A DNA stretch of 64,000 nucleotides, from the IMG/VR virus record IMGVR_UViG_2843860951_000002, positions 16,041 to 80,040 of that record. One strand, given 5' to 3'. Shown here one piece after another: positions 1 to 64,000 of the stretch. Source of the stretch: a virus. The notes beneath the pieces were generated by a model. The model saw nothing but the letters and a program-made list of their open reading frames with translations. It was not told the origin of the DNA and made no database searches. The translations under genes were made by a program, and so were the position numbers. Every line of letters starts with the position of its first letter. The first letter of the stretch is position 1.

Positions 1-3
1 CAC

Positions 4-819
4 TTACGCTGGTGGATTTGCAAAAGGGCGCAAGAACTCAATAGCTGATGGTTTCCACTTGAGTTGTTGCTGAGAACCTTTGCCGCCCTTCCGGGTGCTG
101 TCGAACATCTTCCCGAAAGCGAGGCCCTTTTCGGTCATGCTCCAATCACTCCCAGAAGATGAACACGGGGTATGCACTTGCAGATGGGCCTCCTCACAAA
201 GGATCTGATTTACACGCCGACCCGATAAACCAACCTGACGGCCAAGCTCCGTTGGCGTCAAATAGTTATCCTGGGTTGCGGCGGGAATGGCTGTGTATCC
301 CATCACCTCAAGCGGATTGATGCCGCAAAGCGCATGTGTCCCACGGGCTGCCATAAGCAGCTTCTGGTTTTCGTCCACGTTCGGCAGGAGAGCCACTACG
401 TTCATGCAGCGCGTGAAGGCAGTATCAAACGCAGGTTTGCGGATGCGTTTGGGTTTTGGGGAAGTATGAGCAATCTCACCGCGCTCATAAGCATCAAAGC
501 GATGGATAATCTCGATCGTAATATCAGTCGCTTCTGCTGTTTCAGATTTGGCCGTGATGAAGATCGCCTGCTTGCGGTTGAGGTAATATTCCGTGGCATC
601 CTGCCCGCGCTTGACTGTCCCCACCGTGGGGACAGTGCCCATTTGCTCCAAAGAAGGCAGGTGGCGCTTAATCAGTTCACGGATTTTTACCGGTTTTGCA
701 AATCCAAGACGTTTGCCCAGATCAATGTCCAAAATACGCAGTTCGCCATTCATGGGCTGCGGATTTATTTGAGATGTGCTATTAGCCGCGATAGCTGTTG
801 TCATGGTGGTTGTGCCCAT
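4..819 (-). CDS. Phage antirepressor-like protein
   Basis: N-terminal LRILDIDLGKRLGF..P.KIRELIKRH DNA-binding motif; C-terminal YLTPTELG..VNQIL..W.MTEKG resembles KilAC/ANT. Confidence 0.75.
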   Translation of the reverse strand: MGTTTMTTAIAANSTSQINPQPMNGELRILDIDLGKRLGFAKPVKIRELIKRHLPSLEQMGTVPTVGTVKRGQDATEYYLNRKQAIFITAKSETAEATDITIEIIHRFDAYERGEIAHTSPKPKRIRKPAFDTAFTRCMNVVALLPNVDENQKLLMAARGTHALCGINPLEVMGYTAIPAATQDNYLTPTELGRQVGLSGRRVNQILCEEAHLQVHTPCSSSGSDWSMTEKGLAFGKMFDSTRKGGKGSQQQLKWKPSAIEFLRPFANPPA

Positions 820-833
820 TTGATTTCAGTTAG

Positions 834-874
834 GGCCGGTTGGAAGTTGCCCCTTCCTTCCGGCCTGTTTTTTT
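834..874 (+). terminator. Hairpin plus T-run in the leader between the antirepressor and RHH genes
   Basis: GGCCGG-TT-GGAAG-TTGCC-CTTCC-TT-CCGGCC followed by TGTTTTTTTT. Confidence 0.5.
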
Positions 875-888
875 GGTAACCGATAAAT

Positions 889-1086
889 ATGAGCAAGTCA
901 ATAACTGGTAACCAGAAAAAGAGAGGTCGCCCGAAAACAGGGGAACGCTCTCATATCGCCGCCCGTGTTACGGATGATGAAGCGCAGGCCATTGACGCAT
1001 GGGCGGAAGCTAACGGCGTAACGCGGGCAGAGGCTATTCGCCGCCTGATTGCGAAGGGACTTTCTGCTACTAAAGGCCAGCAGTAA
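889..1086 (+). CDS. Ribbon-helix-helix (Arc/CopG-like) repressor
   Basis: 65 aa, KRGRPKTG..HIAARV..E..AIDAWA...GVTRAEAIRRLI; divergent from the antirepressor. Confidence 0.8.
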   Translation: MSKSITGNQKKRGRPKTGERSHIAARVTDDEAQAIDAWAEANGVTRAEAIRRLIAKGLSATKGQQ

Positions 1087-1154
1087 AAAGCCAACCAAAA
1101 GCGCATGACTAGCCAGACTCGGCCCTCAGTTGCCAAAATCCGGCAGGAGGAACC

Positions 1155-1781
1155 ATGCGATTCACTACCCTAAGCCTGCTCAGCCTGCTGTTGCCGAACA
1201 CCGCCATAGCGGGAACATCCACGGAGCGGGATGCCGTCGAAATATGCGCGTCATATGACCCGACAAGCCCGGAAGATTTTCAAAAAGAGTTTTCGTTTGG
1301 GGATATTTTGATCCCGGCAGGAACTGTGTTCGACGGTGCGTGGCATATGTTCAATGGTCTGAAAGACCCCGGTGACATGCAGCACATCGTAAACGATTCC
1401 GAAAATCATGGCGGTAAAATATGGCAGTCCATCAGTGACGCAGAAGAGAAAAGGCGCGAGGCGTATCTACGGACAGATCACGAAACAGGGCACCCACATC
1501 AAGCATTTATCACCGATGGCCAGATCAAGCTCAGCAAGCGCCACCCTTGTGGCAAGACAGCCGCCCACGTCATAGTATCCTCACAATGGGATTGGCATAC
1601 CCGCACGATCAGCGCATCTCCAGACCTGTATTATCAGGCATATGGCGTGGTTTCCGACGATAAGATCGACACCTCATTCGATGCCGAACCTATGCCGTTC
1701 CAATGGAACGCGCAGGCAGGAACCATAAATGCTGCGGTGATCAGGCCACTGAATATGGTTTATGAACTTCCGCCGGATTGA
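1155..1781 (+). CDS. Hypothetical exported protein (moron)
   Basis: AGGAGG RBS, signal-peptide-like N-terminus (LSLLSLLLPNTAIA), 208 aa. Confidence 0.65.
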   Translation: MRFTTLSLLSLLLPNTAIAGTSTERDAVEICASYDPTSPEDFQKEFSFGDILIPAGTVFDGAWHMFNGLKDPGDMQHIVNDSENHGGKIWQSISDAEEKRREAYLRTDHETGHPHQAFITDGQIKLSKRHPCGKTAAHVIVSSQWDWHTRTISASPDLYYQAYGVVSDDKIDTSFDAEPMPFQWNAQAGTINAAVIRPLNMVYELPPD

Positions 1782-2133
1782 TCTCTCATTTGGGGAGCAA
1801 AATTGGCAGATCAGCATCTCAAGACCACCTCAGAAAGCACGCTCTAATATTCCCAACCGTAGTAGGTGAAGCCCCTACCTACCATCTGGGCAACTGCTCG
1901 TAGTGGCATGCGCAGCCCCTCCGCAGTTTGCAGTATCCGCACCACCTCCGCCCGGCGCTTTGTAGCAGTATCCAAGTTGGACAGAGGGGATGAGGCTGAA
2001 TTCGGACGCGTCTTATTCCCCAAATCTGGGGAATCTATAACATGGGGATTTCCCATGTTTTGAACTTCTGAGGTGGCGCGGTTTTCGGGGTCACCCAGTT
2101 TCTCACATTCTGCATTTTTTCTACTCAAGCCTC

Positions 2134-2394
2134 GTGGGCCATGATAAGACTTTGATAATTCATTCTAACCAAGGAGAGGGAAAGATTATGCACAACCTGT
2201 TTTCAGCATGCGCGCGTGTTTTATCCTCTTTTGGTGATATGATGGCGTTTGCTGCTCCGGCTAAGAAATACCCCACGGTCAGCGCAGAAGAAATCAACGC
2301 CGCAGCATGGGGAGCTACCGGCCATGCCATGCGCCAAGCTATGAGAACTGTTGATGAGCAACTCACCTCAGAACAACGTCAACACCTCGTCTAA
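2134..2394 (+). CDS. Small hypothetical protein
   Basis: Overlaps the next gene; likely start at MHNLF (2188). Confidence 0.45.
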   Translation: MGHDKTLIIHSNQGEGKIMHNLFSACARVLSSFGDMMAFAAPAKKYPTVSAEEINAAAWGATGHAMRQAMRTVDEQLTSEQRQHLV

Positions 2395-2794
2395 CGCGCC
2401 GCATAGGCCCACGAATTATATCCCCCCGCATCAATCATCGCATCAGCCGCCGCAAATAGCGCTTGGCTTCCAGATACCGGCTCCACGCCCTGCATTGCCA
2501 AACGCAGAAGAGTTAGCTGCATTCGGAAAGATAGACGCATCTTTCCCTGAACGCCTGCTGGCCATGACTGAGCAGAATGCTGAAACTGAACGCACGGCCA
2601 AACTGCAAGCGCAGAAACTTCAGTGGCGCGAATCTATCATCAGCCGCCTTCTGGGTTTTACATTCTCTGTCGGGGCATTACTGACCATTCTGCTACTTGC
2701 ATGGTGGGGCGCATATTCTGTTGCGATAGCAGTAGCGGCGGCTATTGGCATCACCACATCCGCCATTGTCTGGCGGGAACGCTCCAAGAAATAA
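2351..2794 (+). CDS. DUF2335-like membrane protein
   Basis: LPNAEELAAF..ID..FPERLLAMTEQ motif followed by two TM helices. Confidence 0.7.
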   Translation: MMSNSPQNNVNTSSNAPHRPTNYIPPHQSSHQPPQIALGFQIPAPRPALPNAEELAAFGKIDASFPERLLAMTEQNAETERTAKLQAQKLQWRESIISRLLGFTFSVGALLTILLLAWWGAYSVAIAVAAAIGITTSAIVWRERSKK

Positions 2795-2851
2795 CTCCTG
2801 ACTCCCCAACCCCTCCCCGTACAGGCAAACTCTGCGGGAAGGGAGATTCGA

Positions 2852-3181
2852 ATGAAAAAATCGATATTTAAGCGGTTACTGGCTGGGGCTTTTGTTGCGT
2901 CATTATTCGCCACCCCAGCTCTCGCATTTGATCCATCAACATACCAAGGCCAGCAGACACAAACTGCGCCATACCAATACCAAGAGCCCGATGAAAACCA
3001 GCTAGAAGAACACCGCCGCTACAGAAACGTAGACGGTCGCACGATCCATTCCCCTGCGCACACTCGCAACGGGCAAGCCCCATCAGGAGCCACAGCAAAG
3101 TGCGGCGATGGCACGTTCAGCTTTAGCCAGCACCATCGGGGCACTTGTTCACGGCATGGGGGTGTGGATCAGTGGTTGTGA
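2852..3181 (+). CDS. DUF3761-like secreted protein
   Basis: Signal peptide; C-terminal ATAKCGDGTFSFSQHHRGTCSRHGGV. Confidence 0.8.
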   Translation: MKKSIFKRLLAGAFVASLFATPALAFDPSTYQGQQTQTAPYQYQEPDENQLEEHRRYRNVDGRTIHSPAHTRNGQAPSGATAKCGDGTFSFSQHHRGTCSRHGGVDQWL

Positions 3182-3197
3182 TAAGGCTTGAGCGATC

Positions 3198-4337
3198 CTA
3201 TTCTTGAATAGACATCCCCGCTTTTTCTGCCGCTAAACGCATAGCGCTTGTTATATCTAATTTTGGGTTTGCGTGACACTGAGCAAGGAACCCTATTAAA
3301 AGGCGGGGATAATCATTTCCAATTGTGTCAGCATCTATATGCGCAGAAAACATCAATGTCCCTAAAAACACATTATTATGGCTTGTGTCGGCGGGCGATA
3401 AATTTTTGTGCATATCTATGAATTTGATAAAGCTTTCGCATGAATCCGAAGATGAAATATCCGATGCAATCAGATTGCGTGCGTTAAAGTTAATCGGTGG
3501 CCGCCGCTTTTCGTCCGGCAAAATATAAGAAAAATCTCCAGACCTAATGCATCCACGAACCAAATCTGTGCCATTGTCGCTTTGCAAACAAGCTTCAGCA
3601 CTATTTACATCGTTTTTATTCTCAATGGTAGTTATGCCAATACGCCTCCCATCAATGGAATCCTGAGATAGCATATAAGTGCTTTTAGGTTGATATTGCC
3701 ATGATGAGGGCAAATGGTAGCGGTTGACCACAAATTTTCTTGCCGCTTCTTCTTGCTTTTTATTTAAACGCTCCAAAGCATTATCAGATAACCCCGTGGG
3801 GATGGCGTCAGCTAGTTCGTTAACATACTCATCATATACCATGAGAGGCCAAGGCGCGATTTCCGTGGCAGGGAAAACATCAAATCCGCTCCCTACCCGC
3901 TCTCCTTCTGGCCGCAGATCAAAATAAGCATCTGCAAGATTTTTATATTCTGTAGGTGCCCTATCCCCCCATGGATTATTTAAGAAAATCCTTACTTTCC
4001 CAGTAACGGCACCATTTTTTGTTGCTAAACGCGCAAGGTAAGCCGCTGTAGCCGCCCAGTCCTCCATGCGCCCACCATCTTCAATCATAACCGAAATTTG
4101 GGCGTCAGGAACGCTGGGATTCGTATAGTTACGTACTGCTTCAATAATCGTAAATGGCAAAACATTACCTGAAAAAACAAGCGGTCTCCCCTCTGTTTGC
4201 GGAGCCACTTGCTCGTTTTGGGGGCGTCCAAGCGAACTGGCGTGTTCATTTTTGTATTGATTATAAAAATAGAGACTTCCGACTGTAGTAATTGCAACTG
4301 CGGCAATTACCGTCCTCCACATAGATTTATCGTCCAT
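3198..4337 (-). CDS. Membrane-anchored hypothetical protein (AT-rich moron after the TMP gene)
   Basis: 379 aa ORF, single N-terminal TM (TVIAAVAITTVGSLYFY), AT-richer than flanking tail genes. Confidence 0.65.
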   Translation of the reverse strand: MDDKSMWRTVIAAVAITTVGSLYFYNQYKNEHASSLGRPQNEQVAPQTEGRPLVFSGNVLPFTIIEAVRNYTNPSVPDAQISVMIEDGGRMEDWAATAAYLARLATKNGAVTGKVRIFLNNPWGDRAPTEYKNLADAYFDLRPEGERVGSGFDVFPATEIAPWPLMVYDEYVNELADAIPTGLSDNALERLNKKQEEAARKFVVNRYHLPSSWQYQPKSTYMLSQDSIDGRRIGITTIENKNDVNSAEACLQSDNGTDLVRGCIRSGDFSYILPDEKRRPPINFNARNLIASDISSSDSCESFIKFIDMHKNLSPADTSHNNVFLGTLMFSAHIDADTIGNDYPRLLIGFLAQCHANPKLDITSAMRLAAEKAGMSIQE

Positions 4338-4390
4338 ATTACGCTCTTTTTTTTGCGTTCAAAGGACACTAATACCAAACCCTTGGGGAA

Positions 4391-4519
4391 CAATCATCAC
4401 CAGCCCGGAACACCCGGCACCCGTGGCGTTGAAAGTGGATCTGGCATAGCATTACTTGCCCGCATTTCGCGGTCATAATCCTTCCTAACCACACTTTGCA
4501 CATGCCCGGCGATCTGCTT
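4391..4519. repeat. 129-bp perfect direct repeat, copy 1 (3' end of helper TMP gene)
   Basis: Base-by-base identical to 21256-21384. Confidence 0.97.
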
Positions 4520-6718
4520 ACCATCTAGGTAAACAGATACATGCGTGTCACCTTCCTGAATTGTTGTAGGTTGATTGCGCATTTGCACTGGGGGCGTCCA
4601 TGCACCTGTCGGAGTTACATTTACCCTGCGAGCAATGTTATTGCTTTGGAGGTAACCTTCATTAATTGTATCTGCTGCAACACCGATAAGCCCCCCACCA
4701 AAAGCGCCGACAGCCGTGCCTAGCCCGGGAATGAAAGACCCCGCCGCAGCGCCTGTTGCTGCTCCTGTCGCACCAGACTCAATCAAGCGCCTAACCCAGC
4801 CCGGCAAGGTATCCATAACCTTCCCAATCATATTGCCGATACCTGTAACCACATTCAGCAACATATAAACATCATTGGCAAACATGCGGATATCGTCAGG
4901 ATGTTTCTCAGCGAAGTCTGCCATGCCGTTAAAGGTTTGGGTCAGCAGATTGATGGACTTCACAAACGGTCCCTGAGTAATACGGCCTATTGTAAACTCT
5001 AGACGTTCGAAGGAAGTATCCATCGCCAACTGGGCGGCTTTCGGACCTTTCGCCAGAGCATCAAGCGTTTTGGCTGCATCTGTGCGCCTTACTGCGGCAG
5101 CCTGCCGAGCAATATTCCCCTCTGCCCCGGTTGTCTCATTAGCCAAGCCCTGAATGTTCATGCGCTGGAGATATCCAATTAACTCAGGGTGTGTCCTAAG
5201 TAGAGGAGAGATATGCTTCGTAATCCATCCAATCGGATCTTCGGCAATCATTTGCTGATCGACAAACTGACCGTTGCGACCAACTAATCCGAACTTTTTC
5301 TGGCTAAAATACGCAAAATCTTTGTCTTTCATGCGGGTATGGTTGCCGAGAAATAAATCTTCAAAAGATTTAACGGCTGTAGAAGCGTTCGCTGGGTTCA
5401 CGTCGATAAAGTGCGCCATATTCAGCATCCCTTCATCAGACATACGCATTCCTGCCGCACCGGCTGACTTAGCGAATGTCAGAAAGTTCTGCCCGCGCAT
5501 GAACTGACGATTGGCAATAACCATAGCCAACGCTGTATTCGTACTTTTTTCTGCGCGATCGAGCGAAAACTGACCCGTCTTCTTATCGTAAAATCTGTTG
5601 GCGATATCTTGAGCTCGAATAAACGCAATGCTTTCCCGCATGGCGTCTTCCGGGCTCTTACCCAACAAAAGAAAAGATTTATCAACCCGGTTTAGAAGGC
5701 TGGCAATGTGTGGCGACTCTCCCATTTCGCCCCCAGACAATTCGTACGCTTCCTGTGCAATCCGGGCAGCATCATTAGGCGCAAGAAACGGGTTATCCTT
5801 CATGGATTGCTGCGCGATTGCCTGAATGGCCCCCATATTCTGCGCTGCCACAGGGTCACCACTCATCCCCCGGAATGTCTGGTCATACCCGGCGGCCTGA
5901 TCAAACCCACTGGCGGCAAAGTGCGCTACACTGTGAACGCCCTCGTAAGCTGCTAGAGGACCCACCCAATGCGGCAGACGTGCTGCGGCTGCTATGGTTG
6001 CGCCACGCTCGGCCATGTTTGCGGCAGGTGAGCCAGAAGGCGCGTTAGAAATCGGCTTCCACGGCCCGTAGGTCTGGTTCCCGCCCATCCACTTGCCATC
6101 CATACGCAAGTTTCCCGGATACGGGATAAGCGCGGTGCCCGGGACAGGCTCACTCTGCGTCCAGTTTGGCCGATAATCAGCAGGATTTTCAACGCGACGA
6201 AAGTTAGGGGTATTCCCCATACTATCGCCCTGCCCCGGCAGCGGAATAAGCGCAGTTCCGGTCTGTGGAGGTGGTAATAGCGGAACCGGAGCGCCCGGCA
6301 CATTCATAGCCGCAGCAGAATACGGAGAAACGTAAGAGCCCCCGGCATCTGTAATGGGAGTGGCTGATGGCGGAACGGGAGATGTCGCACGCGCGCGACC
6401 AGTCGGCACAGGGGATACGAAGGGCGCAAAGCCTCCAGCGCCCTCGCCAGATTGCGGAGCAACAGGCGCACGAAACTTAGTGGAAGCCGCAGCAATCGTG
6501 CGCGCTGCCCGTGCTGCACGCTCCATATCAGAGGCCATACCAGCGGTTAGTCGCCGCGCGCCGCCCAGAGACGAAACCATGTTGTTGAAGCCCATCTGGG
6601 CATCTTTCTGGGCGGTCGCCAGACGCTCCAGCGCGCGGATCATTTCGCCAACAGGGCCAACAACCTGCGTGGCATCAGCGACTAGCGAGACGCCGATTTT
6701 ATAGGCTTCAACAGTCAT
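4397..6718 (-). CDS. Tail tape measure protein (helper), 773 aa
   Basis: Long Ala/Gly-rich helical protein downstream of tube and chaperones; N-terminus M..EAYKIGVSLV; glycine-zipper TM region. Confidence 0.85.
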   Translation of the reverse strand: MTVEAYKIGVSLVADATQVVGPVGEMIRALERLATAQKDAQMGFNNMVSSLGGARRLTAGMASDMERAARAARTIAAASTKFRAPVAPQSGEGAGGFAPFVSPVPTGRARATSPVPPSATPITDAGGSYVSPYSAAAMNVPGAPVPLLPPPQTGTALIPLPGQGDSMGNTPNFRRVENPADYRPNWTQSEPVPGTALIPYPGNLRMDGKWMGGNQTYGPWKPISNAPSGSPAANMAERGATIAAAARLPHWVGPLAAYEGVHSVAHFAASGFDQAAGYDQTFRGMSGDPVAAQNMGAIQAIAQQSMKDNPFLAPNDAARIAQEAYELSGGEMGESPHIASLLNRVDKSFLLLGKSPEDAMRESIAFIRAQDIANRFYDKKTGQFSLDRAEKSTNTALAMVIANRQFMRGQNFLTFAKSAGAAGMRMSDEGMLNMAHFIDVNPANASTAVKSFEDLFLGNHTRMKDKDFAYFSQKKFGLVGRNGQFVDQQMIAEDPIGWITKHISPLLRTHPELIGYLQRMNIQGLANETTGAEGNIARQAAAVRRTDAAKTLDALAKGPKAAQLAMDTSFERLEFTIGRITQGPFVKSINLLTQTFNGMADFAEKHPDDIRMFANDVYMLLNVVTGIGNMIGKVMDTLPGWVRRLIESGATGAATGAAAGSFIPGLGTAVGAFGGGLIGVAADTINEGYLQSNNIARRVNVTPTGAWTPPVQMRNQPTTIQEGDTHVSVYLDGKQIAGHVQSVVRKDYDREMRASNAMPDPLSTPRVPGVPGW

Positions 6719-6861
6719 AATTCTTTCCTACTGGAGAGCATAGGTGGGCGTATCTGGGGAATGGTGACATTTGCCTCTAATCTCCCACTTATTCAAAATG
6801 CATGTTGACTCTACATTTTAACTTGCTTAACTTTGCAAGTTCGATTCAGAAAGGAACTTGC

Positions 6862-7866
6862 ATGTCGGAGTCTAAAAGAGCTGGGGGATTGGCGAGAAAG
6901 AAAGCTCTCACCCCATTGCAACGGAAACAAATCGCCCAAAAGGCTGGCCTTGCATCAGCAAAAATGAGATCAAAACCCCTTATAAAAGCAACGCATGGTA
7001 CGGCAGACCATCCACTTAAAATAGGGAATCTGGAAATACCGTGTTATGTCCTTGAGGATGGTACACGCGTCCTGACACAAGGGGGCGTGCTTAGCGCTAT
7101 GTCTCTACCAAACAAAGGGGGATCTGAAGGTAGAACTCGCCTTGCAAGATTCTTTGATGGTCAGGCGTTTGCACCTTACGTATCCGAAGATCTGGCCAAC
7201 AGCACTAATGATCCTATCCGGTTCAGAACTACATCAGGTGCGATTGCTTATGGCTTCCCGGCGGAAATGCTCGTGCATCTCTGTGAAGCTATTTTAAAAG
7301 CAAGAGATGCCGGACTATCAGATAGATATGCGCGTATAATCGCTCAAGCTGATATTATAATGCGCGGCTTGGCAACGACTGGTATCGTTGCATTAGTTGA
7401 TGAAGTCACAGGTTATCAACGCGATCGCCCGCGCGATGCTCTTGCAAAAATATTCGAAGCTTTCGTTAATAAAGAAATTCAAAGATGGATTCGTAGATTC
7501 CCTCCTGAATTTTACGAAAACTTATTTAGATTGCGCGGAATCCCATATTCCGTTGAGCAAGGGCAAAGGCGCCCCGCTTATTTTGGACATCTGACAAATG
7601 ATATAGTCTACAAAAGGTTGGCGCCAAATATTCTTGAAGAGCTGCAGCGCGTAAATCCTGTTGACCCCGATAAAGGGACAAGGAAAAGCACGCACCATCA
7701 ACGGCTGACAAACGATATAGGGATTAATGCGTTAAACTCTCATATAGGGTCAGTAGTTGCGCTTATGGCTATTACTCCCGATGGAGAGTATGATCAATTC
7801 ATAGAACTTCTGGATAAAGTTAAGCCAAGACTCAATGGGCATGACGCAGAAGACTTTCGAGATTAG
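6862..7866 (+). CDS. P63C-domain protein (moron, antisense within the tail operon)
   Basis: IPCYVLEDGTRVL, A.TGIVALVDEVTGYQ..R..DAL.KI.E.F..KE...W.R.FP.EFY, GHLTNDIVY.RLAP; start set at MSES (6862). Confidence 0.85.
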   Translation: MSESKRAGGLARKKALTPLQRKQIAQKAGLASAKMRSKPLIKATHGTADHPLKIGNLEIPCYVLEDGTRVLTQGGVLSAMSLPNKGGSEGRTRLARFFDGQAFAPYVSEDLANSTNDPIRFRTTSGAIAYGFPAEMLVHLCEAILKARDAGLSDRYARIIAQADIIMRGLATTGIVALVDEVTGYQRDRPRDALAKIFEAFVNKEIQRWIRRFPPEFYENLFRLRGIPYSVEQGQRRPAYFGHLTNDIVYKRLAPNILEELQRVNPVDPDKGTRKSTHHQRLTNDIGINALNSHIGSVVALMAITPDGEYDQFIELLDKVKPRLNGHDAEDFRD

Positions 7867-8038
7867 CACTGTACGAACATGTGTGTTTTTTAGTCAAAAT
7901 TGTGAAATACCATTATATATAAATGATACTTTCTATAGTACCAAACTGCGCAAGGAAGCTAATTCCGCCTCCCTGCACAGCGCCACGCGAATGTAACCCT
8001 GCTTTTCTTCGGACATCTTCACCCCGCATTAAACCGAC

Positions 8039-8545
8039 TCACTCATCCCCTTCCCTCTGGTTGGGGAGAGGTAGCCCACACATCGCACGAACAGCAAGCG
8101 CACCAATACGCCGTACGATCTTGTGCTCATTCCTAAAGGCCGCAACGGAAAGCTCTGGGCGTGGCGGCTGATAGTTTTTCTGCTCCATGCGGCCGAGTTC
8201 AAACACTACGGCCTTGATATCGTCAGAACCGATGGAAGCATGCACCACAGACCCGGCCTCGGATATACGCACGCCGTAGCTCTCACGCATATCGCCGGTT
8301 CGCAACCCCGGATCATCCGGCGTAAATCCCAACCTGATACGCTCATCTATGGTGCTGTCTGCCAGTGGAGCAGTTGGAAGGCCGGGTTCAGGCCCATCCA
8401 AGTAATGTCCGATCTGCTCTTTCGTGTCGCGTTCAATAAGGGTGGCGCCTTCTTCCACGCCACGATGAACGGCCACATCAACCGCAAGCCCCCTTGCCGC
8501 CAGATGGCTTATGAACCCCTCAATGGTCTTAAACTGCCGCGCCAT
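8039..8545 (-). CDS. HK97 gp10-like tail component
   Basis: PLADSTI..R...G...D.PGLRTG.MR.S, A...ELG....PPRP; homologous to satellite 23355-23816. Confidence 0.7.
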   Translation of the reverse strand: MARQFKTIEGFISHLAARGLAVDVAVHRGVEEGATLIERDTKEQIGHYLDGPEPGLPTAPLADSTIDERIRLGFTPDDPGLRTGDMRESYGVRISEAGSVVHASIGSDDIKAVVFELGRMEQKNYQPPRPELSVAAFRNEHKIVRRIGALAVRAMCGLPLPNQREGDE

Positions 8546-8723
8546 CTGGCACCTCAATGAACATCATGGCATCCCAATCGAACGTTTCTCCACGCATCTC
8601 GCGTAGAGCTACGCAGGCGGCCAACCTGCGCTTATCGCTCCATTTCCCGCAAACTTCCCACGGCACCCCATTCTGAACGAGAAACAGCATTTCCCTAAAA
8701 ATGGGGTGCTCGCTCAGTTTTTT
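8529..8723 (-). CDS. Tail chaperone -1 frameshift extension (gpGT-like), missing from the ORF track
   Basis: In-frame slippery heptamer A AAA AAC (8717-8723) just before the chaperone stop; -1 frame reads LSEHPIFREMLFLVQNGVPWEVCGKWSDKRRLAACVALREMRGETFDW..AV*. Confidence 0.8.
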   Translation of the reverse strand, partial: KKLSEHPIFREMLFLVQNGVPWEVCGKWSDKRRLAACVALREMRGETFDWDAMMFIEVPDGAAV

Positions 8724-9037
8724 ACTGCGGCCTTTTCATCGGCTGAACTGGCATCTTTCTTGCCGTAAAAAATCGGCATAAGCGCAGCTACGCCATCATT
8801 GCCGATATCGTTGGCCAGTTCCTTCACTTCGTCTTTCGTGATCGGCATCTGCACAGGCACACCATCAATAGCCGTCACAGAGCAGACCATCTGCGCATAC
8901 CCCAGCCACGCACCGGCAGACTGTGAACTCATGGCAGAGCCTGCAGCCTCAATCAGATCCAGCATACTGCCCGGATCAATTTCTTTCAGGGAAAGAGTTT
9001 TACCTGCTGCCGTTTTAACTTCTGCTGGAATGCTCAT
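8714..9037 (-). CDS. Tail assembly chaperone (gpG-like)
   Basis: 107 aa between tube and TMP, ends at a slippery site; homologous to 23994-24425. Confidence 0.8.
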   Translation of the reverse strand: MSIPAEVKTAAGKTLSLKEIDPGSMLDLIEAAGSAMSSQSAGAWLGYAQMVCSVTAIDGVPVQMPITKDEVKELANDIGNDGVAALMPIFYGKKDASSADEKAAVKN

Positions 9038-9465
9038 GAAATTTTAGTCCGAATTGGAGAGAAGAAGCTGAGGGTCTGGTAAACAATCCCCTCTTTTTGC
9101 CATGTGCCGCCCGCTGAAAGCGAAAGCCCTACCTGGCTGAACTGCCATTTGGACGTGCTGCCGTCTGGCTCGCTGATATACTGGTAAATGGTGCCGGAAT
9201 TGATCGTACCAGCAGACCAGAATCCTTCTTCAATGGCCGCAATCAAATCATCAACAGCGCGATTAGCACGGGCAATCGTAAAGCTTCCGCGCCAACCATT
9301 CGGTGTTGCAAATTCAATCGGCGTGCTGTTGAGCGGATCTGCACGCTGTGTTGTAGTTTCCTGATTGGCGGTAAAACCGGTCACGTCCCGCAGATCAATG
9401 CGGGTGCCTGCCCAAAGGAGGGTAAGCCGACAGTTCCGGCCAATGCTGTATGGGTTGGTAGCCAT
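9034..9465 (-). CDS. Tail tube protein
   Basis: 143 aa, beta-rich, directly after sheath (GW.GSFTI.R motif). Confidence 0.75.
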   Translation of the reverse strand: MATNPYSIGRNCRLTLLWAGTRIDLRDVTGFTANQETTTQRADPLNSTPIEFATPNGWRGSFTIARANRAVDDLIAAIEEGFWSAGTINSGTIYQYISEPDGSTSKWQFSQVGLSLSAGGTWQKEGIVYQTLSFFSPIRTKIS

Positions 9466-9468
9466 TTC

Positions 9469-10953
9469 TTAGCCCCCAGAAGCCACAGTGACAGTCACAC
9501 CCTGACCGCCCTGCAAGTTGACGATGAAGTAGCGCAGGATGCCCATGTATTTGACCTTCACATCGGCCTGCACATAACCAAGGGCTGTACGACTATCCGG
9601 GTTGTTGCTGGTGTCGCACACGACCGAATACGGAGTGCTACCGTCCGTGCTGCCAAGAACACCTTCCGTCAGCATATTGGCTAGGAAACCCAGCAGCGTA
9701 GCTTCAATGTTGGTGAACAGATCGGCATTAATCGTCTGGCCGATATAGGAACCCATCCCTGTGGCAAATGTCTCTGCCAGATAGTTCGTCAGGCGTGTGT
9801 AATTATCGCCATTTACTGCTGCGGATGTGGAGCAATTGATGCCACCACGCACAGCCCAATAGTTCCCGCCTGGTGCTGGATAACAGATCACATCAATCCC
9901 GGCTTCAAACAAGGCTGACAACTCTGCATCAGAATACGAAAGCAGCGTGCCAGAACTTGTCAAACCTGCCTTCTGGCTACCGATGATCCCGTAAAGCTGC
10001 TTGTTCAGCGTTGACTGTTCGGGAGAAAGAGCTGCCAGCAGCCCTGCTGCAAATGCAGCGGGAGATACCAGCATATTGCCGTTGGTATCATCATCCCACC
10101 AGATCCAGTCACCATGCATCACCTTCATGGCGTAACTGTCGGCACCCGCTCCGGAAAGCGCAGAAGTGGCGGCAGAAACACTCGTGCCAGATGGTAAGGC
10201 TGCAATCATATACAGCCCCTCACCCAGCCCGAAATCAATCTGGGCAGAGAACGAGGTTGTATCGGACAACCCGCACAGCAACCCAATGGCGCAACCCTGA
10301 TTACGCAGCGCATACATGCCCGTGCGGGATGTGCCGTCTGTGCCGATGAAGGCTGTTTCTGCAGGAGTGCCGCCGTCTGCACCGCCCGCCAGCGTGACAT
10401 TGCCAGCAGCAAGGGTCGTGCCGCCTGTAACGACAACCAGAGCCGATGCATCGGCATTGACCGCAGCAACAATATCGGCCCATGTCGTGCCCTGATACGT
10501 GCCCGTTCCCAACACGCTATGCGTCACAGTCAATGTCCACATAGCCGCGTTAAGCGTGCCCTGAGACAGCGTGGCAGTAATCGCGTTCCCTGCTGTGCCG
10601 GTATAGACTGCCGTGATCGTAGCGCCTGAAATCGTGCCGGTGGCAGCCTTATCTGTCCCATCGGTCACACGCACACAACGGAAGTCAGAAGCACCCTGAT
10701 ACACGCAGATATTGACGTTTACGCCCATATCTGTCGCCAGCGCCTGCTTAGCACCAAACACGAGCAGATAATCAGGCATGCCGCCAACCACGACTGGCGT
10801 ATTAACCGGCCCCCATGAGGATGTGCCAACAACACCAATGCGGCTGGATGAAACGCCATTCAGAAGCGTTACAGGCGCTTGGATCTGCACATACACATTC
10901 GGAACGGTAAGGGACGTGGTATTCAGCGCTCCCTGTTGGTAAATTTTCGCCAT
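9469..10953 (-). CDS. Contractile tail sheath protein
   Basis: ~494 aa; PNVYVQI, GVVGT.SWGPVNTPV, LAGGADG, RLTNYLA, ADVKVKYMGILRYFIVNLQGG. Confidence 0.88.
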   Translation of the reverse strand: MAKIYQQGALNTTSLTVPNVYVQIQAPVTLLNGVSSSRIGVVGTSSWGPVNTPVVVGGMPDYLLVFGAKQALATDMGVNVNICVYQGASDFRCVRVTDGTDKAATGTISGATITAVYTGTAGNAITATLSQGTLNAAMWTLTVTHSVLGTGTYQGTTWADIVAAVNADASALVVVTGGTTLAAGNVTLAGGADGGTPAETAFIGTDGTSRTGMYALRNQGCAIGLLCGLSDTTSFSAQIDFGLGEGLYMIAALPSGTSVSAATSALSGAGADSYAMKVMHGDWIWWDDDTNGNMLVSPAAFAAGLLAALSPEQSTLNKQLYGIIGSQKAGLTSSGTLLSYSDAELSALFEAGIDVICYPAPGGNYWAVRGGINCSTSAAVNGDNYTRLTNYLAETFATGMGSYIGQTINADLFTNIEATLLGFLANMLTEGVLGSTDGSTPYSVVCDTSNNPDSRTALGYVQADVKVKYMGILRYFIVNLQGGQGVTVTVASGG

Positions 10954-11159
10954 CACACGCCTCCAACGGGCACAGCAAAGCGCCGAATGTCTGCGCCGTG
11001 CTTCTTGATTTCATCGGGGTCTGAAATGGTCGCACCTACCGCATAGCCATATCCGGGCTGCGTCACGCGATAGAGCACGCTTCCCTGTGCCTGTGCGGTA
11101 AGCGCAACGGCAGCTTTCGCACTCGCCTGAGCGGGTGCGCTTCCCTGTGTATCCGTCAT
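10953..11159 (-). CDS. Small hypothetical phage protein
   Basis: Coupled to the sheath gene start. Confidence 0.6.
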   Translation of the reverse strand: MTDTQGSAPAQASAKAAVALTAQAQGSVLYRVTQPGYGYAVGATISDPDEIKKHGADIRRFAVPVGGV

Positions 11160-11173
11160 ATTGTCTCGCTGAT

Positions 11174-12220
11174 TTAAGCCGGTTGTCCGGCAAGATTGGT
11201 GGCCGCGTCCTGTAGGACAACATCGCCAGCCTGATTAAGCATGAGGCCCGCGTAGGGCTGCTCAACCGCAAACACGAGGTTCCCGGCGGCATCTTTGTAG
11301 AACGTTGCCATATCGTCAGTGCTGATTGCTCCGACATTACCTGGCACATCGCCAAACGTATGAAGCGCCACGCCAACATGGGTGATTGTATGGGCAAGCC
11401 CAACACCAAACATCATCTGCGCTGCTGTCTGGGTATTGAGTGTGTCGAACGTGATCTTAAAACGGAAGTCACGCCGATAAACGCCGCTGGTCTGCATGGC
11501 GTCTACATCGCTAGCCCCGGCAAACAGCATCAGGGCATTTTGCCCATCCAGTGTGGGTAACCATGACTGCGCAGAAAGCGCCGCGTCCAATGCGCTCCCT
11601 AAATTATCACGCGCATTCCCGCCATTTGTGAAAATGGAGACAGTGAAAAGCTGCTCCTGCCTGCGTGTTACGCGCGTGATCTGTCCATATCCTGCGGTAG
11701 CCGCTTCCACCAGAGCCGCATTCGGCACAATCACCGTGGCTCCGCTGGTGTAGGCTCCATCAATCAGGCCTGCCAGCGATTGCGCGATAAGCTCCGGGGT
11801 ATCATCTGATTGCACCGCATATGCCACGCTTGTTTTGTCGGGTATCAGGCCGCTTCGATCTGGAATGACGCGCAACCCTACAACGCCACTGGGCGTAGCC
11901 CCGTCTGCAATACTGACAGTGGCCTGATTGCCAGAGGCTGTGAGCGTAACGGTGCAAGGGCTGATTGCACCTTCGCGCCATGGCCAGCCAAGAGGCTCGG
12001 CAATCTGGCGGTAAGCCGTTGAATAAGCCGTCACCCCCACATAGTCGATGCCATTCTTGATACTGCATGCGCCTGTGTAATCAGCATTGTTCAGCCATCC
12101 ACGCCGCACAATCGTACGCCTGCCAGTCAACGGCGAAACACCGGCACCAATACCGTTGGGATACAGTATCTGCGCTATGGTGTAGGCCAGAGCCTTAGAA
12201 ATGGTGCCAACATCAGCCAT
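11174..12220 (-). CDS. Putative neck/tail terminator protein
   Basis: 348 aa between head-tail genes and sheath; function from synteny only. Confidence 0.55.
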   Translation of the reverse strand: MADVGTISKALAYTIAQILYPNGIGAGVSPLTGRRTIVRRGWLNNADYTGACSIKNGIDYVGVTAYSTAYRQIAEPLGWPWREGAISPCTVTLTASGNQATVSIADGATPSGVVGLRVIPDRSGLIPDKTSVAYAVQSDDTPELIAQSLAGLIDGAYTSGATVIVPNAALVEAATAGYGQITRVTRRQEQLFTVSIFTNGGNARDNLGSALDAALSAQSWLPTLDGQNALMLFAGASDVDAMQTSGVYRRDFRFKITFDTLNTQTAAQMMFGVGLAHTITHVGVALHTFGDVPGNVGAISTDDMATFYKDAAGNLVFAVEQPYAGLMLNQAGDVVLQDAATNLAGQPA

Positions 12221-12906
12221 TAAATCTGGTTCACCGAAATCATGAGCCGGTTGCCATATTGCGAAGGCTCCACAGCATCAACCGTATATTCCGTGCCCAT
12301 ATCATCAGTAACCGTCATGTAAGGACGCGGCGTGAAACCGGGGACAACAGGTGCGAGCATCTCAAACTGGCCGGAACGCAAATTACCAGGTAGCCCGCTG
12401 GAAACACGCTCACCCTTATTTTTCAGGATAATGCTTACTGGCCAACCCGATGCCTCAACAGATCCGGAACCGTCAGTAGATTGACCGTTATATCCATCCT
12501 GATAACCGGCAAGATTACAGGCATCGCCAGAACTACCGCCAGTCGCGCCTGATCCGCTCTGGTCCGTAGCTGCAAAACTGACAGTGCGGTTTGTCAGAAC
12601 GCACACAGCCGGACAAAATGGCTCAAACCGTGCCACGAAATACGTGCCCATAGGTGCAACAAGAATATCACCTGCCTGCACATCAGTCGTATCAAACAAC
12701 CCGAAAACCGTAGGCTTATCCCACAGCGGCGGCTTCCTGAATGAGAACGCTGCATCAGAGGCAAAATCAGCAAACAGCGTTGTATGTGCCTCACCCATGG
12801 GATCAGTCAGGCTTGTAGGCCGATATTGCGTGGTTAACGCACCAACACGCTGTGCTGCTTTGCCATATCCCTTGGCAACTTTGGCCTGTAGACGTGCCTG
12901 ATCCAT
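12220..12906 (-). CDS. Putative head-closure/head-tail joining protein
   Basis: 228 aa, TAATG coupling; function from synteny. Confidence 0.55.
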   Translation of the reverse strand: MDQARLQAKVAKGYGKAAQRVGALTTQYRPTSLTDPMGEAHTTLFADFASDAAFSFRKPPLWDKPTVFGLFDTTDVQAGDILVAPMGTYFVARFEPFCPAVCVLTNRTVSFAATDQSGSGATGGSSGDACNLAGYQDGYNGQSTDGSGSVEASGWPVSIILKNKGERVSSGLPGNLRSGQFEMLAPVVPGFTPRPYMTVTDDMGTEYTVDAVEPSQYGNRLMISVNQI

Positions 12907-13097
12907 TACTTGCGTTTCGTACGCTGCTGGTTCAGCGCTACAACATCACGATCAATAGAACGCGCCTGCGGTGTTTTCTTGAATTCCCGCATCGTCATTC
13001 CCGTCAGGTTGGACATGAACCGGTCTTCTTTCCTATCCTGCATTGAGCGCAGATACGCATTCATACTGGTCGGACGTTTTGGGGCTTTTGCCATCAC
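12906..13097 (-). CDS. Small basic protein
   Basis: 63 aa, K/R-rich, coupled at both ends. Confidence 0.55.
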   Translation of the reverse strand: MMAKAPKRPTSMNAYLRSMQDRKEDRFMSNLTGMTMREFKKTPQARSIDRDVVALNQQRTKRK

Positions 13098-13303
13098 TTC
13101 TTCTTCCGAATAACCTTGTTGGCTGCCGCTTTGATCTTGGCTGCAGTGGAGGCCGAAAGGTTGCCCTTTTTCACTTCCTGCGTAGCTCTTGCTTTGGCGT
13201 TGGCCGCACGCGCTTTCGTATCAATCGGATAACGCCGAGAACCGGGCAAAGCGAATGCACTTTTAGGCAGCCGGTTGCGGCGTGCTGTTGTCAGCTTGGC
13301 CAT
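13094..13303 (-). CDS. Small, highly basic putative DNA-binding protein
   Basis: MAKLTTARRNRLPKSAFALPGSRRYPIDTKARAANAKARA; GGAGG RBS before 13303. Confidence 0.7.
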   Translation of the reverse strand: MAKLTTARRNRLPKSAFALPGSRRYPIDTKARAANAKARATQEVKKGNLSASTAAKIKAAANKVIRKKK

Positions 13304-13652
13304 TACCTGCCTCCTGCTTTGCGTGCTCAGCTTCCTGCCGTTCTTCATCCTCGGACGGATGAACATTCGCCGCTGCTAGAGCGACAGACAGCACACCCGA
13401 TGGAGGCGCAGGAACGCCACAAGGAGCGCAGTATGCCGCCTCACCCTCCATCAACTCAGGCCGCCCGTTCCGTGGAGCCACATTCCCATGATGGTCCGCA
13501 ATGAATCCAATTTCACAGGGCACGCCAGCCACGCGAATGGCACGGCCTTCGCTCCAAGGCGCAGGCTGCCCCGCTTCAACAGAGCGGATGTCCACCACAA
13601 CGCCATTTTCTACCCGTGCCCATCTCTGGGGCGGAACTTTGTTGATTGTCAT
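13263..13652 (-). CDS. Hypothetical virion-region protein
   Basis: 129 aa ORF in the late operon. Confidence 0.55.
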   Translation of the reverse strand: MTINKVPPQRWARVENGVVVDIRSVEAGQPAPWSEGRAIRVAGVPCEIGFIADHHGNVAPRNGRPELMEGEAAYCAPCGVPAPPSGVLSVALAAANVHPSEDEERQEAEHAKQEAGNGQADNSTPQPAA

Positions 13653-13658
13653 ATTCCC

Positions 13659-14048
13659 TCAGATCACCACGCGATTTGCAGAACGCAGGCCGGGGCCCGG
13701 CGGCACACCAAGAAACTGGCACAATTGCCGCCGCCACCGATTAAACAGGCCCATCCTGTCCTGCACTTCGTTCTTGTTGTGCGTCCACACAGCAGCCTGA
13801 TCCGTATCCAGATTGTCGCTGGCAGTCAGAATGGCCGTTTCCAAACTGGCAATGTCTTTCACATATTGTCGCACTTGTGCGACTTCGGCATCAGCAAGGT
13901 TACGCAGACGCCATTCATTGAAGCCATATACCCGAAAGAAGCGCCAAGACTGCTGGCTGCTGTTAATGCCGCCCATTGCGGGATAGCCCATGAAGCGGCG
14001 TACCGTTACAAGTTCATCATCCGTCAAAGGGTCGGTTGCATCTGCCAT
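13659..14048 (-). CDS. Putative head-tail adaptor
   Basis: 129 aa helical protein two genes after the capsid gene (VRRFMGYP; W..N..E...R..LF..WRR.LC.FLGVPPGPGL). Confidence 0.6.
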   Translation of the reverse strand: MADATDPLTDDELVTVRRFMGYPAMGGINSSQQSWRFFRVYGFNEWRLRNLADAEVAQVRQYVKDIASLETAILTASDNLDTDQAAVWTHNKNEVQDRMGLFNRWRRQLCQFLGVPPGPGLRSANRVVI

Positions 14049-14269
14049 TATGCTGTCTCCAGCGGCGCTCCACGAGAACGCAGCAGTTCTATTTCTGCAG
14101 GGTTAGTCACAACCTCCCCTGCGCTCCATTCGAACCGGCCACGATTGAATTCTTCCTCAATGAAGCCAAAAGGCCGCAGAAGCCGCACTGCCTGCACAGG
14201 AGCGGGTTTTTTCTCGTCCTGCGCAGGAGGAACGGCTGGTTTAGCCGCCCCGCGCCGCGCTTGGCTCAT
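14048..14269 (-). CDS. Small hypothetical protein after the capsid gene
   Basis: 73 aa, coupled to the capsid stop codon. Confidence 0.6.
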   Translation of the reverse strand: MSQARRGAAKPAVPPAQDEKKPAPVQAVRLLRPFGFIEEEFNRGRFEWSAGEVVTNPAEIELLRSRGAPLETA

Positions 14270-15348
14270 CAGGCTGTAGCGCCCAGAGATGTTGCGCCAA
14301 GGCTTTCAATCACCACGCCACGCTTAAGGTAGCTGTTGGTCGCCGTGGGAATGATCGTTGTATTGGCCGTCAGGTCAGTTGGCAGAGCAAAGCCACCAAT
14401 CCAAGACCAAGACTGCGCAATGATCTGCCCCAGACGATCCAGCGGCGGACGGGTAACCATCAGCACATCATCAATATGCTCCACCTCACCCGGAAGATCG
14501 GCATATGCCTGCGCCATGTTGGCATAGTCGCCCTCGATCAGCGCACCCGCACCACAGATGATGGCACGATGAATCTGGCCCTGCCCCAGAGACGCCTGCT
14601 GCGGGGCTTCCGTGGTCGGGATAAACCGGATGCCCAGCAGTTCGAACACCTGACCTGTCCGGTATTCATCAGACCCATACTGACCGCGATACAGCAGCTT
14701 GAAATCAGGATCGCGGAATAGGCCGAGAAGCTGGGAGTTGTCGAGAAAGCAGTTGAAGCAACCACCAATCGTCGGAACGTTGTTGTTGCGCAACGCAGCA
14801 ACTGCCCCCAGCATGGTGTCGATGGTCAGGTAATCACCTGTCACCACATTGCCATTGGCGTCTTTGGAGCCCGATGCCAGAAGTCCTGCTGTTGTGGCAC
14901 GACCATTCGGGCGCAGAACCAGAGGTGCAGTTGCGGCAACCACCGCGGCATTCAATGCCGCATCAGTTGTCGCAACATTCTCAGAGAACGTCAGCGTGCC
15001 AGAAATACCGCCCGGTGCATTGCTGACGTTTGTCGCATCCGCAGCAACATTAACCAGCGTATAAGAGCCGGAACCAACGGTAACAGTCATGCCACTGGTT
15101 GCAGAAACCGGGATAACCTGCCCCATGCTATTCATGACGCGCTGGAAACCACGGATATCATCAACCTGAACGGTTGTGCCTGCGGCTGCCAGTGCTGTGG
15201 TTACGCGGGTGTTCCCGCCCAGATACCCACCAACACCACCAATAGCGCCACCGAACAAGGAATTACGCGCCAAACGGTCAAGAGACTGACGGGCGTTAAT
15301 ACCCAGAACCTGTGCATTTTCGACAAACTGGTTCGCAATTCCGACACC
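14269..15348 (-). pseudogene. Major capsid protein, 3' part (codons 106-464 of the restored gene)
   Basis: GVGIANQF..NA..LG..ARQSLD.LARN.LF..GGNTRV continues in frame from ..DLNQVTE (28885-29199) once the insert is removed. Confidence 0.88.
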
Positions 15349-15356
15349 TTCCGTGA
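15344..15356. repeat. Satellite att site, integrase side
   Basis: ACACCTTCCGTGA vs ACACATTCCGTGA at 28880-28892; identical core TTCCGTGA at 15349-15356. Confidence 0.88.
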
Positions 15357-15375
15357 GGGTGTTGTATCCTATATA

Positions 15376-15388
15376 AATCAATAACTTA
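15376..15388 (+). promoter_or_regulatory. IHF-consensus site in the left att arm
   Basis: AATCAATAACTTA matches WATCAANNNNTTR exactly; inverted copy at 28842-28854. Confidence 0.75.
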
Positions 15389-15415
15389 TGTATAAATGTC
15401 GCGGATTTGTTGCAC

Positions 15416-16621
15416 TCAGTCAGTCTCCGGCAGCATCAATGATGCAATCTTTTGTATTTCCGCTTGTTGCTTGTGCTCCGTAAGTAGTGGGTGAGCATAA
15501 CGCTGAAGGGTCATATCAAAAGATGCATGCCCTAGTAATTTAGCTACATCTGTAACTGGCATTCCTCCACCAACCATAGCACTGGCAGCAAAATGCCTTA
15601 GGGCATGGAAATGATAACTAGGTCCTTTTTTCTCGGTCTCTAATCCAGCCCTGATTAAAAGATTACGCCATACTTCATGCATGTCAGCACGTGTGATCCC
15701 TTTGCTTCCTGTTTTGTCATGCATTTTGGAACGTTGCGTCTTGCAGAACAGCAAATTTCGATTATCTGGGATTAGGTGATGATCTAACCAATCAGTAAAT
15801 AACGCGCGTACATGTTGTGGCATTGGCACATCTCTAAATCCGGCGCGAGTTTTGGGGCCCTTTAGTTCATTCAGCGAAGTAAGAGAGTTTCTGATGCGTA
15901 AAATTCCATTCTGTAAATCAACATTTTGAACAGTAATCCCTGATATCTCACCAAATCTGAGTCCACAAAACACAGCGGAATGCACAAAAATCCGTAATTT
16001 CAGCCATGAACGAATAGACACATTTGGCTGCCGTATATCTACTGTCTTTATAAGCTGTTGTATTTGTTCAATAGAAAAAGTCGCGATCTTGTCAGATTCA
16101 CCGCCACGCCAATCTTTCAGCACTGCATCGAAGGGCTGCCCTTTGGCATAACCTCGTTTGATACCGAACTCGCAAACTTGCCTAGCCGTATTTAAGACTT
16201 CGCGTATCGTAACTTTTTTATATCCAGCTTTTGCCATTTTTCTTGCAATGGCATCACCTTCGTTAAAACCTAGATCTTTTTGCAAAATATCGCCGACTAC
16301 GGGGAGTATATGATTACGAATATACCCCTCACGTCCACGTCTATACAGTTCGCCAACACCGTGCCCTGCCTGTGAGCGAAGAATTGCATCGTCTATGAAT
16401 TCTTGAGCAACTCGCTCCATAGTGGCACTTTTCTTATCTGAAACATGCCGCCCCTCTAAAACATCGACCACAATAGACGATCGAAAGAGATCAGCTTCCT
16501 TCTTGAGTTTGAACGATTTTTGCGTTCTATTCCCCATCTCATCGGTATAATCCACTACCCATGCACTACGATTTTTTCCGCCCGTAACCCAATTACGCTT
16601 TCTAACTGATGCTCGTGCCAC
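15416..16621 (-). CDS. int: Tyrosine integrase of the satellite
   Basis: N-terminal arm-binding region; catalytic set GLRFGE, PKT, HALRH, LLGH, QRY present. Confidence 0.95.
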   Translation of the reverse strand: MARASVRKRNWVTGGKNRSAWVVDYTDEMGNRTQKSFKLKKEADLFRSSIVVDVLEGRHVSDKKSATMERVAQEFIDDAILRSQAGHGVGELYRRGREGYIRNHILPVVGDILQKDLGFNEGDAIARKMAKAGYKKVTIREVLNTARQVCEFGIKRGYAKGQPFDAVLKDWRGGESDKIATFSIEQIQQLIKTVDIRQPNVSIRSWLKLRIFVHSAVFCGLRFGEISGITVQNVDLQNGILRIRNSLTSLNELKGPKTRAGFRDVPMPQHVRALFTDWLDHHLIPDNRNLLFCKTQRSKMHDKTGSKGITRADMHEVWRNLLIRAGLETEKKGPSYHFHALRHFAASAMVGGGMPVTDVAKLLGHASFDMTLQRYAHPLLTEHKQQAEIQKIASLMLPETD

Positions 16622-16626
16622 AACTT

Positions 16627-16920
16627 TTATCCTATCCTATTCATTGAATGCTGCCCCTGAGGAACTGCGTTAGACAGTTCCTCATCTATCGACGCACATC
16701 GGCGTTCCATTTCACCGGATAGCCATTCCAGAGCCATGCCCACAGCACTCATGTTGGGGCCGCTTTCTTCCGAACCAGTAAGCATGCCATTGCTCATGGC
16801 CTGAAGGCATATCCCGATGCAGGACAATTCGCTGGTTGCGTCCTGAATGACGCTCAGTCGGTCGGGTGTTGCCACGGGGCTTTTGCGCCGTTGTGGTGCA
16901 GAAGTGTGTTTCTGGCTCAT
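16627..16920 (-). CDS. Small helical-hairpin protein (paralog 4)
   Basis: ALEWLSGEMERRCASI motif; coupled ORF chain upstream of int. Confidence 0.6.
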   Translation of the reverse strand: MSQKHTSAPQRRKSPVATPDRLSVIQDATSELSCIGICLQAMSNGMLTGSEESGPNMSAVGMALEWLSGEMERRCASIDEELSNAVPQGQHSMNRIG

Positions 16921-17177
16921 GCCTTTACCCCTGTAAGTGCCAGAACATCCCTCGCCAGACTGGCTTCCATACTTCTGTCATCTTCGGACACAAGAAGAAC
17001 CAGACGGGCCTTACATTGCATATCCTTGATGTTCCGGGCTTTGGTGTTCGCAACAGCGCGACAGGCCTTCACGAAGCGACGGCTTTCCGTTTCTCCTTCC
17101 TTGAAATTATGAGCTTTCCAGCTACGGCGATCAGAATTGATGGCGGCGACCGTGGCGGCTTGTATTGGAGTGGTCAT
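16917..17177 (-). CDS. Small hypothetical protein
   Basis: Start MTTPIQ, overlapping neighbours at both ends. Confidence 0.6.
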   Translation of the reverse strand: MTTPIQAATVAAINSDRRSWKAHNFKEGETESRRFVKACRAVANTKARNIKDMQCKARLVLLVSEDDRSMEASLARDVLALTGVKA

Positions 17178-17440
17178 GCCACTTCCTCCGGCAACATCCA
17201 GCCTGGCGCATCTTTCACGCCTGTATGCGCTGCCAGCAGATCCAGATGATCCTGCAACCGGTGGCTCAACCAATGGAGCGCTTCGGGTTCGGTGATGTCG
17301 CATTCATCACAGCTCCATCCGGCTGTCACTTCCACTATAATGGCGGCCATCATCCGTGCGTCACGCAAAATGCAGCTTTGGATACGCATGTTTTTGAAGG
17401 TTTCCTGTTCGAAACCTGTGAGAGACATCTGGTTGCTCAT
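17174..17440 (-). CDS. Small helical-hairpin protein (paralog 3)
   Basis: ALHWLSHRLQDHLDLL motif. Confidence 0.6.
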   Translation of the reverse strand: MSNQMSLTGFEQETFKNMRIQSCILRDARMMAAIIVEVTAGWSCDECDITEPEALHWLSHRLQDHLDLLAAHTGVKDAPGWMLPEEVA

Positions 17441-17676
17441 TTCTGCGGCCTCCACGTCTCGCCGCCAGTAACTTCCTGCAGACGACTTAGCGTTGAGCAG
17501 AGTTCATCTGCCAGCCAGTGCCGGACTTCGGGAAAGACCACTTCATTTTCTGGATGGCTCAAGTCATGGATAGCGCGTGCAATTTGCTCGGCCTTATGAA
17601 GCAAAAGGTGCGGTTTCTTATAGTTGGCAAGATGATCGCGTTCGGCCTCTGTCATGGCTGTAGGTGTGTTGCTCAT
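17437..17676 (-). CDS. Small helical-hairpin protein (paralog 2)
   Basis: VRHWLADELCSTLSRL motif. Confidence 0.6.
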   Translation of the reverse strand: MSNTPTAMTEAERDHLANYKKPHLLLHKAEQIARAIHDLSHPENEVVFPEVRHWLADELCSTLSRLQEVTGGETWRPQK

Positions 17677-17882
17677 TATCGGGCACCTCGCGCCTTAAGG
17701 TCTTCCAGAATGGCGCCATCAAGTTCGTGGTGCAGACGCTCCACCCATTTGTGCAGCCATTCTAATGGCGGACGCTCTCCGCAAGCTTGTAAGCCATCCA
17801 ACACGTCAGACAGGCCCGCCAGCTCACACATGACGCTATGAGCTTTATGATTGAGAGAATTATCCGTTGGCATCTTGCTCAT
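17676..17882 (-). CDS. Small helical-hairpin protein (paralog 1)
   Basis: PLEWLHKWVERLHHEL motif. Confidence 0.6.
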   Translation of the reverse strand: MSKMPTDNSLNHKAHSVMCELAGLSDVLDGLQACGERPPLEWLHKWVERLHHELDGAILEDLKARGAR

Positions 17883-18058
17883 CGTACAGCCTCCAGCTTC
17901 TGGGCTGCGTGGCCAGTTACGACAGGATCAGGCATTGCTGCCCATATCAGGGCTAGCACAGCAAGAACTGGGAAAATCAAAGGTGGTAAATTTCCCCACA
18001 CAGGGGAAAAAATGAATGTACAGGCGCGAACCCGTACGCTATGGGCGTGTTTAGCCAT
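17879..18058 (-). CDS. 59-aa single-TM protein, missing from the ORF track
   Basis: MAKHAHSVRVRACTFIFSPVWGNLPPLIFPVLAVLALIWAAMPDPVVTGHAAQKLEAVR; GAGG RBS; ATGA overlap with 17882. Confidence 0.55.
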   Translation of the reverse strand: MAKHAHSVRVRACTFIFSPVWGNLPPLIFPVLAVLALIWAAMPDPVVTGHAAQKLEAVR

Positions 18059-18140
18059 TAGCTTGTGTCCTCAAGTTTGTGGTCAGGTCTGCTCTGGAAA
18101 TCTCACCTTCCAAAGCAGACCGTTTGGCTTTCCAACCAAA

Positions 18141-18159
18141 GTCAGTTATAAAGACTGAC
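18141..18159. promoter_or_regulatory. Candidate operator of the satellite XRE regulator
   Basis: GTCAGT-N7-ACTGAC inverted repeat in the divergent promoter region. Confidence 0.5.
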
Positions 18160-18186
18160 ATTGTATAAAGTCAAGTGTGAGAACTA

Positions 18187-18426
18187 ATGTCAGACATAAC
18201 ATCTGAGCAATGCCTCGGAGCCCGAGCAATGCTGCGTATGACACGCAATGAATTGGCAGAGGCATCAGAAGTAGCCGTTGCTACATTATCTGACTTTGAA
18301 TCTGGAAAGCGATCACCTCACCCCCGCACCCTTGGCGCCATTCGCTCCGCCTTAGAAGCCGCGGGTATTGAATTCATTACTAAAAATGACAAGGGAGTTG
18401 GATTACTATTGAAGTATAAAAAATAA
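18187..18426 (+). CDS. XRE-family HTH regulator (satellite repressor candidate)
   Basis: Q..GARAML.MTR.ELAEASEVAVATLSDFESGKRSP; divergent from the int-linked operon. Confidence 0.9.
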   Translation: MSDITSEQCLGARAMLRMTRNELAEASEVAVATLSDFESGKRSPHPRTLGAIRSALEAAGIEFITKNDKGVGLLLKYKK

Positions 18427-18530
18427 TACTTGTTTTTAATAAGATATATTCAGAATTTATCTATGGTTATAATTTTAAAACCGTTTTTAATCTCAATTGA
18501 TATAGACACAAAAATTTAGGATGCACTTTT

Positions 18531-19028
18531 ATGAACTTACGTCAGAAAATAAACGCCCAAGCCACACAAAAGGACGCAGAAGAGGCGTTTGAAAATAGTA
18601 GACCGGAAAGAGAACAGGCAATCCGTTCTCAAATGGATTTCTTAATAAAAAAAATTGAATCATTTTTAACTGAATATATTAGAGAAGGGCACGTAAAAAT
18701 AGATTTCTCTACTTCAATTTATAAAATGGATGGCACAGAACATACTGCGATGCCTTCGTTAATAATTAATTTCCCAAAGGAAGAACTTATTCTGGTGTTG
18801 GATAATGAGCACGGTGCTGCCTCATACAGACTCTCTGCAACACTACGCCACCAACCGTTCACGAGAAACCCGCGAAAAGTGAAATTTCTTTTCAAAAACA
18901 ATTCGTGGCTCCTAAACGGAAAGCTTGTTCCTTCTGATGGCGGCTATGCTTTTTTTCAGGACAATCACAACACTGTAGAGATTACCCCAGACAGCCTAAA
19001 TTGCGCTATTGCATCCATTCTAGCGTGA
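18531..19028 (+). CDS. AT-rich hypothetical cargo protein
   Basis: 165 aa, opposite strand to the structural genes, AT-rich. Confidence 0.65.
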   Translation: MNLRQKINAQATQKDAEEAFENSRPEREQAIRSQMDFLIKKIESFLTEYIREGHVKIDFSTSIYKMDGTEHTAMPSLIINFPKEELILVLDNEHGAASYRLSATLRHQPFTRNPRKVKFLFKNNSWLLNGKLVPSDGGYAFFQDNHNTVEITPDSLNCAIASILA

Positions 19029-19076
19029 AAACATAAATATGTGACGAGATTACCTATCTCGTCACATAACCCCAAT

Positions 19077-20420
19077 TTACCGAGCGAGGCTAAAGCGTTT
19101 GCTTGAAACCCAGCGAGCAGGCACAGGCCGGCTTTCAACCATAAGTTCCGTGAGCCCCCAAACCAAAGCGTCCATTCTGTCTGGGGAATTTCCTGATCCA
19201 GGCACCCATTCCACCATTTGATCTTCAAGGGTGGGAAAAGCGCCGACATGATGCACTTTTTCCTGCTCGTATAGTGCCATAATAGGTTCTGCCCTAACGA
19301 GCTTCCCCCGACTGGCATGCACGACTTTTACAGGTACAGTGCCGTCTTCACTGTGAATTGTTGCTGTAACCATCTCGCCGCCGAAATTGTTTTCAGCCAC
19401 AATTTTATCAGCGTTCCAGTGTTTATATGCCCGAACTGCTTGGCGAGCCCACCCGCCAGGGCTGTAACGGCCAGACAAATCCTCCAGAATGTATCCTTTG
19501 TTATCGGTACCGTAGGCGCAGACGATAATGCCAGTTTCATCAGACCTTTCATGAGATGATCCTGCTGGATCTATAGCAATAACGATTCGCCTGAATATCC
19601 GGTCTGATGATGGTTCAACACGAAGCGCATCCAGCATTTCACGAGTCCAGAGAGTTCCGCTTCCATCATCCAGTAATTCACCATCAAGTTCTTGCCTGCC
19701 CAACGTTGTGCCGCCGTATTTTTCCATAAGCTGGGCTAGAGCTGTACGGCTCAAATTCGCTGCATTATCCTGCGTCCGTGAACGTGTCACGACCGTCAAA
19801 TCACTCTTGGCCAGAGAACGAATAAGAGGAATCGGCTTTGGCGTAGTGGAGCACACAATTCTCGGTGCATCTCCCAGAGGACCATCTACGCGGATTGCCA
19901 TACTGAGCACGTCCCAAGCGTACTCACATTTTCCCCACGTTACGATTTCGTCGCACCATGCGCCATCAAGATTCAGGCCGCGTAATCGTTCCGGTTCTTC
20001 TGCTGAACATAGATGGCAAAGGGCTCCGTTTGGATACAACAATTTCCCTGTGGACGGCTCATAAGTAGGCCTGAACTCAGGCGGAGATATCGCCAGCATT
20101 CCACTAGGGCCTTCAATTTGAACACGGCGAAGGGCATTGGCCGTGGGGCCAACGATTGCCATTTCCTTCCGGCGCCCGCTTTCAATCTCACCACGAACCC
20201 ATTCAGCAGCGGTTCTCGTTTTCCCGCTGCCTCGTCCGCCGAGCAAGAGCCAGACAAACCAGTCACCTGCCGGTGGCAACTGGTCTGGACGAGCCCAGAA
20301 AGACCAGACGTAATGAAGCGCAGCCAGTTCTTCGGATGAAAGTGAACTGAGAACAGCACGGCGTTCATCAGGTGGCAGATCTGCCACCCGTGAAGCTAAA
20401 GATATTTTCAGATCGTCCAA
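19077..20420 (-). CDS. terL: Terminase large subunit of the satellite
   Basis: WARPDQLPP..W.VWLLLGGRGSGKT (Walker A), AWCDEI (Walker B), IAIDPA nuclease motif, DRMDALVW. Confidence 0.93.
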   Translation of the reverse strand: MDDLKISLASRVADLPPDERRAVLSSLSSEELAALHYVWSFWARPDQLPPAGDWFVWLLLGGRGSGKTRTAAEWVRGEIESGRRKEMAIVGPTANALRRVQIEGPSGMLAISPPEFRPTYEPSTGKLLYPNGALCHLCSAEEPERLRGLNLDGAWCDEIVTWGKCEYAWDVLSMAIRVDGPLGDAPRIVCSTTPKPIPLIRSLAKSDLTVVTRSRTQDNAANLSRTALAQLMEKYGGTTLGRQELDGELLDDGSGTLWTREMLDALRVEPSSDRIFRRIVIAIDPAGSSHERSDETGIIVCAYGTDNKGYILEDLSGRYSPGGWARQAVRAYKHWNADKIVAENNFGGEMVTATIHSEDGTVPVKVVHASRGKLVRAEPIMALYEQEKVHHVGAFPTLEDQMVEWVPGSGNSPDRMDALVWGLTELMVESRPVPARWVSSKRFSLAR

Positions 20421-20920
20421 GCGTCTCTCCGGCGTTCAATCTCTGCCATGATTTCTTTTTTGCGAGGCATCACTACTCGCCTGTCTTGTTCTGTCAGTTT
20501 GGCTGCTGGAAACAGAATAAGATTTCCAGGGTGAATAACTTCAAACGAAATTCCCTTGGCCATCAGCCTTTCGACTAGATCAGAAATACTTTCATGAGAT
20601 TGCTGCCGTTGGTCAGGGCTTGCATTCGTAAAGGTTGCATTCGCAAATACGATTGCAGCTAATTCGTTCTCAGGAGCATTTCGTACAGAAATAAAGAATA
20701 CTTCTGCTTCTTTCATTTCTTTATCATATTGCTCTTTAGCCATTTTTGCCCGAACAGCATCCCCTGAATGCTGCTCACGATAATAAATTCCCATCCTTTG
20801 CCGGAGAAGATTAAAACGTGGATCCAATACACGAAAGAGGTCGTGTCCACGTGCGCGCGCCTCTTTGTAGGCGATTGCTACCCTATCTTCGATTGAGAGA
20901 TTCGCATTTAGCTGCGTCAT
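20408..20920 (-). CDS. Hypothetical helical protein
   Basis: 170 aa, overlaps both neighbours. Confidence 0.6.
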   Translation of the reverse strand: MTQLNANLSIEDRVAIAYKEARARGHDLFRVLDPRFNLLRQRMGIYYREQHSGDAVRAKMAKEQYDKEMKEAEVFFISVRNAPENELAAIVFANATFTNASPDQRQQSHESISDLVERLMAKGISFEVIHPGNLILFPAAKLTEQDRRVVMPRKKEIMAEIERRRDAWTI

Positions 20921-21192
20921 TTTTTGCTACCCCATTTTTTTGCCCATTTTTGCAAAGACCGCGAATTAATGCTGTCGCGCATATTGCTCTGGATATCAGC
21001 GTTGATGCGCTTCAGTTGTTTTTTGCATTCTTCTTCGGATGCCATGCGTGCGTTGAATGTAAACGCATCTGGATACCTGTCCTGCAAACAAGAAACTGCT
21101 TGTTCAGGAGAGAGATTTTCATCAGCAATTTTTAGTAAAGTCATATCGTTCAGGCCCGCTTTGATAGCGGCCTGCTCTAATTTTGTGCACAT
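20917..21192 (-). CDS. Mini scaffold-like protein (homolog of the helper scaffold C-terminal domain)
   Basis: LEQAAIKAGLND..LLKIAD..AV..LQDRYPDAF-TFNARMASEEE vs helper AKALATKLGAVSPDDVVRLID..VMDAAKESRGYLF..PFNARKATPEE. Confidence 0.6.
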   Translation of the reverse strand: MCTKLEQAAIKAGLNDMTLLKIADENLSPEQAVSCLQDRYPDAFTFNARMASEEECKKQLKRINADIQSNMRDSINSRSLQKWAKKWGSKK

Positions 21193-21255
21193 GATTTTCT
21201 CTTATAAGTAAGATTATTACTCAAGGAATAGGCTTAATTAAAAGCTTACCCCTGC

Positions 21256-21384
21256 CAATCATCACCAGCCCGGAACACCCGGCACCCGTGGCGTTGAAAG
21301 TGGATCTGGCATAGCATTACTTGCCCGCATTTCGCGGTCATAATCCTTCCTAACCACACTTTGCACATGCCCGGCGATCTGCTT
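21256..21384. repeat. 129-bp perfect direct repeat, copy 2 (3' end of satellite TMP gene)
   Basis: Identical to 4391-4519; similarity extends 9 bp further with two synonymous changes. Confidence 0.97.
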
Positions 21385-23349
21385 GCCGTCTAGATTCACA
21401 GTTACATTTATAGGTGCAGTTCCAAATAACCCTCCTGAGTATTTACCTAAAAACCCATCAATACTTTTTAATGTTTCATTGTTTTTTTCTAAGCTAGCTT
21501 GGAGTTTGTTCGCCCAAGGTGAGAGCACATCCCACGCAGCAAGGCCTGCAGCTAGCGGCATAAATCCTTTAGACGCTCCTTTAGTAACTGTGCCGAATTT
21601 CGACATTCCACTCGGAAGGTATTTTTCAAGAGCGCCACCTACCCAATGGAAGAACCCCACAGCTAAGGCTGTAACGCCTAGATCTACGCCGGCTGTTGCT
21701 AGAGGGGGCACAACATTGGGGTGTTTTTCCGCCTGCCGAGCAGTAAAATTCAGAGTATTGGTTAAAAGTCCCAGTGCGGCCAAACCATCTTTGAAGGGTT
21801 TATCTCCTAAGACAGTTGTGAGGTTTTTAATCGAAGCCGTAAACGCATCAATTTGAACAGACGGAGAATTCTTCATAATACCAACAATATCAGCATGAGA
21901 AAGCTTGCCAGTAGCTGAAGAATCTCGCTCAGCAAGAAGGTAAGTTCGCAGAGTCTCAATCATACTCACGCCTCCTGGAATGCGAGAAGCAACCTGAGAA
22001 AGGCCTTTTGCTTCCATAGCTAATTTCATTTCCGGCGAAGCATCAGTAAATTTTTTCCCATACACCTTAGCCATATATTTATCGATTTTAGGTTTGAGCG
22101 TTTTCTCAATAAATTCATGCGGCGAGAAAATAATCTTAGCCATGTCGTCTGGATCAAGTGCCCCATCCAACATCATGAACTGGCCCATGCCCATTTTCCG
22201 CAAATATTTGTTCGATTTAGCATCACCACCACCATGGATGATTCCCATATCGATCAACATATTTGCTCCTGCCTCTGACATTCTCCCCGCCATAAATTGC
22301 TGAGAAAACCCCTGAAGGCCGGTTCCTGCCCTTGCGGTCCCCATCGACTGAAGTAGTGGAATAAACCATGGCAAATCCTCAGCTTTAAGGGTTGCACCCG
22401 CTGCGCCCGCTGAACGACTAAATTGCAGATATTTCTTGAAATCAACATTTCCCAAAGTGGCAACTTCAGCAGCTAATAACAGAGTACCTAGATTCCGGGC
22501 GCCCTCCACATCCACTTCTTGTTTGCCGGTTTTTTTATCTGTTTTAACTAGAGCTCCACGAAATTCGGCTAGCTGCATAAGGGACTCAAGCTGTGCTGCA
22601 TAATTACCAGACTCAGGATGGTAAGCCCCTGCGGCAATGCCAATTGGTAGGAATGTCGGTAACAAAGTACGAGCTTCAGAAGCACTTTGAGTTATCCGTT
22701 TAAGAACAGAGTATACTTCCAAGTTCCCCATGACATCTGAACCGGCAACTTTCTTTTGAAGGTCCCGAGCCAAAACAATCGCTTTGTCAGCATCCTTAGT
22801 ATCTCCGCCATCATTAGCAATAAGGCGCTGCCGCATTTGCTGAAGATCCATAGCTGGCCTCAAAGCAGTCTTCGCCATATCTCCATACATCTGAAGATCA
22901 AACCCAACTGCCATGGCTTTATTAGCCGCATGTCCAAAGGAGGTCTCTGGCCTCCCAGGGACCCTTCTTCCCTCAGGCTCGGGAGTTAAAGGGGGTTTGG
23001 GCGAAGGGAGAGGAACCTCACTCGGCACCGACACCTTAGGATTTATAATCTGTACTTTCCGCAATTCCTCAAGAGCCTTACGAGCAGAACCCGCAGAAGA
23101 CGTAATATTATCCAGAGACGCCGACATTGTTCTTGTCTGGCTATCAATTCCTCCCAGATTGATACCTTCAATTTCTTTTAACTGCCTGCCAAGGCGAGAA
23201 AGATTGGCACGCCCTAAGGCCTCGAGAAGACTCCTAAGATCATTCCCTGCATCTAATGTCATGCGGAATTGACGCGCGATCTCTTTCAGTAACGCCGGCG
23301 CATTTGAAACAAGTTTATACTCGCCTTGGACTGCATAGCTTGTCGTCAT
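21262..23349 (-). CDS. Tail tape measure protein of the satellite, 695 aa
   Basis: Follows chaperones and a gp10-like gene; N-terminus MTTSYAVQGEYKLV resembles helper MTVEAYKIGVSLV; last 43 aa identical to the helper TMP. Confidence 0.85.
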   Translation of the reverse strand: MTTSYAVQGEYKLVSNAPALLKEIARQFRMTLDAGNDLRSLLEALGRANLSRLGRQLKEIEGINLGGIDSQTRTMSASLDNITSSAGSARKALEELRKVQIINPKVSVPSEVPLPSPKPPLTPEPEGRRVPGRPETSFGHAANKAMAVGFDLQMYGDMAKTALRPAMDLQQMRQRLIANDGGDTKDADKAIVLARDLQKKVAGSDVMGNLEVYSVLKRITQSASEARTLLPTFLPIGIAAGAYHPESGNYAAQLESLMQLAEFRGALVKTDKKTGKQEVDVEGARNLGTLLLAAEVATLGNVDFKKYLQFSRSAGAAGATLKAEDLPWFIPLLQSMGTARAGTGLQGFSQQFMAGRMSEAGANMLIDMGIIHGGGDAKSNKYLRKMGMGQFMMLDGALDPDDMAKIIFSPHEFIEKTLKPKIDKYMAKVYGKKFTDASPEMKLAMEAKGLSQVASRIPGGVSMIETLRTYLLAERDSSATGKLSHADIVGIMKNSPSVQIDAFTASIKNLTTVLGDKPFKDGLAALGLLTNTLNFTARQAEKHPNVVPPLATAGVDLGVTALAVGFFHWVGGALEKYLPSGMSKFGTVTKGASKGFMPLAAGLAAWDVLSPWANKLQASLEKNNETLKSIDGFLGKYSGGLFGTAPINVTVNLDGKQIAGHVQSVVRKDYDREMRASNAMPDPLSTPRVPGVPGW

Positions 23350-23354
23350 TATTG

Positions 23355-23816
23355 TTACTCTTTCAGGCCAGCTATTTCTGTGATTTTTTTTGCAATTTTC
23401 TTTGTAATACTGTGTTCTTTGCGGAATAACGCTGTCGCGATAACTGGACGCGGAGGCTGTTTCATCGTTCCTTCTTCAAACCATTTTGCCACCACATCGG
23501 GATTCCCAATAATCACCTTTGACCCATCTTCAATATAAGATGAATAAAGCGCTCGCATCTCACCTGTTCGCAAGCCCGGTTCATTTTCGGAAAACCCGCG
23601 GGCTAACCTATCCTGTTTGGTACTGATAGCCAGTTCATCCCAAGGGGGAAGGTGACCCATATTTGCCCTTTGGTAGGTACCTACTTCTTCTTTGCAATCA
23701 GCAACAAGCAATATGGCGGCTTTTTCCAAGGCAATCAGTTGCGCTCGTTCTACCACCTCTGGAATTTTTTCCATTTGAGACAAAAAACTTTGTTCACTAA
23801 GCGGATTAGCCGCCAT
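23355..23816 (-). CDS. HK97 gp10-like tail component (satellite copy)
   Basis: ELA.STK..RLARGFSENEPGLRTGEMR, FEEGT.KQPPRP; homologous to 8039-8545; start at MAANP mirrors the helper overlap. Confidence 0.72.
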   Translation of the reverse strand: MAANPLSEQSFLSQMEKIPEVVERAQLIALEKAAILLVADCKEEVGTYQRANMGHLPPWDELAISTKQDRLARGFSENEPGLRTGEMRALYSSYIEDGSKVIIGNPDVVAKWFEEGTMKQPPRPVIATALFRKEHSITKKIAKKITEIAGLKE

Positions 23817-24006
23817 CACTATTGCGCCTATGAAAGCGCCCCTCTCCCAAACTCCATTCGATTTCACCACATGAATCAAGTTCTTTGTTCATAATGCATG
23901 CAGCTGAAATCATCTCGTCTGACCATGTATCAAGAACATGGATGGGGATCCCATTCCGGGCGAGATAAACCAACGCCCGGAAGTTAGGATCCCTTAGGAA
24001 TTTCCC
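23806..24006 (-). CDS. Satellite tail chaperone -1 frameshift extension, missing from the ORF track
   Basis: Slippery G GGA AAT (24000-24006); -1 frame GKFLRDPNFRALVYLARNGIPIHVLDTWSDEMISAACIMNKELDSCGEIEW..DGG* is homologous to the helper extension. Confidence 0.8.
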   Translation of the reverse strand, partial: GKFLRDPNFRALVYLARNGIPIHVLDTWSDEMISAACIMNKELDSCGEIEWSLGEGRFHRRNSDGG

Positions 24007-24425
24007 AGCTTTTCTTCTGGAGCCTCCTGCGTCTTGGCTTGACCTCCGGCTATATCTTCAACAAGCGCTCGCATGTAGGCTTGCTGTCCTATATTCCCGA
24101 TCTTATCCAAAAGATCGCAAATTTCACTTTTGCTCTCTGGGGTCATTTCAGGCTCGCCATCAAGGTCAACAACTGAAACCGCCATCATGACTGCAAAGCT
24201 CACATCGTCATTCTGGATGTTACCCCACATGTCTAAGGCCCTCACCCGTAAACTTAACGGGATAGATTTAAGGAATTGGATCTCCCTTCCTTTTTTATCC
24301 TCTTCAAATTTAACCGTAATACAAGAAGGTTTTTTTCCTCCAATTTTATACTTTGCAGGCCCTTCTTCCCACGAAAAGCCAGCGATTTTAGGGAGTTTAT
24401 CTTTGGAGGTCTTTTCTTTTGTCAT
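23994..24425 (-). CDS. Tail assembly chaperone (satellite copy)
   Basis: MMAVSVVDLDGEPEMTPESKSEICDLLDKIGNIG vs helper MVCSVTAIDGVPVQMPITKDEVKELANDIGNDG. Confidence 0.78.
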   Translation of the reverse strand: MTKEKTSKDKLPKIAGFSWEEGPAKYKIGGKKPSCITVKFEEDKKGREIQFLKSIPLSLRVRALDMWGNIQNDDVSFAVMMAVSVVDLDGEPEMTPESKSEICDLLDKIGNIGQQAYMRALVEDIAGGQAKTQEAPEEKLGNS

Positions 24426-24625
24426 TTGCGGGGCCCTGCTTTATCAGAATGATTATTAAAAATATTACATGACGGGGAAACTTCGTAAGCAGCTCCATAT
24501 GGGATAGGGATACCAGATATCCGGGCGCTGTTATTCTGGCACCCAATCACGATGTATGCCGCGCTACGGGCTGGCTCAATTGGCTCTGCTGTAGCAATAG
24601 TTTCAAGAGTGTCTCGTGAAAACAT
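24422..24625 (-). CDS. Small hypothetical protein
   Basis: GGAGG RBS, ATGA coupling to the chaperone gene. Confidence 0.55.
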   Translation of the reverse strand: MFSRDTLETIATAEPIEPARSAAYIVIGCQNNSARISGIPIPYGAAYEVSPSCNIFNNHSDKAGPRK

Positions 24626-24642
24626 TGTCCCTCCGTGGACAT

Positions 24643-24666
24643 AAAAAAACCCGCTGTAAAGCGGGA
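24643..24666 (-). terminator. Intrinsic terminator upstream of the satellite tail module
   Basis: CCCGC-TTTACA-GCGGG followed by a T7 run on the minus strand. Confidence 0.65.
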
Positions 24667-25095
24667 TTAAAAACTAACTTTTGCATCTGTTCGTTCAGGC
24701 GGATCTAGTAAATCCGCATAACAAAAAGTGCCCGGCAATATGGTGAAGGGGCCGCCAACATACGTGATTCCTTCTCCGCCTTTCAGGTCTGTTAAGTAGG
24801 CGACCTGCCCAGGGGGAATTGTCTTATTCCCTGTGCCAGTTTCAAAGCCATTTACTGGTGGAGATAGCTGAAGCTGCGGCGCTTCTGGATTTCCGGGGGT
24901 GTAAAATAGTGTCAGATTACCTTTACCACCATTACGGATTGCCATGACTGCGGCATCCTGTAGCTGATCAGGTACCGTGATAGTAGCTGTCCCGCAGATG
25001 GGAGCAGCGGGCACAGCCATCGCGCCACTTACGCCGCCTGGTGCATCTGGATAAGCACTTGGATTTTGTGATGTCGTGATAAACAATCTTTTCAT
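24667..25095 (-). CDS. Hypothetical Pro/Gly-rich, beta-rich protein
   Basis: Start MKRLF with AAGGA RBS; no family recognised. Confidence 0.6.
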   Translation of the reverse strand: MKRLFITTSQNPSAYPDAPGGVSGAMAVPAAPICGTATITVPDQLQDAAVMAIRNGGKGNLTLFYTPGNPEAPQLQLSPPVNGFETGTGNKTIPPGQVAYLTDLKGGEGITYVGGPFTILPGTFCYADLLDPPERTDAKVSF

Positions 25096-25106
25096 ATCGT
25101 TTCCTT

Positions 25107-25769
25107 TTATTCGCTGGACAAAACTCCAGATACCGCTTTGGCTGTCCACTTCCCTCCACGGGGAGTGCGGACAGATCGCTGGTCAAGTTCGTTCGCGATA
25201 GTTTGCAAACTCATTCCTTGGCCGCGCAATTCCTTGATCAGAGGGCGAACAGAAGCCCGGAACTCTTCTTTTTTCCGTCTCACAGCTGCTGTGCCGGCTT
25301 TCTGATCCACTTTTGGGCCGCCTCTATAACCACCTAGCTTAACGCCACGTGCCTTGGCAGCAGCCAACGCCTCTTTCGTGCGCTGGGATATGGCTTCCCG
25401 TTCTTGTTGGGCCACAAGCGCCATAATCCCTATAGTCATCTGATTGGCGCCGGGCATATCTGCGGCGACGAAATTGATGCCTGCGTCTTTTAAGCCGATA
25501 AGGAATGCAGCGTTACGAGAAAGCCGGTCGATTTTGGCTATGACAAGCGTTGCACCTGTCAGACGACATTCTTTCATGGCCAATTCTAATTGAGGACGGG
25601 CATCATTCTTCCCAGTTTCAATTTCAGTGAATTCGGCCAGCAATTCCCAATCACCGCCATTTAGGAAATTTCGGACAGTGTGCTGCTGTGCCTCTATTCC
25701 AAGACCAGATTTTCCTTGTTTTTCAGTGCTTACGCGGTAGTAGGCGACAAATTTTCCGTTCATGTTCAA
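25107..25769 (-). CDS. Serine recombinase (resolvase/invertase family)
   Basis: FVAYYRVSTEKQ, DRLSR, ERE.IS.RTK.AL..AKARG, C-terminal helical DNA-binding region. Confidence 0.93.
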   Translation of the reverse strand: MNMNGKFVAYYRVSTEKQGKSGLGIEAQQHTVRNFLNGGDWELLAEFTEIETGKNDARPQLELAMKECRLTGATLVIAKIDRLSRNAAFLIGLKDAGINFVAADMPGANQMTIGIMALVAQQEREAISQRTKEALAAAKARGVKLGGYRGGPKVDQKAGTAAVRRKKEEFRASVRPLIKELRGQGMSLQTIANELDQRSVRTPRGGKWTAKAVSGVLSSE

Positions 25770-25798
25770 ATCCAGACGACGAAGGTTGTCTGATTTTG

Positions 25799-26227
25799 CT
25801 ACGGACTTTTCTCACTATTTGCAATCGTTTTTTTTGTCTCATTTTCTGGCTCAAGATCAATTACTGGCTTCTGTTGCGGTTTGAATGCTTCCAGCATCTG
25901 ACTGATCTTTTCTACCATGTGTGTACCAGAGACTTCCTGCTGACCATCCTTTGGCGTTGCATCCGCTGTAACCTGCATGGAAAGCCTTGGCCGACAATAT
26001 GGAAGTGCTGCTTGATAAGCTTTCACGCGCAATTCTAAGGGCGTTTCTGGACTGTCAGCAATTTCCAGCAGCGAAAGAAGCGGATCTCGGCCTTCTTCCA
26101 TAATCTGCACCAATGTCTGCCGCGCTTTAACCATAACTTTTTGTGGTCGTTTGCTCTGCCACTCAGCACCTGATTTACGGCCAGCGCCTTTACGCTTTCC
26201 TCCTGAGCCGCTCGAGGTTCCTGGCAT
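25799..26227 (-). CDS. terS: Putative terminase small subunit of the satellite
   Basis: GGKRKGAGRK..., DPL..LLEIA....PLELRVKAYQAALPYCRPRL, a motif I associate with small packaging subunits. Confidence 0.55.
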   Translation of the reverse strand: MPGTSSGSGGKRKGAGRKSGAEWQSKRPQKVMVKARQTLVQIMEEGRDPLLSLLEIADSPETPLELRVKAYQAALPYCRPRLSMQVTADATPKDGQQEVSGTHMVEKISQMLEAFKPQQKPVIDLEPENETKKTIANSEKSP

Positions 26228-26417
26228 TCAATACTCCTATTTCCCCCGATCTTGGGGTTTCACGCACGCGCTGCGCGCAGAAGCCAGAATGCTCCTACGC
26301 CAACGGGCGGGGCAAGCGGGGCTATGCACAGCCTCGCGCCTGATTTGATTATAACGGGGCTGGCAGTTGGCAACGCATGCCCAATTCACCTATGCAGAAT
26401 TCCTAAACACTGGAAAC

Positions 26418-26535
26418 TTTGCACGGAACTGCACGGAACCCGCACGGGTGAGTGATCCGCACGCACGGATCATCTCCCCTATAGGGTTCCGAGATCCATG
26501 CGCGCGCGGATTTGCACGGAACCTGCACAGATCAT
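26418..26535. repeat. Candidate satellite replication origin
   Basis: GCACGG at 26421, 26431, 26442, 26463 and 26514; hairpin TGATCCG-N6-CGGATCA; palindrome CCCTATAGGG; directly after the helicase gene. Confidence 0.6.
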
Positions 26536-27740
26536 TCCTCCCCTCCTCCATCAGTCCAAACTACACAGGAAGGCTTTCCATCGGGGGTTCGTATTCCCTG
26601 AGCAGTACCTCGGTTATCACGCCTAAATGTCGCCACCTCATATCCCTCGTGGAGTAGATCGTTCAGAACCTTCTTCTGCCCATCAGCCGTGCTTACGCCA
26701 CAGTCAGTCAAAAGCTTCCTGATAGACCGTTGATCTTTTGACAATTTAGGGCTCCAAGGGCCTACAGGACTTCCTTTCGCGACCCCTGCTTCAATAAGGT
26801 TCATTTGCTCCAATGAGACGCTATCCTGCGGAGGCATCCATGGCTTCATGACTGCCACTCGGTCACCATTATTTAGTTCGTAAGACTGCCGTTCAAACCA
26901 TTCTTCCTTGCCGATCGGAGCCGCATTGATCTTGGCCCCATCGACGCGAGAGAAGAACCGCCTATGGTCAGCCGGTAACCCAAAGTTTTGTGCTTCTGCT
27001 TCTGACATAACACTAACCGTCAACACTACGCGGGCGGCACCAACAACGGCAGATGCACCTCGGGACACGTCAGGATCTCCTGGAATGGCAGCTACTCCTT
27101 TCCGTGTATGATGCAAGAGAACGACGGCCATATCATACCGCACAGCCAAGGCACGGAAATGAGCCATTACCTTGCGAACTGCAGTATTGTCGTTTTCTTC
27201 TGCTTCATGCAATTCAACCAACGGATCCAGCATCAACACATCGGGCCTGCGCTTTTGGATTTCAGCTTCCATTTGTTTCATTGCCGGAGTGTCAAACATC
27301 TCTTTGCTATCTTTCTCCTGCTCAAGCAACGTTCCGATAGTCTCCGTGCCTACGCGGGCAACATACCCATTCAAATCTGCCGGGCACTTACCCATGAACC
27401 GCAAAGCAGCAGAGAACCGCCGACGCTGTTCGTCACGATCATCCTCAACATTGTAAGTCATGACCTTCATGCGCTTATCTGGGGTCAATCGCCCATAGCT
27501 CTCTCCTAGTGCAAGAGACGCTGCCCATCCCACCATTAGGCTTGACTTCCCCGAAGCAGGTGCACCCACCACAACAGTGACAGCACCACGCAGGAGGATC
27601 CCAGAAGCTACCCAAGGGCGGGAGGGAATATCGTTTTCGTCCCAGTTCTGATCATCTATTACAAGAGGGAGAACAGGCGTATGCTGCTTATTCTGCGCTT
27701 CAATTACGCTTTGGTGGACAATTTCTCCGATTTCATTCAT
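26532..27740 (-). CDS. RepA-like replicative helicase (AAA_25 type)
   Basis: Walker A GAPASGKS, NVED, LMLDPL, LLHHTRKG, SRGASAVVGAAR. Confidence 0.88.
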   Translation of the reverse strand: MNEIGEIVHQSVIEAQNKQHTPVLPLVIDDQNWDENDIPSRPWVASGILLRGAVTVVVGAPASGKSSLMVGWAASLALGESYGRLTPDKRMKVMTYNVEDDRDEQRRRFSAALRFMGKCPADLNGYVARVGTETIGTLLEQEKDSKEMFDTPAMKQMEAEIQKRRPDVLMLDPLVELHEAEENDNTAVRKVMAHFRALAVRYDMAVVLLHHTRKGVAAIPGDPDVSRGASAVVGAARVVLTVSVMSEAEAQNFGLPADHRRFFSRVDGAKINAAPIGKEEWFERQSYELNNGDRVAVMKPWMPPQDSVSLEQMNLIEAGVAKGSPVGPWSPKLSKDQRSIRKLLTDCGVSTADGQKKVLNDLLHEGYEVATFRRDNRGTAQGIRTPDGKPSCVVWTDGGGEE

Positions 27741-28519
27741 CCACCCATCCTTGCCCTCAACGCAGATGCGATGGTCTTTTCAACTTCAGTTGCACTTAGG
27801 CCTGCTTCTAACCCAGCAGCCGCCATGACAACTGCAATTTCATTGGCTGATAGATAACCTTCGGCAATGAACCTTCCTAATGCAAAGGTTTCGGCATTAA
27901 GAGTTTGATTTCTTAACCCATTGCCTGCGGTAGCAACCTGCCGAGCAGCTGAACGAAGAGCAGATTGGACATAGCGATTTGCGTTTTCTATGCCGTGTTG
28001 CAATCTTTCAAGTTTAGGTTTGGGAGGTGGCGAAGGTGTTGCAAGTTCTACTAGCCATGCCGGCCATTGCTGGATGCGAGCACGCTCAACTATCTCTAGC
28101 CCAGCCGCAGGCCACCAAATGATATATCCTCCATCAGCCCTAACATCCACGCCCGGCGCTATCCGGCCGGCACTGTTCCTCATGCCTTCTCGGTGCCTGA
28201 ACAATAAATGAAGCCCCCCAGAACGGGTGCGATTAATCCGGGTGCCGGTCAGTCGGGCGCAGTGTTCTTGGTAAAAATCGTCACCACCCTTTCCCCAGTC
28301 CAGATCAAGTGCATCAAACCCAGACACAGAACCTGTAACTGCTCCAATAAGAGCCCCTGGATGAGCGCGCCAGAGCATGGCAACAGTTTCCGGGCATTTG
28401 CTCGACAATTTAGTCCATTTGCAAGTAGGTCGCTTCTGCTCATCACAGGGGAATACCTGTACCCCGCAGCGCGCTAATTGTTGGGCATAGACCACAACAG
28501 AACCATTTGCCGTAGTCAT
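27737..28519 (-). CDS. Bifunctional primase/polymerase (Prim-Pol) with primase C-terminal region
   Basis: VFPC..KRP, ALDLD, RTRSGGLHLLF, GVDVRADGGYI, GLRNQTLN..F.LGR; start MTTANG by ATGA overlap. Confidence 0.88.
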   Translation of the reverse strand: MTTANGSVVVYAQQLARCGVQVFPCDEQKRPTCKWTKLSSKCPETVAMLWRAHPGALIGAVTGSVSGFDALDLDWGKGGDDFYQEHCARLTGTRINRTRSGGLHLLFRHREGMRNSAGRIAPGVDVRADGGYIIWWPAAGLEIVERARIQQWPAWLVELATPSPPPKPKLERLQHGIENANRYVQSALRSAARQVATAGNGLRNQTLNAETFALGRFIAEGYLSANEIAVVMAAAGLEAGLSATEVEKTIASALRARMGG

Positions 28520-28716
28520 GACTGCCCCGCTTCGCAGTTTTTCAACCACTGGCGCAGCGTTTCAGGTCGCGCACAAATAGTCTTCCCAATACGAAAGCAT
28601 GGGATACGCCCCTGCTCATTCCAATAGGCAACTTGACGAGGAGATGTGCCGAGGAACTCCGCAATCGCTCTCGTCCCTGCTAGAATTTCGACAGAGAAAG
28701 TAACACTATTTTTCAT
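28516..28716 (-). CDS. AlpA/excisionase-like winged-HTH protein
   Basis: G.RAIAEFLG.SPRQV.YW...GRIP.FRIGKTICAR...L.QWL; first gene inside the right att. Confidence 0.8.
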   Translation of the reverse strand: MKNSVTFSVEILAGTRAIAEFLGTSPRQVAYWNEQGRIPCFRIGKTICARPETLRQWLKNCEAGQS

Positions 28717-28841
28717 GTCGCAGTTTGCCTGATATTTGTCGCATGCATGCAGCACGGAAATGCCGTGCATTGTCGTAACTCCTTGGTTTTCATCGTTCTT
28801 ATCGAACAGAGCGAATAGGCAAGAAATCTCACGACATTTTT

Positions 28842-28854
28842 TAAGTTATTGATT
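28842..28854 (-). promoter_or_regulatory. IHF-consensus site in the right att arm
   Basis: TAAGTTATTGATT, reverse complement of 15376-15388. Confidence 0.75.
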
Positions 28855-28879
28855 TTGTTATAATTATTGAAGGATATAA

Positions 28880-28892
28880 ACACATTCCGTGA
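28880..28892. repeat. Satellite att site, xis side
   Basis: ACACATTCCGTGA; core TTCCGTGA at 28885-28892. Confidence 0.88.
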
Positions 28893-29199
28893 CCTGATTG
28901 AGGTCCATCGTGTTACCGAACTGCGCAATTTCCAGCGTGTACTGTTCCACAGACCATTCCGTGGGAGACATGCCGTTATCGAAATTGCTGTTGGCCGCGG
29001 GATTGAGCGGAGTTTCAACCGGAGCCAGCAAACCACGACGGGTGTCCGTAATGGTCTGACCGATACGAGCCGGAAATTCCATGCGGTCAGCAACGGAACG
29101 AAAGCCAAGTTTGGATTCAAGGCTGGCTTCAAACGCACGGGCCAGAAAGCCCTGCTGGATAATGGGTTGTAGTGCTGCGGGGAAATCGGCAATTGCCAT
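28885..29199 (-). pseudogene. Major capsid protein, 5' part (codons 1-105)
   Basis: MAIADFPAALQPIIQQGFL.R.F...L..KLGFR..ADR.EF..IG.TIT.TR; follows the scaffold gene; frame diverts into element sequence (CVYILQ*) right after the att core. Confidence 0.9.
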
Positions 29200-29279
29200 T
29201 TCGTTATCTCACTGTTTGCAGAGTCATTGCTACAGCGCCCGCAGCATCAGCCGCTGGGCGAGACTGCATCAGCAGTCGG

Positions 29280-29924
29280 TTAGGAGGGTGTAAAAAGTTT
29301 GGGGTTAAGCCCTGCTGCCTGCGCTTTGGCTGCCACTTCTTCTGGCGTTGCCTTACGCGCATTAAACGGTTCAGCCTTACCCGGCTTAGGGTCTGGCGCT
29401 GTTTTGGTGGTGCCGGTTTTGGTGCCGGGTTCAACGAGTTGAGTGAACAGATAGCCACGGCTTTCTTTCGCTGCGTCCATCACAGCATCCAGCCCTTCGA
29501 TCTGCCCATTCTCGCCCATCTTGACCTCAGAAAGATCAATCAGCCGCACCACATCATCGGGAGAAACAGCGCCCAGCTTGGTTGCCAGCGCCTTGGCTTC
29601 TGCCCGAATGACGGCCTGATCCGCTTGCGCCTTGGACTGCGCGACTGCCGTTTGCGCCTCAGTCTTCGAAGCTTCAACGGCCTGCTGTGCCTCAGCCAGC
29701 TTACCTTCAAAGTCGGACTTCTGCTGCGCAAGCTGCCCTTTGAAACCATCACGGGCTTTAATGGCCGCATCACGCTCAGCGCGCACTGCATCCCCATCTT
29801 CCCGCGCGGCCTTAAGTTCATTGCGCAAAGTCACAATGTCAGCACGCGCACGCGCCAATTCACGCGGCGTGTTAGGGTCAGCACCACCGTTCCCAGCATC
29901 AGCCGGGTTTGCATTGTCGGACAT
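29280..29924 (-). CDS. Capsid scaffolding protein
   Basis: Ala-rich coiled coil plus C-terminal D.VRLIDLS.VK..E.G.I.GLDA.M...KE.R.YLF; lies between portal and capsid genes. Confidence 0.8.
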   Translation of the reverse strand: MSDNANPADAGNGGADPNTPRELARARADIVTLRNELKAAREDGDAVRAERDAAIKARDGFKGQLAQQKSDFEGKLAEAQQAVEASKTEAQTAVAQSKAQADQAVIRAEAKALATKLGAVSPDDVVRLIDLSEVKMGENGQIEGLDAVMDAAKESRGYLFTQLVEPGTKTGTTKTAPDPKPGKAEPFNARKATPEEVAAKAQAAGLNPKLFTPS

Positions 29925-29944
29925 CAGTCCCTCACTTTTTGATT

Positions 29945-29966
29945 AAAAAAAACCGGCATCAGCCGG
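29945..29966 (-). terminator. Intrinsic terminator between portal and scaffold genes
   Basis: CCGGC-TGAT-GCCGG followed by T8 on the minus strand. Confidence 0.6.
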
Positions 29967-29971
29967 AAGCG

Positions 29972-31489
29972 TCAGGCCGTAACCTGATGCGTCTCTGTTT
30001 TCCCAACACCTGCCGCCGTGCGCACCGCTTTGGTCGCGGGTGCGTCTGCATTTCGAACAGCTTGTATTGTTGGGTCTTGAAGTTCTGCCTGCACCCGCAC
30101 CCACTCAGTGGCCGGGTCAGCACAACCAGTCTTGGCGGCGAATATCGAACATGCGCTTTCGTTCGAAAGGATACCGCCCTTTACCGCTGTCACAAGAGCC
30201 TGTGACAACTGCAAAATCTCACCATCAGTTGCGGGAAAATACGGCGGCCATTCCAACGCCAGACCAGCATCATCTAGCGTGACACGCTCGCCATCAACCT
30301 GAATACCACCCTCAATTGCCAGAGAGAAATCGCAGATCATCCGATACAGCGAAAGTAAAGCACCTTCGCCATAAGACAGACGCATCCGGTCCGCGAGCCA
30401 CACGAGTGACTGACACATCATCTCCATAGCCCGGCCAGATTGCGCAGCACTGATCTTATCAGCATGCGCCCTGTTGCCGTGCAGGATTTCCAGAACCAGC
30501 GCACGCAATTCGCGCCAGTATTCCATCACCGTGCCAGCAGAACTGCCGTTGATCTCCAGCATTTTCGCGCTGGCTTTCTCGGGCAGAACAATCGCCGTTG
30601 CAGAGCCACCTTCGCTGGCTGGTGCATCACCACCACCCGCAGGGTCGCCACCTACACCAGTAATCACCAGCTTAGGGTCAGAGCAGTATTTCAGACCACG
30701 TCCAACCTGCGAAAGCTGGTAATCACCCTCAATAACCGTATCAATCGCACGCTCAAAAGTGCATGGCCCATCTGGATCCTGCCCTGGCGGCGCTAGGTTT
30801 CGCACCCACACAATCGGCACAAAGCCCAAGCCGTGCGGCGGACCGCTGCGCTCAGTATCCACTTCCGGGTCAGCATCACTGGTTGCTAGCCATGGCTTGT
30901 AAACGCGGCTTTCAGTTCGCGTCCATTCACGGCGATACCAGTAATCGACAGCGTCGCTTCCCTCTGGAATAGCATACCCCAGAGCACGCACCTGACGGCC
31001 CTTGATAAGATACTGGCTGACAACCTGCGCCAGATCACCCTTGGCGTCCCATTCAGGCTCCAGATATGGCGTATCCAGCACAGAAACCGACAAAGCCCCG
31101 TCAACCGCCTCAACCAGCAATGCGGCAGAACCGATAGAGCCTTTGAGAACGGCTTCCATTAGAACCGCAGGCAACTGGCACTCTCGTGTAATGCTGGAAA
31201 GTGCTTCTGCTGTGTCAGGGCTATCGCATTTCAGTGTTGGCCAATGCGTTTCACCGAATGTCAGGCTGGCCGCATCCTCAACCACAACTGTGCATAGATG
31301 CGAACGCACAGACGGCCTGCGCTGGGAGAGCGGGATATACTCATCGTTATTCCACTCTTTCGAAAACGGATACGGCAGCGCGTCATACATCGTGCCGTCA
31401 CGCACAGCAGACAGACGCAGCAACCGCTGGGCGCGTGCAGATACCTGCTGCGGCACCAGAATTGTTTCCTGTAATTCCTGCCAGTCCAT
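29972..31489 (-). CDS. Portal protein
   Basis: 505 aa right after TerL; HGLGFVPIVWVRN, LKYCSDPKLVI, SAAQSGRAMEM. Confidence 0.82.
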   Translation of the reverse strand: MDWQELQETILVPQQVSARAQRLLRLSAVRDGTMYDALPYPFSKEWNNDEYIPLSQRRPSVRSHLCTVVVEDAASLTFGETHWPTLKCDSPDTAEALSSITRECQLPAVLMEAVLKGSIGSAALLVEAVDGALSVSVLDTPYLEPEWDAKGDLAQVVSQYLIKGRQVRALGYAIPEGSDAVDYWYRREWTRTESRVYKPWLATSDADPEVDTERSGPPHGLGFVPIVWVRNLAPPGQDPDGPCTFERAIDTVIEGDYQLSQVGRGLKYCSDPKLVITGVGGDPAGGGDAPASEGGSATAIVLPEKASAKMLEINGSSAGTVMEYWRELRALVLEILHGNRAHADKISAAQSGRAMEMMCQSLVWLADRMRLSYGEGALLSLYRMICDFSLAIEGGIQVDGERVTLDDAGLALEWPPYFPATDGEILQLSQALVTAVKGGILSNESACSIFAAKTGCADPATEWVRVQAELQDPTIQAVRNADAPATKAVRTAAGVGKTETHQVTA

Positions 31490-32988
31490 TATCTGCTCAG
31501 TGAGAACCGTTTGTTTGTTACGAAGCGGGCGGGAGCTTTGACCACCGGCCCTGGCGCAAAAGTAAGCCCCAAAGCATCGGCAATATCAGGAGAACGCAGG
31601 CCGCGCTTTTTCATGGCATCCTTGCTTTCCACCAGCAGATTGCCGGAACTGTCTAGGCCGTACCGAACCGTTGAAAGCTCGGCGGCCAGATCTTCTGCAT
31701 TGTCTTTGCTGTCTGCCTGAATGGAGGCATCACCAGTGCGCAGCCAAGCGGCCACCTGCAGCCAGAGATAATCGCGCAGTTTCGCGGGCTTGGCGTCTTC
31801 CGCAACGACCTCATCAGGCGCACGGCAGGCCACGTTCACATCCACGACCGGCAGCTTCTGTTCACGCAACCGATCAGCAACGCCAGCGCCCACACCAACA
31901 ACGTCAACGTAAACGCTGTCAGCCTTCCAGCGGCGAAAGAAATCTGCCGCCATCCCGGCTGTGGCCATCGTATCCTGCTTGGCTCTAATTTCTATTTTCT
32001 CAACACGCGGACCTTCGCGTAGGACAAATGTTGTTCTGTCGTCACCAAAGCGGGCAACGTCCACACCCAGCCTGCGCTCGTATTTTCCGTTCGCTGGTTC
32101 ACGTGCAAGCGCAGCCTCTGCCGTTTCCAACGGAATCAGAACGTCGTCGTCCTGCTTAGGGAAATCCCCATCAGCACGAACGCGAACAACATTTGACCCT
32201 TCCCCATACTTGCGCACCAAATTGGCGCGGTAGCTGGGGTCAACCAACGGGCTGTCAGAACAGCGAAAGTGAAGCGCCGTATACAGCGCCCTGTCCTGCT
32301 TCTGGGAGCGCGCAAAAAAGCCTGTGTTGCGCGTTGGGTTGCCAACCATGAGCAGGCGCGCACCGTGAGAAGAAAGCGCGCCTTCCGCAACCTCGAATAT
32401 CTCGTCGGGAACGCCGCTCGCTTCTTCAATCACGAACATGATTGAGCCGCCAGACGATGAACGCTCTACCGCCCTGTTATCATCCGTGATCTGCACGTCA
32501 GAAGCATGAAAGCCCTGCAATGCGTCAGGAGATTCCCGGCGGCTTGTGCGGGCAACGGCATACCACTCAGCGGGCTGCCCTTTGTCGGATATCCTGTCCT
32601 GATTGCGGTCAAACAGGTTTGCCAGCCACAATTCTTCCGGCAGGCCATCTGCACGCGCTCGCTCTTCAGACCGACGCCCCCACTTGGAAAGCTCTGCCCA
32701 AAGAACGTTGTAAAGCTGCGATGCAGTCGGAGCCGTGCATGGAATGCGACAGTATTCGTAACACTCCAGATGCCACCAGATCGCTGCAGAAGTAGAACCC
32801 GACTTGCCGACACCATGACCTGCCCGCACCGACACCTTGGCACCCGGCGGGGCAATAGCCTCCAGCAACTGACGCTGTTGAGTAGTCGGATTAAGCCCCA
32901 AGCGCTGACGGGCATACAGAACAGGATCTTTACGCCAGATACCGCGCAGCTTGCGGTAATCAGCAATATCAGCCTGAGTTAGAGCCAT
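31489..32988 (-). CDS. terL: Terminase large subunit (helper)
   Basis: VSVRAGHGVGKS (Walker A), VIEEASGV (Walker B), LGVDVARFGDD, RSPDIADAL; start set at MALTQ. Confidence 0.93.
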   Translation of the reverse strand: MALTQADIADYRKLRGIWRKDPVLYARQRLGLNPTTQQRQLLEAIAPPGAKVSVRAGHGVGKSGSTSAAIWWHLECYEYCRIPCTAPTASQLYNVLWAELSKWGRRSEERARADGLPEELWLANLFDRNQDRISDKGQPAEWYAVARTSRRESPDALQGFHASDVQITDDNRAVERSSSGGSIMFVIEEASGVPDEIFEVAEGALSSHGARLLMVGNPTRNTGFFARSQKQDRALYTALHFRCSDSPLVDPSYRANLVRKYGEGSNVVRVRADGDFPKQDDDVLIPLETAEAALAREPANGKYERRLGVDVARFGDDRTTFVLREGPRVEKIEIRAKQDTMATAGMAADFFRRWKADSVYVDVVGVGAGVADRLREQKLPVVDVNVACRAPDEVVAEDAKPAKLRDYLWLQVAAWLRTGDASIQADSKDNAEDLAAELSTVRYGLDSSGNLLVESKDAMKKRGLRSPDIADALGLTFAPGPVVKAPARFVTNKRFSLSR

Positions 32989-33442
32989 CTTCCTGCAATG
33001 CCGCGTTGAGCAAGCCGGAAACACCGCCGCCCTTCACTTCTATCGGGCCACCGTCTGGTCCGGAATGCTCTTGAGTAATCTTATCGCGCCATTTGTCTTT
33101 CTGGCGGTTTTTTAGCCAAAAGATACCTGCTGCAGTATCGGGGGGATAATGCTCTTCATAATCAACAACCAAAGGGCGTCCTTGATCATTAAAGATCTTC
33201 ACCGCCTTATGAGAATACCCAAGAGCGCGCTGGAAAAGGCGATCAGCCACCTCAGCGTCGGCTAAATCTTTCCCCTTTTTTATGGACTCAAGAAATTCGG
33301 GATGCGCAGATTTCCAAGCATTTATTGTCTGCTCACTTACCTCGAAAAAATCTGCTAAATCCTGATCTGTCGCACCGAGAAGGCACAACTTCCTTGCCTG
33401 CTCAGCAAACCCTTCTTGGTACTTGCTGGGCCGTCCGGCCAT
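32969..33442 (-). CDS. terS: Terminase small subunit (helper)
   Basis: MAGRPSKY...A.KLCLLGATD..LADFFEVS..TI..WK..HPEF..IK.GK..AD; PPDTAA.IFWLKNRQ..WRD. Confidence 0.88.
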   Translation of the reverse strand: MAGRPSKYQEGFAEQARKLCLLGATDQDLADFFEVSEQTINAWKSAHPEFLESIKKGKDLADAEVADRLFQRALGYSHKAVKIFNDQGRPLVVDYEEHYPPDTAAGIFWLKNRQKDKWRDKITQEHSGPDGGPIEVKGGGVSGLLNAALQEDGSNSG

Positions 33443-33586
33443 ATCCAACACTCCAGAATGAAAAATGCGCTTCCTGCCTTAACGCTGCTAATTTAAGGCG
33501 GCACGTTTTACCCATGCCGTTGACCAATACCTACTACACGGGAGCCAACGGTTAGAGAGAACAGGATTGCGATGTGCGCTACATCG

Positions 33587-33919
33587 TTAAGAGTGGCCGC
33601 CCCCGAAACTGTTTTCGAATTGCTGCAACATTGCTTCACGCTGAACACGCCCATCGACTGCAATCAGCAGCGCATTGGAAACGCGGCCTGATACATTCCC
33701 GCGCATCAAACCAAACCGTGGCCAACACCGAATACGCACATCAGGACGAAGCCCCGCGCTCGCGCATTCCATCATAGACAGCGGCAAGTCTGCACGGTGC
33801 CATGTATTTTCTGTTGCAGGCATGATGTCGCAAAGAAGCGACAGGCCGGACACAATACCAACACACAGGGAATCACGGCGCTTGAAACGCACGATGTCGC
33901 CACGCCTGAGTATCTGCAT
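33587..33919 (-). CDS. Hypothetical protein with a weak PemK/MazF-like pattern
   Basis: RRGDIV start; HR..L.L.....GL...V.I.C; G.V...L...V. Confidence 0.45.
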   Translation of the reverse strand: MQILRRGDIVRFKRRDSLCVGIVSGLSLLCDIMPATENTWHRADLPLSMMECASAGLRPDVRIRCWPRFGLMRGNVSGRVSNALLIAVDGRVQREAMLQQFENSFGGGHS

Positions 33920-33987
33920 TTTGTCCGGGCAAAGAAAAAGCCGCACTGTGGCGGCTTGTGAACATAAGTCTTGCGATGATAATGTTT

Positions 33988-34566
33988 TTATACTGGAAAA
34001 GGTACCGGGGTACAAGTTTCTTTTTTAGACTTCTTCGTGAGCCGTTCGTTTTGATAGAATTCAGATAACTGCTCTAGAACCAATGCGCATTGCGCTGAAA
34101 CTTTCTTACGCGCCAGATCTGGAGATATACGAGGAAATAAGGCACGCCCCATCGCGCTAAACGATAGCTTCTCCAGCAACATACCTTTAAGCCTCAATTC
34201 TCCGCACGCTCCAATGGCTTGACGAACATCATACAAATACCCCACAGCATCGCCACGCGTCATCAGCCATGAAAGAGCATCGTGCTTAATTTCTGTATTG
34301 GGCAGGTGATTTTCAGGAAACTCCTTGTACCCATCATAAGCAAATATCCACGTGCGCAACCATCGATCGGCTGCGTTGACTTCATCTTGCGAGATATCCC
34401 CTGCGTTGAGCATTGCATCAACAACAGTTTTTTCACGTGTAGGGCGTCCACCCGCAAACATACTCTTCGCCGCCCGTTCAGGCGTAGGCCCATTATCCTG
34501 AGCATGTGGGATAATGTAGCGTGGTTTTGTTGCGACCTTCTGCATATTACCCACCCAATCCTGCAA
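33988..34566 (-). CDS. Putative late-gene regulator
   Basis: Last early gene before the packaging genes; C-terminal HTH-like segment; function from position. Confidence 0.45.
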   Translation of the reverse strand: MQDWVGNMQKVATKPRYIIPHAQDNGPTPERAAKSMFAGGRPTREKTVVDAMLNAGDISQDEVNAADRWLRTWIFAYDGYKEFPENHLPNTEIKHDALSWLMTRGDAVGYLYDVRQAIGACGELRLKGMLLEKLSFSAMGRALFPRISPDLARKKVSAQCALVLEQLSEFYQNERLTKKSKKETCTPVPFPV

Positions 34567-34977
34567 TAATTTCGAAAAACGCCAACACCAGCCAGAGGCC
34601 GATCACGATGCGTGGCGGTGTGCGGTCAGTCGCGCGCATTCTCGACCAGCTCTTTCTGCGCATCAGTCAACGGCACACCAGCCCGCACATTCTGCAACGC
34701 ACAGGCCACATTCCAATCAACCGGCGCTGTGTATGTTTCCACATTGCCGGGCTTTAGAAAGTCTGGGAGGTTTTCGCGCCATTTCATACGCAGATGGAAT
34801 CACAAACCGCCCAGAAAGTACAGGGGAAACAGCAGCCAAAAGAAAAGCCGCCCAGTGCGGGAACACTGAGCGGCCTTCTATTGGATTTGTGCCTTAACTG
34901 AACGGAGACGGTGATTGACACACCGAACATCTGTACAGAAAGCCACGATACCTTTGACGAGGGTTCGTAAGCTTTCT

Positions 34978-35178
34978 TTACCGTACATGATACGATTGTA
35001 CAACCCCTTTCGGTCCCTTCATCCAATCATCCCGGAGCGGCAGGATTTCCTCATCCAGTAATCCCGGCTCTGGCTCGTGTATGGGCGGCAGATCGGCGCG
35101 TGTCTGCTGTGTGACATCACGCCGGTTTGTCGGCCATTCGTGCCAGCCTATTAGGTCAGTTTTTGCAGTAATCATCAT
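34978..35178 (-). CDS. Small hypothetical phage protein
   Basis: Coupled ORF in the replication operon. Confidence 0.45.
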   Translation of the reverse strand: MMITAKTDLIGWHEWPTNRRDVTQQTRADLPPIHEPEPGLLDEEILPLRDDWMKGPKGVVQSYHVR

Positions 35179-35392
35179 CTAGTTCCTCAAACCCCAAAAA
35201 ATAAAACTCTCCGCCGTCCTCTGTCTCAACGCCGAGTTCATAAATCCCATTTTTATGCGGTGCCCCCTTCGGCCTAAACCGGACTACGTATCCAGTTGCG
35301 GTGTAAGGAAGCTCCCGCCATTCGCCATCAAGCGGGCCGCCTACCATCAGGACTTTTGAGAAATTCCGGCCCCGGCTTGCCAATTCAGACAT
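35156..35392 (-). CDS. Small hypothetical phage protein
   Basis: MSELA start; VGGPLDG motif common in small phage ORFs. Confidence 0.5.
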   Translation of the reverse strand: MSELASRGRNFSKVLMVGGPLDGEWRELPYTATGYVVRFRPKGAPHKNGIYELGVETEDGGEFYFLGFEELDDDYCKN

Positions 35393-35500
35393 ACCCCTAA
35401 AACCCCCATATCTTCCCGCAGAGTGTGCCGCAGCCATTCATGCGGTCATTTATCGTCCTCATGCTTGCGCCGCACTCTCCGCGAAACCTCGCGGCTGTTT

Positions 35501-37000
35501 TCACCATGCTGGGCTTTCTTCACCCTCGGACATGTCGCGGAACCATGTCTGAGGGCCATTGAACAGCATCGGGATATCGCCGGTGCTTCCTTGTCGGTTC
35601 TTGTCCACAATCCATGTGGCTTTGCCACGTGACGCATCCAGCTTGCGGTAGTAGTCGTCCTGCCGCTGCATGAATTTATCCATCGTCTCGCCCGGCTTTT
35701 GCTCCGGCAGCCCCTCTTTCGCGAGATAGTATTCCTCTCGGTAAAGCAGCACGATCATGGAGGCGTCCTGCTCCAAGTTGCCGCTATCTCGCAGGTCAGC
35801 CCCTGTTGGCCGCTTGTTGTCCCGTTTCTCCACGTCTCGGTTCAACTGCTGCAACGCGATCACTGGCACGTTTAGGGATTTTGCCATGGCCAGCAGATCA
35901 GCAGAGATTTCGGAAACTTCCGCATAGCGCCCTTGCTTCCGCGCCGTTTGGGATCCGCGCATCAGAGCCAGATAATCCACCACAACCATGGCAAGCCCCT
36001 TCTTGGAGCGCGCCATACGCCGCGCAACGCTGTAGAGCTTTGCAACCGTGATTGCCGGGGTGTCGTTGATCACCAGCGGGATCTTGGCTGCGTCTATCTG
36101 GGCTGACACAATCCGATCCCACTGCTCCTGCCTCAACGGTGTGCCTGGCGCGTATTCGCCTTGCCCGACTTCTTCGCCACGGTTCTTGCCGGAGCGGATG
36201 CACTGAACGGGAATATTGGTTTTTGCCGCAAGGAGGCGTTGGGAAATCTGCCGGTCACTCACTTCGCCAGACCAGTAGAGAACCTGCTTGCCCGTTGCTT
36301 TGGCTGCCCGGATGGCAATTCCAACCCCCGCTGCGGTTTTTCCCATTGCTGGACGACCTGCCAGAATGGTCAGCGTGCCATTTTCCAGACCGCCGGATAT
36401 GGCATCGAACCGAGCATATCCCGTTGGCGTTCCTATTACGCCATCGATCTGCGAAGCCCTTTGCGCCGCCTCTAGCACGGACGCCATGGAATCACTCACG
36501 CCAACCGTCCGAATGTCCGAACGATCACGGCTGATGGTCAGCATAGCTTCCTCAACGTGATCGACAACATCCTGCGCCGTCCGACCATCTGGGCGCGTCA
36601 CCATCTCCCGCATATCACCCGACAGTTCGAGCATCTGCCTACGCACCCACAGATCCCGAACTGTTTCCGCGTAACGCCGGTTCCCCATCACGCCCACAAG
36701 GCTTCCAGTGATGATCGGAGCAATCTTCTCCCATCCACCGGCGGCCTCCACTTCCGGGCTGCCGACCAAGACCTGTCGCAGCATGATGGGGTTTGGATCT
36801 GTCCCGGCGATGATCAGGCGCTCGGATGTTTCGTAAATCAGCCGATTGAGCGGCGAGTAGAAATACCTCGGCTCCAGCACATCGCAAACATCGTCGTAAA
36901 CGCGGGAATTGGTCATGAGGCCGCCAAGGATGGCCTGCTCAGCCTGCAGATCGAACGGCATTTCAGCGCCTAGCTCTGCCCGGTCAAATGTGCCGCTCAT
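35501..37000 (-). CDS. dnaB: DnaB-family replicative helicase
   Basis: P.DLQAEQAILGGL, ILAGRPAMGKT, VVVDYL.L, SAD.LAMAK.LNVPVIAL.QLNR, DLRDSG.LEQDA, KNRQG.TG. Confidence 0.95.
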   Translation of the reverse strand: MSGTFDRAELGAEMPFDLQAEQAILGGLMTNSRVYDDVCDVLEPRYFYSPLNRLIYETSERLIIAGTDPNPIMLRQVLVGSPEVEAAGGWEKIAPIITGSLVGVMGNRRYAETVRDLWVRRQMLELSGDMREMVTRPDGRTAQDVVDHVEEAMLTISRDRSDIRTVGVSDSMASVLEAAQRASQIDGVIGTPTGYARFDAISGGLENGTLTILAGRPAMGKTAAGVGIAIRAAKATGKQVLYWSGEVSDRQISQRLLAAKTNIPVQCIRSGKNRGEEVGQGEYAPGTPLRQEQWDRIVSAQIDAAKIPLVINDTPAITVAKLYSVARRMARSKKGLAMVVVDYLALMRGSQTARKQGRYAEVSEISADLLAMAKSLNVPVIALQQLNRDVEKRDNKRPTGADLRDSGNLEQDASMIVLLYREEYYLAKEGLPEQKPGETMDKFMQRQDDYYRKLDASRGKATWIVDKNRQGSTGDIPMLFNGPQTWFRDMSEGEESPAW

Positions 37001-37890
37001 GCCGCCTCTCCCTGCGGGATGTTGTGCTGCGCCATCCACGCGGTTTGAAACTCACGCATCGAAATGGGCCGCTCCTGACGACCGATCGCATTGCGAGCGT
37101 AGAGCGTGTAATCCTTGCCCATCTGGCGCGTCCATTCCGGCTCTGCAGCAGCAGCAGCGGCTTCGGACGCAGCGATGGCGCCAGAGGCCAGAGCTTCCTG
37201 CACGGGAATGCGGAACCATGCTGGCGGCTTGCCTTGCCCGGCGCCGCGCTCGCATTTCTCGCGGATGGCGGAAAGGATCACCTCTCGTGCAGCATCGTAT
37301 CCGTAACCCCGGTCTCGGGCATCAGCCAGCCATTGGCGAACCTCTCCCGTTCGAACCATCGACTTCGCCGGGTCAACGCCAGCCGCATCGAGAACCTCGT
37401 TGCCAAGACGCATCCAGTTTGCACTCACCCAATCAGCGTCCAGCGCATGCTTAGCGCTTAATGGTTCTTTACGGTTCTTTACGGTTTGTCGGTACGTCGT
37501 GCCGGTCTGACCGGTACCAGATACCGGTTGGGTGGTATGTGGTACCGGGTAACCGGTATCTGGTACCGCGGTATCTCGTACCGGTTGACTGGTATCTCGT
37601 ACCGGTTGATCGGTACCAGATACCGGTATCTCATTCTGGCTTTCGATGCTCAGACGGTATGTTTTGGAGCGCGTTCCACTCGAAACACGAGTAATAAATT
37701 CCCCCTGCTCAAGCTGCTTGAGGGCGTTCCGAACAGCCTTGTCACAGGCACCGGTCATGTCGCAAATGGTACGCACAGACGGCCAAGCAAGCCCATCGTC
37801 ATTCGCACGCTCAGCAAGCGCCACAAGCACGAATTTCTGACAAATAGGCAGATGCACAGAATAGGCCCAATCTCTCGCCCGGGCGCTCAT
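36997..37890 (-). CDS. Phage replication initiator (N-terminal HTH, lambda O-like layout)
   Basis: K.VL.ALAERAND.G.AWPSV.TI..MTG..KAV..ALK.LE..FI; internal iterons; upstream of DnaB. Confidence 0.8.
   Translation of the reverse strand: MSARARDWAYSVHLPICQKFVLVALAERANDDGLAWPSVRTICDMTGACDKAVRNALKQLEQGEFITRVSSGTRSKTYRLSIESQNEIPVSGTDQPVRDTSQPVRDTAVPDTGYPVPHTTQPVSGTGQTGTTYRQTVKNRKEPLSAKHALDADWVSANWMRLGNEVLDAAGVDPAKSMVRTGEVRQWLADARDRGYGYDAAREVILSAIREKCERGAGQGKPPAWFRIPVQEALASGAIAASEAAAAAAEPEWTRQMGKDYTLYARNAIGRQERPISMREFQTAWMAQHNIPQGEAA
37494..37632. repeat. Iteron cluster (prophage ori) inside the initiator gene
   Basis: CGGTACCAGATACCGGT x2 plus an inverted copy at 37552-37568; GGTATCTCGTACCGGTTGA x2. 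Confidence 0.8.
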
Positions 37891-38117
37891 CACAGCGCCT
37901 CCCATTCACGCATATTTTTGAAAACAGATGCCTCTGTCTCATACAGTTCATCTATCTCGGCATCTGAATAGCCATAGTTGATGGCATCTTTCAGCGCAGA
38001 CATGAGCGCACGTCGGCAGGCCAATATTCGGCGCATACCTTCTGTCCTGATGATGTTTTCAGGGGTGGAAATCAGCTTCAAATCATTGTACACTGGCGCT
38101 ACAGTGTGATTAGCCAT
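37890..38117 (-). CDS. Small hypothetical phage protein
   Basis: 75 aa, abuts the initiator start. Confidence 0.5.
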   Translation of the reverse strand: MANHTVAPVYNDLKLISTPENIIRTEGMRRILACRRALMSALKDAINYGYSDAEIDELYETEASVFKNMREWEAL

Positions 38118-38123
38118 GTCTTG

Positions 38124-38846
38124 TTACTCCAAGATTGTGGTCAGAAGGCCGCCCGGTTCCCCCGAACCAGCGGCCTTCGTCATATTAGCAGGGTTGCGCC
38201 CCGTTGGGTACTCCGCAGGGGTGGGATTGTTGGTGCTTTCTTCTTGATTTTTGCCAGCATCAGGTAGCCATCCAATTACAGGCAGGCCACGGTATCCATG
38301 CTCAAAAACAAACCAAGCGTAGGCAATAGCGCCTCCCTTTGCGGGAACGCCCGAACCACCAGGCGGCATTGAGATACGCTTGGAGGAAACCCATACCCGC
38401 GCCAGAGGAACGGACTTAAACCATTCCCTACGCTTTTGGCCCTCTAGGAATGCGAGGCGCAGAAGAACGCAGACACGATCCATCGTGCCTGTAAGGGCTG
38501 TTTCAACAAAATCCTGCGCGTCACCATATGGCGGGTTACTGACAATGCTTTTTGGTCCAACAATTCCAATTGCATCATGATAGTCAGCCACAATATCGAC
38601 GGGACCGCCGCCCCTATCAACGATATCTGTATTGACGGTATAGACGCCTGCGCAAGTGAGGCGTTTGCCAATATTCCCACCCCCGCAGCATGGGTCCAGA
38701 ACCGCACCAATGAACGGGCGCTCCACCTGAATGAGCGCATCTACACACCAAGCTGGCTCGACATACCAGTCGTCTGCGTGGCGGTCGTATCCTGAGGCTC
38801 TCACGGCAATATCTCCGTAATCGTCACGACGGTTTTCTGGTCGCAT
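38124..38846 (-). CDS. Orphan amino-DNA methyltransferase
   Basis: SAM-binding VLDPCCGGG and catalytic SNPPY motifs; start may be GTG near 38804. Confidence 0.78.
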   Translation of the reverse strand: MRPENRRDDYGDIAVRASGYDRHADDWYVEPAWCVDALIQVERPFIGAVLDPCCGGGNIGKRLTCAGVYTVNTDIVDRGGGPVDIVADYHDAIGIVGPKSIVSNPPYGDAQDFVETALTGTMDRVCVLLRLAFLEGQKRREWFKSVPLARVWVSSKRISMPPGGSGVPAKGGAIAYAWFVFEHGYRGLPVIGWLPDAGKNQEESTNNPTPAEYPTGRNPANMTKAAGSGEPGGLLTTILE

Positions 38847-39223
38847 AAACGGCTTTTGACAGCGCGAATATCAAACGTGGCATATTCCGGCCCATCGTCC
38901 ACAATGAAGCCTAGGCCGCGTTTATTCCGTACACGCTGGCGTGCTCCCGGCTTCCTTACATTGAGCAACTTTGGGGTAGTCAGGCTATCAATTAGGAACT
39001 TGGCGCCACCCTGGACGCCGTCATGATCTGGGGTGCCGCAGGAATGACGCTCAATAGATACATGTGCTTTCTGAAATGGCTCAGGGACGCGCATGTTAAC
39101 AGTCGCGCTGGCAACAGCACGGGCCATCTTCTGGCGCATCCGCGTAAGTGCAAAACGACTTTGCCCTATGCTGTGGTTGAGTAGAGGATAGGGTTCAGGA
39201 AGTTCAAAGCGAATTACCCTCAC
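38801..39223 (-). CDS. RusA-like Holliday junction resolvase candidate
   Basis: F.LP.P.P..N, PD.D...G.K.LIDSL, LGFIVDD. Confidence 0.6.
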   Translation of the reverse strand: MRVIRFELPEPYPLLNHSIGQSRFALTRMRQKMARAVASATVNMRVPEPFQKAHVSIERHSCGTPDHDGVQGGAKFLIDSLTTPKLLNVRKPGARQRVRNKRGLGFIVDDGPEYATFDIRAVKSRLCDQKTVVTITEILP

Positions 39224-39423
39224 GCGAACCGTCCCGCACCATCACGGCGGCGGCCAAGGCGTAGCGCATTGTTCTGCAAACGTAGCTGCCGGTTTTCTTC
39301 ACGCAATCTGATGTTTTCAGAATTCCGGCGCGTGACAGCTTCCAGAAATCGGGCATTTTCTGCCCGCAGTTGAGTGTTCTCACGCTGGAGTTTAGCGTCT
39401 GGGGATAGGAGCGTTTTCAACAT
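39220..39423 (-). CDS. Small coiled-coil protein
   Basis: LQRENTQLRAEN heptads. Confidence 0.5.
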   Translation of the reverse strand: MLKTLLSPDAKLQRENTQLRAENARFLEAVTRRNSENIRLREENRQLRLQNNALRLGRRRDGAGRFA

Positions 39424-39426
39424 GGC

Positions 39427-39699
39427 TTACATCCCAAGCGCACGGCGATACACGTCAAGCAAGGTTTCCTGCTCTTCCACTTCGGCAGGTTCCTGCTTAC
39501 GAATACGGATGATCTGGCGCAGCACTTTCACATCGAAGCCAGCGCTTTTGGCTTCTGTGAAAATGTCCTTAATGTCACCTGAAAGAGCCTTGCGTTCTTC
39601 TTCCAGGCGCTCAACGCGTTCAATTATGGAGCGCAGGCGGTCGGCAGCAATGCCGCCAACATCGGCTGCTTCATTATGATCTTTTGGAAATTCAGACAT
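39427..39699 (-). CDS. DUF2312/GapR-like nucleoid-associated protein
   Basis: ADRLRSIIERVERLEEE.KAL..DIKDIF.EAKS.GFDVKVLRQII.IRK....E.EEQE.LLD.Y..ALGM. Confidence 0.92.
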   Translation of the reverse strand: MSEFPKDHNEAADVGGIAADRLRSIIERVERLEEERKALSGDIKDIFTEAKSAGFDVKVLRQIIRIRKQEPAEVEEQETLLDVYRRALGM

Positions 39700-39941
39700 C
39701 AGATTTCATCCATCAGGTAATATTCGGTAGGCGGCTGAAAGCGCTTGATCCCGGCGGCGAGAAGAACCTCATTGGTATATCCCTTGGCCGTTTTGGCATT
39801 GTGTTGCTTGCAGAGCGCTGAACGGGTTATCCCAACCTTTCTCGCAAAGGCTGATTGTGACCCGGCTTTGTTGATTGCGCGGTCAACAATTCTGAAAACA
39901 TCAGCGTCATCCATGCTGTTGCCGCGCTTCATTCTCTGCAC
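39699..39941 (-). CDS. Small HTH protein
   Basis: AINKAGSQSAFARKVGITRSALCK. Confidence 0.6.
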   Translation of the reverse strand: MQRMKRGNSMDDADVFRIVDRAINKAGSQSAFARKVGITRSALCKQHNAKTAKGYTNEVLLAAGIKRFQPPTEYYLMDEI

Positions 39942-39990
39942 TCCCGCGCCAACCTATCCGCTCGCACCTGCAATTTATCCGCCTTGGTGT

Positions 39991-40380
39991 TCAGCCATTG
40001 GGCAAGCTCTCGGAAATAGAAGGCTCGATTGAGCGCACGGCAGGCGCGCCAGCGGGTGATGCGGATGTGCCATTGGAGGAATAGTCGCCCCATTTGCGAT
40101 CCCATTCTTCACTTCTGGCGCGATACAGAGCGGCTTGATGTTCAGACCGCGCACGCATCTGCGCCAGATGATTTCGGTAAAGCCGTTCTACATTCAGGAA
40201 AATGTGCGCTGGAATAACGCTCCATTCTCCATAGAACAGCCGCTTGATTTGCCCTTCCGTCAGCCCAGTCTTACGGGCGATAGAAGCGAACGATTGCTTC
40301 AGGCAGGAGCGTTCTCCGGTTGCGTCAACAACCTCACGCAACTGGCCCTGAACCTGCCGTGCAATAGCTTCAGGCGTCAT
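39991..40380 (-). CDS. CII-like HTH protein
   Basis: F.SIARKTGLTEGQIKRLFYGE; downstream of cro. Confidence 0.55.
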   Translation of the reverse strand: MTPEAIARQVQGQLREVVDATGERSCLKQSFASIARKTGLTEGQIKRLFYGEWSVIPAHIFLNVERLYRNHLAQMRARSEHQAALYRARSEEWDRKWGDYSSNGTSASPAGAPAVRSIEPSISESLPNG

Positions 40381-40719
40381 GTCGTGACCCCTTTCTGCTC
40401 TCACGGAAAACTTTTCTCTCTCCACGGAATTCATCCCTGCCACATTCACGATTGTTGAGGTCGTGAACTGGAGAAACGATGAAGAAGGAGACTGAATTCG
40501 GAACTGTAGAGTTCGGGGGCACATACTCCCCCGATTTACTGAACGCCTGCGATGCAGCGCCAGACTTGCCGTTTGGCACACCGTTCCTCTGGAACGCTAT
40601 TGTGCGCAGTGCGATCATCTGGGCGCAGCTCAACCCCCACGCCACCATCAGGCAGCGCGTGCTTTTGCTACAGGATGTAGCCGACAAGCTGGGGGTTGAT
40701 GCGGCATGCATTGGGTGAG

Positions 40720-41139
40720 TTACCAGCCCAAGCTTGATGCATATGAATTGCAGCTATTGCACATGAAGCGGCATTTATGCGGCGTTGTAAAAACAGTGCG
40801 GCACCTGCTGCAAGCGCGCGTGCGAAGATCAAGATTTTCAGCGCTCGCATGGCCATTGATAGCTGTTGCCTTCTTCCATCTGCGAGCCCTGCCCCGCTGC
40901 GCTGCCCCCTGTTTTTTCCTGCTATCTTCCCAACGCTTTTTCTTTGCTGCATCAGAAATGACAAGGGACACGCGCGCTTTATATTGGCATCCCTTAGGCG
41001 TGCGATTAAGCACGTTGCCAATGACTTCCCAACTTTCTCCCGCATTCGCCATGCGGTTAAGAAGTTCCACCTCTTCCTGTTTCCATGGAGTTCCCACCAT
41101 CACGGGGCCTCCCCGTCTGTGCGGGTATGCTTCGAGCAC
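40720..41139 (-). CDS. GcrA-like N-terminal HTH plus C-terminal Zn-finger protein
   Basis: W..E.VELL..M..AG.S...IG..L.RT...C..KA.; CxxC..CxxC. Confidence 0.55.
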   Translation of the reverse strand: MLEAYPHRRGGPVMVGTPWKQEEVELLNRMANAGESWEVIGNVLNRTPKGCQYKARVSLVISDAAKKKRWEDSRKKQGAAQRGRARRWKKATAINGHASAENLDLRTRACSRCRTVFTTPHKCRFMCNSCNSYASSLGW

Positions 41140-41548
41140 TGATTGACCAGCGCCCGAAGCCCCACCACCATGGTAATCGCCACAACCACCATGGAGATTC
41201 GAAAAAATGGAATTTGTTTTGACAGCTTGGTCTGAGCGCGCTTTGAACGAGCACGAAAGACCTCACAAAGACATGCCAATGATGGAAATAACCGCCGAAT
41301 GGGACATTCTGCCCACCTCTGCGCCAAAGGATTTGTCTGATCCCCGCCGGATAAAAGGCGCGATGAAATGGACCGCGCCAATGACTCCCGATCTCTCTCC
41401 GAAAGAGCGCACGGCTTGGTTAAAGAAAATCCTCCGCGAGGCGCTCGATAATAAGCAACCTCCTCGTCTGACATCCAGTCAGGAGCAGTAATAAACCCTG
41501 TGAGCGTAGGAATTAGCCTTTCTGGCCGTGGCGTGGCTATTCCTGCAC

Positions 41549-41764
41549 TCATCGCGCCGCCTCCTGCGCTGGGGTGCGCTTGAACAGGTCGGGGCGCAGT
41601 TCTTCGCGCGGGATGCCGGTTGCGGCTTCAGCGGTAGCCACATGCCTATGCGGTATATGACCTAATCTTCTCCAAAAAAGGACGGATGTCCTATGCAAAC
41701 CGCACTTCTTACTTAGTTCGGAAGCACCGCCTGCCGCCTTAATGGCTCGTTCAACAATCGACAT
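41549..41764 (-). CDS. cro: Cro-like regulator
   Basis: AIKAAGG..EL.K.CGL....V..W....IP..H....E.ATGIPREELRPDLF; divergent from cI. Confidence 0.85.
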   Translation of the reverse strand: MSIVERAIKAAGGASELSKKCGLHRTSVLFWRRLGHIPHRHVATAEAATGIPREELRPDLFKRTPAQEAAR

Positions 41765-41770
41765 GCCATT

Positions 41771-41823
41771 ATGTTAGATTATCCAACATTCATAGGCAAG
41801 GAATATGTTGGAAAATCCATCCC
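41771..41823. promoter_or_regulatory. Two operators between cro and cI (OR-like)
   Basis: ATGTTAGATTATCCAACAT (41771-41789) and ATGTTGGAAAATCCATCCC (41805-41823); same consensus recurs at 43647-43700. Confidence 0.75.
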
Positions 41824-41854
41824 AAGGATTTTTTATTTGTCGTCACCTGCCAAC

Positions 41855-42229
41855 ATGAAGAATGCAGAAACAGTCGGAGCACGCCTCAAAGCCTCTCGCT
41901 TATCAAAAGGTGAGAAAGAAGGTAGGCGCATAACTCAAGCGGAAGCTGCTGAGGCTGTTGGCATTAGCCGCAGCACTTTGACGGCTTACGAGCGGGGCCA
42001 TGACGTACCCGGCCGAGATACCATTCGCGCATTAGCCAATTTTTATGATGTTTCCACTGATTACCTTCTTGGAGATTCTCTCCCTTCTCCCACTAATTCT
42101 GATGATGTCGCGCATAATGAAGAGGAGCGAACTCTCCTCCATCTTTGGCGCGTCATAGGCGAGGAAGAGAGGCACTCTCTGATGGTTCTCTTGCGTGCGC
42201 AAATTATCTCTAAGGATAACGTCGCCTAA
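41855..42229 (+). CDS. cI: CI-like repressor (XRE HTH)
   Basis: VGARLK..R....ITQAE.AE.VGISRSTL..YERG...PG...I..LA.FY.VS.DYLLG; start set at MKNAE. Confidence 0.88.
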   Translation: MKNAETVGARLKASRLSKGEKEGRRITQAEAAEAVGISRSTLTAYERGHDVPGRDTIRALANFYDVSTDYLLGDSLPSPTNSDDVAHNEEERTLLHLWRVIGEEERHSLMVLLRAQIISKDNVA

Positions 42230-42353
42230 CCCCTCGCCAGTGATTCTGTGTGCCCGTACCATGTGGCGAGTATGTCAGAACGAAACGTGAACATCAAGAG
42301 CTCAAAATTTCTGAAAAATAGGCCTTGAAGAAAAGTAATTATGGAGAATTTAA

Positions 42354-43283
42354 GTGACCCCTAGTAACCAATCTGATAATTTTCAAGATATGAGCAAGGC
42401 CACATTCACCATTGCCTATGATGGTCCAGCATTGAGAAATCATGCAATGGATGTACGTGCGCTTGCGCCTGCCCTATTGGGATTTGGTGCGCTTTTTGAT
42501 GCTGCCAATTTTACATTAAATGGGGATAGCGCAAAAACAAAAGTTAAGGTGTCAGCACTTGAGAGTGGCAGCTTTCAAATTTCATTTGAAGTTATCCAGA
42601 CATTCTATGATCATCTAATCACTTTCCTATCTAGTCCTACCGTATCTGCCGCCGTTAATCTGCAAAGTTTATTAGGATTTGGTAGCGCAATTGGTGGTGT
42701 AATATATCTTATCAAACGATTCCGCGGGAAGTCTCCAGATAAAGTCATCCCTCTTAAAGATGGGCTTGTTAGATTGCAGTACGGAGATGAAACCATTGAT
42801 TTATCTATAGAATGTCTGAAGTTATTTCAGAGTATTCCCGTTAGGGACGCCCTTCAAAAGATTATAGAAGAACCATTAAAAATCGAAGGAATAGATACAT
42901 TCGAAGTTAGAAAAAATGGGAAAGCTATTGAGACTATTAATAGGAATGAATCTGTATATTTTGCCAAACCATCACTGCCAGATGAAATATTAGTTGATGA
43001 TCACAGGCGTGCAGCTTTTTCCATTATGGCTCTTGCATTTAAAGACGATAATAAATGGCGCTTATATGATGGGACAAATACTCTTAGCGTAAAAATTGAT
43101 GATAAAGACTTTCTCGATCGAGTTCACAAAAGTGAAATATCTTTTTCGCAAGGAGATGTGTTGGTATGCGATATGCACATCGTTCAACGGCAAACAGACT
43201 CTGGCCTGAAAACTGAATATACAGTTGAGAAAGTTATCGACCATAAACCGGCGGCAAGACAGATACCGTTTAAATTTGAATAA
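42354..43283 (+). CDS. AT-rich hypothetical protein in the immunity region
   Basis: 309 aa directly downstream of cI, followed by its own terminator. Confidence 0.7.
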   Translation: MTPSNQSDNFQDMSKATFTIAYDGPALRNHAMDVRALAPALLGFGALFDAANFTLNGDSAKTKVKVSALESGSFQISFEVIQTFYDHLITFLSSPTVSAAVNLQSLLGFGSAIGGVIYLIKRFRGKSPDKVIPLKDGLVRLQYGDETIDLSIECLKLFQSIPVRDALQKIIEEPLKIEGIDTFEVRKNGKAIETINRNESVYFAKPSLPDEILVDDHRRAAFSIMALAFKDDNKWRLYDGTNTLSVKIDDKDFLDRVHKSEISFSQGDVLVCDMHIVQRQTDSGLKTEYTVEKVIDHKPAARQIPFKFE

Positions 43284-43305
43284 AAAGAATTTCATTCCCA
43301 ACATC

Positions 43306-43336
43306 AATCCCGGCCTAACCAGCCGGGATTTTTTTT
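43306..43336 (+). terminator. Intrinsic terminator
   Basis: AATCCCGGC-CTAACCA-GCCGGGATT plus T-run. Confidence 0.8.
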
Positions 43337-43646
43337 GCCCAATCCCTGCCCTTTTCTCGCCCAAGCACGGGCAAAGTCACCTGCCAACCTCCTCTTATCC
43401 AATAAGAGGACAAGGTCAGATGAAACGCATTTCTTACTACGTGATTGACATTACCAGGCAGGCTTTCTCACTCCTGTCTGTGTCCAAATGGTTCGGTGTA
43501 GAGCGCATGATGGCTTACGCACCTCGGCATTAAAATAGCCTTGCCATCCCCCAGAAGTTAAGGCCATTTTATCCTTGGCGAATAAGCCTCGCTAAAGGAT
43601 AAAATGGCCTTAACTGACTTCATGCCGGGATATTTTTTGCCTGAAT

Positions 43647-43700
43647 ATGTTGGATTTTCCAACTTTTCTATTGACTGCATTATGTTGGATAATCTAACAA
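43647..43700. promoter_or_regulatory. Two operators at the early promoter (OL-like)
   Basis: ATGTTGGATTTTCCAACTT and ATGTTGGATAATCTAACAA flanking TTGACT. Confidence 0.75.
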
Positions 43701-43730
43701 TAACCCATCACGAACGAAAGGTGATGGGCG

Positions 43731-44444
43731 ATGACTTCTCTCTCAATTCTCGGAACGAAGATACGGCAGGATGCAGAAGGCCGGTTCTGCCTGAATGACT
43801 GCCATAAGGCTTCTGGCGGTGAAAATAAGAACCGTCCTTCAATCTGGGTGGATAACTCCCAGACAAAAGCATTGATCGCTGAAATTCAGGCCGAAGCAGG
43901 AATTCCTGCTTTGACATCAATCAAGGGCGGCAATGCCTCTGGAACCTACGCTTGCAAAGAACTGGTCTACGCTTACGCCATGTGGATCAGCCCAGCTTTT
44001 CACTTGCAGGTCATTCGCGCCTTCGATGCGCTGGTGACGGGCCAGATCGCCGCACCCGCACTAAGCGAACAGGAAATTGTCGCACAAGCGCTTCAGATCA
44101 CAGTCCGGCAGATTGAAGAACTCAAGGCAGAGAACGCCATCCTCGCTCCCAAAGCGGAAGTGGCTGAAAAGATCGCAGACAGTGATGGCCTCTACACGCT
44201 GAACCTGTCAGCCAAAGCTGCGCAAATGCCCTTGAGCCAGTTCACACGCGCAGCACATGCAAACGGATTCATCTTTAAGCAGAACGGAAAATGGAACGCC
44301 TACTCCGACAAGGTGAAGGCTGGATATTGCTACGTAAAGTTTCACCCATACCGCGACCGTGACGGCGATGAGCGCTTTAGCCCACAGGTGTTTTTCACAC
44401 CAAAGGGCATTACGCGCCTCGTTAAAATCTCTGGCCAGCACTGA
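43731..44444 (+). CDS. KilA-N domain antirepressor with KilAC/ANT C-terminus
   Basis: IRQDAEGRFCLNDCHKASG..RP..W, GTYA.KELV..YAMWISP.F.L.VI.AF; LAPKA...; Q..FTPKG. Confidence 0.88.
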   Translation: MTSLSILGTKIRQDAEGRFCLNDCHKASGGENKNRPSIWVDNSQTKALIAEIQAEAGIPALTSIKGGNASGTYACKELVYAYAMWISPAFHLQVIRAFDALVTGQIAAPALSEQEIVAQALQITVRQIEELKAENAILAPKAEVAEKIADSDGLYTLNLSAKAAQMPLSQFTRAAHANGFIFKQNGKWNAYSDKVKAGYCYVKFHPYRDRDGDERFSPQVFFTPKGITRLVKISGQH

Positions 44445-44455
44445 GGGTAAAGCAA

Positions 44456-44689
44456 ATGAACACTCTCCAAAACAAAGAATGGCCAGAACGCATCGGCAGC
44501 GGTGCGCGGGATGTGTGCGACTGGTTGCAGTTTACGGCACTGGGGCAGTTGTTCTGTCTGGCAGTATTTTTCTACGGCCTGTTTGCGCTCATCGTTTTCA
44601 CGGAACCGGGCCTCAAAATAGCTGAATACCTGATCGAGCTGGTCGTCATGATCGGCTGCAATCTGTTTGGCGCGCCCTACCCCTACTGA
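44456..44689 (+). CDS. Small membrane protein
   Basis: Two hydrophobic segments. Confidence 0.5.
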   Translation: MNTLQNKEWPERIGSGARDVCDWLQFTALGQLFCLAVFFYGLFALIVFTEPGLKIAEYLIELVVMIGCNLFGAPYPY

Positions 44690-44767
44690 TGCCGCAATGT
44701 TTCCCGCTGTCCGCAGCGGGTTGCATGGCCGCATTGGCCGAATGTTTCTCCACGCTAGGAGTAGAAA

Positions 44768-45088
44768 ATGGCTTACACAAACAAGACGTACGCAAACGCC
44801 GTGCGTGATGGCATGTTTAATACGGATGATGTGTCGGCGCATGTAGCGCGTGAAATCCGTGAATATGAAGCAGCAATAGATCAGCACTGCCAGATCATCA
44901 TGCGTATGCAGCGGGATGAATTTTCAGACCGTGATTTTGCAGACACGATGATCGAATACTCAGAAGAAGCAATCTCGGAAATGGTCTGCGCTGTGCATGA
45001 GCTGCGCGAAAAGCGGAAGGAAAGCATTAAGTCTGCTGCCCTGTCGCATAATGACGACATGCGCAAAGTTGCGGAGTGCGCGGCATGA
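44768..45088 (+). CDS. Hypothetical phage protein
   Basis: AGGAG RBS, early operon. Confidence 0.6.
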   Translation: MAYTNKTYANAVRDGMFNTDDVSAHVAREIREYEAAIDQHCQIIMRMQRDEFSDRDFADTMIEYSEEAISEMVCAVHELREKRKESIKSAALSHNDDMRKVAECAA

Positions 45089-45279
45089 GCGCGTGGAATG
45101 AACACGAGGCAGTCGTGCACTCCCTCATCCTGCAACATGTCCCAGACAATAAACGTGACATGGCAATGAAGGCACTTTCCAATCTGACACGCGAATACGT
45201 GCGGCTGGAATTGCAAAACCGCGATGCCATGGAAGCAGTGCGGCGCGTGCATCCGTTTCGTGCTCTGGAGGCTGCGTGA
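45076..45279 (+). CDS. Small hypothetical phage protein
   Basis: Overlap chain in the early operon. Confidence 0.5.
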   Translation: MRGMSAWNEHEAVVHSLILQHVPDNKRDMAMKALSNLTREYVRLELQNRDAMEAVRRVHPFRALEAA

Positions 45280-46037
45280 TGAGTGAAGTTATGACACGCC
45301 CTCAGGAGGCGCAAAAACAGGTAGCCCCACCAAACCAAGGTGATCAGCTTCTTTCCATCATCACCCAAGCGGCAAGTAACCCTCAATGCGATGTGGAAAA
45401 ACTTCGTGCCCTGTTAGATATGAAAAAGCAGGTCATGGAGATGGATGACCGCAAAGAATTTAGCGAAGCTATGTCTGCTGCAATGGGTGAAATGCCGCAG
45501 ATATTCAAGGCCGGCATCAAGGAGATGAATGGCAAGGGCTCATATAGGTTCGCGCGCTGGGAAGATATGGATAGCGCCATTCGCCCCGTCTTGTTGCGCC
45601 ATGGTCTGCGCCTGTCTTTTACTACGGAAAGAGCAGAGGGGAATTATATACGTGTTATTGGCAGAATAACGCATGCTAACGGTCAATTTCAGGAATCATC
45701 CATGGAATTGCCTATTGATAATGGGCCAGGCCGAACGGAAGTTCAGGCACGGGGCTCAACAATTTCCTATGGTAAGCGGTATTGCGCAGAAATGTTGCTC
45801 AACATTGTCCGCACAAATGAGGACAATGACGGCGCATATACCCCGCAAAAACAGGAAATAAAGTTAATAACACCAGACCAAAAAGATGAGCTTGTGGATC
45901 TTTTGCAAAAGTCTGGCGCCAATACATCAGCATTCCTCGCGTATTTCCACTGCAAAACCTTGGATGCAATGCCCGAAAAAGCGTTTAGCAATGCTAAAGC
46001 GAAGTTGCTCCAAAAAATAAATGGGGGCAGCAAATGA
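45276..46037 (+). CDS. ERF-family single-strand annealing protein
   Basis: Y.FA..EDM..AI.PVL..HGL.LSF, Q..GS..SYG.RY; paired with the exonuclease. Confidence 0.85.
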   Translation: MMSEVMTRPQEAQKQVAPPNQGDQLLSIITQAASNPQCDVEKLRALLDMKKQVMEMDDRKEFSEAMSAAMGEMPQIFKAGIKEMNGKGSYRFARWEDMDSAIRPVLLRHGLRLSFTTERAEGNYIRVIGRITHANGQFQESSMELPIDNGPGRTEVQARGSTISYGKRYCAEMLLNIVRTNEDNDGAYTPQKQEIKLITPDQKDELVDLLQKSGANTSAFLAYFHCKTLDAMPEKAFSNAKAKLLQKINGGSK

Positions 46038-46660
46038 AAATTCACAATGTAGAACAAGGCTCGCAAGCGTGGCATGACTTACGCCTTGGAATACCGACGG
46101 CATCGGAATTTTCTCTTGTCCTGACCAAGTCTGGGAAACCATCTGATCAGGCAAAGAGGTATGCGGCACGCCTAGTCGCTGAGATTGTTCTCGGACGATC
46201 GATGGATAAGGATTTGTCGCATGTTGAGGCTGTACAGCGTGGGCATGAACTGGAGCCTACAGCGGCATTGGCTTATGAGTTTGCGACAGACCTCAAGACA
46301 GAACAGGTTGGTTTTATAACAAATAATGAAGGCACGGTTGGCGTAAGCCCAGACCGTCTGGTTGGCGCCGATGGGCTTGTGGAAATTAAATGCCCACTGC
46401 CTACCAATCACATCCTGTATATGACCATGGGCTTTGAGAAAGATTACTACATTCAAGCCCAAGGCCAACTGCTTTTCGCTGAGCGTGAATGGAATGATCG
46501 CGTTTCATATAGCGATGAATTGCCAATACATATCGAGCGAACATATCGAGATGAACCATTCCTGAAGAAGTTATCTCAGGCGCTCAAAGACTTTCACGAA
46601 ATGAAAATGGAAATGCTGCACAAAGTGCGTGCAGCTCAGATTGAAGGGGTGGCTGCATGA
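46034..46660 (+). CDS. YqaJ/lambda-type exonuclease
   Basis: QGS..W..LR.G.PTAS, RG.ELEP.A..YE, G.SPD.LV..GLVEIKCP, Y..Q.QGQL. Confidence 0.92.
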   Translation: MKIHNVEQGSQAWHDLRLGIPTASEFSLVLTKSGKPSDQAKRYAARLVAEIVLGRSMDKDLSHVEAVQRGHELEPTAALAYEFATDLKTEQVGFITNNEGTVGVSPDRLVGADGLVEIKCPLPTNHILYMTMGFEKDYYIQAQGQLLFAEREWNDRVSYSDELPIHIERTYRDEPFLKKLSQALKDFHEMKMEMLHKVRAAQIEGVAA

Positions 46661-47247
46661 TCCTCTTTTTTGATACGGAGACTACAGGCCTACCCGACCG
46701 GTACACTCCCCTCAATTCCGACCGGCAGCCGCATTGCGTGCAGCTTGCCGCCCTGCTGACGGAAGACGATGGCACAGAACGCGCAAGCCTGAACCTGATC
46801 GTTCACCCTGATGGGTGGACGATACCGGAAGCGGCGGCAAAGGTTCATGGTATCACAACAGAAATGGCGCAGCGTTGCGGTGTACGTGAAGCAATAGCCG
46901 CAGCGGCCTTCTATGATCTGACCAAAAAGGCCAATCTTCTGGTTGCGCACAATATCAAATTCGATGTGCAGATCATCGACATTATGTTTGCGCGTGTGCC
47001 GCGTGGCTGGCGTCTGCTGGGCGAGAAGTTCTGCACAATGGATGCAGCGGCCCCGCTGGTGAACCTGCCACCAACAGAACGCATGATCGCTGCGGGCATC
47101 GACAAGCCCAAAGCACCGAAACTGGAAGAATGTATCAAGCACTTCTTCAATGAAGAACTCAAAGGCGCACACGATGCCATGGTAGACGTTCGAGCCTGCG
47201 CTCGTCTGTTCTTCCATCTGCGTGATGTGGAAGGAGCTGGAGCATGA
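46657..47247 (+). CDS. DEDDh 3'-5' exonuclease (DnaQ-like)
   Basis: FFDTETTGL, AHN..FD, AHDA..DV. Confidence 0.9.
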   Translation: MILFFDTETTGLPDRYTPLNSDRQPHCVQLAALLTEDDGTERASLNLIVHPDGWTIPEAAAKVHGITTEMAQRCGVREAIAAAAFYDLTKKANLLVAHNIKFDVQIIDIMFARVPRGWRLLGEKFCTMDAAAPLVNLPPTERMIAAGIDKPKAPKLEECIKHFFNEELKGAHDAMVDVRACARLFFHLRDVEGAGA

Positions 47248-47546
47248 CGGTGAAATTTGATGCCACCAAGAAAGAAATTACAAATGTGGATGCAATCGTG
47301 GCCCGTATTGTTCCTAAAATTTGCGCTGCTACCGGTGCAAATGCAGATGAGCTTTCGTTGTCCACGCGGATGGATCTGCTTGCCACTCATGCAAACGGAT
47401 GCCCGATGGATTTTGAACGTATGCGGGAGGCAGATGACTTCAATATTTTGCATGACATTGCGGGCATCAGAAATTACCTGAACCGGGAAACTGGAAGGAT
47501 TGTTGGCTTTTTTGTCCCTCGTTTTGCGAAAGCAATCGCCAAATGA
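47244..47546 (+). CDS. Conserved hypothetical phage protein
   Basis: MDL.A.H.NGCP.D...M..ADDFN..HDI.GI...LNRETG.....F.PRFA. Confidence 0.65.
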   Translation: MTVKFDATKKEITNVDAIVARIVPKICAATGANADELSLSTRMDLLATHANGCPMDFERMREADDFNILHDIAGIRNYLNRETGRIVGFFVPRFAKAIAK

Positions 47547-47920
47547 CCCACCTCCCCATTGTTGGCTACATCAACCCACTGGTGGCAGACGCCCTACGCG
47601 ACCCAACCAGCGGCATCAATGTTACGCAATTACGGGCAGAGCGTAATGGGCCTGTGTCAGCGCCGCTTGTTTTGAAGGCTGATGCGGATGCGGTGATTGG
47701 TATTCTTAAACTTGAGATTACACACAAAGATGAAAACATCTCGACACTAAAAGAAAGTCTTCAATCCGCACAGAAAGAAAGAGATGCCGCTTTAGGATAT
47801 GTGAATTCTTTGCAGAGCGCACTCGCAGAGATCCAAAAAGGAGTGGAAGCCCTTAATGATCCAATAGAAGCACTTGAAGCCCGTACTAGCAGGAACACCC
47901 GCGCAGGAGAGAAGGCGTGA
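47543..47920 (+). CDS. Coiled-coil hypothetical phage protein
   Basis: ATGA-coupled; heptad C-terminus. Confidence 0.55.
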   Translation: MTHLPIVGYINPLVADALRDPTSGINVTQLRAERNGPVSAPLVLKADADAVIGILKLEITHKDENISTLKESLQSAQKERDAALGYVNSLQSALAEIQKGVEALNDPIEALEARTSRNTRAGEKA

Positions 47921-48162
47921 TGCAGACGAAATCAGATCTGTTCGGCTTTCAAAGGCCGAGATCACCCAGACGGTTTATGGCCCACATGGTTGACGTGGGC
48001 ATAAGTGACTGCACGCCGCAAGATAGCAACATGACCCAGATTGCAGAGTTCAAATGCAATCGCTGTGGTTGGGAAAGCGGCTGGATATACATGAAGAATG
48101 TGACAGCCGTTAAGCGTGGCGTGCCATGTGATGAATGTAATGGGAACAGTGAACATGAATGA
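47917..48162 (+). CDS. Small Zn-finger-like protein
   Basis: C.RC and C..C pairs. Confidence 0.55.
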   Translation: MMQTKSDLFGFQRPRSPRRFMAHMVDVGISDCTPQDSNMTQIAEFKCNRCGWESGWIYMKNVTAVKRGVPCDECNGNSEHE

Positions 48163-48559
48163 TAAAAACTGGCCCGACCCAAAGCGCCCCGGCGTGCCAT
48201 ATCGTTATGAAGACCCCCGACTGATTCTAGACCACATCCTTATGCGACGATCAGACAAAGCGTTAGTCAGGGCTCGTTTCCATTGGGATGCGGGGTCTGG
48301 GGGAAATTGGCAACTGCGTAATAGTCACTGGATGAGTGCCGCTGATGCAGCTTTGCGTTTCACCTATGTTTGCCCCGTCCTCACCCCCACGCAGATAAAC
48401 GAAATGCTGGCAGCGGAACGGGAGCGGTGTGCAAGTGTCGTTATTAGTCACGCCATTTCACCATCTCCAATAGATGACCCTCACCCAGACGCAGAATGGC
48501 TTAACGGGTGCTTATCATCATGTGTTGTAACAATCCGCAAATTAGGAACCGCCTCATGA
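48155..48559 (+). CDS. Hypothetical phage protein
   Basis: MNDKNWPDP.RPG start, coupled to neighbours. Confidence 0.55.
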   Translation: MNDKNWPDPKRPGVPYRYEDPRLILDHILMRRSDKALVRARFHWDAGSGGNWQLRNSHWMSAADAALRFTYVCPVLTPTQINEMLAAERERCASVVISHAISPSPIDDPHPDAEWLNGCLSSCVVTIRKLGTAS

Positions 48560-49065
48560 GGACGAGAGGCGAGCAGGTTTCTGATATTATTAATGTAATG
48601 CGCAACAGTTCATCGGATATTGATGTGGTTTGTGTTGTTAATAAAGTAATTACAGAAGCAGAGCAGCGTGGCTACGAACGCGCACAGGCAGAATGTGCGG
48701 CTGATACGCGGCGGTTGGATTGGTTGGATAAGGTGGAAAGAGAAGAAACAGGAAATATCCGCCTTTATGCCACTTTGCGTGAGGATTGGGTTCTTCTCAC
48801 AGATGGGGATGTTTCTCGCATGGGCGACGGGGAAACGGTTCGTGAAGCCATTGATGCCGCTATGGGGGTCTGGGAAATGACTGATGCACGCATTGATGCG
48901 GCCACAAAAGCTCATATCGTACCACACAACATTCCACCCGACCGCATGCGAGTGGCAAAGATCACTCTGCGCTGCTGGAAAGGTGGCGCGATCTCTGATG
49001 AAGATGCAATCGGTATGATTGTTTGTGCTGTTGCTCAACCACCAACCAAAGAGGCAACCCTATGA
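48556..49065 (+). CDS. Hypothetical phage protein
   Basis: ATGA-coupled at both ends. Confidence 0.55.
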   Translation: MRTRGEQVSDIINVMRNSSSDIDVVCVVNKVITEAEQRGYERAQAECAADTRRLDWLDKVEREETGNIRLYATLREDWVLLTDGDVSRMGDGETVREAIDAAMGVWEMTDARIDAATKAHIVPHNIPPDRMRVAKITLRCWKGGAISDEDAIGMIVCAVAQPPTKEATL

Positions 49066-49481
49066 ATGCCATAGCCCCCGACCACTACAAAACAGAAAAT
49101 GGTCTGCAAGTCTGGGATGTGACCCGCTATATGTCCGGCAACATGGCGCAGGCGTTCCAGTATGTTTACCGCGCTGGGCATAAGGGTAGCGAGGTTGAGG
49201 ATCTTCGGAAGGCTGTGGCTTTTCTAGAGGATTGGTATGGTCACAATGACGCGCCGATTATGGGGAATATATATCGGAATCTTGCACAACACGAAGCACC
49301 TTTGCGTGGTCTCTTGTGGTCAGCCGGAGAATGGAAGCGACCAATACTTAATGCGACTTGGTACATGGATTACTTTGGGGATGCTATTTATGGGGAAGAA
49401 GCTCGACATTATGCCTATCCCCAGATGATGGAGAAGTTAAAAGCCCGCATTACAACACTAGAAGGAGGCGGGAATGGGTGA
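49062..49481 (+). CDS. DUF3310-like protein
   Basis: P.HY...D......G....Y..RAG.KG...EDL.KA..FL. Confidence 0.75.
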   Translation: MNAIAPDHYKTENGLQVWDVTRYMSGNMAQAFQYVYRAGHKGSEVEDLRKAVAFLEDWYGHNDAPIMGNIYRNLAQHEAPLRGLLWSAGEWKRPILNATWYMDYFGDAIYGEEARHYAYPQMMEKLKARITTLEGGGNG

Positions 49482-49704
49482 GATTACACCACGGCTTTTG
49501 TCAGCAGAGGAAGCGGCGCGATATGTAGGCCTGTCCCGACCTGCATTTCAGGCTACTATCGGGAAAGAAATCCCGCCCATTAAGACCGGCGTGCGCCGCT
49601 TGATATGGGACAGGCTGGCTCTTGATCGCTGGATTGATTCCCAATCCGGTATCAATAATCAGGAAGCGCCCAAAGAAGTTAATCCATTAGACGCATTGAT
49701 GTGA
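49474..49704 (+). CDS. Excisionase-like HTH protein
   Basis: PRLLS.EEAA.YVGLS..F......P........WDR.ALD.WID; precedes the integrase. Confidence 0.8.
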   Translation: MGEITPRLLSAEEAARYVGLSRPAFQATIGKEIPPIKTGVRRLIWDRLALDRWIDSQSGINNQEAPKEVNPLDALM

Positions 49705-50741
49705 TTGCCGTTCGAATAAAATATGTTCAGAAACACAGGGGGAGAGATGGCAGGGTCAGGTATTATTTCCGACATCCCCGCCTGCCCCGTGTTTCTCTAC
49801 CCGATCTGCATAGTGATGATTTCTGGCCTGCGTATCAAAAAGCCTTGGCGCAAGATACGTTTCAAGAAAAACAGACTGCGAAAGAAGGTGATACATTCTC
49901 CGCTTTATGTGAGGCTTGGCTACGCTCAGCGCATTACATAGGGCTGAAACCATCAACACAACGCGGATACAGAAATATCGTGCGCCGTATGCAGTTGGAG
50001 GATTTCGCAGATCATCAGGTCAGATATTTTACCACTCCCCATATAAGAGCATTTATTGGCAGGAAGTCCAAAACACCAGCAGCGGCTAATCACTGGCTGA
50101 AAATGTTTGGTATGATTTTCCAGTATGCTGTCGATAGAGGAGAAATTGAACGGAACCCGGCCACAGGTATCTCTCGCATGAAAGAAAAGAGTGTTGGAGC
50201 AAAATCATGGGAAGATTCCGAAATAGCTCAATATGAAAACTATTGGCCATCTGGCTCCACAGCGCGGCTGGCGCTGTATCTGCTTCTTTACACCGGACAG
50301 AGGCGCAGTGATGTGGTTCGTATGGGATGGGCTGATATTCAGGAAGCCGGTCTGCTATCAGTGCAGCAAATGAAAACTGGCACTCGGTTACTCATCCCCC
50401 TCCATCCAGCGCTAGCAAGGGAAATTGACCAAGTCCCCAAAACGCACCCCACATTTCTTGCTACCGAAGAAGGGAAGCCTTTTTCGGTTCATGTGTTCTC
50501 CCACCGCATAGCGAAATGGGTTGAGATGTGCGGGATAAAGGAGCGGCTTTCACCACATGGTCTCCGTAAGGCAGCAGCTCGCAGGATGGCAGAAGCAGGA
50601 TGCTCGCCCCATCAAATTGCTTCCATTACTGGCCACAAGACATTGAGCGAGATAGAGCGCTACACGAAGGCGGCCGATCAAGCTCGGCTCGCAAGAGATG
50701 CGGTGCTAAAAATAGGACACGGGAGTTTTACAAAATCCTGA
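49701..50741 (+). CDS. int: Tyrosine integrase (helper prophage)
   Basis: YTGQRRSDV, Q.KTG, HGLRK, ITGH, RYT catalytic set present. Confidence 0.95.
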   Translation: MIAVRIKYVQKHRGRDGRVRYYFRHPRLPRVSLPDLHSDDFWPAYQKALAQDTFQEKQTAKEGDTFSALCEAWLRSAHYIGLKPSTQRGYRNIVRRMQLEDFADHQVRYFTTPHIRAFIGRKSKTPAAANHWLKMFGMIFQYAVDRGEIERNPATGISRMKEKSVGAKSWEDSEIAQYENYWPSGSTARLALYLLLYTGQRRSDVVRMGWADIQEAGLLSVQQMKTGTRLLIPLHPALAREIDQVPKTHPTFLATEEGKPFSVHVFSHRIAKWVEMCGIKERLSPHGLRKAAARRMAEAGCSPHQIASITGHKTLSEIERYTKAADQARLARDAVLKIGHGSFTKS

Positions 50742-50818
50742 AAGTTGCTGATTTTTAGAGTATAAAATATTTGAGTTTTACACTCTAACCCATTGACAAA
50801 TATACAGCCTAGAGTCGC

Positions 50819-50863
50819 CCACAGATTCTGCGGATGCTCCGGTGGGTAAGCCTGTGGATAACG
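50819..50863. repeat. 45-bp intergenic repeat, copy 1 (REP-like, contains TGTGGATAA)
   Basis: Identical to 52281-52325; CCACAG...CTGTGG terminal inverted repeat. Confidence 0.9.
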
Positions 50864-50911
50864 TGTACAACCTAAGTGAAAATCGTGATCTGTACAGACC
50901 CCTTCCCACGC

Positions 50912-51766
50912 TTACCGCCGTATTTTACGTGGTGACGGCAAGCGCCAGAAACTCTGCTTAATGTTATCCGCCACACCCGGAAACGGATCTACCCCTGTAT
51001 TGCGAATAAGGGTTGCTACAGTCACCTGATCGCAATGTGGAGAACGTTGTGCGTTCTTGCAGACATATACGCCCGCAGCTTGACGCCGGGCGGAATACAC
51101 AGCCTTCCATGTAGAAGACGGCACAAACACGTGGTCTGGCCCAATAGTTGGAATAGGATGACCATGAAAAGCAGGGCCGGTGACCACATATAAATCACCT
51201 TCCTGCACAGCCAGTTCCCGCACTGTATATTCAATACGTGCCCAAATGCCCTGATTGAGCGTAATGGATTGCGGTACCATGTTAGAATACGCAAAAGTTT
51301 CAAATTGTGCTGTAGGGGTTGGCTGATCCGCACTGGGCGCCATGTGCCCCCTGCTGTAGCCAGATTTTTTGTAATCCTGATCTCGGCTTCCATCTGGCCA
51401 GCGGGAATCTTCATAAAAAGTGCCAGCACGCATCAAGCGTTCTGCAAGGCGCACATTATTTACCTGCAAATGCTCCGCTGCCCACAAAGGTGTGTGCGTG
51501 ACAGATGAAACCAAAACAGCATAGCCGGTGTTACAAAGCAGTTCTGTCTGCTTCAACATGAAAGGCCGCGTTATTGTGGGCAATCTGTTTTCTGGCCCAA
51601 AAGCCTGACATGCTGCGTTTTCCTGCGCCCAAGCAGCAGAAACTGGCAGGCACGCCACAGCCATGCCCAAGCATATTTTAGCAACACGCAAACTCATTGA
51701 ACGGATACCAGCGTGGAGCCATGTTTTGAATACACAATGCTGCCTTTGTTGAATGCCATAAAACAC
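50912..51766 (-). CDS. DNA/RNA non-specific endonuclease (NucA/EndG family), exported
   Basis: Y..SGY.RGHMAPSAD, TF..SNMVPQ...LNQG.W, YVVTGP; signal peptide. Confidence 0.92.
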   Translation of the reverse strand: MFYGIQQRQHCVFKTWLHAGIRSMSLRVAKICLGMAVACLPVSAAWAQENAACQAFGPENRLPTITRPFMLKQTELLCNTGYAVLVSSVTHTPLWAAEHLQVNNVRLAERLMRAGTFYEDSRWPDGSRDQDYKKSGYSRGHMAPSADQPTPTAQFETFAYSNMVPQSITLNQGIWARIEYTVRELAVQEGDLYVVTGPAFHGHPIPTIGPDHVFVPSSTWKAVYSARRQAAGVYVCKNAQRSPHCDQVTVATLIRNTGVDPFPGVADNIKQSFWRLPSPRKIRR

Positions 51767-51841
51767 AGGATGTCTTTATAGAAAAGATAATGCCCAAACA
51801 AAGGCACATAAAACAAAATCAGCCATAGTTATGGAGCAGAA

Positions 51842-52234
51842 ATGGAGCAACCCACACCTTCCGGCCCGGATACGCCAGAAACCCTGCGCGAACACCGCAC
51901 GCAAATGATGACGGCAAAACTACCCACCAAAATGCGCCGTGGCATAGAGTGGTTACGCAAACCCGAGCAAAAATGGGTGCGTCTGCCTTCTGGGCTGTTA
52001 TTAATTTTGGGTGGGCTGCTTTCCTTTTTACCTGTGTTAGGTGTGTGGATGCTGCCTTTGGGGATTTTACTGCTGGCGGAAGATATTCCGCTCTTTCGTA
52101 GCCTGAGCGGTAAGATGTTGGGCTGGATTGCCCGGCGCAAGCCCTCGTGGTTGGGCATTGCCGAAAATGAAACGGAAGAAGAAGCCTTCCTGCGTATTAA
52201 AACCTTTCTGGAGCAGGATTTGTATCATCCCTGA
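51842..52234 (+). CDS. Small membrane protein (PGPGW-like family)
   Basis: W.RLP.G.LLI.GG.L.FLPVLG.WMLPLG..LLAED.P. Confidence 0.7.
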   Translation: MEQPTPSGPDTPETLREHRTQMMTAKLPTKMRRGIEWLRKPEQKWVRLPSGLLLILGGLLSFLPVLGVWMLPLGILLLAEDIPLFRSLSGKMLGWIARRKPSWLGIAENETEEEAFLRIKTFLEQDLYHP

Positions 52235-52280
52235 AGTTTTTGTCCGCAGGTATCTTGACTGCCAAGCTTAGCGCCCTTGT

Positions 52281-52325
52281 CCACAGATTCTGCGGATGCT
52301 CCGGTGGGTAAGCCTGTGGATAACG
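52281..52325. repeat. 45-bp intergenic repeat, copy 2
   Basis: Identical to 50819-50863. Confidence 0.9.
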
Positions 52326-52525
52326 GGCACAACCCGTGTGAGTCATGCTAATGATTTCCTCACACTCCGTATCAATCTCTGCATCTGGTTGAACATCTTT
52401 TCCATCATTTCACTTACTGTCCCGCATCATGCATGGCTGTGGTTTGCATGATATTCGGCGCAGAATCTGGTCAACCGCACCCCCGCCCGATATGAACCCT
52501 GCAAATATTAAAAAAGCAGGGTCAG

Positions 52526-53626
52526 ATGGCAGGCAAATATAACAAAAACATAGAAATACAGCTTATGCGCATTATCTCCATTGCCTTGGTTGTTATGGCG
52601 CATCAGGCATCACTCCGCACCAATATTCACCCACATTTTGGGGAAAGCCTCGGAACAGTTTTGCGCCCTTGGTTGGGTGTAGATATTTTCTTTGTCATAT
52701 CCGGTTATTTCATGGGTTATATGGTTTTGGGAAAATCCAAACCCAACATGGAATTGGCAGAAAAAGTTTCCTTCTCTCTTGAATTCTTCAAGAAAAGATT
52801 TCTCAGGCTTTTTCCCGCTGCCTTTTTCTGGATAACCGTGACACTGGCTGCGGGCCTTATTTCATCCAACCGCGGGTTATGGGGGGATCAAACCAGCCTG
52901 TTCTATAAATGGCTAACTTCTGTTTTTTATATCAGAAACTTTGAAAACGCAGCCTCTCCCAGTCCATTAGGCTGGTATTGGTCTTTATCGCTTGAAAATC
53001 AGTTTTATATTGTTTTGCCTCTTCTGTTCTTCACCATAGGCAAAAAGTTTTTCATTCCGTGCATTTATGCTCTGGCTGCACTGCTACTTTTCTGGTTGCC
53101 AGGTGGCGTTGATTGGGGATGGTACCGCCCCACAGGGTTTATATGGGGGCTTATTGCGTATCATCTTGTGAACACACAGGGGATAGGTGATGTTATACGT
53201 GCAAAAGCACCGCAAATTCCTGCAACGCTTTCTTTCTTCTTGCTGATCTTTGCTCTTGTTGCCTCAACAGCCATACCAGCCGCGTTTCAGAACCAAATGA
53301 TGCCTTTTTCCATCAGCATTGTCTCTATTCTGGCGTGTGTGTGCGTGGTGTATGCCGCCTTAAAATGCGACACCCTGACCGTACCAAAACCACTGGTATT
53401 TCTAAGTTACTGGGGTGGAGAAATTACTTACTCCTTTTATCTATGCCACATTGTTGTTTGGGATATCCTGCAGGACATTCGCCAGTCTTACGATTTAAGA
53501 ATATCGTCCGAACTTTTTGCAGTTTCAGGCATCAGCATGGCCATTCTTTTTGCCACGCTTTCTTATTTCTTTATCGAATTACCATTTTATAGAAAGAAAT
53601 CTGATCTGGAACCAACGTTGAAGTAA
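52526..53626 (+). CDS. Acyltransferase-3 (OafA-like) membrane O-acyltransferase
   Basis: MR.I.I..V..AH, GVDIFFVISGY, F..KR.LRL.P, WSLSLE.QFY, SYSFYL.H-like motif, E.PF; about ten TM segments. Confidence 0.92.
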   Translation: MAGKYNKNIEIQLMRIISIALVVMAHQASLRTNIHPHFGESLGTVLRPWLGVDIFFVISGYFMGYMVLGKSKPNMELAEKVSFSLEFFKKRFLRLFPAAFFWITVTLAAGLISSNRGLWGDQTSLFYKWLTSVFYIRNFENAASPSPLGWYWSLSLENQFYIVLPLLFFTIGKKFFIPCIYALAALLLFWLPGGVDWGWYRPTGFIWGLIAYHLVNTQGIGDVIRAKAPQIPATLSFFLLIFALVASTAIPAAFQNQMMPFSISIVSILACVCVVYAALKCDTLTVPKPLVFLSYWGGEITYSFYLCHIVVWDILQDIRQSYDLRISSELFAVSGISMAILFATLSYFFIELPFYRKKSDLEPTLK

Positions 53627-53630
53627 CCAC

Positions 53631-53658
53631 AAAAAAACCGCCAAATGGCGGTTTTTTT
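53631..53658. terminator. Bidirectional intrinsic terminator
   Basis: AAAAAAACCGCC-AAAT-GGCGGTTTTTTT between convergent genes. Confidence 0.85.
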
Positions 53659-53688
53659 CTTACCCAATGCTTGAAATATACCAGGGCT

Positions 53689-53901
53689 TTAAACGGCCTC
53701 AGACATTTCATACGGAATATTAGCTTTTGTTAGCTCTGCTAGAAAATCTCTCTCCACCACGGCATCCTTGTAATTCTCATCTTCCACACATTCCCGCCAG
53801 GAAAGTTCTGATGCAGAAGGCTTACTGGCTTTCCATGTCTGGTGCAGGGCGGATGCCTTGGAAACAAACTCTTTTAGAACAGAAATAGTAACTGTGCTCA
53901 T
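53689..53901 (-). CDS. Small hypothetical protein
   Basis: 70 aa, ends near the terminator. Confidence 0.5.
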   Translation of the reverse strand: MSTVTISVLKEFVSKASALHQTWKASKPSASELSWRECVEDENYKDAVVERDFLAELTKANIPYEMSEAV

Positions 53902-54033
53902 AGGGCAAACTTTCTCTTTAATCTTGGCAATTGTCTATATGTGGCCTTCACAGATGTGCGCTGCAAGGTATCAATTCACACTTTCCACAAGGTTGTACAC
54001 AGGTACACAAAACCTACACGCCCCGCACACCCC

Positions 54034-54891
54034 TTATGCCCGACGATGAGGCGGCCTTGCCTTACGCCAGTTCCCTTCAGCAGAAACTTTGTAAGCCAGT
54101 TCATCATGCCCATAGCTTGCTCCGGCACGGCTATGGTGGCCAAGCAAAAAACCATCGCCACAAACACGAGGCGCCCACTGCGGCGTCACCTCAAACAGAT
54201 ACTTTATAGCCCCAATGGTGGTTATGCCCGGCCCGGTATTCACCCAGATATTTTCAAAGCTGTTTGGATTGTTTTTATAACGGGTAAGAGACTCACAAAG
54301 CGCATGAATTATAGCTTCAATAACGGGATGCTTTTTTCTGGAAATAATTAATCCGTTTTCAATGCACCATGGCCTGCCCATGGCATACAGAAGAAAACAT
54401 TCATAAGACGCATGGCCAGTTATGTGCGCAAGAGGGGCATGCATGGAAATATCGACATCAACATAAATGCCACCATGAACATACATATCACACATACGCC
54501 ACAGATCAGACCGCATGGCAGGATGGAAACACACATCAAAAAGTGCAACCATATCCTGTCCAAAATGGGTGTGCAGAAAAGCCCGAGCAGATTCATCATG
54601 CGTAAGAACCAGATCAAAATCCGGATTGTTATTTTTTACCTTTTCAATGGAGCAAGCCACATCATCTGGCAGTGTTTCACTATGCCAGTATTGAGAAATT
54701 CTTTTGGGAATAGTCGGAGGCAGTATGCTTTGCTCAGGAGGATCAATATCTTCTTGAGTCAGTGTTGGAATCCAACTGCTTTCTATGCCTTCCTGCAAAC
54801 AACGGAAAAAATCCATTTTACCATGCGGCGGTTTAGGACGCTTAGACTGCGCACTTACATCTTTCATCATAAATATTGTTTTGTATGACAT
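54034..54891 (-). CDS. DXD-type glycosyltransferase (OCH1/GT32-like)
   Basis: IPKRI.QYW, AMRSDLWR...Y..GGIYVDVD, ENG.I, TGPG. Confidence 0.85.
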   Translation of the reverse strand: MSYKTIFMMKDVSAQSKRPKPPHGKMDFFRCLQEGIESSWIPTLTQEDIDPPEQSILPPTIPKRISQYWHSETLPDDVACSIEKVKNNNPDFDLVLTHDESARAFLHTHFGQDMVALFDVCFHPAMRSDLWRMCDMYVHGGIYVDVDISMHAPLAHITGHASYECFLLYAMGRPWCIENGLIISRKKHPVIEAIIHALCESLTRYKNNPNSFENIWVNTGPGITTIGAIKYLFEVTPQWAPRVCGDGFLLGHHSRAGASYGHDELAYKVSAEGNWRKARPPHRRA

Positions 54892-54998
54892 ATAGAATAT
54901 CGCATCTGTGATTATTTATTTTCAATAATAACAAATTACCCACCTTAAAGTAAAGGTATGAGCAAAAATGTACATCTGTTGGCAAGGGAACATGCCCC

Positions 54999-55832
54999 AT
55001 GCAAGGTATCCCGAGAACGATGTTGAAGAAAAGATCAAAATATTCCAATGTGGGGGTATACATAAATCCATATTATGGTCAGCCCTATCCAACCCCAAGA
55101 GCGCTCATGAACAGTCTAAAAAAAGCCAAAAGATCTGTAAAAGAGCTTCTCTCTTTACTCAAGTATTACCACCAGTTCAGGAATATCGCGCGGAGCGTTC
55201 ACGACTTTGAAGTGGTTTCTGTGGGAGATCATTGCCTGACAGCTTCTGTTCTCAAAAACCTTGGCCTTAAAAAGAAATCTTATCCATTTGATTGGATATT
55301 TAGCGATATCCGCATGGTCAACCATTGCATTCAGGATGGATTTTCAACATTTTTAGATAGATCACAGCACATAAAAATTGCTGACACTGAAAAACTCTCA
55401 CCGGATGCAAATTTTTGTGATCATGGATATTACAAAGAACACTATGGCGTTCTCTTTGCATTTAATCACTATGATATATCTGTTGATAATGTTTACAAAT
55501 ATTATCAACGCTGCGTTAACAGGTTTATAAACCTGTTAAATTCAGATACGGAAGTTATATTTATCTGTATTTCTCAAAGAATTTGTCAGAATGACTTTAA
55601 TGAGCTGTCAAAAACTCTAACGCTTTATAAAAACAAGTATCTCCTGGCTTTGAATTTTATTCAGCGTGATGATCATCTTTACACATGCAACATCACCGCA
55701 GAAACGGAGAATGCTCTTTTATATTCCATTTCCCGCAAAGAAAGTATTGACGGCACAGATTTTCAATCAACACAGGACTTTATGAGCTTTATGATGGTTT
55801 TTTCCTCATTTATTTTATCTAAAAATAAATAG
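54999..55832 (+). CDS. DUF1796 (putative papain-like peptidase) protein
   Basis: VSVG..C......K.LGL...SYPFDWIFS, F.H.D, Y.RC..RF. Confidence 0.8.
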   Translation: MQGIPRTMLKKRSKYSNVGVYINPYYGQPYPTPRALMNSLKKAKRSVKELLSLLKYYHQFRNIARSVHDFEVVSVGDHCLTASVLKNLGLKKKSYPFDWIFSDIRMVNHCIQDGFSTFLDRSQHIKIADTEKLSPDANFCDHGYYKEHYGVLFAFNHYDISVDNVYKYYQRCVNRFINLLNSDTEVIFICISQRICQNDFNELSKTLTLYKNKYLLALNFIQRDDHLYTCNITAETENALLYSISRKESIDGTDFQSTQDFMSFMMVFSSFILSKNK

Positions 55833-56173
55833 TAATTATAAAAACATCCATAAAATATTTTCACACTTATTATTGAGCGTTTTTAATTTATTGTGTTTTG
55901 AATTGTAACTTCTTTCCTACTTAATGGTAGCGAATGCTGCAACACATCAAAATACAAACAATTGATGAAAGCCTACCCCATCAAACTTTCGCCGCATATT
56001 CGTGGCATAAAACCCTCAGCCAAGAGCCTGTCCGCTACCTATGGCGGCTCTTGGTCACTTTTTTCTCCAAAAATCTGACCGCACCACTAGCAACCGCCAG
56101 CCCACAGCAAACACAATGATGGCGAGGAACATACCCCCGCCACCAACAATCATCCCGCATTCAAAATCCGGTG

Positions 56174-56374
56174 TCATGCCTCCTGAATATCCGCATTATC
56201 GGCCTTGCACTTGGCAAATATTGCTTCAATGTCTGCAACGGTAGGGCCAGTTTTGCTTTTGGACTGTTCAATGGCTTCTTTCACCGTTTCGTAAACTTCT
56301 GGCCCGTATTTCTCGGCCAGACCTGCCACAGTAGTTACAACACCCAGAATGGCACTGATTTCTGCTGCGTTCAT
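56174..56374 (-). CDS. Small phage lysis-region protein
   Basis: 66 aa after the lipoprotein gene. Confidence 0.55.
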   Translation of the reverse strand: MNAAEISAILGVVTTVAGLAEKYGPEVYETVKEAIEQSKSKTGPTVADIEAIFAKCKADNADIQEA

Positions 56375-56376
56375 AG

Positions 56377-56757
56377 TTACTTACTCCCGCCAATGGCTGC
56401 GCAGGCGTCCGGCGTGGTGCCAGTTTTCAGCCCTGCCCAGCATGTTTCAAAAGATGCGAAGTCTGTTTGCAATGCAGTTACTGCCGTTTCGGTAATGCTG
56501 TTACCGCCTTCAATAGAAGTTTCCAGAGACTGGATTTCATTGAACACAGTCTGGCTGGCCGTCTTGGCAATAGCCTTCTGCGTATCAGTCAGCGCCACTC
56601 CGGGCACTTTGCCTGCCATTACGTCTGGCATCGGATGAGCCAGAACATGGTAGGCACTGTCCACATCGTAAACAGCTTGGCGCAATTTGCCCTGTGAGGT
56701 ATCGGCACAGGCAGCCAGAAGGGGCAGCAGCCCCAGAGCGAGAAATACTTTCTTCAT
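56377..56757 (-). CDS. Lipoprotein (o-spanin candidate)
   Basis: MKKVFLALGLLPLLAAC lipobox; true start 56757. Confidence 0.7.
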   Translation of the reverse strand: MKKVFLALGLLPLLAACADTSQGKLRQAVYDVDSAYHVLAHPMPDVMAGKVPGVALTDTQKAIAKTASQTVFNEIQSLETSIEGGNSITETAVTALQTDFASFETCWAGLKTGTTPDACAAIGGSK

Positions 56758-57122
56758 TTCGTATCGTCTTTTGGAATGGTGACAACAGAACCTAGCCCTG
56801 TCTTGGATGTTTCGGATTTGGAAGACATGCTGCCGCGCAGAATAAGCACAGCATTTGCTGCATACTTCCAGTTGAGGGCAAGGAAGTTGAGGATCCGGTA
56901 AAGCAGCCACAGCTTGCCGGACTGATTGGCCGGAAGTGGGATCTGTGTTGCCGCCGCTCCTGCTGCTGCAAACACAACACAGGCATAAAGCACCCACGTC
57001 GCTTCCGGCTGAGGGAGTGCCGTAACCATAGCTGGCAGAGACAAGCCAGCCGTAACGGCTTTGGCTGTCTGTGCCAGAACGGCAGAGCGTTTTGGCACTA
57101 CGGGAACCGGTGCATCAGTCAT
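56754..57122 (-). CDS. Membrane protein (holin or i-spanin candidate)
   Basis: Hydrophobic helices; L...LN.LALN..YA.N. Confidence 0.55.
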   Translation of the reverse strand: MTDAPVPVVPKRSAVLAQTAKAVTAGLSLPAMVTALPQPEATWVLYACVVFAAAGAAATQIPLPANQSGKLWLLYRILNFLALNWKYAANAVLILRGSMSSKSETSKTGLGSVVTIPKDDTK

Positions 57123-57278
57123 GCGCCATGCCTCCACGCAGGCTGGTAGGCAGCGTGTTGATCTCTACAACTTCAATCGTGAGGTTCCCGTTCGGGCTAC
57201 GGTGCATTCTTGAACCCCATCGCACGTCTAGCTCGTCGGCGACAGCGCGTGCGATTTCTCTTATTTCGTTTTTTGTCA

Positions 57279-57710
57279 TCAACCTTCTCCAAAAGGCCCC
57301 ACGCGGTAAAAGGCGTGATGACCAATCGTGCAGCAGTAAAATTGCGAAGAAGCCCAAGCAGGGCGTGGGGAGCGCGTGTCATAGTAATGATCCGCTCCTT
57401 TCGTCATGTCCGTGAGGTGTCCGCCCACAAGCGCCTGCGCTAATGCAAGGGCCTCACGAAACTGCGGGTCCATATCTGTGACGGTTAGAATCTTGGAAAG
57501 ATTCACATCCGCCGCATTCCAGCACGAAAACTGCCATGGATGCAGGAACACGCTACACAGATCATGCCCCCACCATGCAGGGCGGCTGGCACGGTTACGG
57601 CCAACGCACAGCACTGCGGCCATGCCGTTATTGCCCTCGCCCCGCGCCTCTCCCCATGCCGTGCGCGCACCAACCTGTACCGGGTCGGACATCCATGATG
57701 CGGGGATCAT
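57279..57710 (-). CDS. Endolysin, SleB-like cell wall hydrolase
   Basis: ARTAWGEARGEG..G..AV..V..NR, QFSCWN, T.GA.HYY, IG.H.FY. Confidence 0.9.
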   Translation of the reverse strand: MIPASWMSDPVQVGARTAWGEARGEGNNGMAAVLCVGRNRASRPAWWGHDLCSVFLHPWQFSCWNAADVNLSKILTVTDMDPQFREALALAQALVGGHLTDMTKGADHYYDTRSPRPAWASSQFYCCTIGHHAFYRVGPFGEG

Positions 57711-58213
57711 GCCACCTCCATTTCACGCGGGGGCAGAATGGACTGCGTTGTCTGAGGTTGGGGCGCGGGCTGCGTTGGCACATCCCACGGCTCGCGCCAG
57801 TGCAGCCATTTTACCCAGATCGTGCTGGCCACTTCCTGATCGGAAAGTAAGGTGGAACCAACTGCTGCGCCAAGTGTGCAGAAAATACCCACAATAACCG
57901 CCAGTTTTTTCCAACGTCGCAAACTGTCTTCTGCTAGCCTGTTGCGTTCTTCTTGCGCACCGGTATGCGCCGCCAACTGGCGGGTAAGGTCGGAAAGCTG
58001 AATACCAATCCGGTCCATACCGGCATTGGTGGCCTGCTGACGCGCATTGCCCTCTGCGCGCACCGCAGCAATATCCCGGCTGATGCTATCCAGTTTTCCG
58101 TCTGTAACGTCCTGCCTTTTTTCTACAGCAGCAAGGCGTTCTTCATGATCATCCAGACGTGCGTGCACACCATCAGCCACGCAGGGGGTGCCCGCGCTCT
58201 GTTCATCTGTCAT
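57707..58213 (-). CDS. Coiled-coil plus TM protein (holin-associated)
   Basis: Long heptad region then one TM helix; precedes the endolysin. Confidence 0.6.
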   Translation of the reverse strand: MTDEQSAGTPCVADGVHARLDDHEERLAAVEKRQDVTDGKLDSISRDIAAVRAEGNARQQATNAGMDRIGIQLSDLTRQLAAHTGAQEERNRLAEDSLRRWKKLAVIVGIFCTLGAAVGSTLLSDQEVASTIWVKWLHWREPWDVPTQPAPQPQTTQSILPPREMEVA

Positions 58214-58225
58214 TACTTTTGTCCG

Positions 58226-58259
58226 AAAAAAGGTGGGCCACCCGCTTAAGGGTGACCCA
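58226..58259 (-). terminator. Intrinsic terminator after the CotH-like gene
   Basis: GGGTCACCC-TTAAGC-GGGTGGCCC plus T-run on the minus strand. Confidence 0.6.
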
Positions 58260-58264
58260 TGCGG

Positions 58265-59743
58265 TTATGCCCCGCTATAGCCCCACTGCGCATCAATCCA
58301 TGCAATACGTGTAGATGCATAGTTCATGATGTAAGATACACTTTCTTTTTCAATATTCATGCTGACATCAATAGAACCCGTTGCACCGGTCAGTGACCAA
58401 TTCTCCAGATCCTGCTGCATCATTGTTGGATCAATCAGCCCAACATAATCAGCAATCCAACGCTGAATACGCCTTGCATCAATAATCCCTGCCTTACGTA
58501 ACTGAACCCAACGTGCACGCAGTTCTGGACGAAAAACACTGTGCATTAACTGAAAGAATCCAGGATTCTGCCACCCATAGTTGTTTGGGTTTTCCATAAC
58601 CCATCCAATCTGATCCGCATCCGATTGGGTGCCGCCCACGCCTATAATCAGACCCCATGTCTCATCACAGTCGTACAACCACATATGCCATACCCCAGAT
58701 GTGGCTGTAGCGTTCCAACTGCCCAGTTCAAAGTTATTCTGCATGCTGTCATACGAACCTGCCAGCTCACAGATCAGCACATAATCCAGAAATGACTGGA
58801 GATCGATATACTGATAATACGTTGCGCGGGCATCTATGTTTCCAGAAACACAATCACCCAACCACTTTACAATACGTGAACATGCGGCGTTGATACCTGG
58901 TGCAGATGTGGAAATATCATCCTGATCATCATACCCAGAAATCGCGGGGGACTGTACGGTCCATTCTGTAGATAAAAATGTACCGTTCCAGATATTACCC
59001 GCATGCTGCGGCTGAATTAAAACATGCTGGTTATTGCTATCATCCATAAGATAATCTGGAAGATCAGCAGGAGAACGCAGCACATACATACCTAGAAATG
59101 TACCATTCTGCCAAAGTTCGGCAGGAAAACCTTCTGTTGTAAGCAGGGCAGATGTATGGATACCCAGATCAGTGCCATCAAAATACTGGTAGGCTTCTTT
59201 AGGGGCCAATAAGCCTGTTGAAGCTTTGCGCATATCGCGCCAGATAGCCGTCGTCAGGCTATCACGCACAAGAGTGCGATCCGTACCATACCCTTTCAGC
59301 GTCACACTTGTCATGGGGAACCAGTCACCAATACGAAGTGATAACTTATTTCCTGTACTGGAATTTTTTAGTTTCAGTTTCCAGTTCTGTTTCAAAGCCC
59401 CTTGCGAAGATTGCCCTTGAGTCTGCCACGTACCAGAGGCTGAAAACAGCGGTGTTGTGCCTTCAAAAAAAGAAACAGACATGGAAGGCGTTGTGCTGGT
59501 TGTAGGCAGATCACCTTCAATCAGAATGCGCCATGGCCGCGTTGGTTTGGAAAGAGTAATGTAATCCCACTGGTCAGACGTATTATTCGCACCAAACTGA
59601 ACAAGCCCGCCGTTGCTGAATACACCTGTGGTCGGTGTTGCTACCTTAGCCAAAGATCTGTCTCCCGTAATAACGGGATGCACCATCCCACATAATTTCC
59701 ACACGGCAGACAGCACCAATACGGCTATCCACAAAGGCACCAC
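58265..59743 (-). CDS. CotH kinase-family protein
   Basis: K.NWKLKL, D.TL.RD, NG.FLGMY.L, IDL.SF.DY...E...D..NN, YD.D.TWG; start may be TTG near 59653. Confidence 0.75.
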   Translation of the reverse strand: MVPLWIAVLVLSAVWKLCGMVHPVITGDRSLAKVATPTTGVFSNGGLVQFGANNTSDQWDYITLSKPTRPWRILIEGDLPTTSTTPSMSVSFFEGTTPLFSASGTWQTQGQSSQGALKQNWKLKLKNSSTGNKLSLRIGDWFPMTSVTLKGYGTDRTLVRDSLTTAIWRDMRKASTGLLAPKEAYQYFDGTDLGIHTSALLTTEGFPAELWQNGTFLGMYVLRSPADLPDYLMDDSNNQHVLIQPQHAGNIWNGTFLSTEWTVQSPAISGYDDQDDISTSAPGINAACSRIVKWLGDCVSGNIDARATYYQYIDLQSFLDYVLICELAGSYDSMQNNFELGSWNATATSGVWHMWLYDCDETWGLIIGVGGTQSDADQIGWVMENPNNYGWQNPGFFQLMHSVFRPELRARWVQLRKAGIIDARRIQRWIADYVGLIDPTMMQQDLENWSLTGATGSIDVSMNIEKESVSYIMNYASTRIAWIDAQWGYSGA

Positions 59744-60056
59744 CTTCTGGCCAGACTACGTTATCCGACCAAGTAATTTCGCAATTACCACCATAAGGCT
59801 GCTGAATAACCACATGCATCATCTGCAATTCACCGGTATTGCCGCCACTAATATTAAGCGTGCAATTCTGGTTTGGAAGGATGCGATACCCGATATGGCC
59901 ACAAGTGGCGAATACAAGGTTACAAGCGGAACCAGAGTTTGGCAGGGTTAGCATTGGAATACCACTTGTTACGGCATCCACAACCTGAGCGCCGGAGAGG
60001 GTGTTTCCACCCGCTCCTGTTGCCACCCCTGCTGAAAAATCAAGCAGGGTTGGCAT
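59646..60056 (-). CDS. Phage tail-associated hypothetical protein
   Basis: L.Q...G...ITW...V.WP.G, a motif typical of fibre-associated proteins. Confidence 0.6.
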   Translation of the reverse strand: MPTLLDFSAGVATGAGGNTLSGAQVVDAVTSGIPMLTLPNSGSACNLVFATCGHIGYRILPNQNCTLNISGGNTGELQMMHVVIQQPYGGNCEITWSDNVVWPEGGAFVDSRIGAVCRVEIMWDGASRYYGRQIFG

Positions 60057-61094
60057 TATGCATTCCCCTTAGATTCAAGCGCTGCTACGCGTGTTGTCAG
60101 AGCAGAAATGCTGCCAGAAATACCGGCCAGAACAACCGGGAACACTTCTTCATAACGCAGCATCTGGATAGATTTCTGCGCGCCAGAGGCATCTACATTC
60201 GCCACTTGTGTTAACTTGCCATCCGTTTCTGTTACTGTGAACATGGCAGTTTTCGTCCACATGGCAAAATCAGATGGATTCAAACCTACATTGGTAATGG
60301 CAGCCTCAATATCCTGCGCCAGATAACCAACATGGAAACGGGCTTTATCTGCACCTTTTGCCACAATAGAAGAATTAAGCTGGTACACCTACCGGCTGAA
60401 CTGTAGCCAACGCGGCCACAAGTTTCTGGCCATCTGCATAAGCCGTATCACCCAGTTTGCCTACAACGGTTTTAAGATTGGCATCAGATGTTACTACAGC
60501 GGCATTCTGCGAATAAACGGTATTCACAGGCTGTGAGGCAAGACCAATATTCAGGGAGCCTGAAGAACGACCTGTCAGAACAGTACCGTCCAAATAACGT
60601 CCGAAATTCTTGGCACCATCCGGGCTGAGACAGTTCAGGTAGTCAGAAAACTGCTGCACACCAGAATCTGTTGTAATGGTATAAATTGGCCGAGCACTCT
60701 GCCCCAGCGTAATTGCAGAGGAAGTTGAGCCATAGTTCAGATAACTGCTGCCTGTTATAGGATTTACAGGAAGCGTAACACTGTTATCAGATGCAATGCC
60801 CAATACACCACTGGGTGCATTAATTGCAGACTGCGCAATATATGTGCTGCCCAGATTACTAATAGCTGTTTGTGCTGCCGTTGCCGTAGAAACAGCATTT
60901 GCAGCCGTTGTTTTTGCATCAGAAGCATCTGTTTGTGCTGCCGTTGCTGCGCTCTGTGCAGTTGCTACAGCCGTAGCATTATCCGAAACAGACTTGCCCA
61001 GAGCAGCAAGAGTCTGACTTGTTGTACTTCCTGTTGCCGTAATAGAACAAGCAGAAAGATCAAGGCCCGTAGGTGCGCCGTAAGTTGTAGCCAT
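60056..61094 (-). pseudogene. Tail-fibre protein with Peptidase_S74 chaperone domain, frameshifted
   Basis: SD.NLKT...L..VQPV in one frame, YQL...RFHVGYLAQDI in the next; ..CCG GTA [G] GTG TAC.. near 60385-60395. Confidence 0.75.
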
Positions 61095-61100
61095 GTGAAA

Positions 61101-61826
61101 TTACTCCGAAATGGCGCATAGAACGCCGATATTATTAAGGGTATTAGGAAAGAAAATACTGCCATCTGTCAGGACAATTCCGGTATCAGAATCTGCTGAC
61201 AAACCTGCGGGCATGGTGCTGGTGCCATTGGTATAAGCTGCCGGCGCGATATAGACATTTCCATTCATCGTGAAATCCGATGGAATGGCACCAACAACGG
61301 TGGGGCGCGATACAACAGAACCACCCAAAACAGTGAGGTAATCACCATCCTGCATAGCTGTAGACATTTCAGAAAGTGAAATATCTCCTGATTTTGTGCG
61401 CACCTTTGCGCTTTCGTCCAGAGTTAAAAGCGGCTTGAGTGTGGCTGTCTGGGTTTGCGTAGCGGGGGAAACAGAAATAGCAGACTGCAAAGTCGTACCA
61501 TCTGTCAGCGCCAAGTTTCCGCTGGCATCTAGGGCTGCCACGCCATTTGCTGTGCCACGGGCAGCATTTACGCCATTGGTTGCATTTTCTGTAGCCTGTG
61601 CTGCCTGTGCAGTAGCTGTGGTTGCTGCCGTCTGCGCCGCTGTTACTGCATCTGATAAACCGATAGTTTCAGAAATACCCTGAGCCAAAACAGAAACCGG
61701 AACCTGTTCGGCCTGCGTTGTGCCTGATGATGTAACAATACCCACAAGTGTATCCGTAGCGGATACAGCACTCGCCTGCGGCAAAGACGAGATAGGGGTG
61801 CCGGAGGACGTAGTCGTCCCCGACAT
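61101..61826 (-). CDS. Tail-fibre-associated Ala/Thr-rich protein
   Basis: IS.LPQAS.V..TD.L.G, GTANGVA.LD..G; start MSGTT. Confidence 0.6.
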   Translation of the reverse strand: MSGTTTSSGTPISSLPQASAVSATDTLVGIVTSSGTTQAEQVPVSVLAQGISETIGLSDAVTAAQTAATTATAQAAQATENATNGVNAARGTANGVAALDASGNLALTDGTTLQSAISVSPATQTQTATLKPLLTLDESAKVRTKSGDISLSEMSTAMQDGDYLTVLGGSVVSRPTVVGAIPSDFTMNGNVYIAPAAYTNGTSTMPAGLSADSDTGIVLTDGSIFFPNTLNNIGVLCAISE

Positions 61827-62224
61827 TATTTGCGTTCGCCCATAAGGACGCCTCCATTTTTTGAAACGGGATTCCGAGCGGCGATATGCGCCGTTATTCG
61901 GAAATCTCCTGAATTTTACATCTGGAATGATACTTTTCATTCCCGAGATGATGAAGCAGGAATAACAGTGACCACGCAGGAACGTCAAGAACAAAATGAG
62001 AACAAATGTTCTTGCCATGAGCAGAATATCCACCCGAGCTGGAAGAATCCCGTTTCAGAATAGAGACTTGCGGCGAATAACCTTGAGGTGACGTATTTTG
62101 CTGCTTAAAAGCCAATAGGTATGGCGATGCCTGATCTTATGATGCCGCAGACATATGTTACTGCACCTGCATGGAGCAATAAAAGCAAGCCACCCCGCAA
62201 ACATTTGGTCGAAAAAGGAAAAAA

Positions 62225-62614
62225 ATGCGCTATCCAATTGTAATTGAACCGGGAACTGAAACCACTTCTTATGGTGTCATATTCCCTGATCTTCCCGGAT
62301 GCTTCTCCGCCGGTGATACATTGGACCAAGCTGTTAAAAACGCATCGGAAGCTGCTGCACTGTAGATTGAAGATGCGTTGGATGGCGGTAGAAAAGTGCC
62401 TGCCCCTTCCTCTTTGGAGAAGGTTCGAGAGAATCCAGAATGGAAAAACTGGAGTGTTGGCTTTGCAGATGTTGATCCTATGCTGTTCGATACAACTGCC
62501 GAGCGTGTGAATATCACCCTGCCCCGTCGTGTTCTTGTCCGGCTGGATAGACGCGCAAAGGAGGAAGGTGAAACCCGCTCTGAATTTATCGCACGTCTGG
62601 TTATGAGCGCGTAA
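62225..62614 (+). pseudogene. hicB: HicB antitoxin with an internal stop codon
   Basis: MRYPIVIE..SYGVIFPDLPGCFSAGDTLDQAV.NASEA..L*IED..RVNITLP..L..LD; TAG at 62363-62365. Confidence 0.88.
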
Positions 62615-62732
62615 TAACGCCAGCAAGTACAGAGTGTGTATGCATGAATGGAAGCACTTACTATCTTAACTTATAGATATATAAATACAGGCTCTATTTA
62701 GAAAATAGAACCTGTATGAAAGAATGATCTAC

Positions 62733-64000
62733 TTAAGCAGAATATGCTTTTGCTATCTGCTGTTTATAAACCAAATAAGGCCCAGCAGCACGAACAGTAA
62801 TAGAAAGAATTCCCATTTTATCATGGGGCAAAAGATCACCAAGGGGCAATGCAGCATTGCCGTTGGTCCATGCACAATCCGTCCAATCTGTAGCGTGCCA
62901 GCCCTCGGGCTTTTCTACCTGTAAGTGTGCTGTAATGTTATGCTGCTGCTTGGCAGAAAGCAGATGTATATCTGTAACAGCAACTCCTAAGTAACGGCGA
63001 TCATCCACAAATGGCCCGATAACATCTGCTGGACGGCTGGCACGTGAAATAATGCGCACAGATTGCGTGCCGGAAGGCAGCATAAAGCTATACTGGTGCA
63101 TGGTTCGGCGCATGGGATGCACAATAGCACCTGTATCTGTTATTAAATGCAGGTCAGGATCATTGGTAATTTCCGATTTTTCCAGCGGCACCAAACAGCC
63201 AATCACACTATTTTCGCGCCACTCCAAAGCTCGGAACAAAGTCTCAACAAATGAGCGTTCAACACACAGAGGCGCTCCCGCATCCTTTTTCCAGCTTTTA
63301 GCTTCACCCCGCAATGTGACAACCTTACATTCCTGACGGAAAGACGAGCGGTTGCCGGTATCCAGATAGCTTTCTGTCAGTACGCCATCGGCAGTGATAA
63401 CAGAGTGCTGATCCGTTTCTACATGATAGTAATCATATGAAAAAATAGATTTATCGTAGAAAATGGATGCATTATTCACAAGCATCCGAACGGGCACAAA
63501 TCTATCTTTGAAAAATAGACAATGCTCCGGTGTAATCAGCATATCCTTGTAAGGAACGCCATCTGCAATAGCATCCTTAAGGATGCGCACTGGCCAGCCA
63601 GCCTCATCATCTGAACGTTCTGGATGGACTGTGGCATGCGCTTTACCAACCCATACAACCGACCGTGTGATGTTCTTGTTGCTTTTCCAATCAAAGGCAA
63701 CAAGTTGATCACCAATCTGGATGTCTTCTACCGCAACGTCACCATCCGCTGTGCGTATCATGCTTCCCGAGAGGAAACATGTAATTGTTACCGTATCTCC
63801 ATCAAAAACGTAGTCGTCCTTACTGTAACCGGGAGCAAATGTAACTTTGGCAACTATAGCCCCATTTTGATCAACAATTTCACTACCATCTCCGCTCCAG
63901 TGCAGAGTTTTTGACTGACCATTTTCAAAAACAATTTTATCCCGAGGGGAAAGATTGTTTATTGTAACTTCTGTACCGTAGTTTTTAATATTCAGGGTAT
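62733..64000 (-). CDS. Hint-domain protein (5' end off window)
   Basis: TCFLSGSMIRT.DG...VE.I.IGD, PVRI...A.....P..D...TPEH, YYHVET..HSVI.ADG..TESYLDTGNR; frame open to the window edge. Confidence 0.9.
   Translation of the reverse strand, partial: TLNIKNYGTEVTINNLSPRDKIVFENGQSKTLHWSGDGSEIVDQNGAIVAKVTFAPGYSKDDYVFDGDTVTITCFLSGSMIRTADGDVAVEDIQIGDQLVAFDWKSNKNITRSVVWVGKAHATVHPERSDDEAGWPVRILKDAIADGVPYKDMLITPEHCLFFKDRFVPVRMLVNNASIFYDKSIFSYDYYHVETDQHSVITADGVLTESYLDTGNRSSFRQECKVVTLRGEAKSWKKDAGAPLCVERSFVETLFRALEWRENSVIGCLVPLEKSEITNDPDLHLITDTGAIVHPMRRTMHQYSFMLPSGTQSVRIISRASRPADVIGPFVDDRRYLGVAVTDIHLLSAKQQHNITAHLQVEKPEGWHATDWTDCAWTNGNAALPLGDLLPHDKMGILSITVRAAGPYLVYKQQIAKAYSA

What the first reader, a model, noticed from the sequence alone, without database searches (positions are those of the whole stretch)
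14269..29199. Helper major capsid gene is split, and precise excision would restore it in frame
Seen: the 5' part (29199-28885) ends ..TMDLNQVTE and the 3' part (15348-14269) starts GVGIANQF. Both junctions carry TTCCGTGA. A crossover there gives one 464-aa ORF (105+359 aa). No other lesion is visible in the helper head and tail genes in this window. Inference: the satellite acts as a reversible gene switch (as skin or comK-type elements do in host genes), but here on an essential viral gene, so the helper cannot make particles without releasing the satellite.
Basis: partly seen in the sequence, partly recalled or inferred. Interest (0 to 1): 0.92.

Follow-up and report, generated by a model that had tools for sequence, protein, structure and literature searches.

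The report
Phage satellite embedded in helper capsid gene
A 13.5-kb phage parasite ("satellite") sits precisely inside the major capsid gene of an Acetobacter prophage, so the prophage can probably build heads only after the parasite cuts itself out; the arrangement was published in 2023 for E. coli-type bacteria, but this appears to be an independent and differently equipped lineage.

Summary
The helper major capsid gene is split at 28885-29199(-) and 14269-15348(-). The two parts abut without gap or overlap on intact homologues: phiKX1 coat protein, and a 464-aa Acetobacter protein 96% identical to the 3' part. The 13,536-bp insert is flanked by TTCCGTGA. In four other assemblies this block is a perfect 13 bp; the window's left copy carries one mismatch.

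The insert is a satellite-like element. It has a tyrosine integrase, an Xis-like HTH, Prim-Pol, an AAA_25 helicase, a resolvase, its own TerS-like and TerL genes, and a tail chaperone/tape-measure cassette. It has no capsid or portal gene.

- Nearly identical copies sit at the same site in helper variants about 5% diverged, and the divergence starts at the core. This points to recent site-specific mobility.
- Syntenic or integrase-related elements occupy two other sites in the same gene, in Novacetimonas and in Komagataeibacter-like contigs.

Excision-dependent capsid restoration is inferred, not shown. The concept is in print: helper-embedded PICIs (Tommasini et al. 2023, PMC10111431). This scan has also met those E. 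coli elements before. This element fails the integrase-clade, gene-order and attP-motif tests for that family. It is in Alphaproteobacteria with a myovirus helper.

Verdict: real, a new variant of a known kind.

The parts
28885..29199 (-). Helper major capsid gene, 5' part (codons 1-105); the ORF runs on 6 codons into the element to 28864
   Evidence: phrog_1357 major head protein, E 3.4e-15; aligns to residues 1-105 of phiKX1 coat protein
28880..28892 (-). attL identity block, TCACGGAATGTGT on the minus strand; one G>T mismatch at 28884 relative to attR and to other copies
15344..15356 (-). attR identity block, TCACGGAAGGTGT on the minus strand
14269..15348 (-). Helper major capsid gene, 3' part (codons 106-464)
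   Evidence: phrog_1357, E 1.3e-45; 79% identical to phiKX1 coat; 96% identical to the intact P0001
15349..28884 (-). Inserted 13,536-bp satellite-like element, co-oriented with the helper late genes
15416..16621 (-). Tyrosine integrase (401 aa), last gene before attR
   Evidence: PF00589 E 9.5e-28 and phrog_1; catalytic R, K, HxxR, H and Y present
28516..28770 (-). 84-aa HTH protein, first gene after attL; candidate excisionase (AlpA/Xis-like)
   Evidence: HTH_17 at 24.8 bits, below the cut-off of 27; phrog_66 'excisionase and transcriptional regulator' E 3e-4; its homologue lies directly after the integrase in L016
27737..28549 (-). Prim-Pol primase/polymerase
   Evidence: PF09250 E 3.3e-19
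26532..27740 (-). AAA_25 (RepA/DnaB-like) helicase
   Evidence: PF13481 E 8.6e-36; phrog_25693 E 5e-162
25799..26227 (-). 142-aa small-terminase candidate
   Evidence: Weak phrog_641 TerS hit, E 0.006; homologues lie directly upstream of the same TerL type in L032, L035, L036 and L039
25107..25769 (-). Small serine recombinase (resolvase/invertase, about 218 aa)
   Evidence: PF00239 E 3.2e-27; 87% identical to its counterpart in the L017 element
23355..23879 (-). Homologue of the helper protein encoded just upstream of the tape measure gene (tail chaperone-like)
   Evidence: 37% identical to helper 8123-8521; also matches the equivalent helper genes in L013 and L017
21262..23349 (-). 695-aa tape-measure-like protein; its last 48 aa are 94% identical to the helper 773-aa protein
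19077..20420 (-). Satellite large terminase (447 aa)
   Evidence: Terminase_6N and Terminase_6C; unrelated to the helper TerL except for the C-terminal peptide
18187..18426 (+). HTH_3 (Cro/CI-type) regulator, oriented opposite to the rest of the element
   Evidence: PF01381 E 2.9e-8
29280..33451 (-). Helper scaffold (29280-29924), portal (29972-31489), TerL (31489-33024) and TerS (32969-33451), upstream of the split capsid gene
   Evidence: PHROG hits

Best explanation
The insert is a helper-embedded phage satellite of a non-PICI lineage found in acetic acid bacteria. Its tyrosine integrase recombined an attP core (TCACGGAAGGTGT) with the identical sequence at codons 103-107 of the major capsid gene of a phiKX1-like temperate myovirus. 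This cut the gene into a 105-codon head and a 359-codon tail.

While it is integrated, the helper cannot make full-length coat protein. The helper late genes downstream are also separated from their promoter by 13.5 kb that contains a strong terminator-like hairpin.

Proposed cycle on induction (inferred):
- Int, probably directed by the 84-aa Xis-like HTH protein next to attL, excises the element precisely and restores the 464-codon capsid gene.
- The element replicates with its own Prim-Pol and helicase.
- It is packaged by its own TerS/TerL into heads built from helper proteins. Its TerL ends in the same C-terminal peptide as the helper terminases, and its tape-measure-like protein carries the helper's C-terminus.

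Shown: the precise insertion, the empty site, element integrity, recent mobility into diverged helpers, and family recurrence in the same gene. Inferred: excision on induction, dependence of helper particle formation on that excision, and packaging into helper capsids.
For: Precise split and empty site.

Intact integrase with all catalytic residues. Xis-like gene at attL.

The same arrangement is present in the complete genome CP021524.1 and in contigs from three further SRA studies. Both junctions were bridged in X1 and X3, and the left junction in X2.

Divergence step exactly at the core:
- attR side: 0 of 1370 differences in the element against 126 of 2417 (5.2%) in the helper, starting 5 bp past the core.
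- attL side: 18 of 7530 in the element against 20 of 735 in the helper; and 35 of 7333 against 122 of 2687.

The capsid 3' part has dN/dS of 0.03-0.06 between occupied helper variants and no stop codons.

A syntenic element in Novacetimonas hansenii (helicase 81%, resolvase 87%, TerL 70%, integrase 37%) sits at codons 15-20 of the same gene, with a 17-bp core, in frame. A 43%-identical integrase abuts a capsid gene that begins at codon 68 in Komagataeibacter-like contigs.

Satellite-helper matching: the TerL C-terminal peptide is shared by three otherwise unrelated TerLs, and the tape-measure C-terminus is 94% identical.

The helper late genes are intact. The phiKX1 lineage forms mitomycin-inducible myovirus particles (PMC8566455).

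Precedent: HE-PICI 11capE excises precisely after induction (PMC10111431).
Against: There is no direct evidence of excision or of an attP circle.
- Only contigs were available, and element and flank depths are equal in X1 and X3.
- The attP junction is absent from viral contigs and metagenome contigs.
- The one empty-site contig (run X10) is about 4% diverged from the window flanks, so it may be a different strain's prophage.

The window's attL core has a G>T mismatch. This could lower excision efficiency, or, if the crossover lay to its right, give a G106C coat protein.

Packaging into helper capsids is untested. Recombination among helper prophages could contribute to the divergence step.
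Confidence: 0.7

Rival explanations
1. Dead-end composite. The element once integrated site-specifically, but in this strain the pair is now inert. The capsid gene is permanently broken, and neither helper nor element is mobilised.
For: No excision product was seen. The window-specific G>T change in the attL core may impair recombination. Tommasini et al. could not recover virions from their composite and noted many truncated helpers (PMC10111431).
Against: Every element and helper late gene checked is full length. Near-identical elements sit in helpers about 5% diverged, which shows very recent mobility of the lineage. The inverted-repeat symmetry of the reconstructed attP places the mismatch at the edge of a core-binding arm rather than in the TCACGGAA overlap; this last point is inference.
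Confidence: 0.17
2. Prophage lock or defence island. The element's main role is to hold the resident prophage in a non-productive state, to the benefit of the host or of the element. It does not use the prophage as a helper and spreads by another route.
For: The insertion disables an essential late gene and is polar on the tail genes, given the strong terminator-like hairpin at 19068-19038. A related integrase in Xanthobacter lies next to BrnTA and a 2003-aa DUF4011 helicase.
Against: The element carries TerS-like and TerL genes, a tape-measure cassette and helper-matched C-terminal peptides. These make sense only if it is packaged into, and assembled with, helper parts. No conjugation or relaxase genes were found among its ORFs.
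Confidence: 0.08
3. Transposon insertion with an 8-bp target-site duplication, or an assembly artefact.
For: An 8-bp direct repeat flanking an insert is also what a transposon leaves. IS elements do interrupt this capsid gene in other genomes, G070 and G239.
Against: The element has no transposase. A tyrosine integrase lies at its end. A 13-bp identity block is shared with the empty site. The same site is used in diverged helpers. The arrangement is present in a finished genome and in at least four independent assemblies.
Confidence: 0.02

Closest known systems
Helper-embedded PICIs (HE-PICI, type element Eco567.11capE at site E:Phage_cap_E:80); Tommasini, Mageeney and Williams 2023, PMC10111431
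   Same: [quoted passage not shown] It has a short identity block (10 bp there, 13 bp here) and no replacement sequence in attP, so the gene is restored only by excision ('regulated gene integrity'). Related integrases use several different sites in late genes. Late genes have been captured from helpers.
   Different: - The integrase is not in that clade: no Arm-DNA-bind_3 domain, and 24% identity over 188 aa.
- The integrase lies at the downstream end, not the upstream end.
- There is no AlpA next to the integrase and no Int-Bro-Rep-Late order.
- The HE-PICI attP motif TGTATTGC is absent.
- Replication uses Prim-Pol plus an AAA_25 helicase, not a P4-type primase.
- The element carries its own TerL, a TerS candidate and a tail chaperone/tape-measure cassette, but no capsid gene.
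- The helper is a phiKX1-like myovirus, not a lambdoid siphovirus.
- The hosts are Acetobacteraceae (Alphaproteobacteria), whereas all HE-PICIs surveyed were from Enterobacteriaceae.
- Excision has not been demonstrated here.
Regulated gene integrity / active lysogeny elements in host genes (skin in sigK, SPbeta in spsM, phi10403S in comK, SpyCIM1 in mutL)
   Same: An integrative element interrupts a coding sequence, and precise site-specific excision reconstitutes it at a defined time.
   Different: Those elements interrupt host genes and serve host developmental or physiological programmes. Here the interrupted gene belongs to another mobile element, and the arrangement presumably serves the satellite. 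This comparison rests on my own knowledge and on the discussion in PMC10111431; nothing about those systems was tested here.
Classical satellites (P4, PICI/SaPI, cfPICI, PLE)
   Same: A small integrative element with an integrase, a regulator and its own replication genes, lacking most structural genes, and with features matched to a specific helper.
   Different: Those satellites integrate in the chromosome and act in trans. None of their hallmark genes appeared in the Pfam or PHROG hits (P4 sid/psu/delta, cfPICI capsid/portal/protease). Carrying a full TerL and a tape-measure gene is unusual for a satellite; that last statement rests on my own knowledge.

Membership tests
HE-PICI (Tommasini et al. 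2023) | Integrated within, and disrupting, a late gene of a prophage, with no replacement sequence in attP | tested here: met
   The capsid gene is split at codon 105/106, and the element supplies only 6 unrelated codons before a stop.
HE-PICI (Tommasini et al. 2023) | Key satellite genes co-oriented with the interrupted late gene | tested here: met
   The integrase, Prim-Pol, helicase and TerL are all on the minus strand, like the capsid gene.
HE-PICI (Tommasini et al. 2023) | Integrase belongs to the single HE-PICI clade within the P4/PICI integrases (Arm-DNA-bind_3 N-terminal domain) | tested here: not met
   11capE Int has PF13356 at 3.2e-19; the window Int and its relatives do not. BLASTP gives 24% over 188 aa, E 1e-4. 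Identity in alignment is 19-25%, against 34-45% within the alphaproteobacterial group.
HE-PICI (Tommasini et al. 2023) | Four-zone order Int/AlpA - Bro - Replication - Late, with the integrase at the upstream end | tested here: not met
   The order here is Xis-like, Prim-Pol, helicase, TerS-like, resolvase, tail cassette, TerL, regulator, small ORFs, Int. Compare L018.
HE-PICI (Tommasini et al. 2023) | Doubled attP motif tgTGTATTGCa flanking the core | tested here: not met
   TGTATTGC is absent from the element. The only window match is at 50996.
HE-PICI (Tommasini et al. 2023) | Precise excision after prophage induction, restoring the late gene | not testable with these tools
   Only Logan contigs were available. 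No attP junction was found in the collections.
Tyrosine site-specific recombinase | Catalytic R, K, H-x-x-R, H/W and Y | tested here: met
   LRFGE, KTRAG, HALRH, GHAS and RYAH are all present and aligned with relatives. PF00589 at 9.5e-28.
Phage satellite (general) | Lacks the genes for an autonomous virion but carries integration and replication functions and helper-matched features | tested here: met
   No capsid, portal, sheath, tube or baseplate hit among the element ORFs. Helper-matched TerL and tape-measure C-termini.
Phage satellite (general) | Mobilised in helper-encoded particles | not testable with these tools
   Indirect only: near-identical copies in diverged helpers.
P4-like, cfPICI, PLE | Hallmark genes (P4 alpha primase with sid/psu/delta; cfPICI capsid, portal and protease; PLE-specific genes) | tested here: not met
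   None appear among the Pfam or PHROG hits of the element ORFs. No dedicated satellite classifier was run.

The most novel reading that the evidence does not exclude
Acetic acid bacteria harbour an independently evolved family of helper-embedded satellites, unrelated to PICIs by integrase, replication genes and gene order. Its members have repeatedly retargeted their integrases to different sites (codons 15-20, about 68, and 105/106) within the same major capsid gene of phiKX1-like myoviruses. They bring their own terminase and a tail chaperone/tape-measure cassette fitted with helper C-termini. If so, taking the helper's capsid gene hostage is a convergent, general satellite strategy rather than a peculiarity of one enterobacterial integrase clade, and these satellites may also remodel the helper's tail.
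Probability: 0.55. Interest if true: 0.72.

Novelty: new variant of a known kind. Interest (0 to 1): 0.6.

Why it matters
Helper-embedded satellites have so far been documented only for one integrase clade of PICIs in Enterobacteriaceae with lambdoid helpers. I found no report of them in any other bacterial group.

A second, unrelated lineage in Alphaproteobacteria would show that cis-control of a helper, by sitting inside its coat gene, evolved more than once. This lineage uses three sites in one capsid gene and has a myovirus helper.

It would also give a tractable, non-pathogenic system in vinegar, kombucha and fly-gut Acetobacter. Three questions could be tested there:
- whether satellite excision gates helper head and tail production;
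- how an unrelated terminase is fitted to a helper portal by a short C-terminal peptide;
- whether a satellite-encoded tape measure changes tail length.

Prophage induction also matters for industrial acetic acid fermentations.

Tried and rejected
- E. coli genomes: no match for the junction region, so the window is not enterobacterial.
- Single-protein scans with the integrase in viral contigs and genome contigs found nothing.
- A helicase-alignment scan of genome contigs gave only Acetobacter nitrogenifigens (L019). That locus has the replication module but no capsid gene, TerL or integrase nearby, so it is not an embedded satellite.
- attP and attL junction patterns are absent from viral contigs, and attP is absent from metagenome contigs.
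- Short capsid proteins P0107 and P0115, which begin at 'VGIA...', looked like further split genes. They are a frameshifted uninterrupted gene and a contig end.
- P0002 and P0006 (386 aa) did prove to be truncated capsid genes next to an integrase.
- Family survey. The capsid protein is found in 208 of 401 Acetobacteraceae species genomes. I opened 15 of the roughly 20 genomes with several or weak matches.
  - Thirteen are adjacent frameshift fragments or single partial matches whose cause I did not determine.
  - G070 and G239 are IS insertions.
  - G154 is a contig break with a 35-bp overlap at codons 65-77, and is inconclusive.
  - G394 has a partial capsid match together with a full-length satellite-type TerL. 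Its capsid locus was not examined. The 20-kb region fetched around its TerL (L033) showed a tape-measure-like gene but no capsid gene.
- Genomes with a full-length satellite-type TerL (L032-L039) showed no capsid fragment within the region fetched.
- 'Serine recombinase frameshifted': rejected. It is a complete 218-aa resolvase, 87% identical to its L017 counterpart.
- Lookup with my Prim-Pol start codon failed because gene callers use a later start.
- Read laying gave contigs only, so neither RNA evidence nor rare excision junctions could be assessed.


Full report
**1. The observation**

On the minus strand the capsid reading frame runs from 29199 to ...CAG GTC ACG GAA at 28885. It then continues into unrelated AT-rich sequence for six codons. 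At the other end the sequence reads ...ACACCC TCACGGAA GGT GTC GGA ATT..., and the frame runs on to a stop at 14269.

- TTCCGTGA lies on the + strand at 15349-15356 and 28885-28892, which makes the insert 13,536 bp.
- Both parts hit PHROG 1357, 'major head protein', over complementary parts of the profile: 22-124 and 138-356.
- Against the uninterrupted 462-aa coat protein of Komagataeibacter phage phiKX1, the two parts abut at NQVTE|GVGIANQF with no gap and no overlap.
- A protein search with the 3' part returned a 464-aa uninterrupted Acetobacter protein at 96% identity. That is exactly the predicted 105+359 aa.
- The prophage encoding that protein (L004, CP023189.1) is collinear with both window flanks at 88-89% nucleotide identity. 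The two alignments overlap by 13 bp, TCACGGAAGGTGT, which is present once in L004 and twice in the window.

**2. What the insert is**

All genes but three lie on the capsid gene's strand. In the direction of helper late transcription the element encodes:

- an 84-aa HTH protein (HTH_17 just under threshold; phrog_66 'excisionase and transcriptional regulator', E 3e-4);
- Prim-Pol;
- an AAA_25 helicase;
- a 142-aa protein;
- a 218-aa resolvase;
- small ORFs;
- a 174-aa protein and a 695-aa protein;
- 91-aa and 170-aa proteins;
- a Terminase_6N/6C large terminase;
- on the opposite strand, a 165-aa ORF and an HTH_3 regulator;
- several small ORFs;
- a 401-aa tyrosine integrase that ends 60 bp from attR.

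The integrase has all the catalytic residues.

The 142-aa protein is probably the small terminase. Its homologues lie directly upstream of the same TerL type in four other Acetobacteraceae loci.

The 174-aa and 695-aa proteins are homologues of two helper proteins: the one encoded just before the 773-aa tape measure candidate, and the 773-aa protein itself. The last 48 residues are 94% identical to the helper's, and the corresponding 152 nt are 96% identical.

No capsid, portal, sheath, tube or baseplate gene is present. The element is therefore satellite-like. It can integrate, replicate and probably package, but it must borrow heads and tails.

**3. The helper**

Upstream of the split gene lie TerS, TerL, portal and scaffold. 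Downstream lie head-completion genes, sheath, tube, chaperones and the 773-aa protein. Gene lengths match the uninterrupted prophage one for one. The helper's own integrase (49701-50741) and DnaB helicase are also in the window.

The phiKX1 lineage comprises mitomycin C-inducible myovirus particles of acetic acid bacteria (PMC8566455).

**4. Is the element active?**

The exact integrase protein occurs on seven contigs, and the helicase on six. These come from the finished genome CP021524.1, which is identical to the window, and from three further SRA studies.

Laying Logan contigs on the region showed both junctions bridged in two runs (X1, X3) and the left junction in a third (X2). Element and flanks had equal depth. 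A fourth run (X10) held a contig that joins 15348 to 28885, the empty form, but at about 96% identity to the flanks.

The most telling result comes from comparing the occupied copies.

- On the attR side, the element is 0 of 1370 different from the window. The helper differs at 126 of 2417 positions, beginning 5 bp beyond the core.
- On the attL side, the figures are 18 of 7530 (element) against 20 of 735 (helper), and 35 of 7333 against 122 of 2687.
- The helper variants even carry different terminase modules. L027 has the 437-aa L004-type TerL, while the window has a 511-aa type.

A nearly identical satellite has therefore entered, at the same 13-bp site, helpers that are about 5% diverged. 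This is strong evidence for recent site-specific mobility. It is hard to reconcile with a dead-end insertion for the lineage as a whole.

The capsid 3' part shows dN/dS of 0.03-0.06 between occupied variants.

In the other copies attL and attR share the perfect 13-bp block. The window's attL has G>T at 28884. The reconstructed attP has imperfect inverted arms (GGATACAACACC ... GGTGTTTATATCC) around CTCACGGAA. This suggests that the crossover lies in TCACGGAA and that the restored codon would be Gly. That reading is inference.

**5. Family recurrence**

In Novacetimonas hansenii CP062147.1 a syntenic 10.8-kb element interrupts the homologous capsid gene of a phiKX1-like prophage at codons 15-20.

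- Protein identities to the window element: Prim-Pol 60%, helicase 81%, resolvase 87%, TerL 70%, integrase 37%.
- It has a 17-bp core, CAGCAGGGCTA(T/C)CTTGC, and restoration would be in frame.

In several Komagataeibacter-like metagenome contigs, a 436-aa integrase (43% identical) directly abuts a capsid gene that is 97% identical to phiKX1's but begins at codon 68. Only that junction is on the contigs.

There are thus three different sites within the first quarter of one gene (codons 15-106 of 464).

Other members of this integrase family also lie beside phage structural genes: L016, L024 (directly upstream of a GpA-type TerL) and L025 (directly upstream of a complete major head gene). I could not map their ends.

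In a sample of 401 Acetobacteraceae species genomes, the capsid protein is present in 208. Of the roughly 20 genomes with several or weak capsid matches, I opened 15, and none showed a satellite-sized interruption. They were adjacent frameshift fragments, undetermined partial matches, two IS insertions, and one contig break (G154) at codons 65-77 that I count as inconclusive. The arrangement therefore looks uncommon among species representatives, although five candidates, G394 among them, were left unexamined.

**6. Mechanism**

The steps shown are:

- the precise insertion and the duplicated core;
- the empty site;
- the intact recombination, replication and packaging genes;
- recent mobility;
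- helper-matched peptides. Three otherwise unrelated TerLs end in ...PAR(W/F)V..KRFSL(A/S)R: the satellite's, the window helper's and the L004/L027 helper's.

The steps inferred are:

- that induction leads to Int/Xis-mediated excision which rebuilds the capsid gene;
- that until then the helper makes no coat protein and is polar-blocked for downstream late genes, given the strong terminator-like hairpin at 19068-19038 (a consensus scan only);
- that satellite DNA is packaged by its own terminase into helper heads.

**7. Comparison with what is known**

The concept is published. Tommasini, Mageeney and Williams (2023, PMC10111431) described helper-embedded PICIs, most often in the lambda E-type capsid gene.

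- They showed precise satellite excision after composite excision and replication.
- They named the phenomenon regulated gene integrity.
- All their elements came from Enterobacteriaceae.

I fetched the type element and tested membership. The window integrase lacks the Arm-DNA-bind_3 domain and is only 19-25% identical. The gene order differs. The HE-PICI attP motif is absent.

The element works like an HE-PICI but is not a member of that family. It looks like a convergent lineage with a different toolkit: its own terminase, a tape-measure cassette, no capsid gene, and a myovirus helper.

I found no paper on such elements in Alphaproteobacteria or acetic acid bacteria. Earlier agents in this scan repeatedly met the E. 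coli HE-PICIs and judged them known. Nothing like this element had been noted outside this window.

**8. Verdict**

The finding is real and well supported as a precise, site-specific interruption of the helper capsid gene by a satellite. The 'reversible switch' reading is plausible and has precedent, but it is not demonstrated here and is not conceptually new. The novelty lies in the lineage, host group, helper type, gene content and the three-site tropism for one capsid gene.

Noticed in passing
window 21256-21407 and 4391-4542: The satellite 695-aa tape-measure-like gene and the helper 773-aa gene share a 152-nt 3' end at 96% identity (45 of 48 aa). Elsewhere the two proteins are about 23% identical. 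The Novacetimonas sister element has only a 211-aa ORF matching this C-terminal region.
   Followed up: partly
window 19077-19185; 31489-31590; L004:7588-7713: Three otherwise unrelated large terminases end in the same peptide, ...PAR(W/F)V(S/T)(S/N)KRFSL(A/S)R. They are the satellite's (447 aa), the window helper's (511 aa) and the L004/L027-type helper's (437 aa). The peptide is a candidate portable portal-docking tail.
   Followed up: partly
window 25799-26227: The 142-aa satellite protein has homologues directly upstream of the same TerL type in four other Acetobacteraceae loci (L032, L035, L036, L039). It is probably the cognate small terminase. In the satellite it lies about 5.4 kb from terL, separated by the resolvase and the tail cassette.
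   Followed up: partly
window 16697-17931: In all four metagenome runs this stretch of small ORFs upstream of the integrase shows raised contig depth. Identical loose ends recur at 16697 and 17931. The module is evidently shared with other elements in the same communities.
   Followed up: no
window 28884: The window's attL core differs by G>T from its own attR and from the attL of four other assemblies, all of which have the perfect 13-bp repeat TCACGGAAGGTGT.
   Followed up: yes
window 19038-19068 (minus strand): A strong terminator-like hairpin (13 pairs followed by a T-run) lies immediately after the satellite TerL, where it converges with the + strand 165-aa and HTH genes.
   Followed up: no
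window 6802-7866 (+) versus L004:17632-18227: There is a variable moron slot between the tail chaperone genes and the tape measure gene. The window has an Ant/P63C-like gene there, L004 has HicAB, and L010 has other small genes.
   Followed up: no
L022 (G070:C2) and L023 (G239:C15): In two other Acetobacteraceae genomes the homologous capsid gene is interrupted near codons 300-310 by 1.3-kb IS elements. These are ordinary prophage decay, not satellites.
   Followed up: yes
L020/L021 (G154 contigs C38 and C473): The capsid gene is split across two contig ends that overlap by 35 bp at codons 65-77. The Komagataeibacter-type integrase inserts at this position, so this may be an unresolved occupied/empty polymorphism.
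   Followed up: partly
L024 (Xanthobacter sp., JBAFWT010000002.1) and L025: Integrases of the same family (36-37% identical) lie directly upstream of, and co-oriented with, a GpA-type TerL (L024, next to BrnTA and a 2003-aa DUF4011 helicase) and a complete major head gene (L025). This hints at a wider late-region tropism in Alphaproteobacteria.
   Followed up: partly
L036 (G267:C4:865700-885699): A cluster of TerS-like, TerL, chaperone-like, tape-measure-like and HTH genes resembles the satellite's late half. No capsid gene lies within 10 kb, so this may be a chromosomally integrated relative.
   Followed up: no
window 49701-50741 and 52526-53626: The helper's own tyrosine integrase is followed by an O-antigen acetyltransferase-like gene, which may be a lysogenic-conversion moron or the start of host DNA.
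   Followed up: no

What the first reader, a model, noticed from the sequence alone, without database searches (positions are those of the whole stretch)
15349..28892. Candidate new system: a tail-remodelling satellite that sits inside and disables its helper's capsid gene
Seen: a 13,536-bp att-bounded unit with int, xis/AlpA, Prim-Pol, helicase, ori and an XRE regulator, plus its own TerS/TerL, a scaffold-like mini protein, a frameshifting tail chaperone pair, a gp10-like gene and a full tape measure gene. It has no portal, capsid, tube, sheath or lysis gene. Established: PICIs and P4 borrow whole virions, and capsid-forming PICIs make heads and borrow tails. Inference: this element borrows the head, tube and sheath but supplies the tail core and packaging motor, and it makes helper capsid production conditional on its own excision. 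I recall TMP-encoding satellites from Actinobacteria, so a TMP alone may not be new; I know no precedent for the whole combination, but could not search.
Basis: partly seen in the sequence, partly recalled or inferred. Interest (0 to 1): 0.97.

Follow-up and report, generated by a model that had tools for sequence, protein, structure and literature searches.

The report
Satellite embedded in helper capsid gene
A 13.5-kb mobile element sits exactly inside the major capsid gene of an acetic-acid-bacterium prophage and carries its own DNA-packaging motor and tail-ruler genes, whose tips match that prophage's parts; it is very probably a phage satellite, but embedding in the helper and building hybrid tails were both published in 2023-2026.

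Summary
A 13,536-bp element (window 15350-28885) bounded by the 8-bp repeat TTCCGTGA splits the major capsid (MCP) gene of a complete phiKX1-like myovirus prophage. Deleting it in silico restores a 464-aa MCP. A fermentation-metagenome contig carries exactly that empty junction.

The element has a tyrosine integrase, HTH_17/Xis-like protein, PrimPol, AAA_25 helicase, iterons, XRE repressor and TerL with TerS candidates. It also has a frameshifting tail-chaperone pair, a tail-completion-like protein and a 695-aa tape measure (TMP). No portal, capsid, sheath, tube or lysis gene was detected. The "mini-scaffold" claim is not supported.

Diverged copies in Acetobacter ghanensis and in a sequencing-run contig keep the same gene set under purifying selection (dN/dS 0.01-0.12). 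They use a different integrase and a second site about 90 bp away in the same MCP gene. In both helper-element pairs, the element TMP's last 22-45 residues are near-identical to its own helper's, from independent conversions. The element TerL carries the C-terminal tail shared by unrelated TerLs of phiKX-like phages.

Best reading: a helper-embedded satellite that makes hybrid virions. The novelty claim fails: HE-PICIs (2023), PLE chimeric tails (2026) and TMP-encoding EPIPs are precedents. This scan has already found HE-PICIs in E. coli. Verdict: new variant of known kinds.

The parts
14269..15349 (-). Helper major capsid gene, 3' part (codons ~106-464)
   Evidence: PHROG 1357 major head protein, profile 138-356. 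Joins in frame to 28894-29199 once the element is removed.
15350..15357 (.). attL core TTCCGTGA
   Evidence: The empty-site contig in run X9 joins 15348 to 28885 with 8 shared letters.
15416..16621 (-). Tyrosine integrase (401 aa)
   Evidence: PF00589, E 9.5e-28. 42% identical to the integrases of the A. ghanensis and L010 elements, which use another site in the same gene.
16627..17303 (-). Two conserved small genes upstream of int (97 aa and 128 aa); the 97-aa one is a possible Xis
   Evidence: PHROGs 31590 and 36656, function unknown. Conserved in L007 and L010.
18187..19028 (+). Divergent XRE-type repressor (79 aa, HTH_3) plus a 165-aa partner gene
   Evidence: PF01381, E 2.9e-8. These are the only plus-strand genes of the element. 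The HTH_3 gene is conserved in L007 and L010.
19077..20420 (-). Element large terminase (447 aa), with a helper-like C-terminal tail ending ...PARWVSSKRFSLAR
   Evidence: Terminase_6N and Terminase_6C. No other similarity to the helper TerL. The tail motif is shared with three unrelated TerL families of phiKX-like phages and is absent from relatives outside Acetobacteraceae.
20408..20920 (-). 170-aa gene overlapping the terL start; TerS candidate 2
   Evidence: No family hit. Conserved in L007 and L010 with dN/dS 0.08. A similarly placed 171-aa gene lies in L059.
20917..21192 (-).
   Evidence: Conserved in L007 and L010. Similarity to the scaffold is not significant.
21262..23349 (-). Element tape measure protein (695 aa); its 3' end is near-identical in DNA to the helper TMP 3' end
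   Evidence: 50% identical to the TMP in the ordinary tail module of a K. oboediens phiKX-like phage.
23355..23879 (-).
   Evidence: 36% identical to the helper's 172-aa protein. Weak hits to PHROG 26 (E 1.4e-3), Phage_tail_S and HK97-gp10_like in homologs. The structure model was poor.
23806..24425 (-). Tail assembly chaperone pair (143-aa G-like product plus a -1 frameshift extension, GT-like)
   Evidence: G_GGA_AAT lies two codons before the stop, and the -1 frame stays open for 66 codons. It is homologous to the helper's extension.
24667..25095 (-). 142-aa conserved gene, function unknown
   Evidence: Conserved with dN/dS 0.115. No family hit, structure model pLDDT 31, not related to the tube family.
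25107..25769 (-). Small serine recombinase (220 aa), the most conserved gene of the family
   Evidence: Resolvase, E 3e-27. 87% identical to L007 and L010; dN/dS 0.01. It lies between the TerS-like gene and TerL in related islands.
25799..26227 (-). 142-aa TerS candidate 1
   Evidence: PHROG 15261 and a weak hit to TerS PHROG 641. The Atlas places it near DUF5681 viral clusters at 0.95. Its homologs lie directly upstream of TerL in L050, L053, L054 and L057.
26421..26541 (.). Iterons, probable ori
   Evidence: Direct repeats with GCACGGAAC units, just downstream of the helicase gene.
26532..28549 (-). Replication module: AAA_25 helicase (402 aa) and Prim-Pol (270 aa)
   Evidence: PF13481, E 8.6e-36, and PF09250, E 3.3e-19.
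28516..28770 (-). HTH_17 / excisionase-AlpA-like protein (84 aa)
   Evidence: PF12728, E 2.7e-5 (below the curated cut-off), and TIGR01764 'excise', E 1e-3.
28886..28893 (.). attR core TTCCGTGA
28894..29199 (-). Helper major capsid gene, 5' part (codons 1-~105); in the integrated state it reads 7 codons into the element and stops
   Evidence: PHROG 1357, profile 22-124.
4397..6718 (-). Helper tape measure (773 aa), donor or partner of the shared 3' end
   Evidence: 54% identical to the phiKX1 TMP. Its last 48 aa are 94% identical to the element TMP.
29972..33024 (-). Helper portal (505 aa) and helper TerL (511 aa, ending ...PARFVTNKRFSLSR)
   Evidence: PHROGs 145 and 5902/2.

Best explanation
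The element is a helper-embedded phage satellite of a phiKX1-like temperate myovirus in an Acetobacteraceae host, probably Acetobacter.

Shown by the sequence:
- It sits in the helper's major capsid gene, in the same orientation, and breaks that gene. Precise recombination at an 8-bp core restores it.
- It has its own integration, regulation and replication modules.
- It has no detectable head-shell, portal, sheath, tube, baseplate or lysis genes.
- It does have a packaging module: one or two TerS candidates, a serine recombinase and TerL.
- It has a partial tail-assembly pathway: a chaperone pair made by -1 frameshift, a tail-completion-like protein and a TMP.

Inferred life cycle:
1. After induction, helper late transcription from the portal, scaffold and 5' capsid side reads into the element.
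2. Int plus an Xis-like protein excise it, and only then can the helper make capsid protein.
3. The element replicates from its iterons with PrimPol and the helicase.
4. Its TerS/TerL package its DNA into helper procapsids. TerL docks on the helper portal through a C-terminal tail of the type shared by all phiKX-like terminases.
5. Its TMP, held by its own chaperones and capped by its own completion protein, nucleates on the helper baseplate through a C-terminal 22-45 residues copied from the resident helper's TMP. The result is a chimeric contractile tail.
6. Because attB exists only inside the helper genome, the particle must reach cells that carry the helper or are co-infected with it.
For: - Precise insertion, restored MCP frame and a natural empty site.
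- The helper is collinear with inducible phiKX1 from integrase to baseplate (PMC8566455).
- Module content.
- The tail cassette is syntenic with and homologous to the helper's, and to the native tail module of a K. oboediens phage.
- The element TMP 3' end is near-identical to its own helper's TMP in two independent pairs. In the window the last 48 aa are 94% identical and the DNA is 96% identical over 152 bp. In A. ghanensis 66 of 67 nt match. The two pairs carry different tail types, and the protein bodies are only 22-26% identical.
- The TerL C-terminal motif PAR[WFLY]...[RKN][FIW]x[LMFI][GSA]R is shared by the element TerLs and three unrelated TerL families of phiKX-like phages. Their portals are 58-80% identical. 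The motif is absent from relatives outside Acetobacteraceae.
- The same gene set occurs in A. ghanensis and in contigs L010 and L058, with dN/dS of 0.01-0.12.
- Two integrases, 42% identical, hit two sites about 90 bp apart in the same MCP gene.
- Seven other Acetobacteraceae prophages have an intact MCP.
- Precedents for each principle: PMC10111431 and PMC12987554.
Against: - There are no experimental data. No attP circle junction was seen in the four metagenomes laid.
- Both TerS assignments are weak.
- The tail-completion assignment rests on E-values of 1e-3 to 0.08 and a poor model.
- Only two helper-element pairs are available for the TMP covariation, with three tail types. Tail type alone would match by chance about 1 time in 9; the near-identical DNA tracts are the stronger argument.
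- TerL-tail similarity within the A. ghanensis pair is loose.
- TMP length differences go in opposite directions in the two pairs, so the benefit of an own TMP is unexplained.
- Four conserved genes (91, 142, 165 and 170 aa) have no assigned role.
Confidence: 0.75

Rival explanations
1. The element is a decaying remnant of a second, once complete prophage that landed by chance in the capsid gene. Both elements would then be dead.
For: It carries phage-like late genes (TerL, chaperones, TMP) without heads. Its tail cassette is homologous to that of a real phiKX-like phage.
Against: - Three copies diverged to 39-87% aa identity keep the same gene order, with all frames open and dN/dS of 0.01-0.12.
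- Two different integrases target the same gene.
- Independent, recent conversion tracts match each copy's helper.
- The backbone exists as still smaller capsid-less islands.
- The helper is otherwise complete.
Confidence: 0.04
2. The element is an integrative 'lock' that mainly benefits the host or itself by keeping the prophage from making capsids (regulated gene integrity). Its TerL and TMP act as decoys that interfere with helper packaging and tail assembly, not as working parts of its own virions.
For: - The MCP gene is truly interrupted, with no replacement sequence.
- Satellites commonly interfere with helpers.
- Helper-matched ends would also suit competitive inhibitors of portal and baseplate docking.
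- PLE11 combines tail interference with its own TMP (PMC12987554).
Against: - A decoy needs no full-length TMP with its own frameshifting chaperone pair and completion protein, nor a TerL with both ATPase and nuclease domains. All of these are under purifying selection.
- The element has its own replication and TerS-like genes, which points to packaging of its own DNA.
- Interference and use are not exclusive.
Confidence: 0.12
3. The shared TMP 3' end and the TerL tail are neutral by-products of recombination between co-resident homologous phage genes and have no functional meaning.
For: Phage genomes are mosaics. TMP tail types assort independently of body types among ordinary phages too.
Against: - The conversion tracts lie in genes that are only 22-26% identical, with unrelated flanks. 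They end at the stop codon region and occurred twice independently toward each resident helper.
- The TerL tail is kept across four unrelated TerL families that share one portal family.
Confidence: 0.08

Closest known systems
Helper-embedded PICIs (HE-PICIs; Tommasini, Mageeney and Williams 2023, PMC10111431)
   Same: [quoted passage not shown]
- No replacement sequence, so the helper gene works only after satellite excision.
- Related integrases retarget to new sites within late genes.
- A 'late zone' of captured helper late genes.
- Size of 10-20 kb; primase and ori.
   Different: - HE-PICIs are known from Enterobacterales lambdoid (siphovirus) prophages. This element is in Acetobacteraceae, in a contractile-tailed phiKX1-like prophage.
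- Here int lies at the far end from the AlpA/Xis-like gene.
- Bro-N network proteins were not noticed.
- The captured genes are TerL plus a chaperone, completion and TMP cassette, not capsid genes.
- Whether the integrase belongs to the HE-PICI clade was not tested.
Vibrio cholerae PLEs building chimeric tails (Nature 2026, PMC12987554)
   Same: - The satellite encodes its own TMP and tail assembly chaperone, only about 20% identical to the helper's.
- These are built into otherwise helper-derived contractile tails.
- The TMP length differs from the helper's.
   Different: - PLEs parasitise a lytic phage (ICP1) and integrate in the chromosome. They also encode a baseplate hub protein and no TerL.
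- Here there is no hub gene. Instead the TMP's last 22-45 residues are copied from the helper.
- No Rta-like inhibitor was identified.
- Nothing here has been shown experimentally.
Capsid-forming PICIs (cf-PICIs; bioRxiv 10.1101/2022.09.08.507074)
   Same: The satellite has its own TerS and TerL. According to PMC12987554 (Extended Data Fig. 10), some carry putative tmp genes.
   Different: cf-PICIs encode their own capsid, portal, protease and head-tail connectors and borrow only tails. This element has none of those detectable, so it must use helper portals with a foreign TerL.
EPIPs of Mycolicibacterium (bioRxiv 2025, PMC12822802)
   Same: A small satellite with a TMP, and particles whose tails differ from the helper's.
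   Different: EPIPs are in Actinobacteria, with a siphovirus helper and a serine integrase. They carry TerS only, plus head genes, and are not embedded in the helper.

Membership tests
HE-PICI (helper-embedded satellite) | [quoted passage not shown] | tested here: met
   It lies inside the MCP gene of a prophage collinear with phiKX1.
HE-PICI (helper-embedded satellite) | Co-oriented with the interrupted late gene; attP carries no replacement sequence, so the gene is disrupted until excision | tested here: met
   All element genes except two are on the minus strand, like the helper late genes. The 5' fragment stops 7 codons into the element, and the 3' part lacks its first ~105 codons.
HE-PICI (helper-embedded satellite) | Integrase belongs to the single HE-PICI/fis/hpt integrase clade of Enterobacterales PICIs | not tested
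   No HE-PICI integrase sequence was obtained. The integrase here is a 401-aa PF00589 protein.
HE-PICI (helper-embedded satellite) | Four-zone organisation: int-AlpA, Bro zone, replication zone, late zone | tested here: inconclusive
   Replication and late zones are present. The AlpA/Xis-like HTH_17 gene lies at the opposite end from int, and no Bro-N hit was seen in the Pfam scans.
Chimeric-tail satellites (PLE type) | Satellite-encoded TMP and tail assembly chaperone distinct from the helper's | tested here: met
Chimeric-tail satellites (PLE type) | Satellite TMP physically incorporated into helper-derived tails | not testable with these tools
   This needs virion mass spectrometry or Western blot. 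The only indirect evidence is the helper-identical TMP C-termini.
Chimeric-tail satellites (PLE type) | Sequence membership in the PLE family (PLE genes, ICP1 helper) | not tested
   No PLE sequence was compared. Host, helper type and gene order differ, so family membership is not claimed.
cf-PICI | Own capsid, portal, protease and head-tail connector genes in addition to TerS/TerL | tested here: not met
   No such hit for any element ORF in Pfam, PHROGs or NCBIfam. No unassigned ORF is longer than 170 aa.
P4-like satellite | Psu/Sid/Delta/Ash-type genes and an alpha primase-helicase | tested here: not met
   No hit to these families. Replication uses Prim-Pol plus AAA_25.
Phage tape measure protein | Long, largely helical protein encoded directly after a frameshifting chaperone pair in a tail module, homologous to known TMPs | tested here: met
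   Synteny with the helper and with the native tail module of the K. oboediens phage; 26% identity to annotated Burkholderia phage TMPs, E 5e-6; homologous to the helper TMP. No Pfam or PHROG TMP model matched.

The most novel reading that the evidence does not exclude
The element may represent an undescribed and possibly widespread class of capsid-less satellites in Alphaproteobacteria that encode their own TerL. The backbone would be int, primase/helicase, a TerS-like gene, a small serine recombinase and TerL. Such elements would take over helper portals by fitting a foreign packaging motor with the helper's C-terminal docking tail. One sub-lineage would then have captured a chaperone, completion and TMP cassette, tuned its TMP tip to each helper by gene conversion, and moved into the helper's capsid gene. 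On this reading, short swappable C-terminal peptides are the general 'adaptors' by which satellites plug foreign parts into a helper's virion.
Probability: 0.35. Interest if true: 0.75.

Novelty: new variant of a known kind. Interest (0 to 1): 0.6.

Why it matters
- It extends helper-embedded satellites beyond Enterobacterales lambdoid phages, to acetic acid bacteria and a contractile-tailed helper. No paper on satellites of these bacteria turned up in the two literature searches aimed at them.
- It combines three strategies so far described separately: embedding in the helper's capsid gene, an own terminase without an own portal, and a partial tail pathway.
- The natural conversion tracts point to the residues that probably matter. 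These are the last ~22 aa of the TMP for baseplate docking and the last ~15 aa of TerL for portal docking. Both can be tested by simple swaps in laboratory strains.
- The hosts are food-fermentation and insect-gut bacteria, where prophage induction affects process stability.

Tried and rejected
- **Mini-scaffold (91 aa).** BLASTP against the helper scaffold finds nothing. The profile-profile comparison gives probability 1.3% and only an 18-column FNARxAxxEE motif. Rejected as evidence.
- **142-aa gene as a tube protein.** hhalign against the phiKX tube family gives probability 0.2%. The AlphaFold model has pLDDT 31. The Atlas gives only unnamed viral clusters below 0.9.
- **174-aa protein.** The fold came out at pLDDT 55, too poor for a fold search.
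- **170-aa gene.** The Atlas score is 0.84, a lead only. NCBIfam added nothing.
- **Single-protein pattern scan of genome contigs with TerL.** It found no relative. The profile scan found only relatives at 44-48% identity in other phyla.
- **attP circle junction.** Not seen in four metagenome runs, which were contigs only. This is no evidence of absence.
- **A. ghanensis helper apparently lacking a TMP.** This turned out to be a moron block between the completion-like gene and the TMP.
- **Tail-length remodelling as the purpose of the own TMP.** Rejected as a general explanation because the length difference changes sign between the two pairs.
- **Complex prediction.** Not used, because portal-TerL and TMP-hub contacts depend on oligomers beyond the size limit.

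Full report

The window is bases 16041-80040 of an 81-kb IMG/VR provirus record. The octamer TTCCGTGA stands at 15350-15357 and again at 28886-28893, 13,536 bp apart. An 8-bp repeat could be chance, but the surrounding evidence is decisive.
- The minus-strand ORFs on either side match the two halves of one PHROG, 1357 'major head protein': profile positions 22-124 for 28864-29199 and 138-356 for 14269-15381.
- Removing 15350-28885 gives one open frame of 464 codons reading straight through the junction.
- That restored protein aligns over 460 residues, at 91% identity, with the intact MCP of an Acetobacter malorum prophage. It also aligns at 70-79% with six further intact MCPs in Komagataeibacter and Gluconacetobacter genomes.
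- In a fermentation metagenome (run X9) a contig joins 15348 directly to 28885 with 8 shared letters. In runs X1 and X5 contigs span both occupied junctions.
- GC is 0.40-0.54 inside the element and 0.56-0.57 outside.

The boundaries are therefore correct to the base.

**2. The surrounding prophage**

The flanks encode the helper's structural genes:
- TerS at 32969-33451, TerL at 31489-33024, portal at 29972-31489 and scaffold at 29280-29924;
- the split MCP, followed by head-tail genes;
- sheath at 9469-10956 and tube at 9034-9465;
- a chaperone pair, a 172-aa protein, and a 773-aa TMP at 4397-6718.

A tblastx comparison shows the record to be collinear with Komagataeibacter phage phiKX1 (LC644975, 53 kb) from integrase through baseplate. 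phiKX1 came from a survey of mitomycin-C-induced, myovirus-like particles of acetic acid bacteria (PMC8566455). Apart from the interrupted MCP, the helper looks complete.

**3. Gene content of the element (all on the minus strand unless noted)**

Listed from attR towards attL:
- HTH_17 / excisionase-like protein (84 aa)
- Prim-Pol
- AAA_25 helicase
- iterons at 26421-26541
- a 142-aa protein with weak TerS hits
- a 142-aa unknown protein
- the tail chaperone (143 aa) with a -1 extension
- a 174-aa protein
- the 695-aa TMP
- 91-aa and 170-aa unknown proteins
- TerL (Terminase_6N/6C)
- on the plus strand, a 165-aa gene and an HTH_3 repressor
- several small ORFs
- the tyrosine integrase

No ORF matches a portal, capsid, protease, sheath, tube, baseplate or lysis family. 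The longest unassigned ORF is 170 aa.

**4. The tail cassette**

Four consecutive element products are homologous, in the same order, to four helper products:
- chaperone, 26% identical;
- frameshift extension, 37.5%;
- the 174-aa against the 172-aa protein, 36%;
- TMP, 23% over 292 aa.

The element's chaperone ends with ...CTG GGA AAT TCC TAA. G_GGA_AAT is a canonical slippery heptamer, and the -1 frame runs on for 66 codons. The helper uses A_AAA_AAC at the same position, and the two extensions are alike.

The TMP is 50-52% identical to only a handful of database proteins. One of them is the TMP of an ordinary tail module (sheath, tube, chaperone, 159-aa protein, TMP) in a K. oboediens phiKX-like phage. 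It is also 26% identical to annotated Burkholderia phage tape measures.

The 174-aa family gives only weak hits to tail-completion families: PHROG 26, Phage_tail_S and HK97-gp10_like. So 'gp10-like' is plausible but not secure.

**5. Helper-matched ends**

*TMP.* The last 48 residues of the element and helper TMPs are 94% identical. The DNA is 96% identical over 152 bp and reads without a mismatch from about 130 bp before the stop codon to a few bases past it. The identity ends sharply at both edges.

In A. ghanensis a diverged copy of the element has a TMP that ends in a different peptide. That peptide is again the one of its own helper's TMP: 66 of 67 nt are identical, and the bodies are about 25% identical.

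Across nine TMPs, three tail types assort independently of three body types. The tail therefore behaves as an exchangeable module, and both satellites acquired their resident helper's version independently. From general knowledge of tailed-phage assembly (not tested here), the TMP C-terminus sits in the baseplate hub or tail tip, where tube polymerisation starts.

*TerL.* The element TerL (Terminase_6) and the helper TerL (PHROG 5902/2) are unrelated except for their last ~15 residues...PARWVSSKRFSLAR against ...PARFVTNKRFSLSR. The same kind of tail closes two further unrelated TerL families of phiKX-like phages and the TerLs of related elements. It is missing from the closest relatives of the element TerL outside Acetobacteraceae. 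The portals of these phages are 58-80% identical. From general knowledge, the extreme TerL C-terminus mediates prohead or portal docking in lambda and T3/T7. I infer the same here.

**6. It is a family, not an accident**

The same gene order occurs at three further places.
- A. ghanensis GCA_050572975.1 (loci L007, L011, L014). Protein identities to the window range from 39% (170-aa gene) and 52% (TMP) to 72% (TerL), 82% (helicase) and 87% (serine recombinase).
- A 15-kb contig from a sequencing run (L010).
- A near-identical copy, with TerL 98% identical, at the same MCP site in a contig of another sequencing run (L058).

Between L007 and L010, dN/dS is 0.01-0.12 for every gene where dS is measurable, including the unknowns.

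In A. ghanensis and in L010 the insertion is also in the MCP gene but about 90 bp upstream. In A. ghanensis the core is a 19-bp repeat and excision again restores the frame. The integrases there are only 42% identical to the window's. Two integrase lineages aimed at one gene argue that the capsid gene is the selected target.

A profile search of 401 Acetobacteraceae genomes found eight further full-length TerL relatives. In several of them TerL lies in small islands beside primase/helicase genes, a TerS-like gene or a serine recombinase (L050, L053, L057). L051 and L054 also carry a TMP, and L054 an integrase. A metagenome contig shows a minimal island flanked by cellular genes: int, D5 primase, a 132-aa gene, resolvase, TerL and an 86-aa gene. 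The window's element thus looks like this backbone plus a captured tail cassette.

**7. Mechanism**

See Best explanation. The following are shown:
- the interruption and its reversibility in sequence;
- the modules;
- the homologies;
- the matched ends;
- the selection;
- the presence/absence polymorphism.

The following are inferred: induction, excision order, replication, packaging by the element's own TerS/TerL into helper procapsids, and assembly of chimeric tails.

Why an own TMP pays is open. Length differences go both ways: 695 against 773 aa in the window, 686 against 646 aa in A. ghanensis. Two speculative ideas remain. The first is resistance to a factor that targets the helper TMP, as in PLE11. 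The second is bypass of injection-level exclusion in helper lysogens, which are the only cells that hold attB. The conserved serine recombinase may resolve packaged concatemers; this is also speculation.

**8. Comparison with what is known**

- *Embedding in the helper's capsid gene.* Delayed helper late-gene expression and late-gene capture define the HE-PICIs of Enterobacterales (PMC10111431). This scan has met those several times in E. coli.
- *Own TMP and chaperone.* Satellite-encoded TMP and chaperone built into helper-derived contractile tails were demonstrated for PLEs, with putative tmp genes noted in other satellites (PMC12987554). EPIPs of Mycolicibacterium also encode a TMP (PMC12822802).
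- *Own TerL.* This is known from cf-PICIs, which however bring their own portal and capsid.
- *Acetobacteraceae.* I found no paper on satellites in this family.

What is new here is the combination, the host clade and helper type, a foreign TerL used without an own portal, and the recurrent helper-specific conversion of the TMP tip.

**9. Verdict**

The satellite interpretation is well supported by comparative evidence. The claim of a categorically new system is not supported. This is a new variant that joins two or three published principles. Interest is moderate to high because it offers precise, testable docking peptides and hints at a wider class of TerL-bearing satellites.

Noticed in passing
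window 6802-7866 (+); also L014:6339-8616 and L013:7447-8887: The slot between the helper's tail-completion-like gene and its TMP holds a low-GC, opposite-strand 'moron' in the window (354 aa, GC 0.45). It holds toxin-antitoxin pairs in relatives: BrnT/BrnA plus Arc in A. ghanensis, and HicA/HicB in a JGI contig. This looks like a hot spot for cargo inside the tail operon of phiKX-like phages.
   Followed up: partly
JGI metagenome 3300047160 contig (no DNA held): A minimal island of about 7.5 kb lies between cellular genes. It carries a P4-type integrase, a D5 primase-helicase, a 132-aa gene, a 176-aa resolvase, a 441-aa TerL (61% identical to the element's) and an 86-aa gene. It looks like a capsid-less, TMP-less satellite backbone that still encodes a large terminase.
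   Followed up: partly
L054 (G268:C4:865800-885799) and L051 (G395:C1:3436000-3455999): Other Acetobacteraceae genomes hold different small elements that also pair a TerL (55-58% identical) with a TMP. L054 carries int, a DUF7146 primase, a TerS-like gene, TerL, a Phage_cement protein, a completion-like protein and a 687-aa TMP. L051 carries a Toprim primase, an AAA_25 helicase, TerL and a 793-aa TMP. Neither shows a portal or capsid hit among the ORFs scanned.
   Followed up: partly
window 25107-25769 and homologs (L007:7520-8176, L010:3556-4212): The small serine recombinase is the most conserved gene of the family (87% aa identity across copies, dN/dS 0.01). In related islands it keeps a place between the TerS-like gene and TerL. 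This suggests a role tied to packaging or to concatemer resolution rather than to integration.
   Followed up: partly
L013:10338-10400: A 21-codon fragment, 95% identical to the C-terminal tail of the A. ghanensis element's TMP, lies stranded in the moron region of an element-free phiKX-like phage. It is probably a scar of recombination at this exchangeable TMP tip.
   Followed up: no
window 31489-33024 compared with L012:8242-9405 and L027-L031: phiKX-like phages that share one portal family (58-80% identity) use at least three mutually unrelated large terminases. All of them end in the same kind of C-terminal peptide.
   Followed up: partly
window 52000-64000: Beyond the helper's integrase end there is a second run of phage-like minus-strand ORFs, for example 58265-59743 (492 aa). 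A segment at 57914-58190 resembles both phiKX1 and record bases 3049-3303. It may be a neighbouring second prophage or a remnant.
   Followed up: no

Follow-up and report, generated by a model that had tools for sequence, protein, structure and literature searches.

A satellite terminase embedded in an Acetobacter prophage ends in a peptide matching the C-terminus of its helper's terminase, a candidate prohead-docking tail

The locus described here raises the question of how a packaging motor encoded by a satellite could come to fill proheads built by its helper. The window, a 64,000-nucleotide stretch of viral DNA, carries two large terminase subunits (TerL), one belonging to a satellite and the other to the prophage that hosts it. 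According to the original prediction, the satellite TerL ends in a peptide resembling the C-terminus of the helper TerL, the two motors differ in type, and the helper-type tail was acquired.

The host element of the satellite is an Acetobacter prophage, and the helper has a sheathed tail. The satellite has the following features.

15357–28879, minus strand: helper-embedded satellite, 13.5 kb (delimited by empty sites in relatives)
15416–16621: tyrosine integrase
19077–20420, minus strand: satellite TerL (TerL1), 447 aa, Terminase_6N/6C type (Pfam and PHROG)
19077–19121, minus strand: satellite TerL tail PARWVSSKRFSLAR plus stop codon (translation)
20408–20920, minus strand: putative small terminase (TerS), a 170-aa ORF overlapping the TerL start (assigned by position alone)
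21262–23349: tape-measure-like protein, 695 aa
26532–27740: AAA_25 helicase
27737–28549: Prim-Pol

An Xis-like HTH protein is also encoded. Five related IMG/VR prophages (L178–L181 and L183) run colinear with the window down to 28880 and continue from there at 15356, the two sides overlapping by 13 bp. Their junctions are empty sites with an uninterrupted capsid gene; in the window, the satellite is integrated within the major capsid gene of the helper. The nested layout recurs in a Logan contig (L095), whose satellite TerL is 98% identical, and in Acetobacter ghanensis (L096 and L262), where it is 72% identical. The terms satellite and helper are therefore justified by the gene content, the empty sites and the recurring layout. 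No portal or capsid gene was found among the ORFs of the island (15357–28879). The 695-aa protein was considered as a hidden portal and rejected, as it is tape-measure-like. The putative TerS has no match in Pfam, PHROG or the PDB and only a weak atlas lead; the same ORF lies upstream of TerL in L095 and L096.

Several other observations concern the island and its site. In A. ghanensis (L096/L262), the related satellite is located about 100 bp further 5′ in the same capsid gene, and L261 is the same A. ghanensis helper lacking the satellite. An ORF of about 220 aa with a serine-recombinase (Resolvase) N-terminal domain lies in 25107–25769 and 24667–25149 (minus strand) and is conserved in the satellite copies of L095 and L096, where its length is 218 aa; short ORFs with this domain are found directly upstream of TerL in the related islands L343 and L345. 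A 143-aa satellite protein (23994–24425, minus strand) and a helper protein (8714–9037, minus strand), the latter encoded downstream of the sheath and tube genes, both belong to phrog_20383, which suggests that the satellite has its own tail chaperone-like gene.

The helper contributes the head module and its own terminase.

32969–33451, minus strand: small terminase (phrog_309, E 2e-59)
31489–33024, minus strand: helper TerL (TerL2), 511 aa as translated, phrog_2/phrog_5902 type (PHROG)
31489–31533, minus strand: helper TerL tail PARFVTNKRFSLSR plus stop codon (translation; recombination boundaries at 31533 and 31547)
29972–31489, minus strand: portal of the "portal X" family (phrog_145; 59% identical to the phiKX1 portal)
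29280–29924, minus strand: scaffolding protein (phrog_194; Pfam Phage_scaffold on the L095 orthologue)
28880–29199, minus strand: 5′ part of the major capsid gene, approximately aa 1–107 (77% identical to phiKX1 coat protein aa 1–109)
14269–15356, minus strand: 3′ part of the major capsid gene (79% identical to phiKX1 coat protein aa 101–462)

Here, phiKX1 is a Komagataeibacter phage. The helper portal sequence has no match in the PDB, and its AF2 model (pLDDT 80) adopts the SPP1 gp6/80alpha portal fold, with a putative clip at residues 269–314 that is poorly ordered in the model. An adaptor-like head-completion protein of 129 aa (13659–14048, minus strand; phrog_14539) has a C-terminus, PPGPGLR..NR(I/V)VI, that is kept across portal-X phages and may later fill the portal clip. 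The possibility that the TerL tail mimics this adaptor C-terminus was rejected, since the two peptides are unlike.

The two motors have different bodies. The ATPase half of the satellite TerL matches PF03237 (E 4.5e-19), and an RNaseH-like nuclease domain is recognized at residues 281–424 (PF17289, E 6.5e-17). In alignment A1, its motifs GGRGSGKT and WCDEI fall in the invariant columns G62–T68 and D157/E158; the protein retains every invariant position of the Walker A and Walker B motifs and of the nuclease, including the acidic positions D284, D338 and D414/D417. The helper TerL matches phrog_2 and phrog_5902, whereas the Pfam search gave no family for it, and its motifs are GHGVGKS and IEEAS, so that the difference in ATPase motif type is as originally described. 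Its true start is probably an ATG 12 codons in, by comparison with the 499-aa P0126. The top BLASTP local match between the two proteins covers the C-terminal 36 aa (53% identity, E 2e-4), and the sole other match below E 0.01 is a nuclease-half stretch with 22% identity (E 0.002); little is shared outside the tail.

The satellite protein ends ..RPVPARWVSSKRFSLAR and the helper protein ends ..VKAPARFVTNKRFSLSR, as translated from 19077–20420 and 31489–33024, respectively. The span first assigned to the resemblance, 19077–19130, takes in the final 17 codons of the satellite TerL and its stop codon; the common peptide itself comprises 14 residues, followed by the stop (19077–19121 in the satellite, 31489–31533 in the helper). 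It occupies the extreme C-terminus, beyond the nuclease fold, in a variable segment. In family B, to which the satellite TerL belongs, the tail begins directly after the conserved helix SPDR.DALVW..TEL, and in family C, that of the helper TerL, directly after RSPD.ADAL..TF. A hairpin at about 19040–19075 follows the satellite gene.

The resemblance of the two ends, evident from translation and BLASTP, was also borne out by tail scores. We compared 491 TerL tails, taken from both TerL families and from retrieved loci, using a gapped BLOSUM62 score. The satellite and helper tails are reciprocal best non-self matches in this set. They score 53 against each other, while the next best score of the satellite tail is 35; the top non-self matches of the helper tail are satellite tails (53–57), and its next best reaches 42. 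Against the 201 helper-family tails, the satellite tail has a median score of 12 and a 95th percentile of 23, and the score of 53 is attained only by the helper's own orthologues. The satellite tail also resembles the sub-variant of its own helper more closely than it resembles any of about 120 tails of its own family. The match is far beyond chance.

Recent gene conversion does not account for the match. Only 24 of 42 nucleotides are identical between the two tails, the codons differ at 8 of the 10 identical residues, and blastn of the island against the remaining window matches the tape-measure 3′ end only, with no nucleotide similarity between the tails. The codon differences and the blastn outcome thus indicate that the peptide is conserved at the protein level, without recent copying. 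The tape-measure match comprises 152 bp at 96% identity (satellite 21256–21407, helper 4391–4542; the helper tape measure spans 4397–6718); it is a second C-terminal module matching the helper, one that, in contrast to the TerL tail, arose by copying of the DNA itself.

The part of the original prediction that fared less well is the acquisition of the tail. The nearest full-length relatives of the satellite TerL are 58–61% identical, and the contexts examined are small islands that encode AlpA or an HTH protein, a primase-helicase, a small ORF product and TerL, with neither a portal nor a capsid gene downstream of TerL. The PARW..N.M.R tail type is present in three of them (L258–L260) and in one JGI contig. 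The contexts and tails of these relatives therefore point to a TerL lineage that is largely satellite-borne and to which the broad tail class is native. Since close relatives are already in the same class, and nucleotide similarity to the helper tail is lacking, descent with fine-tuning is as likely as capture. What the sequences do indicate is a satellite tail fine-tuned to the helper's sub-variant. Other tail classes occur in related islands, YDSSM.WV in L344 and M.IS.. in L345, and in L343 the TerL is accompanied by a DUF4055 portal and ends ..NLPY. It is possible that L258–L260, L344 and L345 belong to a large and so far little-described group of satellites that encode a TerL, with tails of various types. 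The relatives P0018, P0019, P0033, P0017 and P0047 are encoded in L258, L259, L260, L344 and L345, islands that carry an integrase or AlpA.

The same tail class is found on other TerL bodies. The phiKX1 TerL has no BLASTP similarity to either window TerL and, despite this unlike body, ends ..RARLTPTRFNLGR. Twelve Acetobacteraceae genomes with portal X (L002–L013) encode TerL bodies of type A (the phiKX1 type) or type B′, and all of these end in the tail class of the helper and satellite. Type B′ is chimeric and has only its nuclease half in common with the satellite TerL (45% identity over aa 219–447). The B′ proteins of L003, L005, L006, L007, L009, L010 and L013 are encoded just upstream of the portal and end at about 5847–5989; their nuclease halves are 40–49% identical to that of the satellite TerL, and their ATPase halves are without BLASTP similarity to it. 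Four TerL bodies (A, B′, C and the satellite's B) are associated with both this tail class and portal X. The A, B′ and C genes adjoin the portal gene, whereas the satellite's B gene sits inside a portal-X prophage and would act in trans on portal X.

To quantify this association, we used 286 loci of families A, B and C with a complete TerL and a downstream ORF, drawn from IMG/VR, JGI metagenomes and GTDB genomes. We grouped the portals with thresholds of ≥35% identity and ≥60% coverage, as single linkage at E 1e-8 was too coarse. The terminal motif [FLIMVW]xR-COOH is present in 43 of 44 TerLs beside portal X (31 family A, 7 B′ and 6 C) and in 10 of 242 beside other portals (Fisher p 3e-40), in 31 of 32 versus 10 of 191 non-redundant loci (p 4e-28), in 30 of 31 versus 3 of 47 in family A (p 5e-17) and in 6 of 6 versus 1 of 64 in family C (p 5e-8), all p-values being inflated because the loci are phylogenetically non-independent. 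Widespread occurrence of the motif with unrelated portals, named at the outset as a refutation, was thus looked for and not found. Among the ten exceptions, three are satellite-like islands without any portal and three are family-A singletons with ..HM.R tails. Because the tail physically adjoins the portal gene in phages, the co-inheritance could partly reflect linkage.

Other portal clusters have tails of their own, some common to several TerL families; for clusters 5 and 8, ..ELRI, ..KLKF and ..IKGF occur on A, B and C bodies. When TerLs of different families were paired by related portals, their mean tail similarity was 4.07, above every one of 1000 within-family shuffles (−1.96 ± 0.86). 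The homologue lists of the three families are hypervariable after the last conserved helix, and discrete tail types recur in unrelated families: ..AR....h(N/S)hxR, ..V.(K/R)L(P/R)(Y/W), ..M.IS...LAR...GRRR, ..DSS(M/Y)SWV, ..G.GIFE.YRR.. and ..VWERL...

Natural swaps delimit the module. Three loci (L182, L198 and L200) are 92–95% identical to the helper TerL at the nucleotide level from 33061 down to exactly 31547, 19 codons ahead of its stop, where the homology ends; their tail is GPKKAFNFNSILNRI and their portal is from another cluster. L264 presents the reverse arrangement. Ahead of TerS (33974–33597), its identity to the window is about 89%; similarity is absent over TerS and the TerL body, which in L264 is of family A, and homology resumes exactly at 31533, the first codon of PARFVTNKRFSLSR, continuing through the portal, scaffold and capsid genes. 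The replaced TerS and TerL-body cassette corresponds to 31534–33596 in the window and 3445–5269 in L264; one joint lies upstream of TerS, the other coincides with the first codon of the tail, and the two prophages are otherwise about 89% identical. The family-A protein P0249 ends in the exact helper 14-mer. Natural recombination joints therefore fall exactly at the tail boundary; that such recombinants narrow the module down to about 14 residues is new here.

The sub-variants follow the portal at a finer scale. KRFSL is confined to portals that share 91% identity or more with that of the helper, and it occurs on three body types, A in L264, C in the helper and B in the satellite. Portals at most 65% identical to the helper portal are accompanied by ..T(R/N/T)FNLGR and looser variants. 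A second satellite–helper pair, that of A. ghanensis, has the same tail class on a family B body (satellite, SARYVPKPKDFSFGR) and a family A body (helper, PARLTPTRFNLGR), with a looser match than in the main pair. The survey and the swaps show that, on unrelated TerL bodies, this class of tail follows the helper-type head module of portal and capsid gene, and neither the TerL body nor TerS; to that extent the original prediction is supported.

We propose that the best explanation, and a likely one, is that the packaging motor of the satellite carries a prohead-docking tether matched to the helper. About 14 C-terminal residues of each TerL would form this tether and would functionally belong to the head module of portal, scaffold and capsid. 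The satellite would make its own terminase, consisting of TerL and a probable TerS that would recognize satellite DNA, and this motor must then engage proheads built by the helper. It could do so because its flexible tail would offer the same peptide as that used by the helper TerL, P-A-R-aromatic-V-x-x-K-R-F-S-L-x-R-COOH. The portal is favored as the contact of the tail, with the clip as the likely binding site. Physical binding, contact with the portal and a need for the tail in satellite transfer are what we infer from these comparisons.

The portal and the capsid are inseparable as partners in this survey because every portal-X locus has the same capsid-protein family. It is therefore conceivable, though in our judgment unlikely, that the tether touches the capsid ring or hexons at the portal vertex instead of the portal. 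All 40 portal-X loci with enough downstream sequence encode this capsid family at 46–100% identity, and it is more conserved than the portal. Capsid binding has also been suggested in a preprint on a thermophilic phage, where the five TerL tails are proposed to bind the five-fold capsid environment, the speculation being that they bind capsid hexons around the portal (PMC12407722). Conversely, genetic and biochemical work on lambda, T3 and other phages indicates the portal (PMC5389665, PMC9026076). The KRFSL sub-variant tracks a portal subclade at ≥91% identity, and in L011 the capsid protein is 91% identical to that of the helper, the portal just 65%, and the tail is of the TTFNLGR sub-variant, which suits the portal better.

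The tail could alternatively be inherited baggage, the satellite TerL having been captured from a phage of this head type and the peptide having no role in the choice of helper. Its close relatives do end in the same broad class, and in phages the tail and the adjoining portal gene would co-segregate. We nevertheless consider this explanation improbable. The satellite has no adjacent portal gene with which its tail could hitch-hike, and the peptide has been kept even though synonymous sites are saturated. Across the family, the residues that immediately precede the tail are hypervariable. The satellite tail resembles the sub-variant of its own helper more than it does any of the roughly 120 same-family tails, and satellite-like islands with related TerLs bear several tail classes.

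The P22 TerL C-terminus is reported to contact TerS, and the tail could serve such a partner or another function such as auto-regulation of the nuclease, but this is very improbable: the TerS-like ORFs upstream of portal-X TerLs fall into at least six unrelated clusters, which makes TerS an unlikely partner, the helper, the satellite and L264 combine three different TerS-like proteins with one KRFSL tail, and in L264 a single replacement took in TerS and the TerL body but left the tail in place beside the portal. As a TerS-binding element the tail was accordingly rejected, being independent of the TerS cluster.

A prohead-docking tether is in keeping with what is known from model phages. In the lambda TerL, a tether at the C-terminus binds the portal and includes a specificity domain (PMC9026076), and in lambda gpA and T3/T7 gp19 it is likewise a short extreme C-terminal segment, distal to the nuclease domain, that docks the prohead in a phage-specific manner (PMC9026076, PMC5389665). 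The segment of lambda gpA has no sequence relation to the tails described here and is longer (about 32 aa versus about 14 aa). Moreover, the evidence here is comparative, from four unrelated bodies and joints at the first codon of the tail, and not genetic or biochemical as for gpA. The concept of a C-terminal portal-specificity domain is thus already established from lambda. What appears new, from the gene content and tails of this locus, is the use of such a tail by a satellite without a portal of its own.

Among satellites, the closest layout is that of the HE-PICIs, enterobacterial satellites embedded in helper late genes, mostly the capsid gene (Mageeney et al. 2023, PMC10111431). Like an HE-PICI, the present element has an integrase, empty sites and a replication module and lacks capsid and portal genes. 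However, HE-PICIs have lambdoid helpers in enterobacteria and many carry a capsid homologue, whereas the satellite described here resides in Acetobacteraceae, has a sheathed-tail helper and carries TerL, tape-measure-like and chaperone-like genes and no capsid gene. The cfPICIs also encode their own large terminase (PMC10085698), but they have their own capsid, portal and head–tail connectors, the helper supplying tails only, and their TerL docks on their own portal. None of these head genes was found within 15357–28879, and the satellite TerL must therefore use the portal of the helper. Helper proheads are likewise redirected to satellite DNA by SaPI TerS, by PICI Rpp and by PLE acting on the ICP1 terminase (PMC11417361). 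Those elements reprogram or inhibit the helper TerL through a small subunit or an inhibitor, whereas this satellite would supply a complete motor of its own, which has just a 14-aa putative docking peptide in common with that of the helper.

The locus and the natural recombinants together define a minimal specificity determinant of about 14 aa, and evolution treats this tail as part of the head module. The terminase is five-fold and the portal on which it docks is twelve-fold, and what is known of the specificity of this docking comes from a few model phages. The route of hijacking would be unlike redirection by TerS or Rpp, in that a complete motor is brought along and the docking peptide alone is copied.

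There is also an indication, new here, that the tails form a code shared across TerL families. Whether TerL C-terminal tails are a general, transferable address code, shuffled among TerL families and exploited by TerL-bearing satellites, we regard as evenly balanced. If so, recombination at the tail boundary would shuffle a small repertoire of short C-terminal peptides among unrelated TerL families, with each peptide addressing a single portal or head lineage. A large, mostly undescribed group of portal-less primase–TerL islands would then exist, each with a tail of its helper's head type, and the tail alone would predict the helper of a TerL-bearing satellite. If the code is general, it would also allow the rational re-targeting of packaging motors in phage engineering.

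Follow-up and report, generated by a model that had tools for sequence, protein, structure and literature searches.

Does a small satellite-encoded protein that resembles the C-terminal part of a phage scaffold change the heads that its helper assembles? The question arises from a 64,000-nucleotide stretch of viral DNA (positions 16,041 to 80,040 of IMG/VR record IMGVR_UViG_2843860951_000002, hereafter the window), in which a 91-residue ORF had been described as a mini-scaffold that might redirect or interfere with capsid assembly by the helper phage. Translation of the ORF from its ATG to its stop codon confirmed a minus-strand gene at 20917-21192, whose product is here called P0001. To our knowledge, scaffold mimicry by satellites has been proven experimentally only in Staphylococcus aureus, with the proteins CpmB and Rcm.

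The satellite and its helper prophage

The P0001 gene sits on an insert of ~13.5 kb, the satellite, which splits the major capsid gene of a helper prophage. The satellite resides in an Acetobacter-type prophage, and its gene set comprises a tyrosine integrase, a Prim-Pol-like primase, an AAA_25 helicase, a serine-recombinase-like gene, a tail cassette, and terL. The helper genes for TerL, the portal, and a PF06810 scaffold lie on one side of the insert, and the 3' part of the capsid gene lies on the other. The features of the satellite and the surrounding helper genes are as follows.

14269..15348, minus strand: helper major capsid gene, 3' part; product shares 79% identity with the Komagataeibacter phage phiKX1 coat protein
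15416-16621: satellite tyrosine integrase
26532-28549: satellite Prim-Pol-like primase and AAA_25 helicase
28885..29199, minus strand: helper major capsid gene, 5' part, 105 codons, severed by the satellite
29280..29924, minus strand: helper head-scaffolding protein, 214 aa, PF06810 (Pfam 2.1e-21, 77 bits; phrog_194)

In a near-identical phage contig that lacks the insert (L009), the scaffold gene is followed directly by one intact capsid gene of 464 aa at L009:6726-8120, and the junction obtained by rejoining the split gene of the window, NQVTE joined to GVGIANQF, is that of the intact L009 protein. Homologues of the helper scaffold in Acetobacter, Komagataeibacter, and Gluconobacter are annotated as scaffolding protein. 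Relatives of the helper have genomes of 50-53 kb compared to the ~13.5 kb of the satellite, a ratio within the range of known satellites that use small heads.

The same satellite was found in the same split capsid gene at positions 888038-908313 of CP021524.1 (L070), a complete 2.9-Mb NCBI chromosome. In an IMG/VR prophage (L035:2501-3747), a helper-type capsid gene breaks off after residue 195 and is fused directly to the C-terminal part of a gene homologous to the 495-aa ORF of the window (9469-10956), which occupies the tail-sheath position by synteny with phiKX1; this fusion is a deletion that took out head-completion genes.

Direct repeats rich in GCACGGAAC, found at 26421-26541 just upstream of the AAA_25 helicase gene, look like the iterons of a satellite replication origin. 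A resolvase-type serine recombinase of ~190-220 aa is conserved, being encoded at 25107-25769 on the minus strand of the window and having homologues in L002, L005, and L007. A 160-aa satellite protein, encoded at 24667-25149 on the minus strand, has homologues close to the mini-scaffold gene in L005 and L006, with a weaker one in L007, and may belong to the same helper-exploitation module as the mini-scaffold.

Genomic context of the P0001 gene

Examination of the minus strand around P0001 revealed closely packed genes with overlapping ends, listed here in the direction of transcription.

21262..23349, minus strand: satellite 695-aa tape-measure-like gene, ending 70 nt upstream of P0001; homologues in L002 and L008
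20917..21192, minus strand: P0001, 91-aa mini-scaffold gene; stop codon at 20917-20919
20408..20920, minus strand: 170-aa partner gene, whose start overlaps the P0001 stop (ATGA)
19077..20420, minus strand: satellite large terminase (TerL), Pfam Terminase_6N/6C; gene start overlapped by the end of the 170-aa gene
19038..19068, minus strand: terminator-like hairpin with a 13-bp stem and T run, closing the operon after terL

A sequence scan of the minus strand from the tape-measure gene to P0001 detected no promoter-like or terminator-like site. This result, together with the hairpin after terL, indicates that a single late transcript ends with the three genes for P0001, the 170-aa protein, and TerL; the satellite tape measure is predicted to be part of the same transcript.

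The neighboring gene products carry ends that match those of the helper. The last 14 C-terminal residues of the satellite TerL resemble those of the helper TerL (satellite PARWVSSKRFSLAR at 19077-19130 and helper PARFVTNKRFSLSR at 31489-31540, both on the minus strand). The last 43 residues of the 695-aa satellite and 773-aa helper tape-measure-like proteins are identical, and the shared ends are encoded on the minus strand at 21262-21393 in the satellite and 4397-4530 in the helper (133/138 nt compared). Since these ends match the helper, plugging into helper assembly appears to be a theme of the element. Counting P0001, at least three satellite proteins bear helper-matching modules.

The location of P0001 beside the satellite terL in the predicted transcript, as well as the helper-like tail of the satellite TerL, would be in keeping with a portal or nucleation factor, that is, a protein whose scaffold-derived part binds the helper portal and recruits the portal or the satellite terminase, such that satellite DNA is packaged. 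A role of scaffolds in portal incorporation is documented for other phages (PMC5529062), and the partner of the PF06810 C-domain and tail could be the portal instead of the coat. The best-studied scaffold C-termini nonetheless bind coat protein (PMC5644958), and we regard such a function of P0001 as rather improbable.

The position just upstream of terL could also be that of a small-terminase-like or other DNA-packaging accessory protein, and a non-significant tblastn match (E 0.3) to a gene that carries the annotation terminase small subunit in a podophage points the same way. However, P0001 gave no Pfam or PHROG terminase match, its significant homology is to scaffolds, and in L003, L006, and L008 the mini-scaffold gene is found downstream of terL. 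A packaging accessory is on these grounds very unlikely.

The 170-aa partner itself has no Pfam or PHROG match. Its C-terminal part is conserved (G-I-x-F/L-E-V...P-A-x-x-L-T...), and in the Atlas features the language model pointed weakly, with a score of 0.84, to clusters of TubC_N docking domains.

The P0001 family

Relatives of P0001 were sought by an exhaustive phmmer search, which returned 13 proteins of 70-138 aa, and by a profile search, which returned another three; in addition, a tandem paralogue was found in L007. The family has 18 members and occurs only in Prim-Pol/AAA_25/TerL satellites. The different contexts (8/8) are small elements with a Prim-Pol or Toprim protein, an AAA_25 helicase, terL, and usually a resolvase, and portal or capsid genes were found in none of the eight. 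Loci retrieved through the satellite TerL were ordinary phages and held no member of the P0001 family. No Pfam or PHROG family was found for these proteins, and blastn and tblastn searches of P0001 against phage records and E. coli genomes returned nothing significant.

The members share an invariant core, L-E-x-A-A-x-x-A-G-L-x-D-x-D-L-L-K-x-A...P-x-x-A-V-x-x-L-x-x-R-[YF]-P-x-A-F, followed by a motif around [FV]-[DN]-A-R-T-x-S-x-x-[DE]-[YF]. Two tandem paralogues, P0034 and P0035, are encoded at L007:10001-10562, and the FDARTAS tail motif is present only in the second; P0003 (138 aa) has two copies of the N-terminal module and then one tail. The trio of P0001, the 170-aa gene, and terL was also detected in at least five sequencing runs, on short contigs, the length of the 170-aa gene product being 161-170 aa.

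As a truncated homologue of a phage gene, P0001 might be a decaying scaffold-gene remnant without present function. Several observations argue against this possibility. The 18 members, which are 30-50% identical, have intact reading frames and keep invariant residues within their scaffold-like motifs, and tandem and internal module duplications occur. In addition, the exact P0001 protein is found on 16 contigs from several samples with 1-4 nt differences, all of them synonymous, while the 170-aa neighbor on those contigs is 90-98% identical; this comparison is biased by look-up with the exact protein and counts for little. We consider a remnant to be scarcely credible.

A homologue of the 170-aa gene directly follows the mini-scaffold gene in six of the eight contexts, namely the window, L002, L003, L004, L005, and L008. 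Such tight, translationally coupled pairing, together with an extra C-terminal helix of P0001 that has no counterpart in scaffolds, favors an adaptor in which the scaffold-derived domain and tail would act as a capsid address and the C-terminal helix would bring the 170-aa partner into the procapsid, with no role in head size. The partner might further be cargo that is packaged and ejected into the next host, which would make P0001 a means of internal-protein delivery built from a scaffold fragment. Both forms presuppose that P0001 binds a partner that has no recognizable function, and an adjacent partner is missing in L006 and L007. The adaptor seems quite unlikely to us, and the delivery of cargo by it equally so.

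Homology of P0001 to the C-terminal part of PF06810 scaffolds

The original prediction had matched three blocks of P0001, by eye, to collinear blocks in the C-terminal domain of the helper scaffold. Direct comparison of the two proteins did not exceed chance. BLASTP found no alignment between P0001 and the helper scaffold at E<=100, and the Smith-Waterman score of 35 against the whole helper scaffold was reached by 16% of shuffles (p 0.16), the best alignment covering the FNAR block alone. The same method yielded p 0.0125 against a scaffold C-terminal piece that had been picked after the fact. With hhalign against close relatives of the helper scaffold (alignment A2), only block 3, the tail, was aligned (P 0.0024), and an HMM of the C-domain made from a narrow scaffold set produced mostly non-significant scores. 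The PF06810 Pfam model matched none of the 14 members of alignment A1, even at E<=10.

The family was also compared to a more diverse set of scaffolds. These were taken from just upstream of 31 helper-type capsid genes, whose capsid proteins are 39-99% identical, and gave an alignment of 21 sequences (A4); the P0001 family alignment comprised 16 sequences (A3). Comparison of A3 to A4 by hhalign resulted in a probability of 95% and an E value of 4.1e-8 over 67 columns, with a score of 51.2. As controls, 150 column permutations of A3 scored 10.7 +/- 2.5 with a maximum of 19.3, and the reversed A3 profile scored 22.4. All three blocks were aligned in collinear order, blocks 1 and 2, in P0001 residues 1-44, with scaffold residues 106-160, and block 3, in residues 45-65, with 185-206. 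The blocks proposed by eye were thus recovered in full at the level of profiles, and a comparison with scaffold families, which had been named at the outset as one way to check the idea, supported its structural part; it is as a pairwise similarity that the match does not stand. The corresponding segments are listed below.

21061..21192, minus strand: P0001 residues 1-44, three short helices (4-12, 17-22, 29-39), homologous to the PF06810 globular C-terminal domain
20998..21060, minus strand: P0001 residues 45-65, tail motif F-[DN]-A-R-x-x-S-x-x-[DE]-[YVFC] and helix start, common to scaffold C-terminal tails
20920..20997, minus strand: P0001 residues 66-91, family-specific extension of the long helix (53-90) in the AF2 model and alignment
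29445..29612, minus strand: scaffold residues 105-160, counterpart of P0001 residues 1-44 (hhalign)
29307..29372, minus strand: scaffold residues 185-206, tail motif, counterpart of P0001 residues 45-65 (hhalign)

P0001 begins at about scaffold residue 105-106 and lacks the N-terminal coiled coil of ~100 residues. Relative to the scaffold, it has two deletions, which remove a 10-residue hairpin (VKMGENGQIE) and a Pro/Thr linker of ~24 residues. The absence of coiled coil and linker, anticipated from the first reading of the ORF, is evident in the alignment, the AF2 model, and the hhalign result. Residues 66-91 close with a basic K-[YW]-G-x-K motif that has no counterpart in scaffolds.

HMMER searches gave results in keeping with the profile comparison. 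When the family HMM was run at E<0.01 against 10,069 six-frame ORFs of all the loci collected here, the sole non-family matches were two scaffolds. An HMM built from the scaffold tails alone recognized 13 of the 17 members of the family that were scored with an empirical p <0.05, the best being near 1e-4, and six family genes were among its top nine non-scaffold matches in 3,315 six-frame ORFs. The scaffold tails come in two flavors, ...PF[DN]AR[KS]A[TS]xx[DE]Y... and ...[KR]xAx[DE]M[TS]xxE[YW]xxA[KR]...., and both are also present in the P0001 family. The C-domains of the diverse scaffolds carry AELKAxAxRAGMxDLDGLKLxD, which is close to the family N-terminal core. Among scaffolds whose capsid proteins are 39-99% identical, the tail is conserved while the linker varies, as would be expected of a binding motif.

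The profile-profile score, its controls, and the HMMER checks together establish homology at the family level, and P0001 is almost certainly homologous to the C-terminal part of the PF06810 helper-type scaffold. The PF06810 scaffolds, also known as minor structural protein GP20, correspond to P0001 over the C-terminal globular domain and tail motif, whereas the coiled coil, hairpin, and linker are missing from P0001. By the Pfam model P0001 lies outside PF06810, and it is most simply regarded as a truncated homologue. The two also differ in gene place, the PF06810 scaffold gene being located between the portal and capsid genes and P0001 being found in satellites beside terL.

Predicted structure

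The AF2 model of P0001 made with the family alignment had a pLDDT of 83, compared to a poor single-sequence model with a pLDDT of 53. Following the three short helices, the former has an extended segment at residues 45-52, which holds the tail motif, and then the long helix at 53-90. A Foldseek comparison had also been put forward with the original prediction as a check. Against the BFVD viral models, it returned a "Scaffold protein" as the top match and a "Minor structural protein" as the second, the former with a probability of 0.97 and an E value of 0.16, and against the PDB the best E value was 1.2; the identity of the top viral match agrees with the proposal, and the E values fall short of it. 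An ESM Atlas shape search placed a PF06810 cluster first (TM 0.45), and the language-model neighbors were "phage scaffolding protein," PF06810, and DUF4355 clusters at 0.92-0.94. The Foldseek, Atlas, and language-model pointers are each below the usual significance alone, and are not independent of each other. A search of the family profile against all PDB chain sequences gave chance-level matches (E >=0.31) that included no scaffold or CpmB chain, and in a wide VIA search the long helix of P0001 matched generic coiled coils only, with Z ~5.

Comparison to known satellite proteins

The closest parallel in function would be CpmB (gp6) of SaPI1, whose helper 80alpha uses the scaffold gp46. CpmB has a C-terminal motif in common with the helper scaffold, binds the same coat site, and brings about T=4 instead of T=7 heads; the part common to CpmB and gp46 is a helix-and-hook of 16-21 residues (PMC5644958). 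Like P0001, CpmB is encoded by a satellite, is small and all-helical, has a short conserved motif in common with the helper scaffold, and lacks most of the remainder of that scaffold. Each has a conserved partner gene, with cpmA and cpmB always paired (PMC6893505) and P0001 accompanied by the 170-aa gene, and in both systems the satellite is ~1/3 to 1/4 the size of the helper. CpmB and P0001 nevertheless have no sequence relationship, and the RIIK motif is absent from P0001. The helper scaffold families also differ, being PF14265 for 80alpha gp46 and PF06810 for the scaffold of the present helper. Whereas CpmB keeps just the helix-and-hook, P0001 keeps the whole globular domain and tail, and the host of P0001, unlike that of SaPI1 CpmB, is an alphaproteobacterium.

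A second parallel is Rcm of SaPIpT1028, which binds the capsid protein and is experimentally both necessary and sufficient for small capsids. Its motifs are common to a larger part of the phi7206 scaffold, and it was proposed to compete for the major capsid protein (PMC12409344). Rcm resembles P0001 as a satellite protein having motifs in common with a larger scaffold portion; the families and hosts differ, and the function of Rcm, unlike that proposed for P0001 on the basis of its sequence, is proven by experiment.

Other satellites reach the same end, small heads from helper coat, with P4 Sid, PLE TcaP, and SaPIbov5 Ccm (PMC7552001, PMC10945586, PMC6893505). These are external cages or capsid-protein homologues, in contrast to the scaffold homologue P0001, and none of the searches of this analysis detected any similarity of P0001 to Sid, TcaP, or Ccm.

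Proposed role of P0001

The above considerations lead us to propose that P0001 is a satellite-encoded, truncated scaffold homologue that acts as a CpmB- or Rcm-like competitor and yields procapsids that are smaller, or that the helper cannot use. We put the chance that this reading is right at about even. The retained part of P0001 would be the scaffold end that touches the shell, by analogy with P22 gp8, phi29 gp7, and 80alpha gp46, each of which binds coat protein through its C-terminus (PMC5644958). The scaffold-derived part would then dock on the helper coat protein at the usual site of the helper scaffold, and P0001, having a different oligomerizing part in place of the coiled-coil core, would alter the spacing, curvature, or nucleation of the coat. 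The outcome would be smaller procapsids that are fit for the 13.5-kb satellite and not for the ~50-kb helper, or that are otherwise useless to the helper. The 170-aa partner might have an auxiliary role like that of CpmA.

The steps of this proposal differ in their likelihood. P0001 probably binds whatever the C-terminal part of the scaffold binds. Coat binding by the PF06810 C-terminus is itself a premise adopted by analogy. That defined small capsids result from P0001, as they do from CpmB and Rcm, is conceivable, and we lean somewhat against it.

Two features run counter to the proposed competitor. The tail motif lies in the middle of P0001 and is followed by a 38-residue helix, whereas it is C-terminal in scaffolds and in CpmB, and the P0001 gene is located in the tail and packaging part of the operon beside terL, not near head genes. 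Size redirection is, moreover, dispensable for satellites, as the DNA of SaPIs is packaged into large heads, too, in the form of concatemers (PMC6893505).

The evidence for scaffold homology would apply equally to a protein of pure interference, in which the fragment caps the scaffold-binding sites of the coat and derails the assembly of helper procapsids, with no defined small capsid as the result. Loss of the oligomerizing coiled coil is indeed the expected look of such a dominant-negative fragment. On the other hand, a satellite having its own TerL needs helper-built heads for transfer, such that abolishing heads would be harmful to it, and both the conserved partner and the long helix peculiar to the family speak for a constructive role. 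We hold pure interference to be unlikely, and favor the competitor that yields altered procapsids.

Significance

P0001 marks the likely business end of the PF06810 scaffold, that is, the globular C-domain together with the tail motif. As the helper and satellite are neighbors on a single chromosome, the coat gene and both proteins are available for study, and the pair of 91-aa and 170-aa proteins offers a small, tractable test of how internal scaffolds set capsid size. The presence of P0001 together with the helper-like ends of TerL and the tape measure suggests that the satellite taps simultaneously into the assembly of the head, the tail, and the packaging machinery. P0001 is a putative, nonhomologous counterpart of CpmB and Rcm; its origin is independent of theirs and lies in another scaffold family, in an alphaproteobacterial system. 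If the proposed role is true, the P0001 family would represent an independent origin of scaffold mimicry, from PF06810, in the phage-satellite pairs of acetic acid bacteria.
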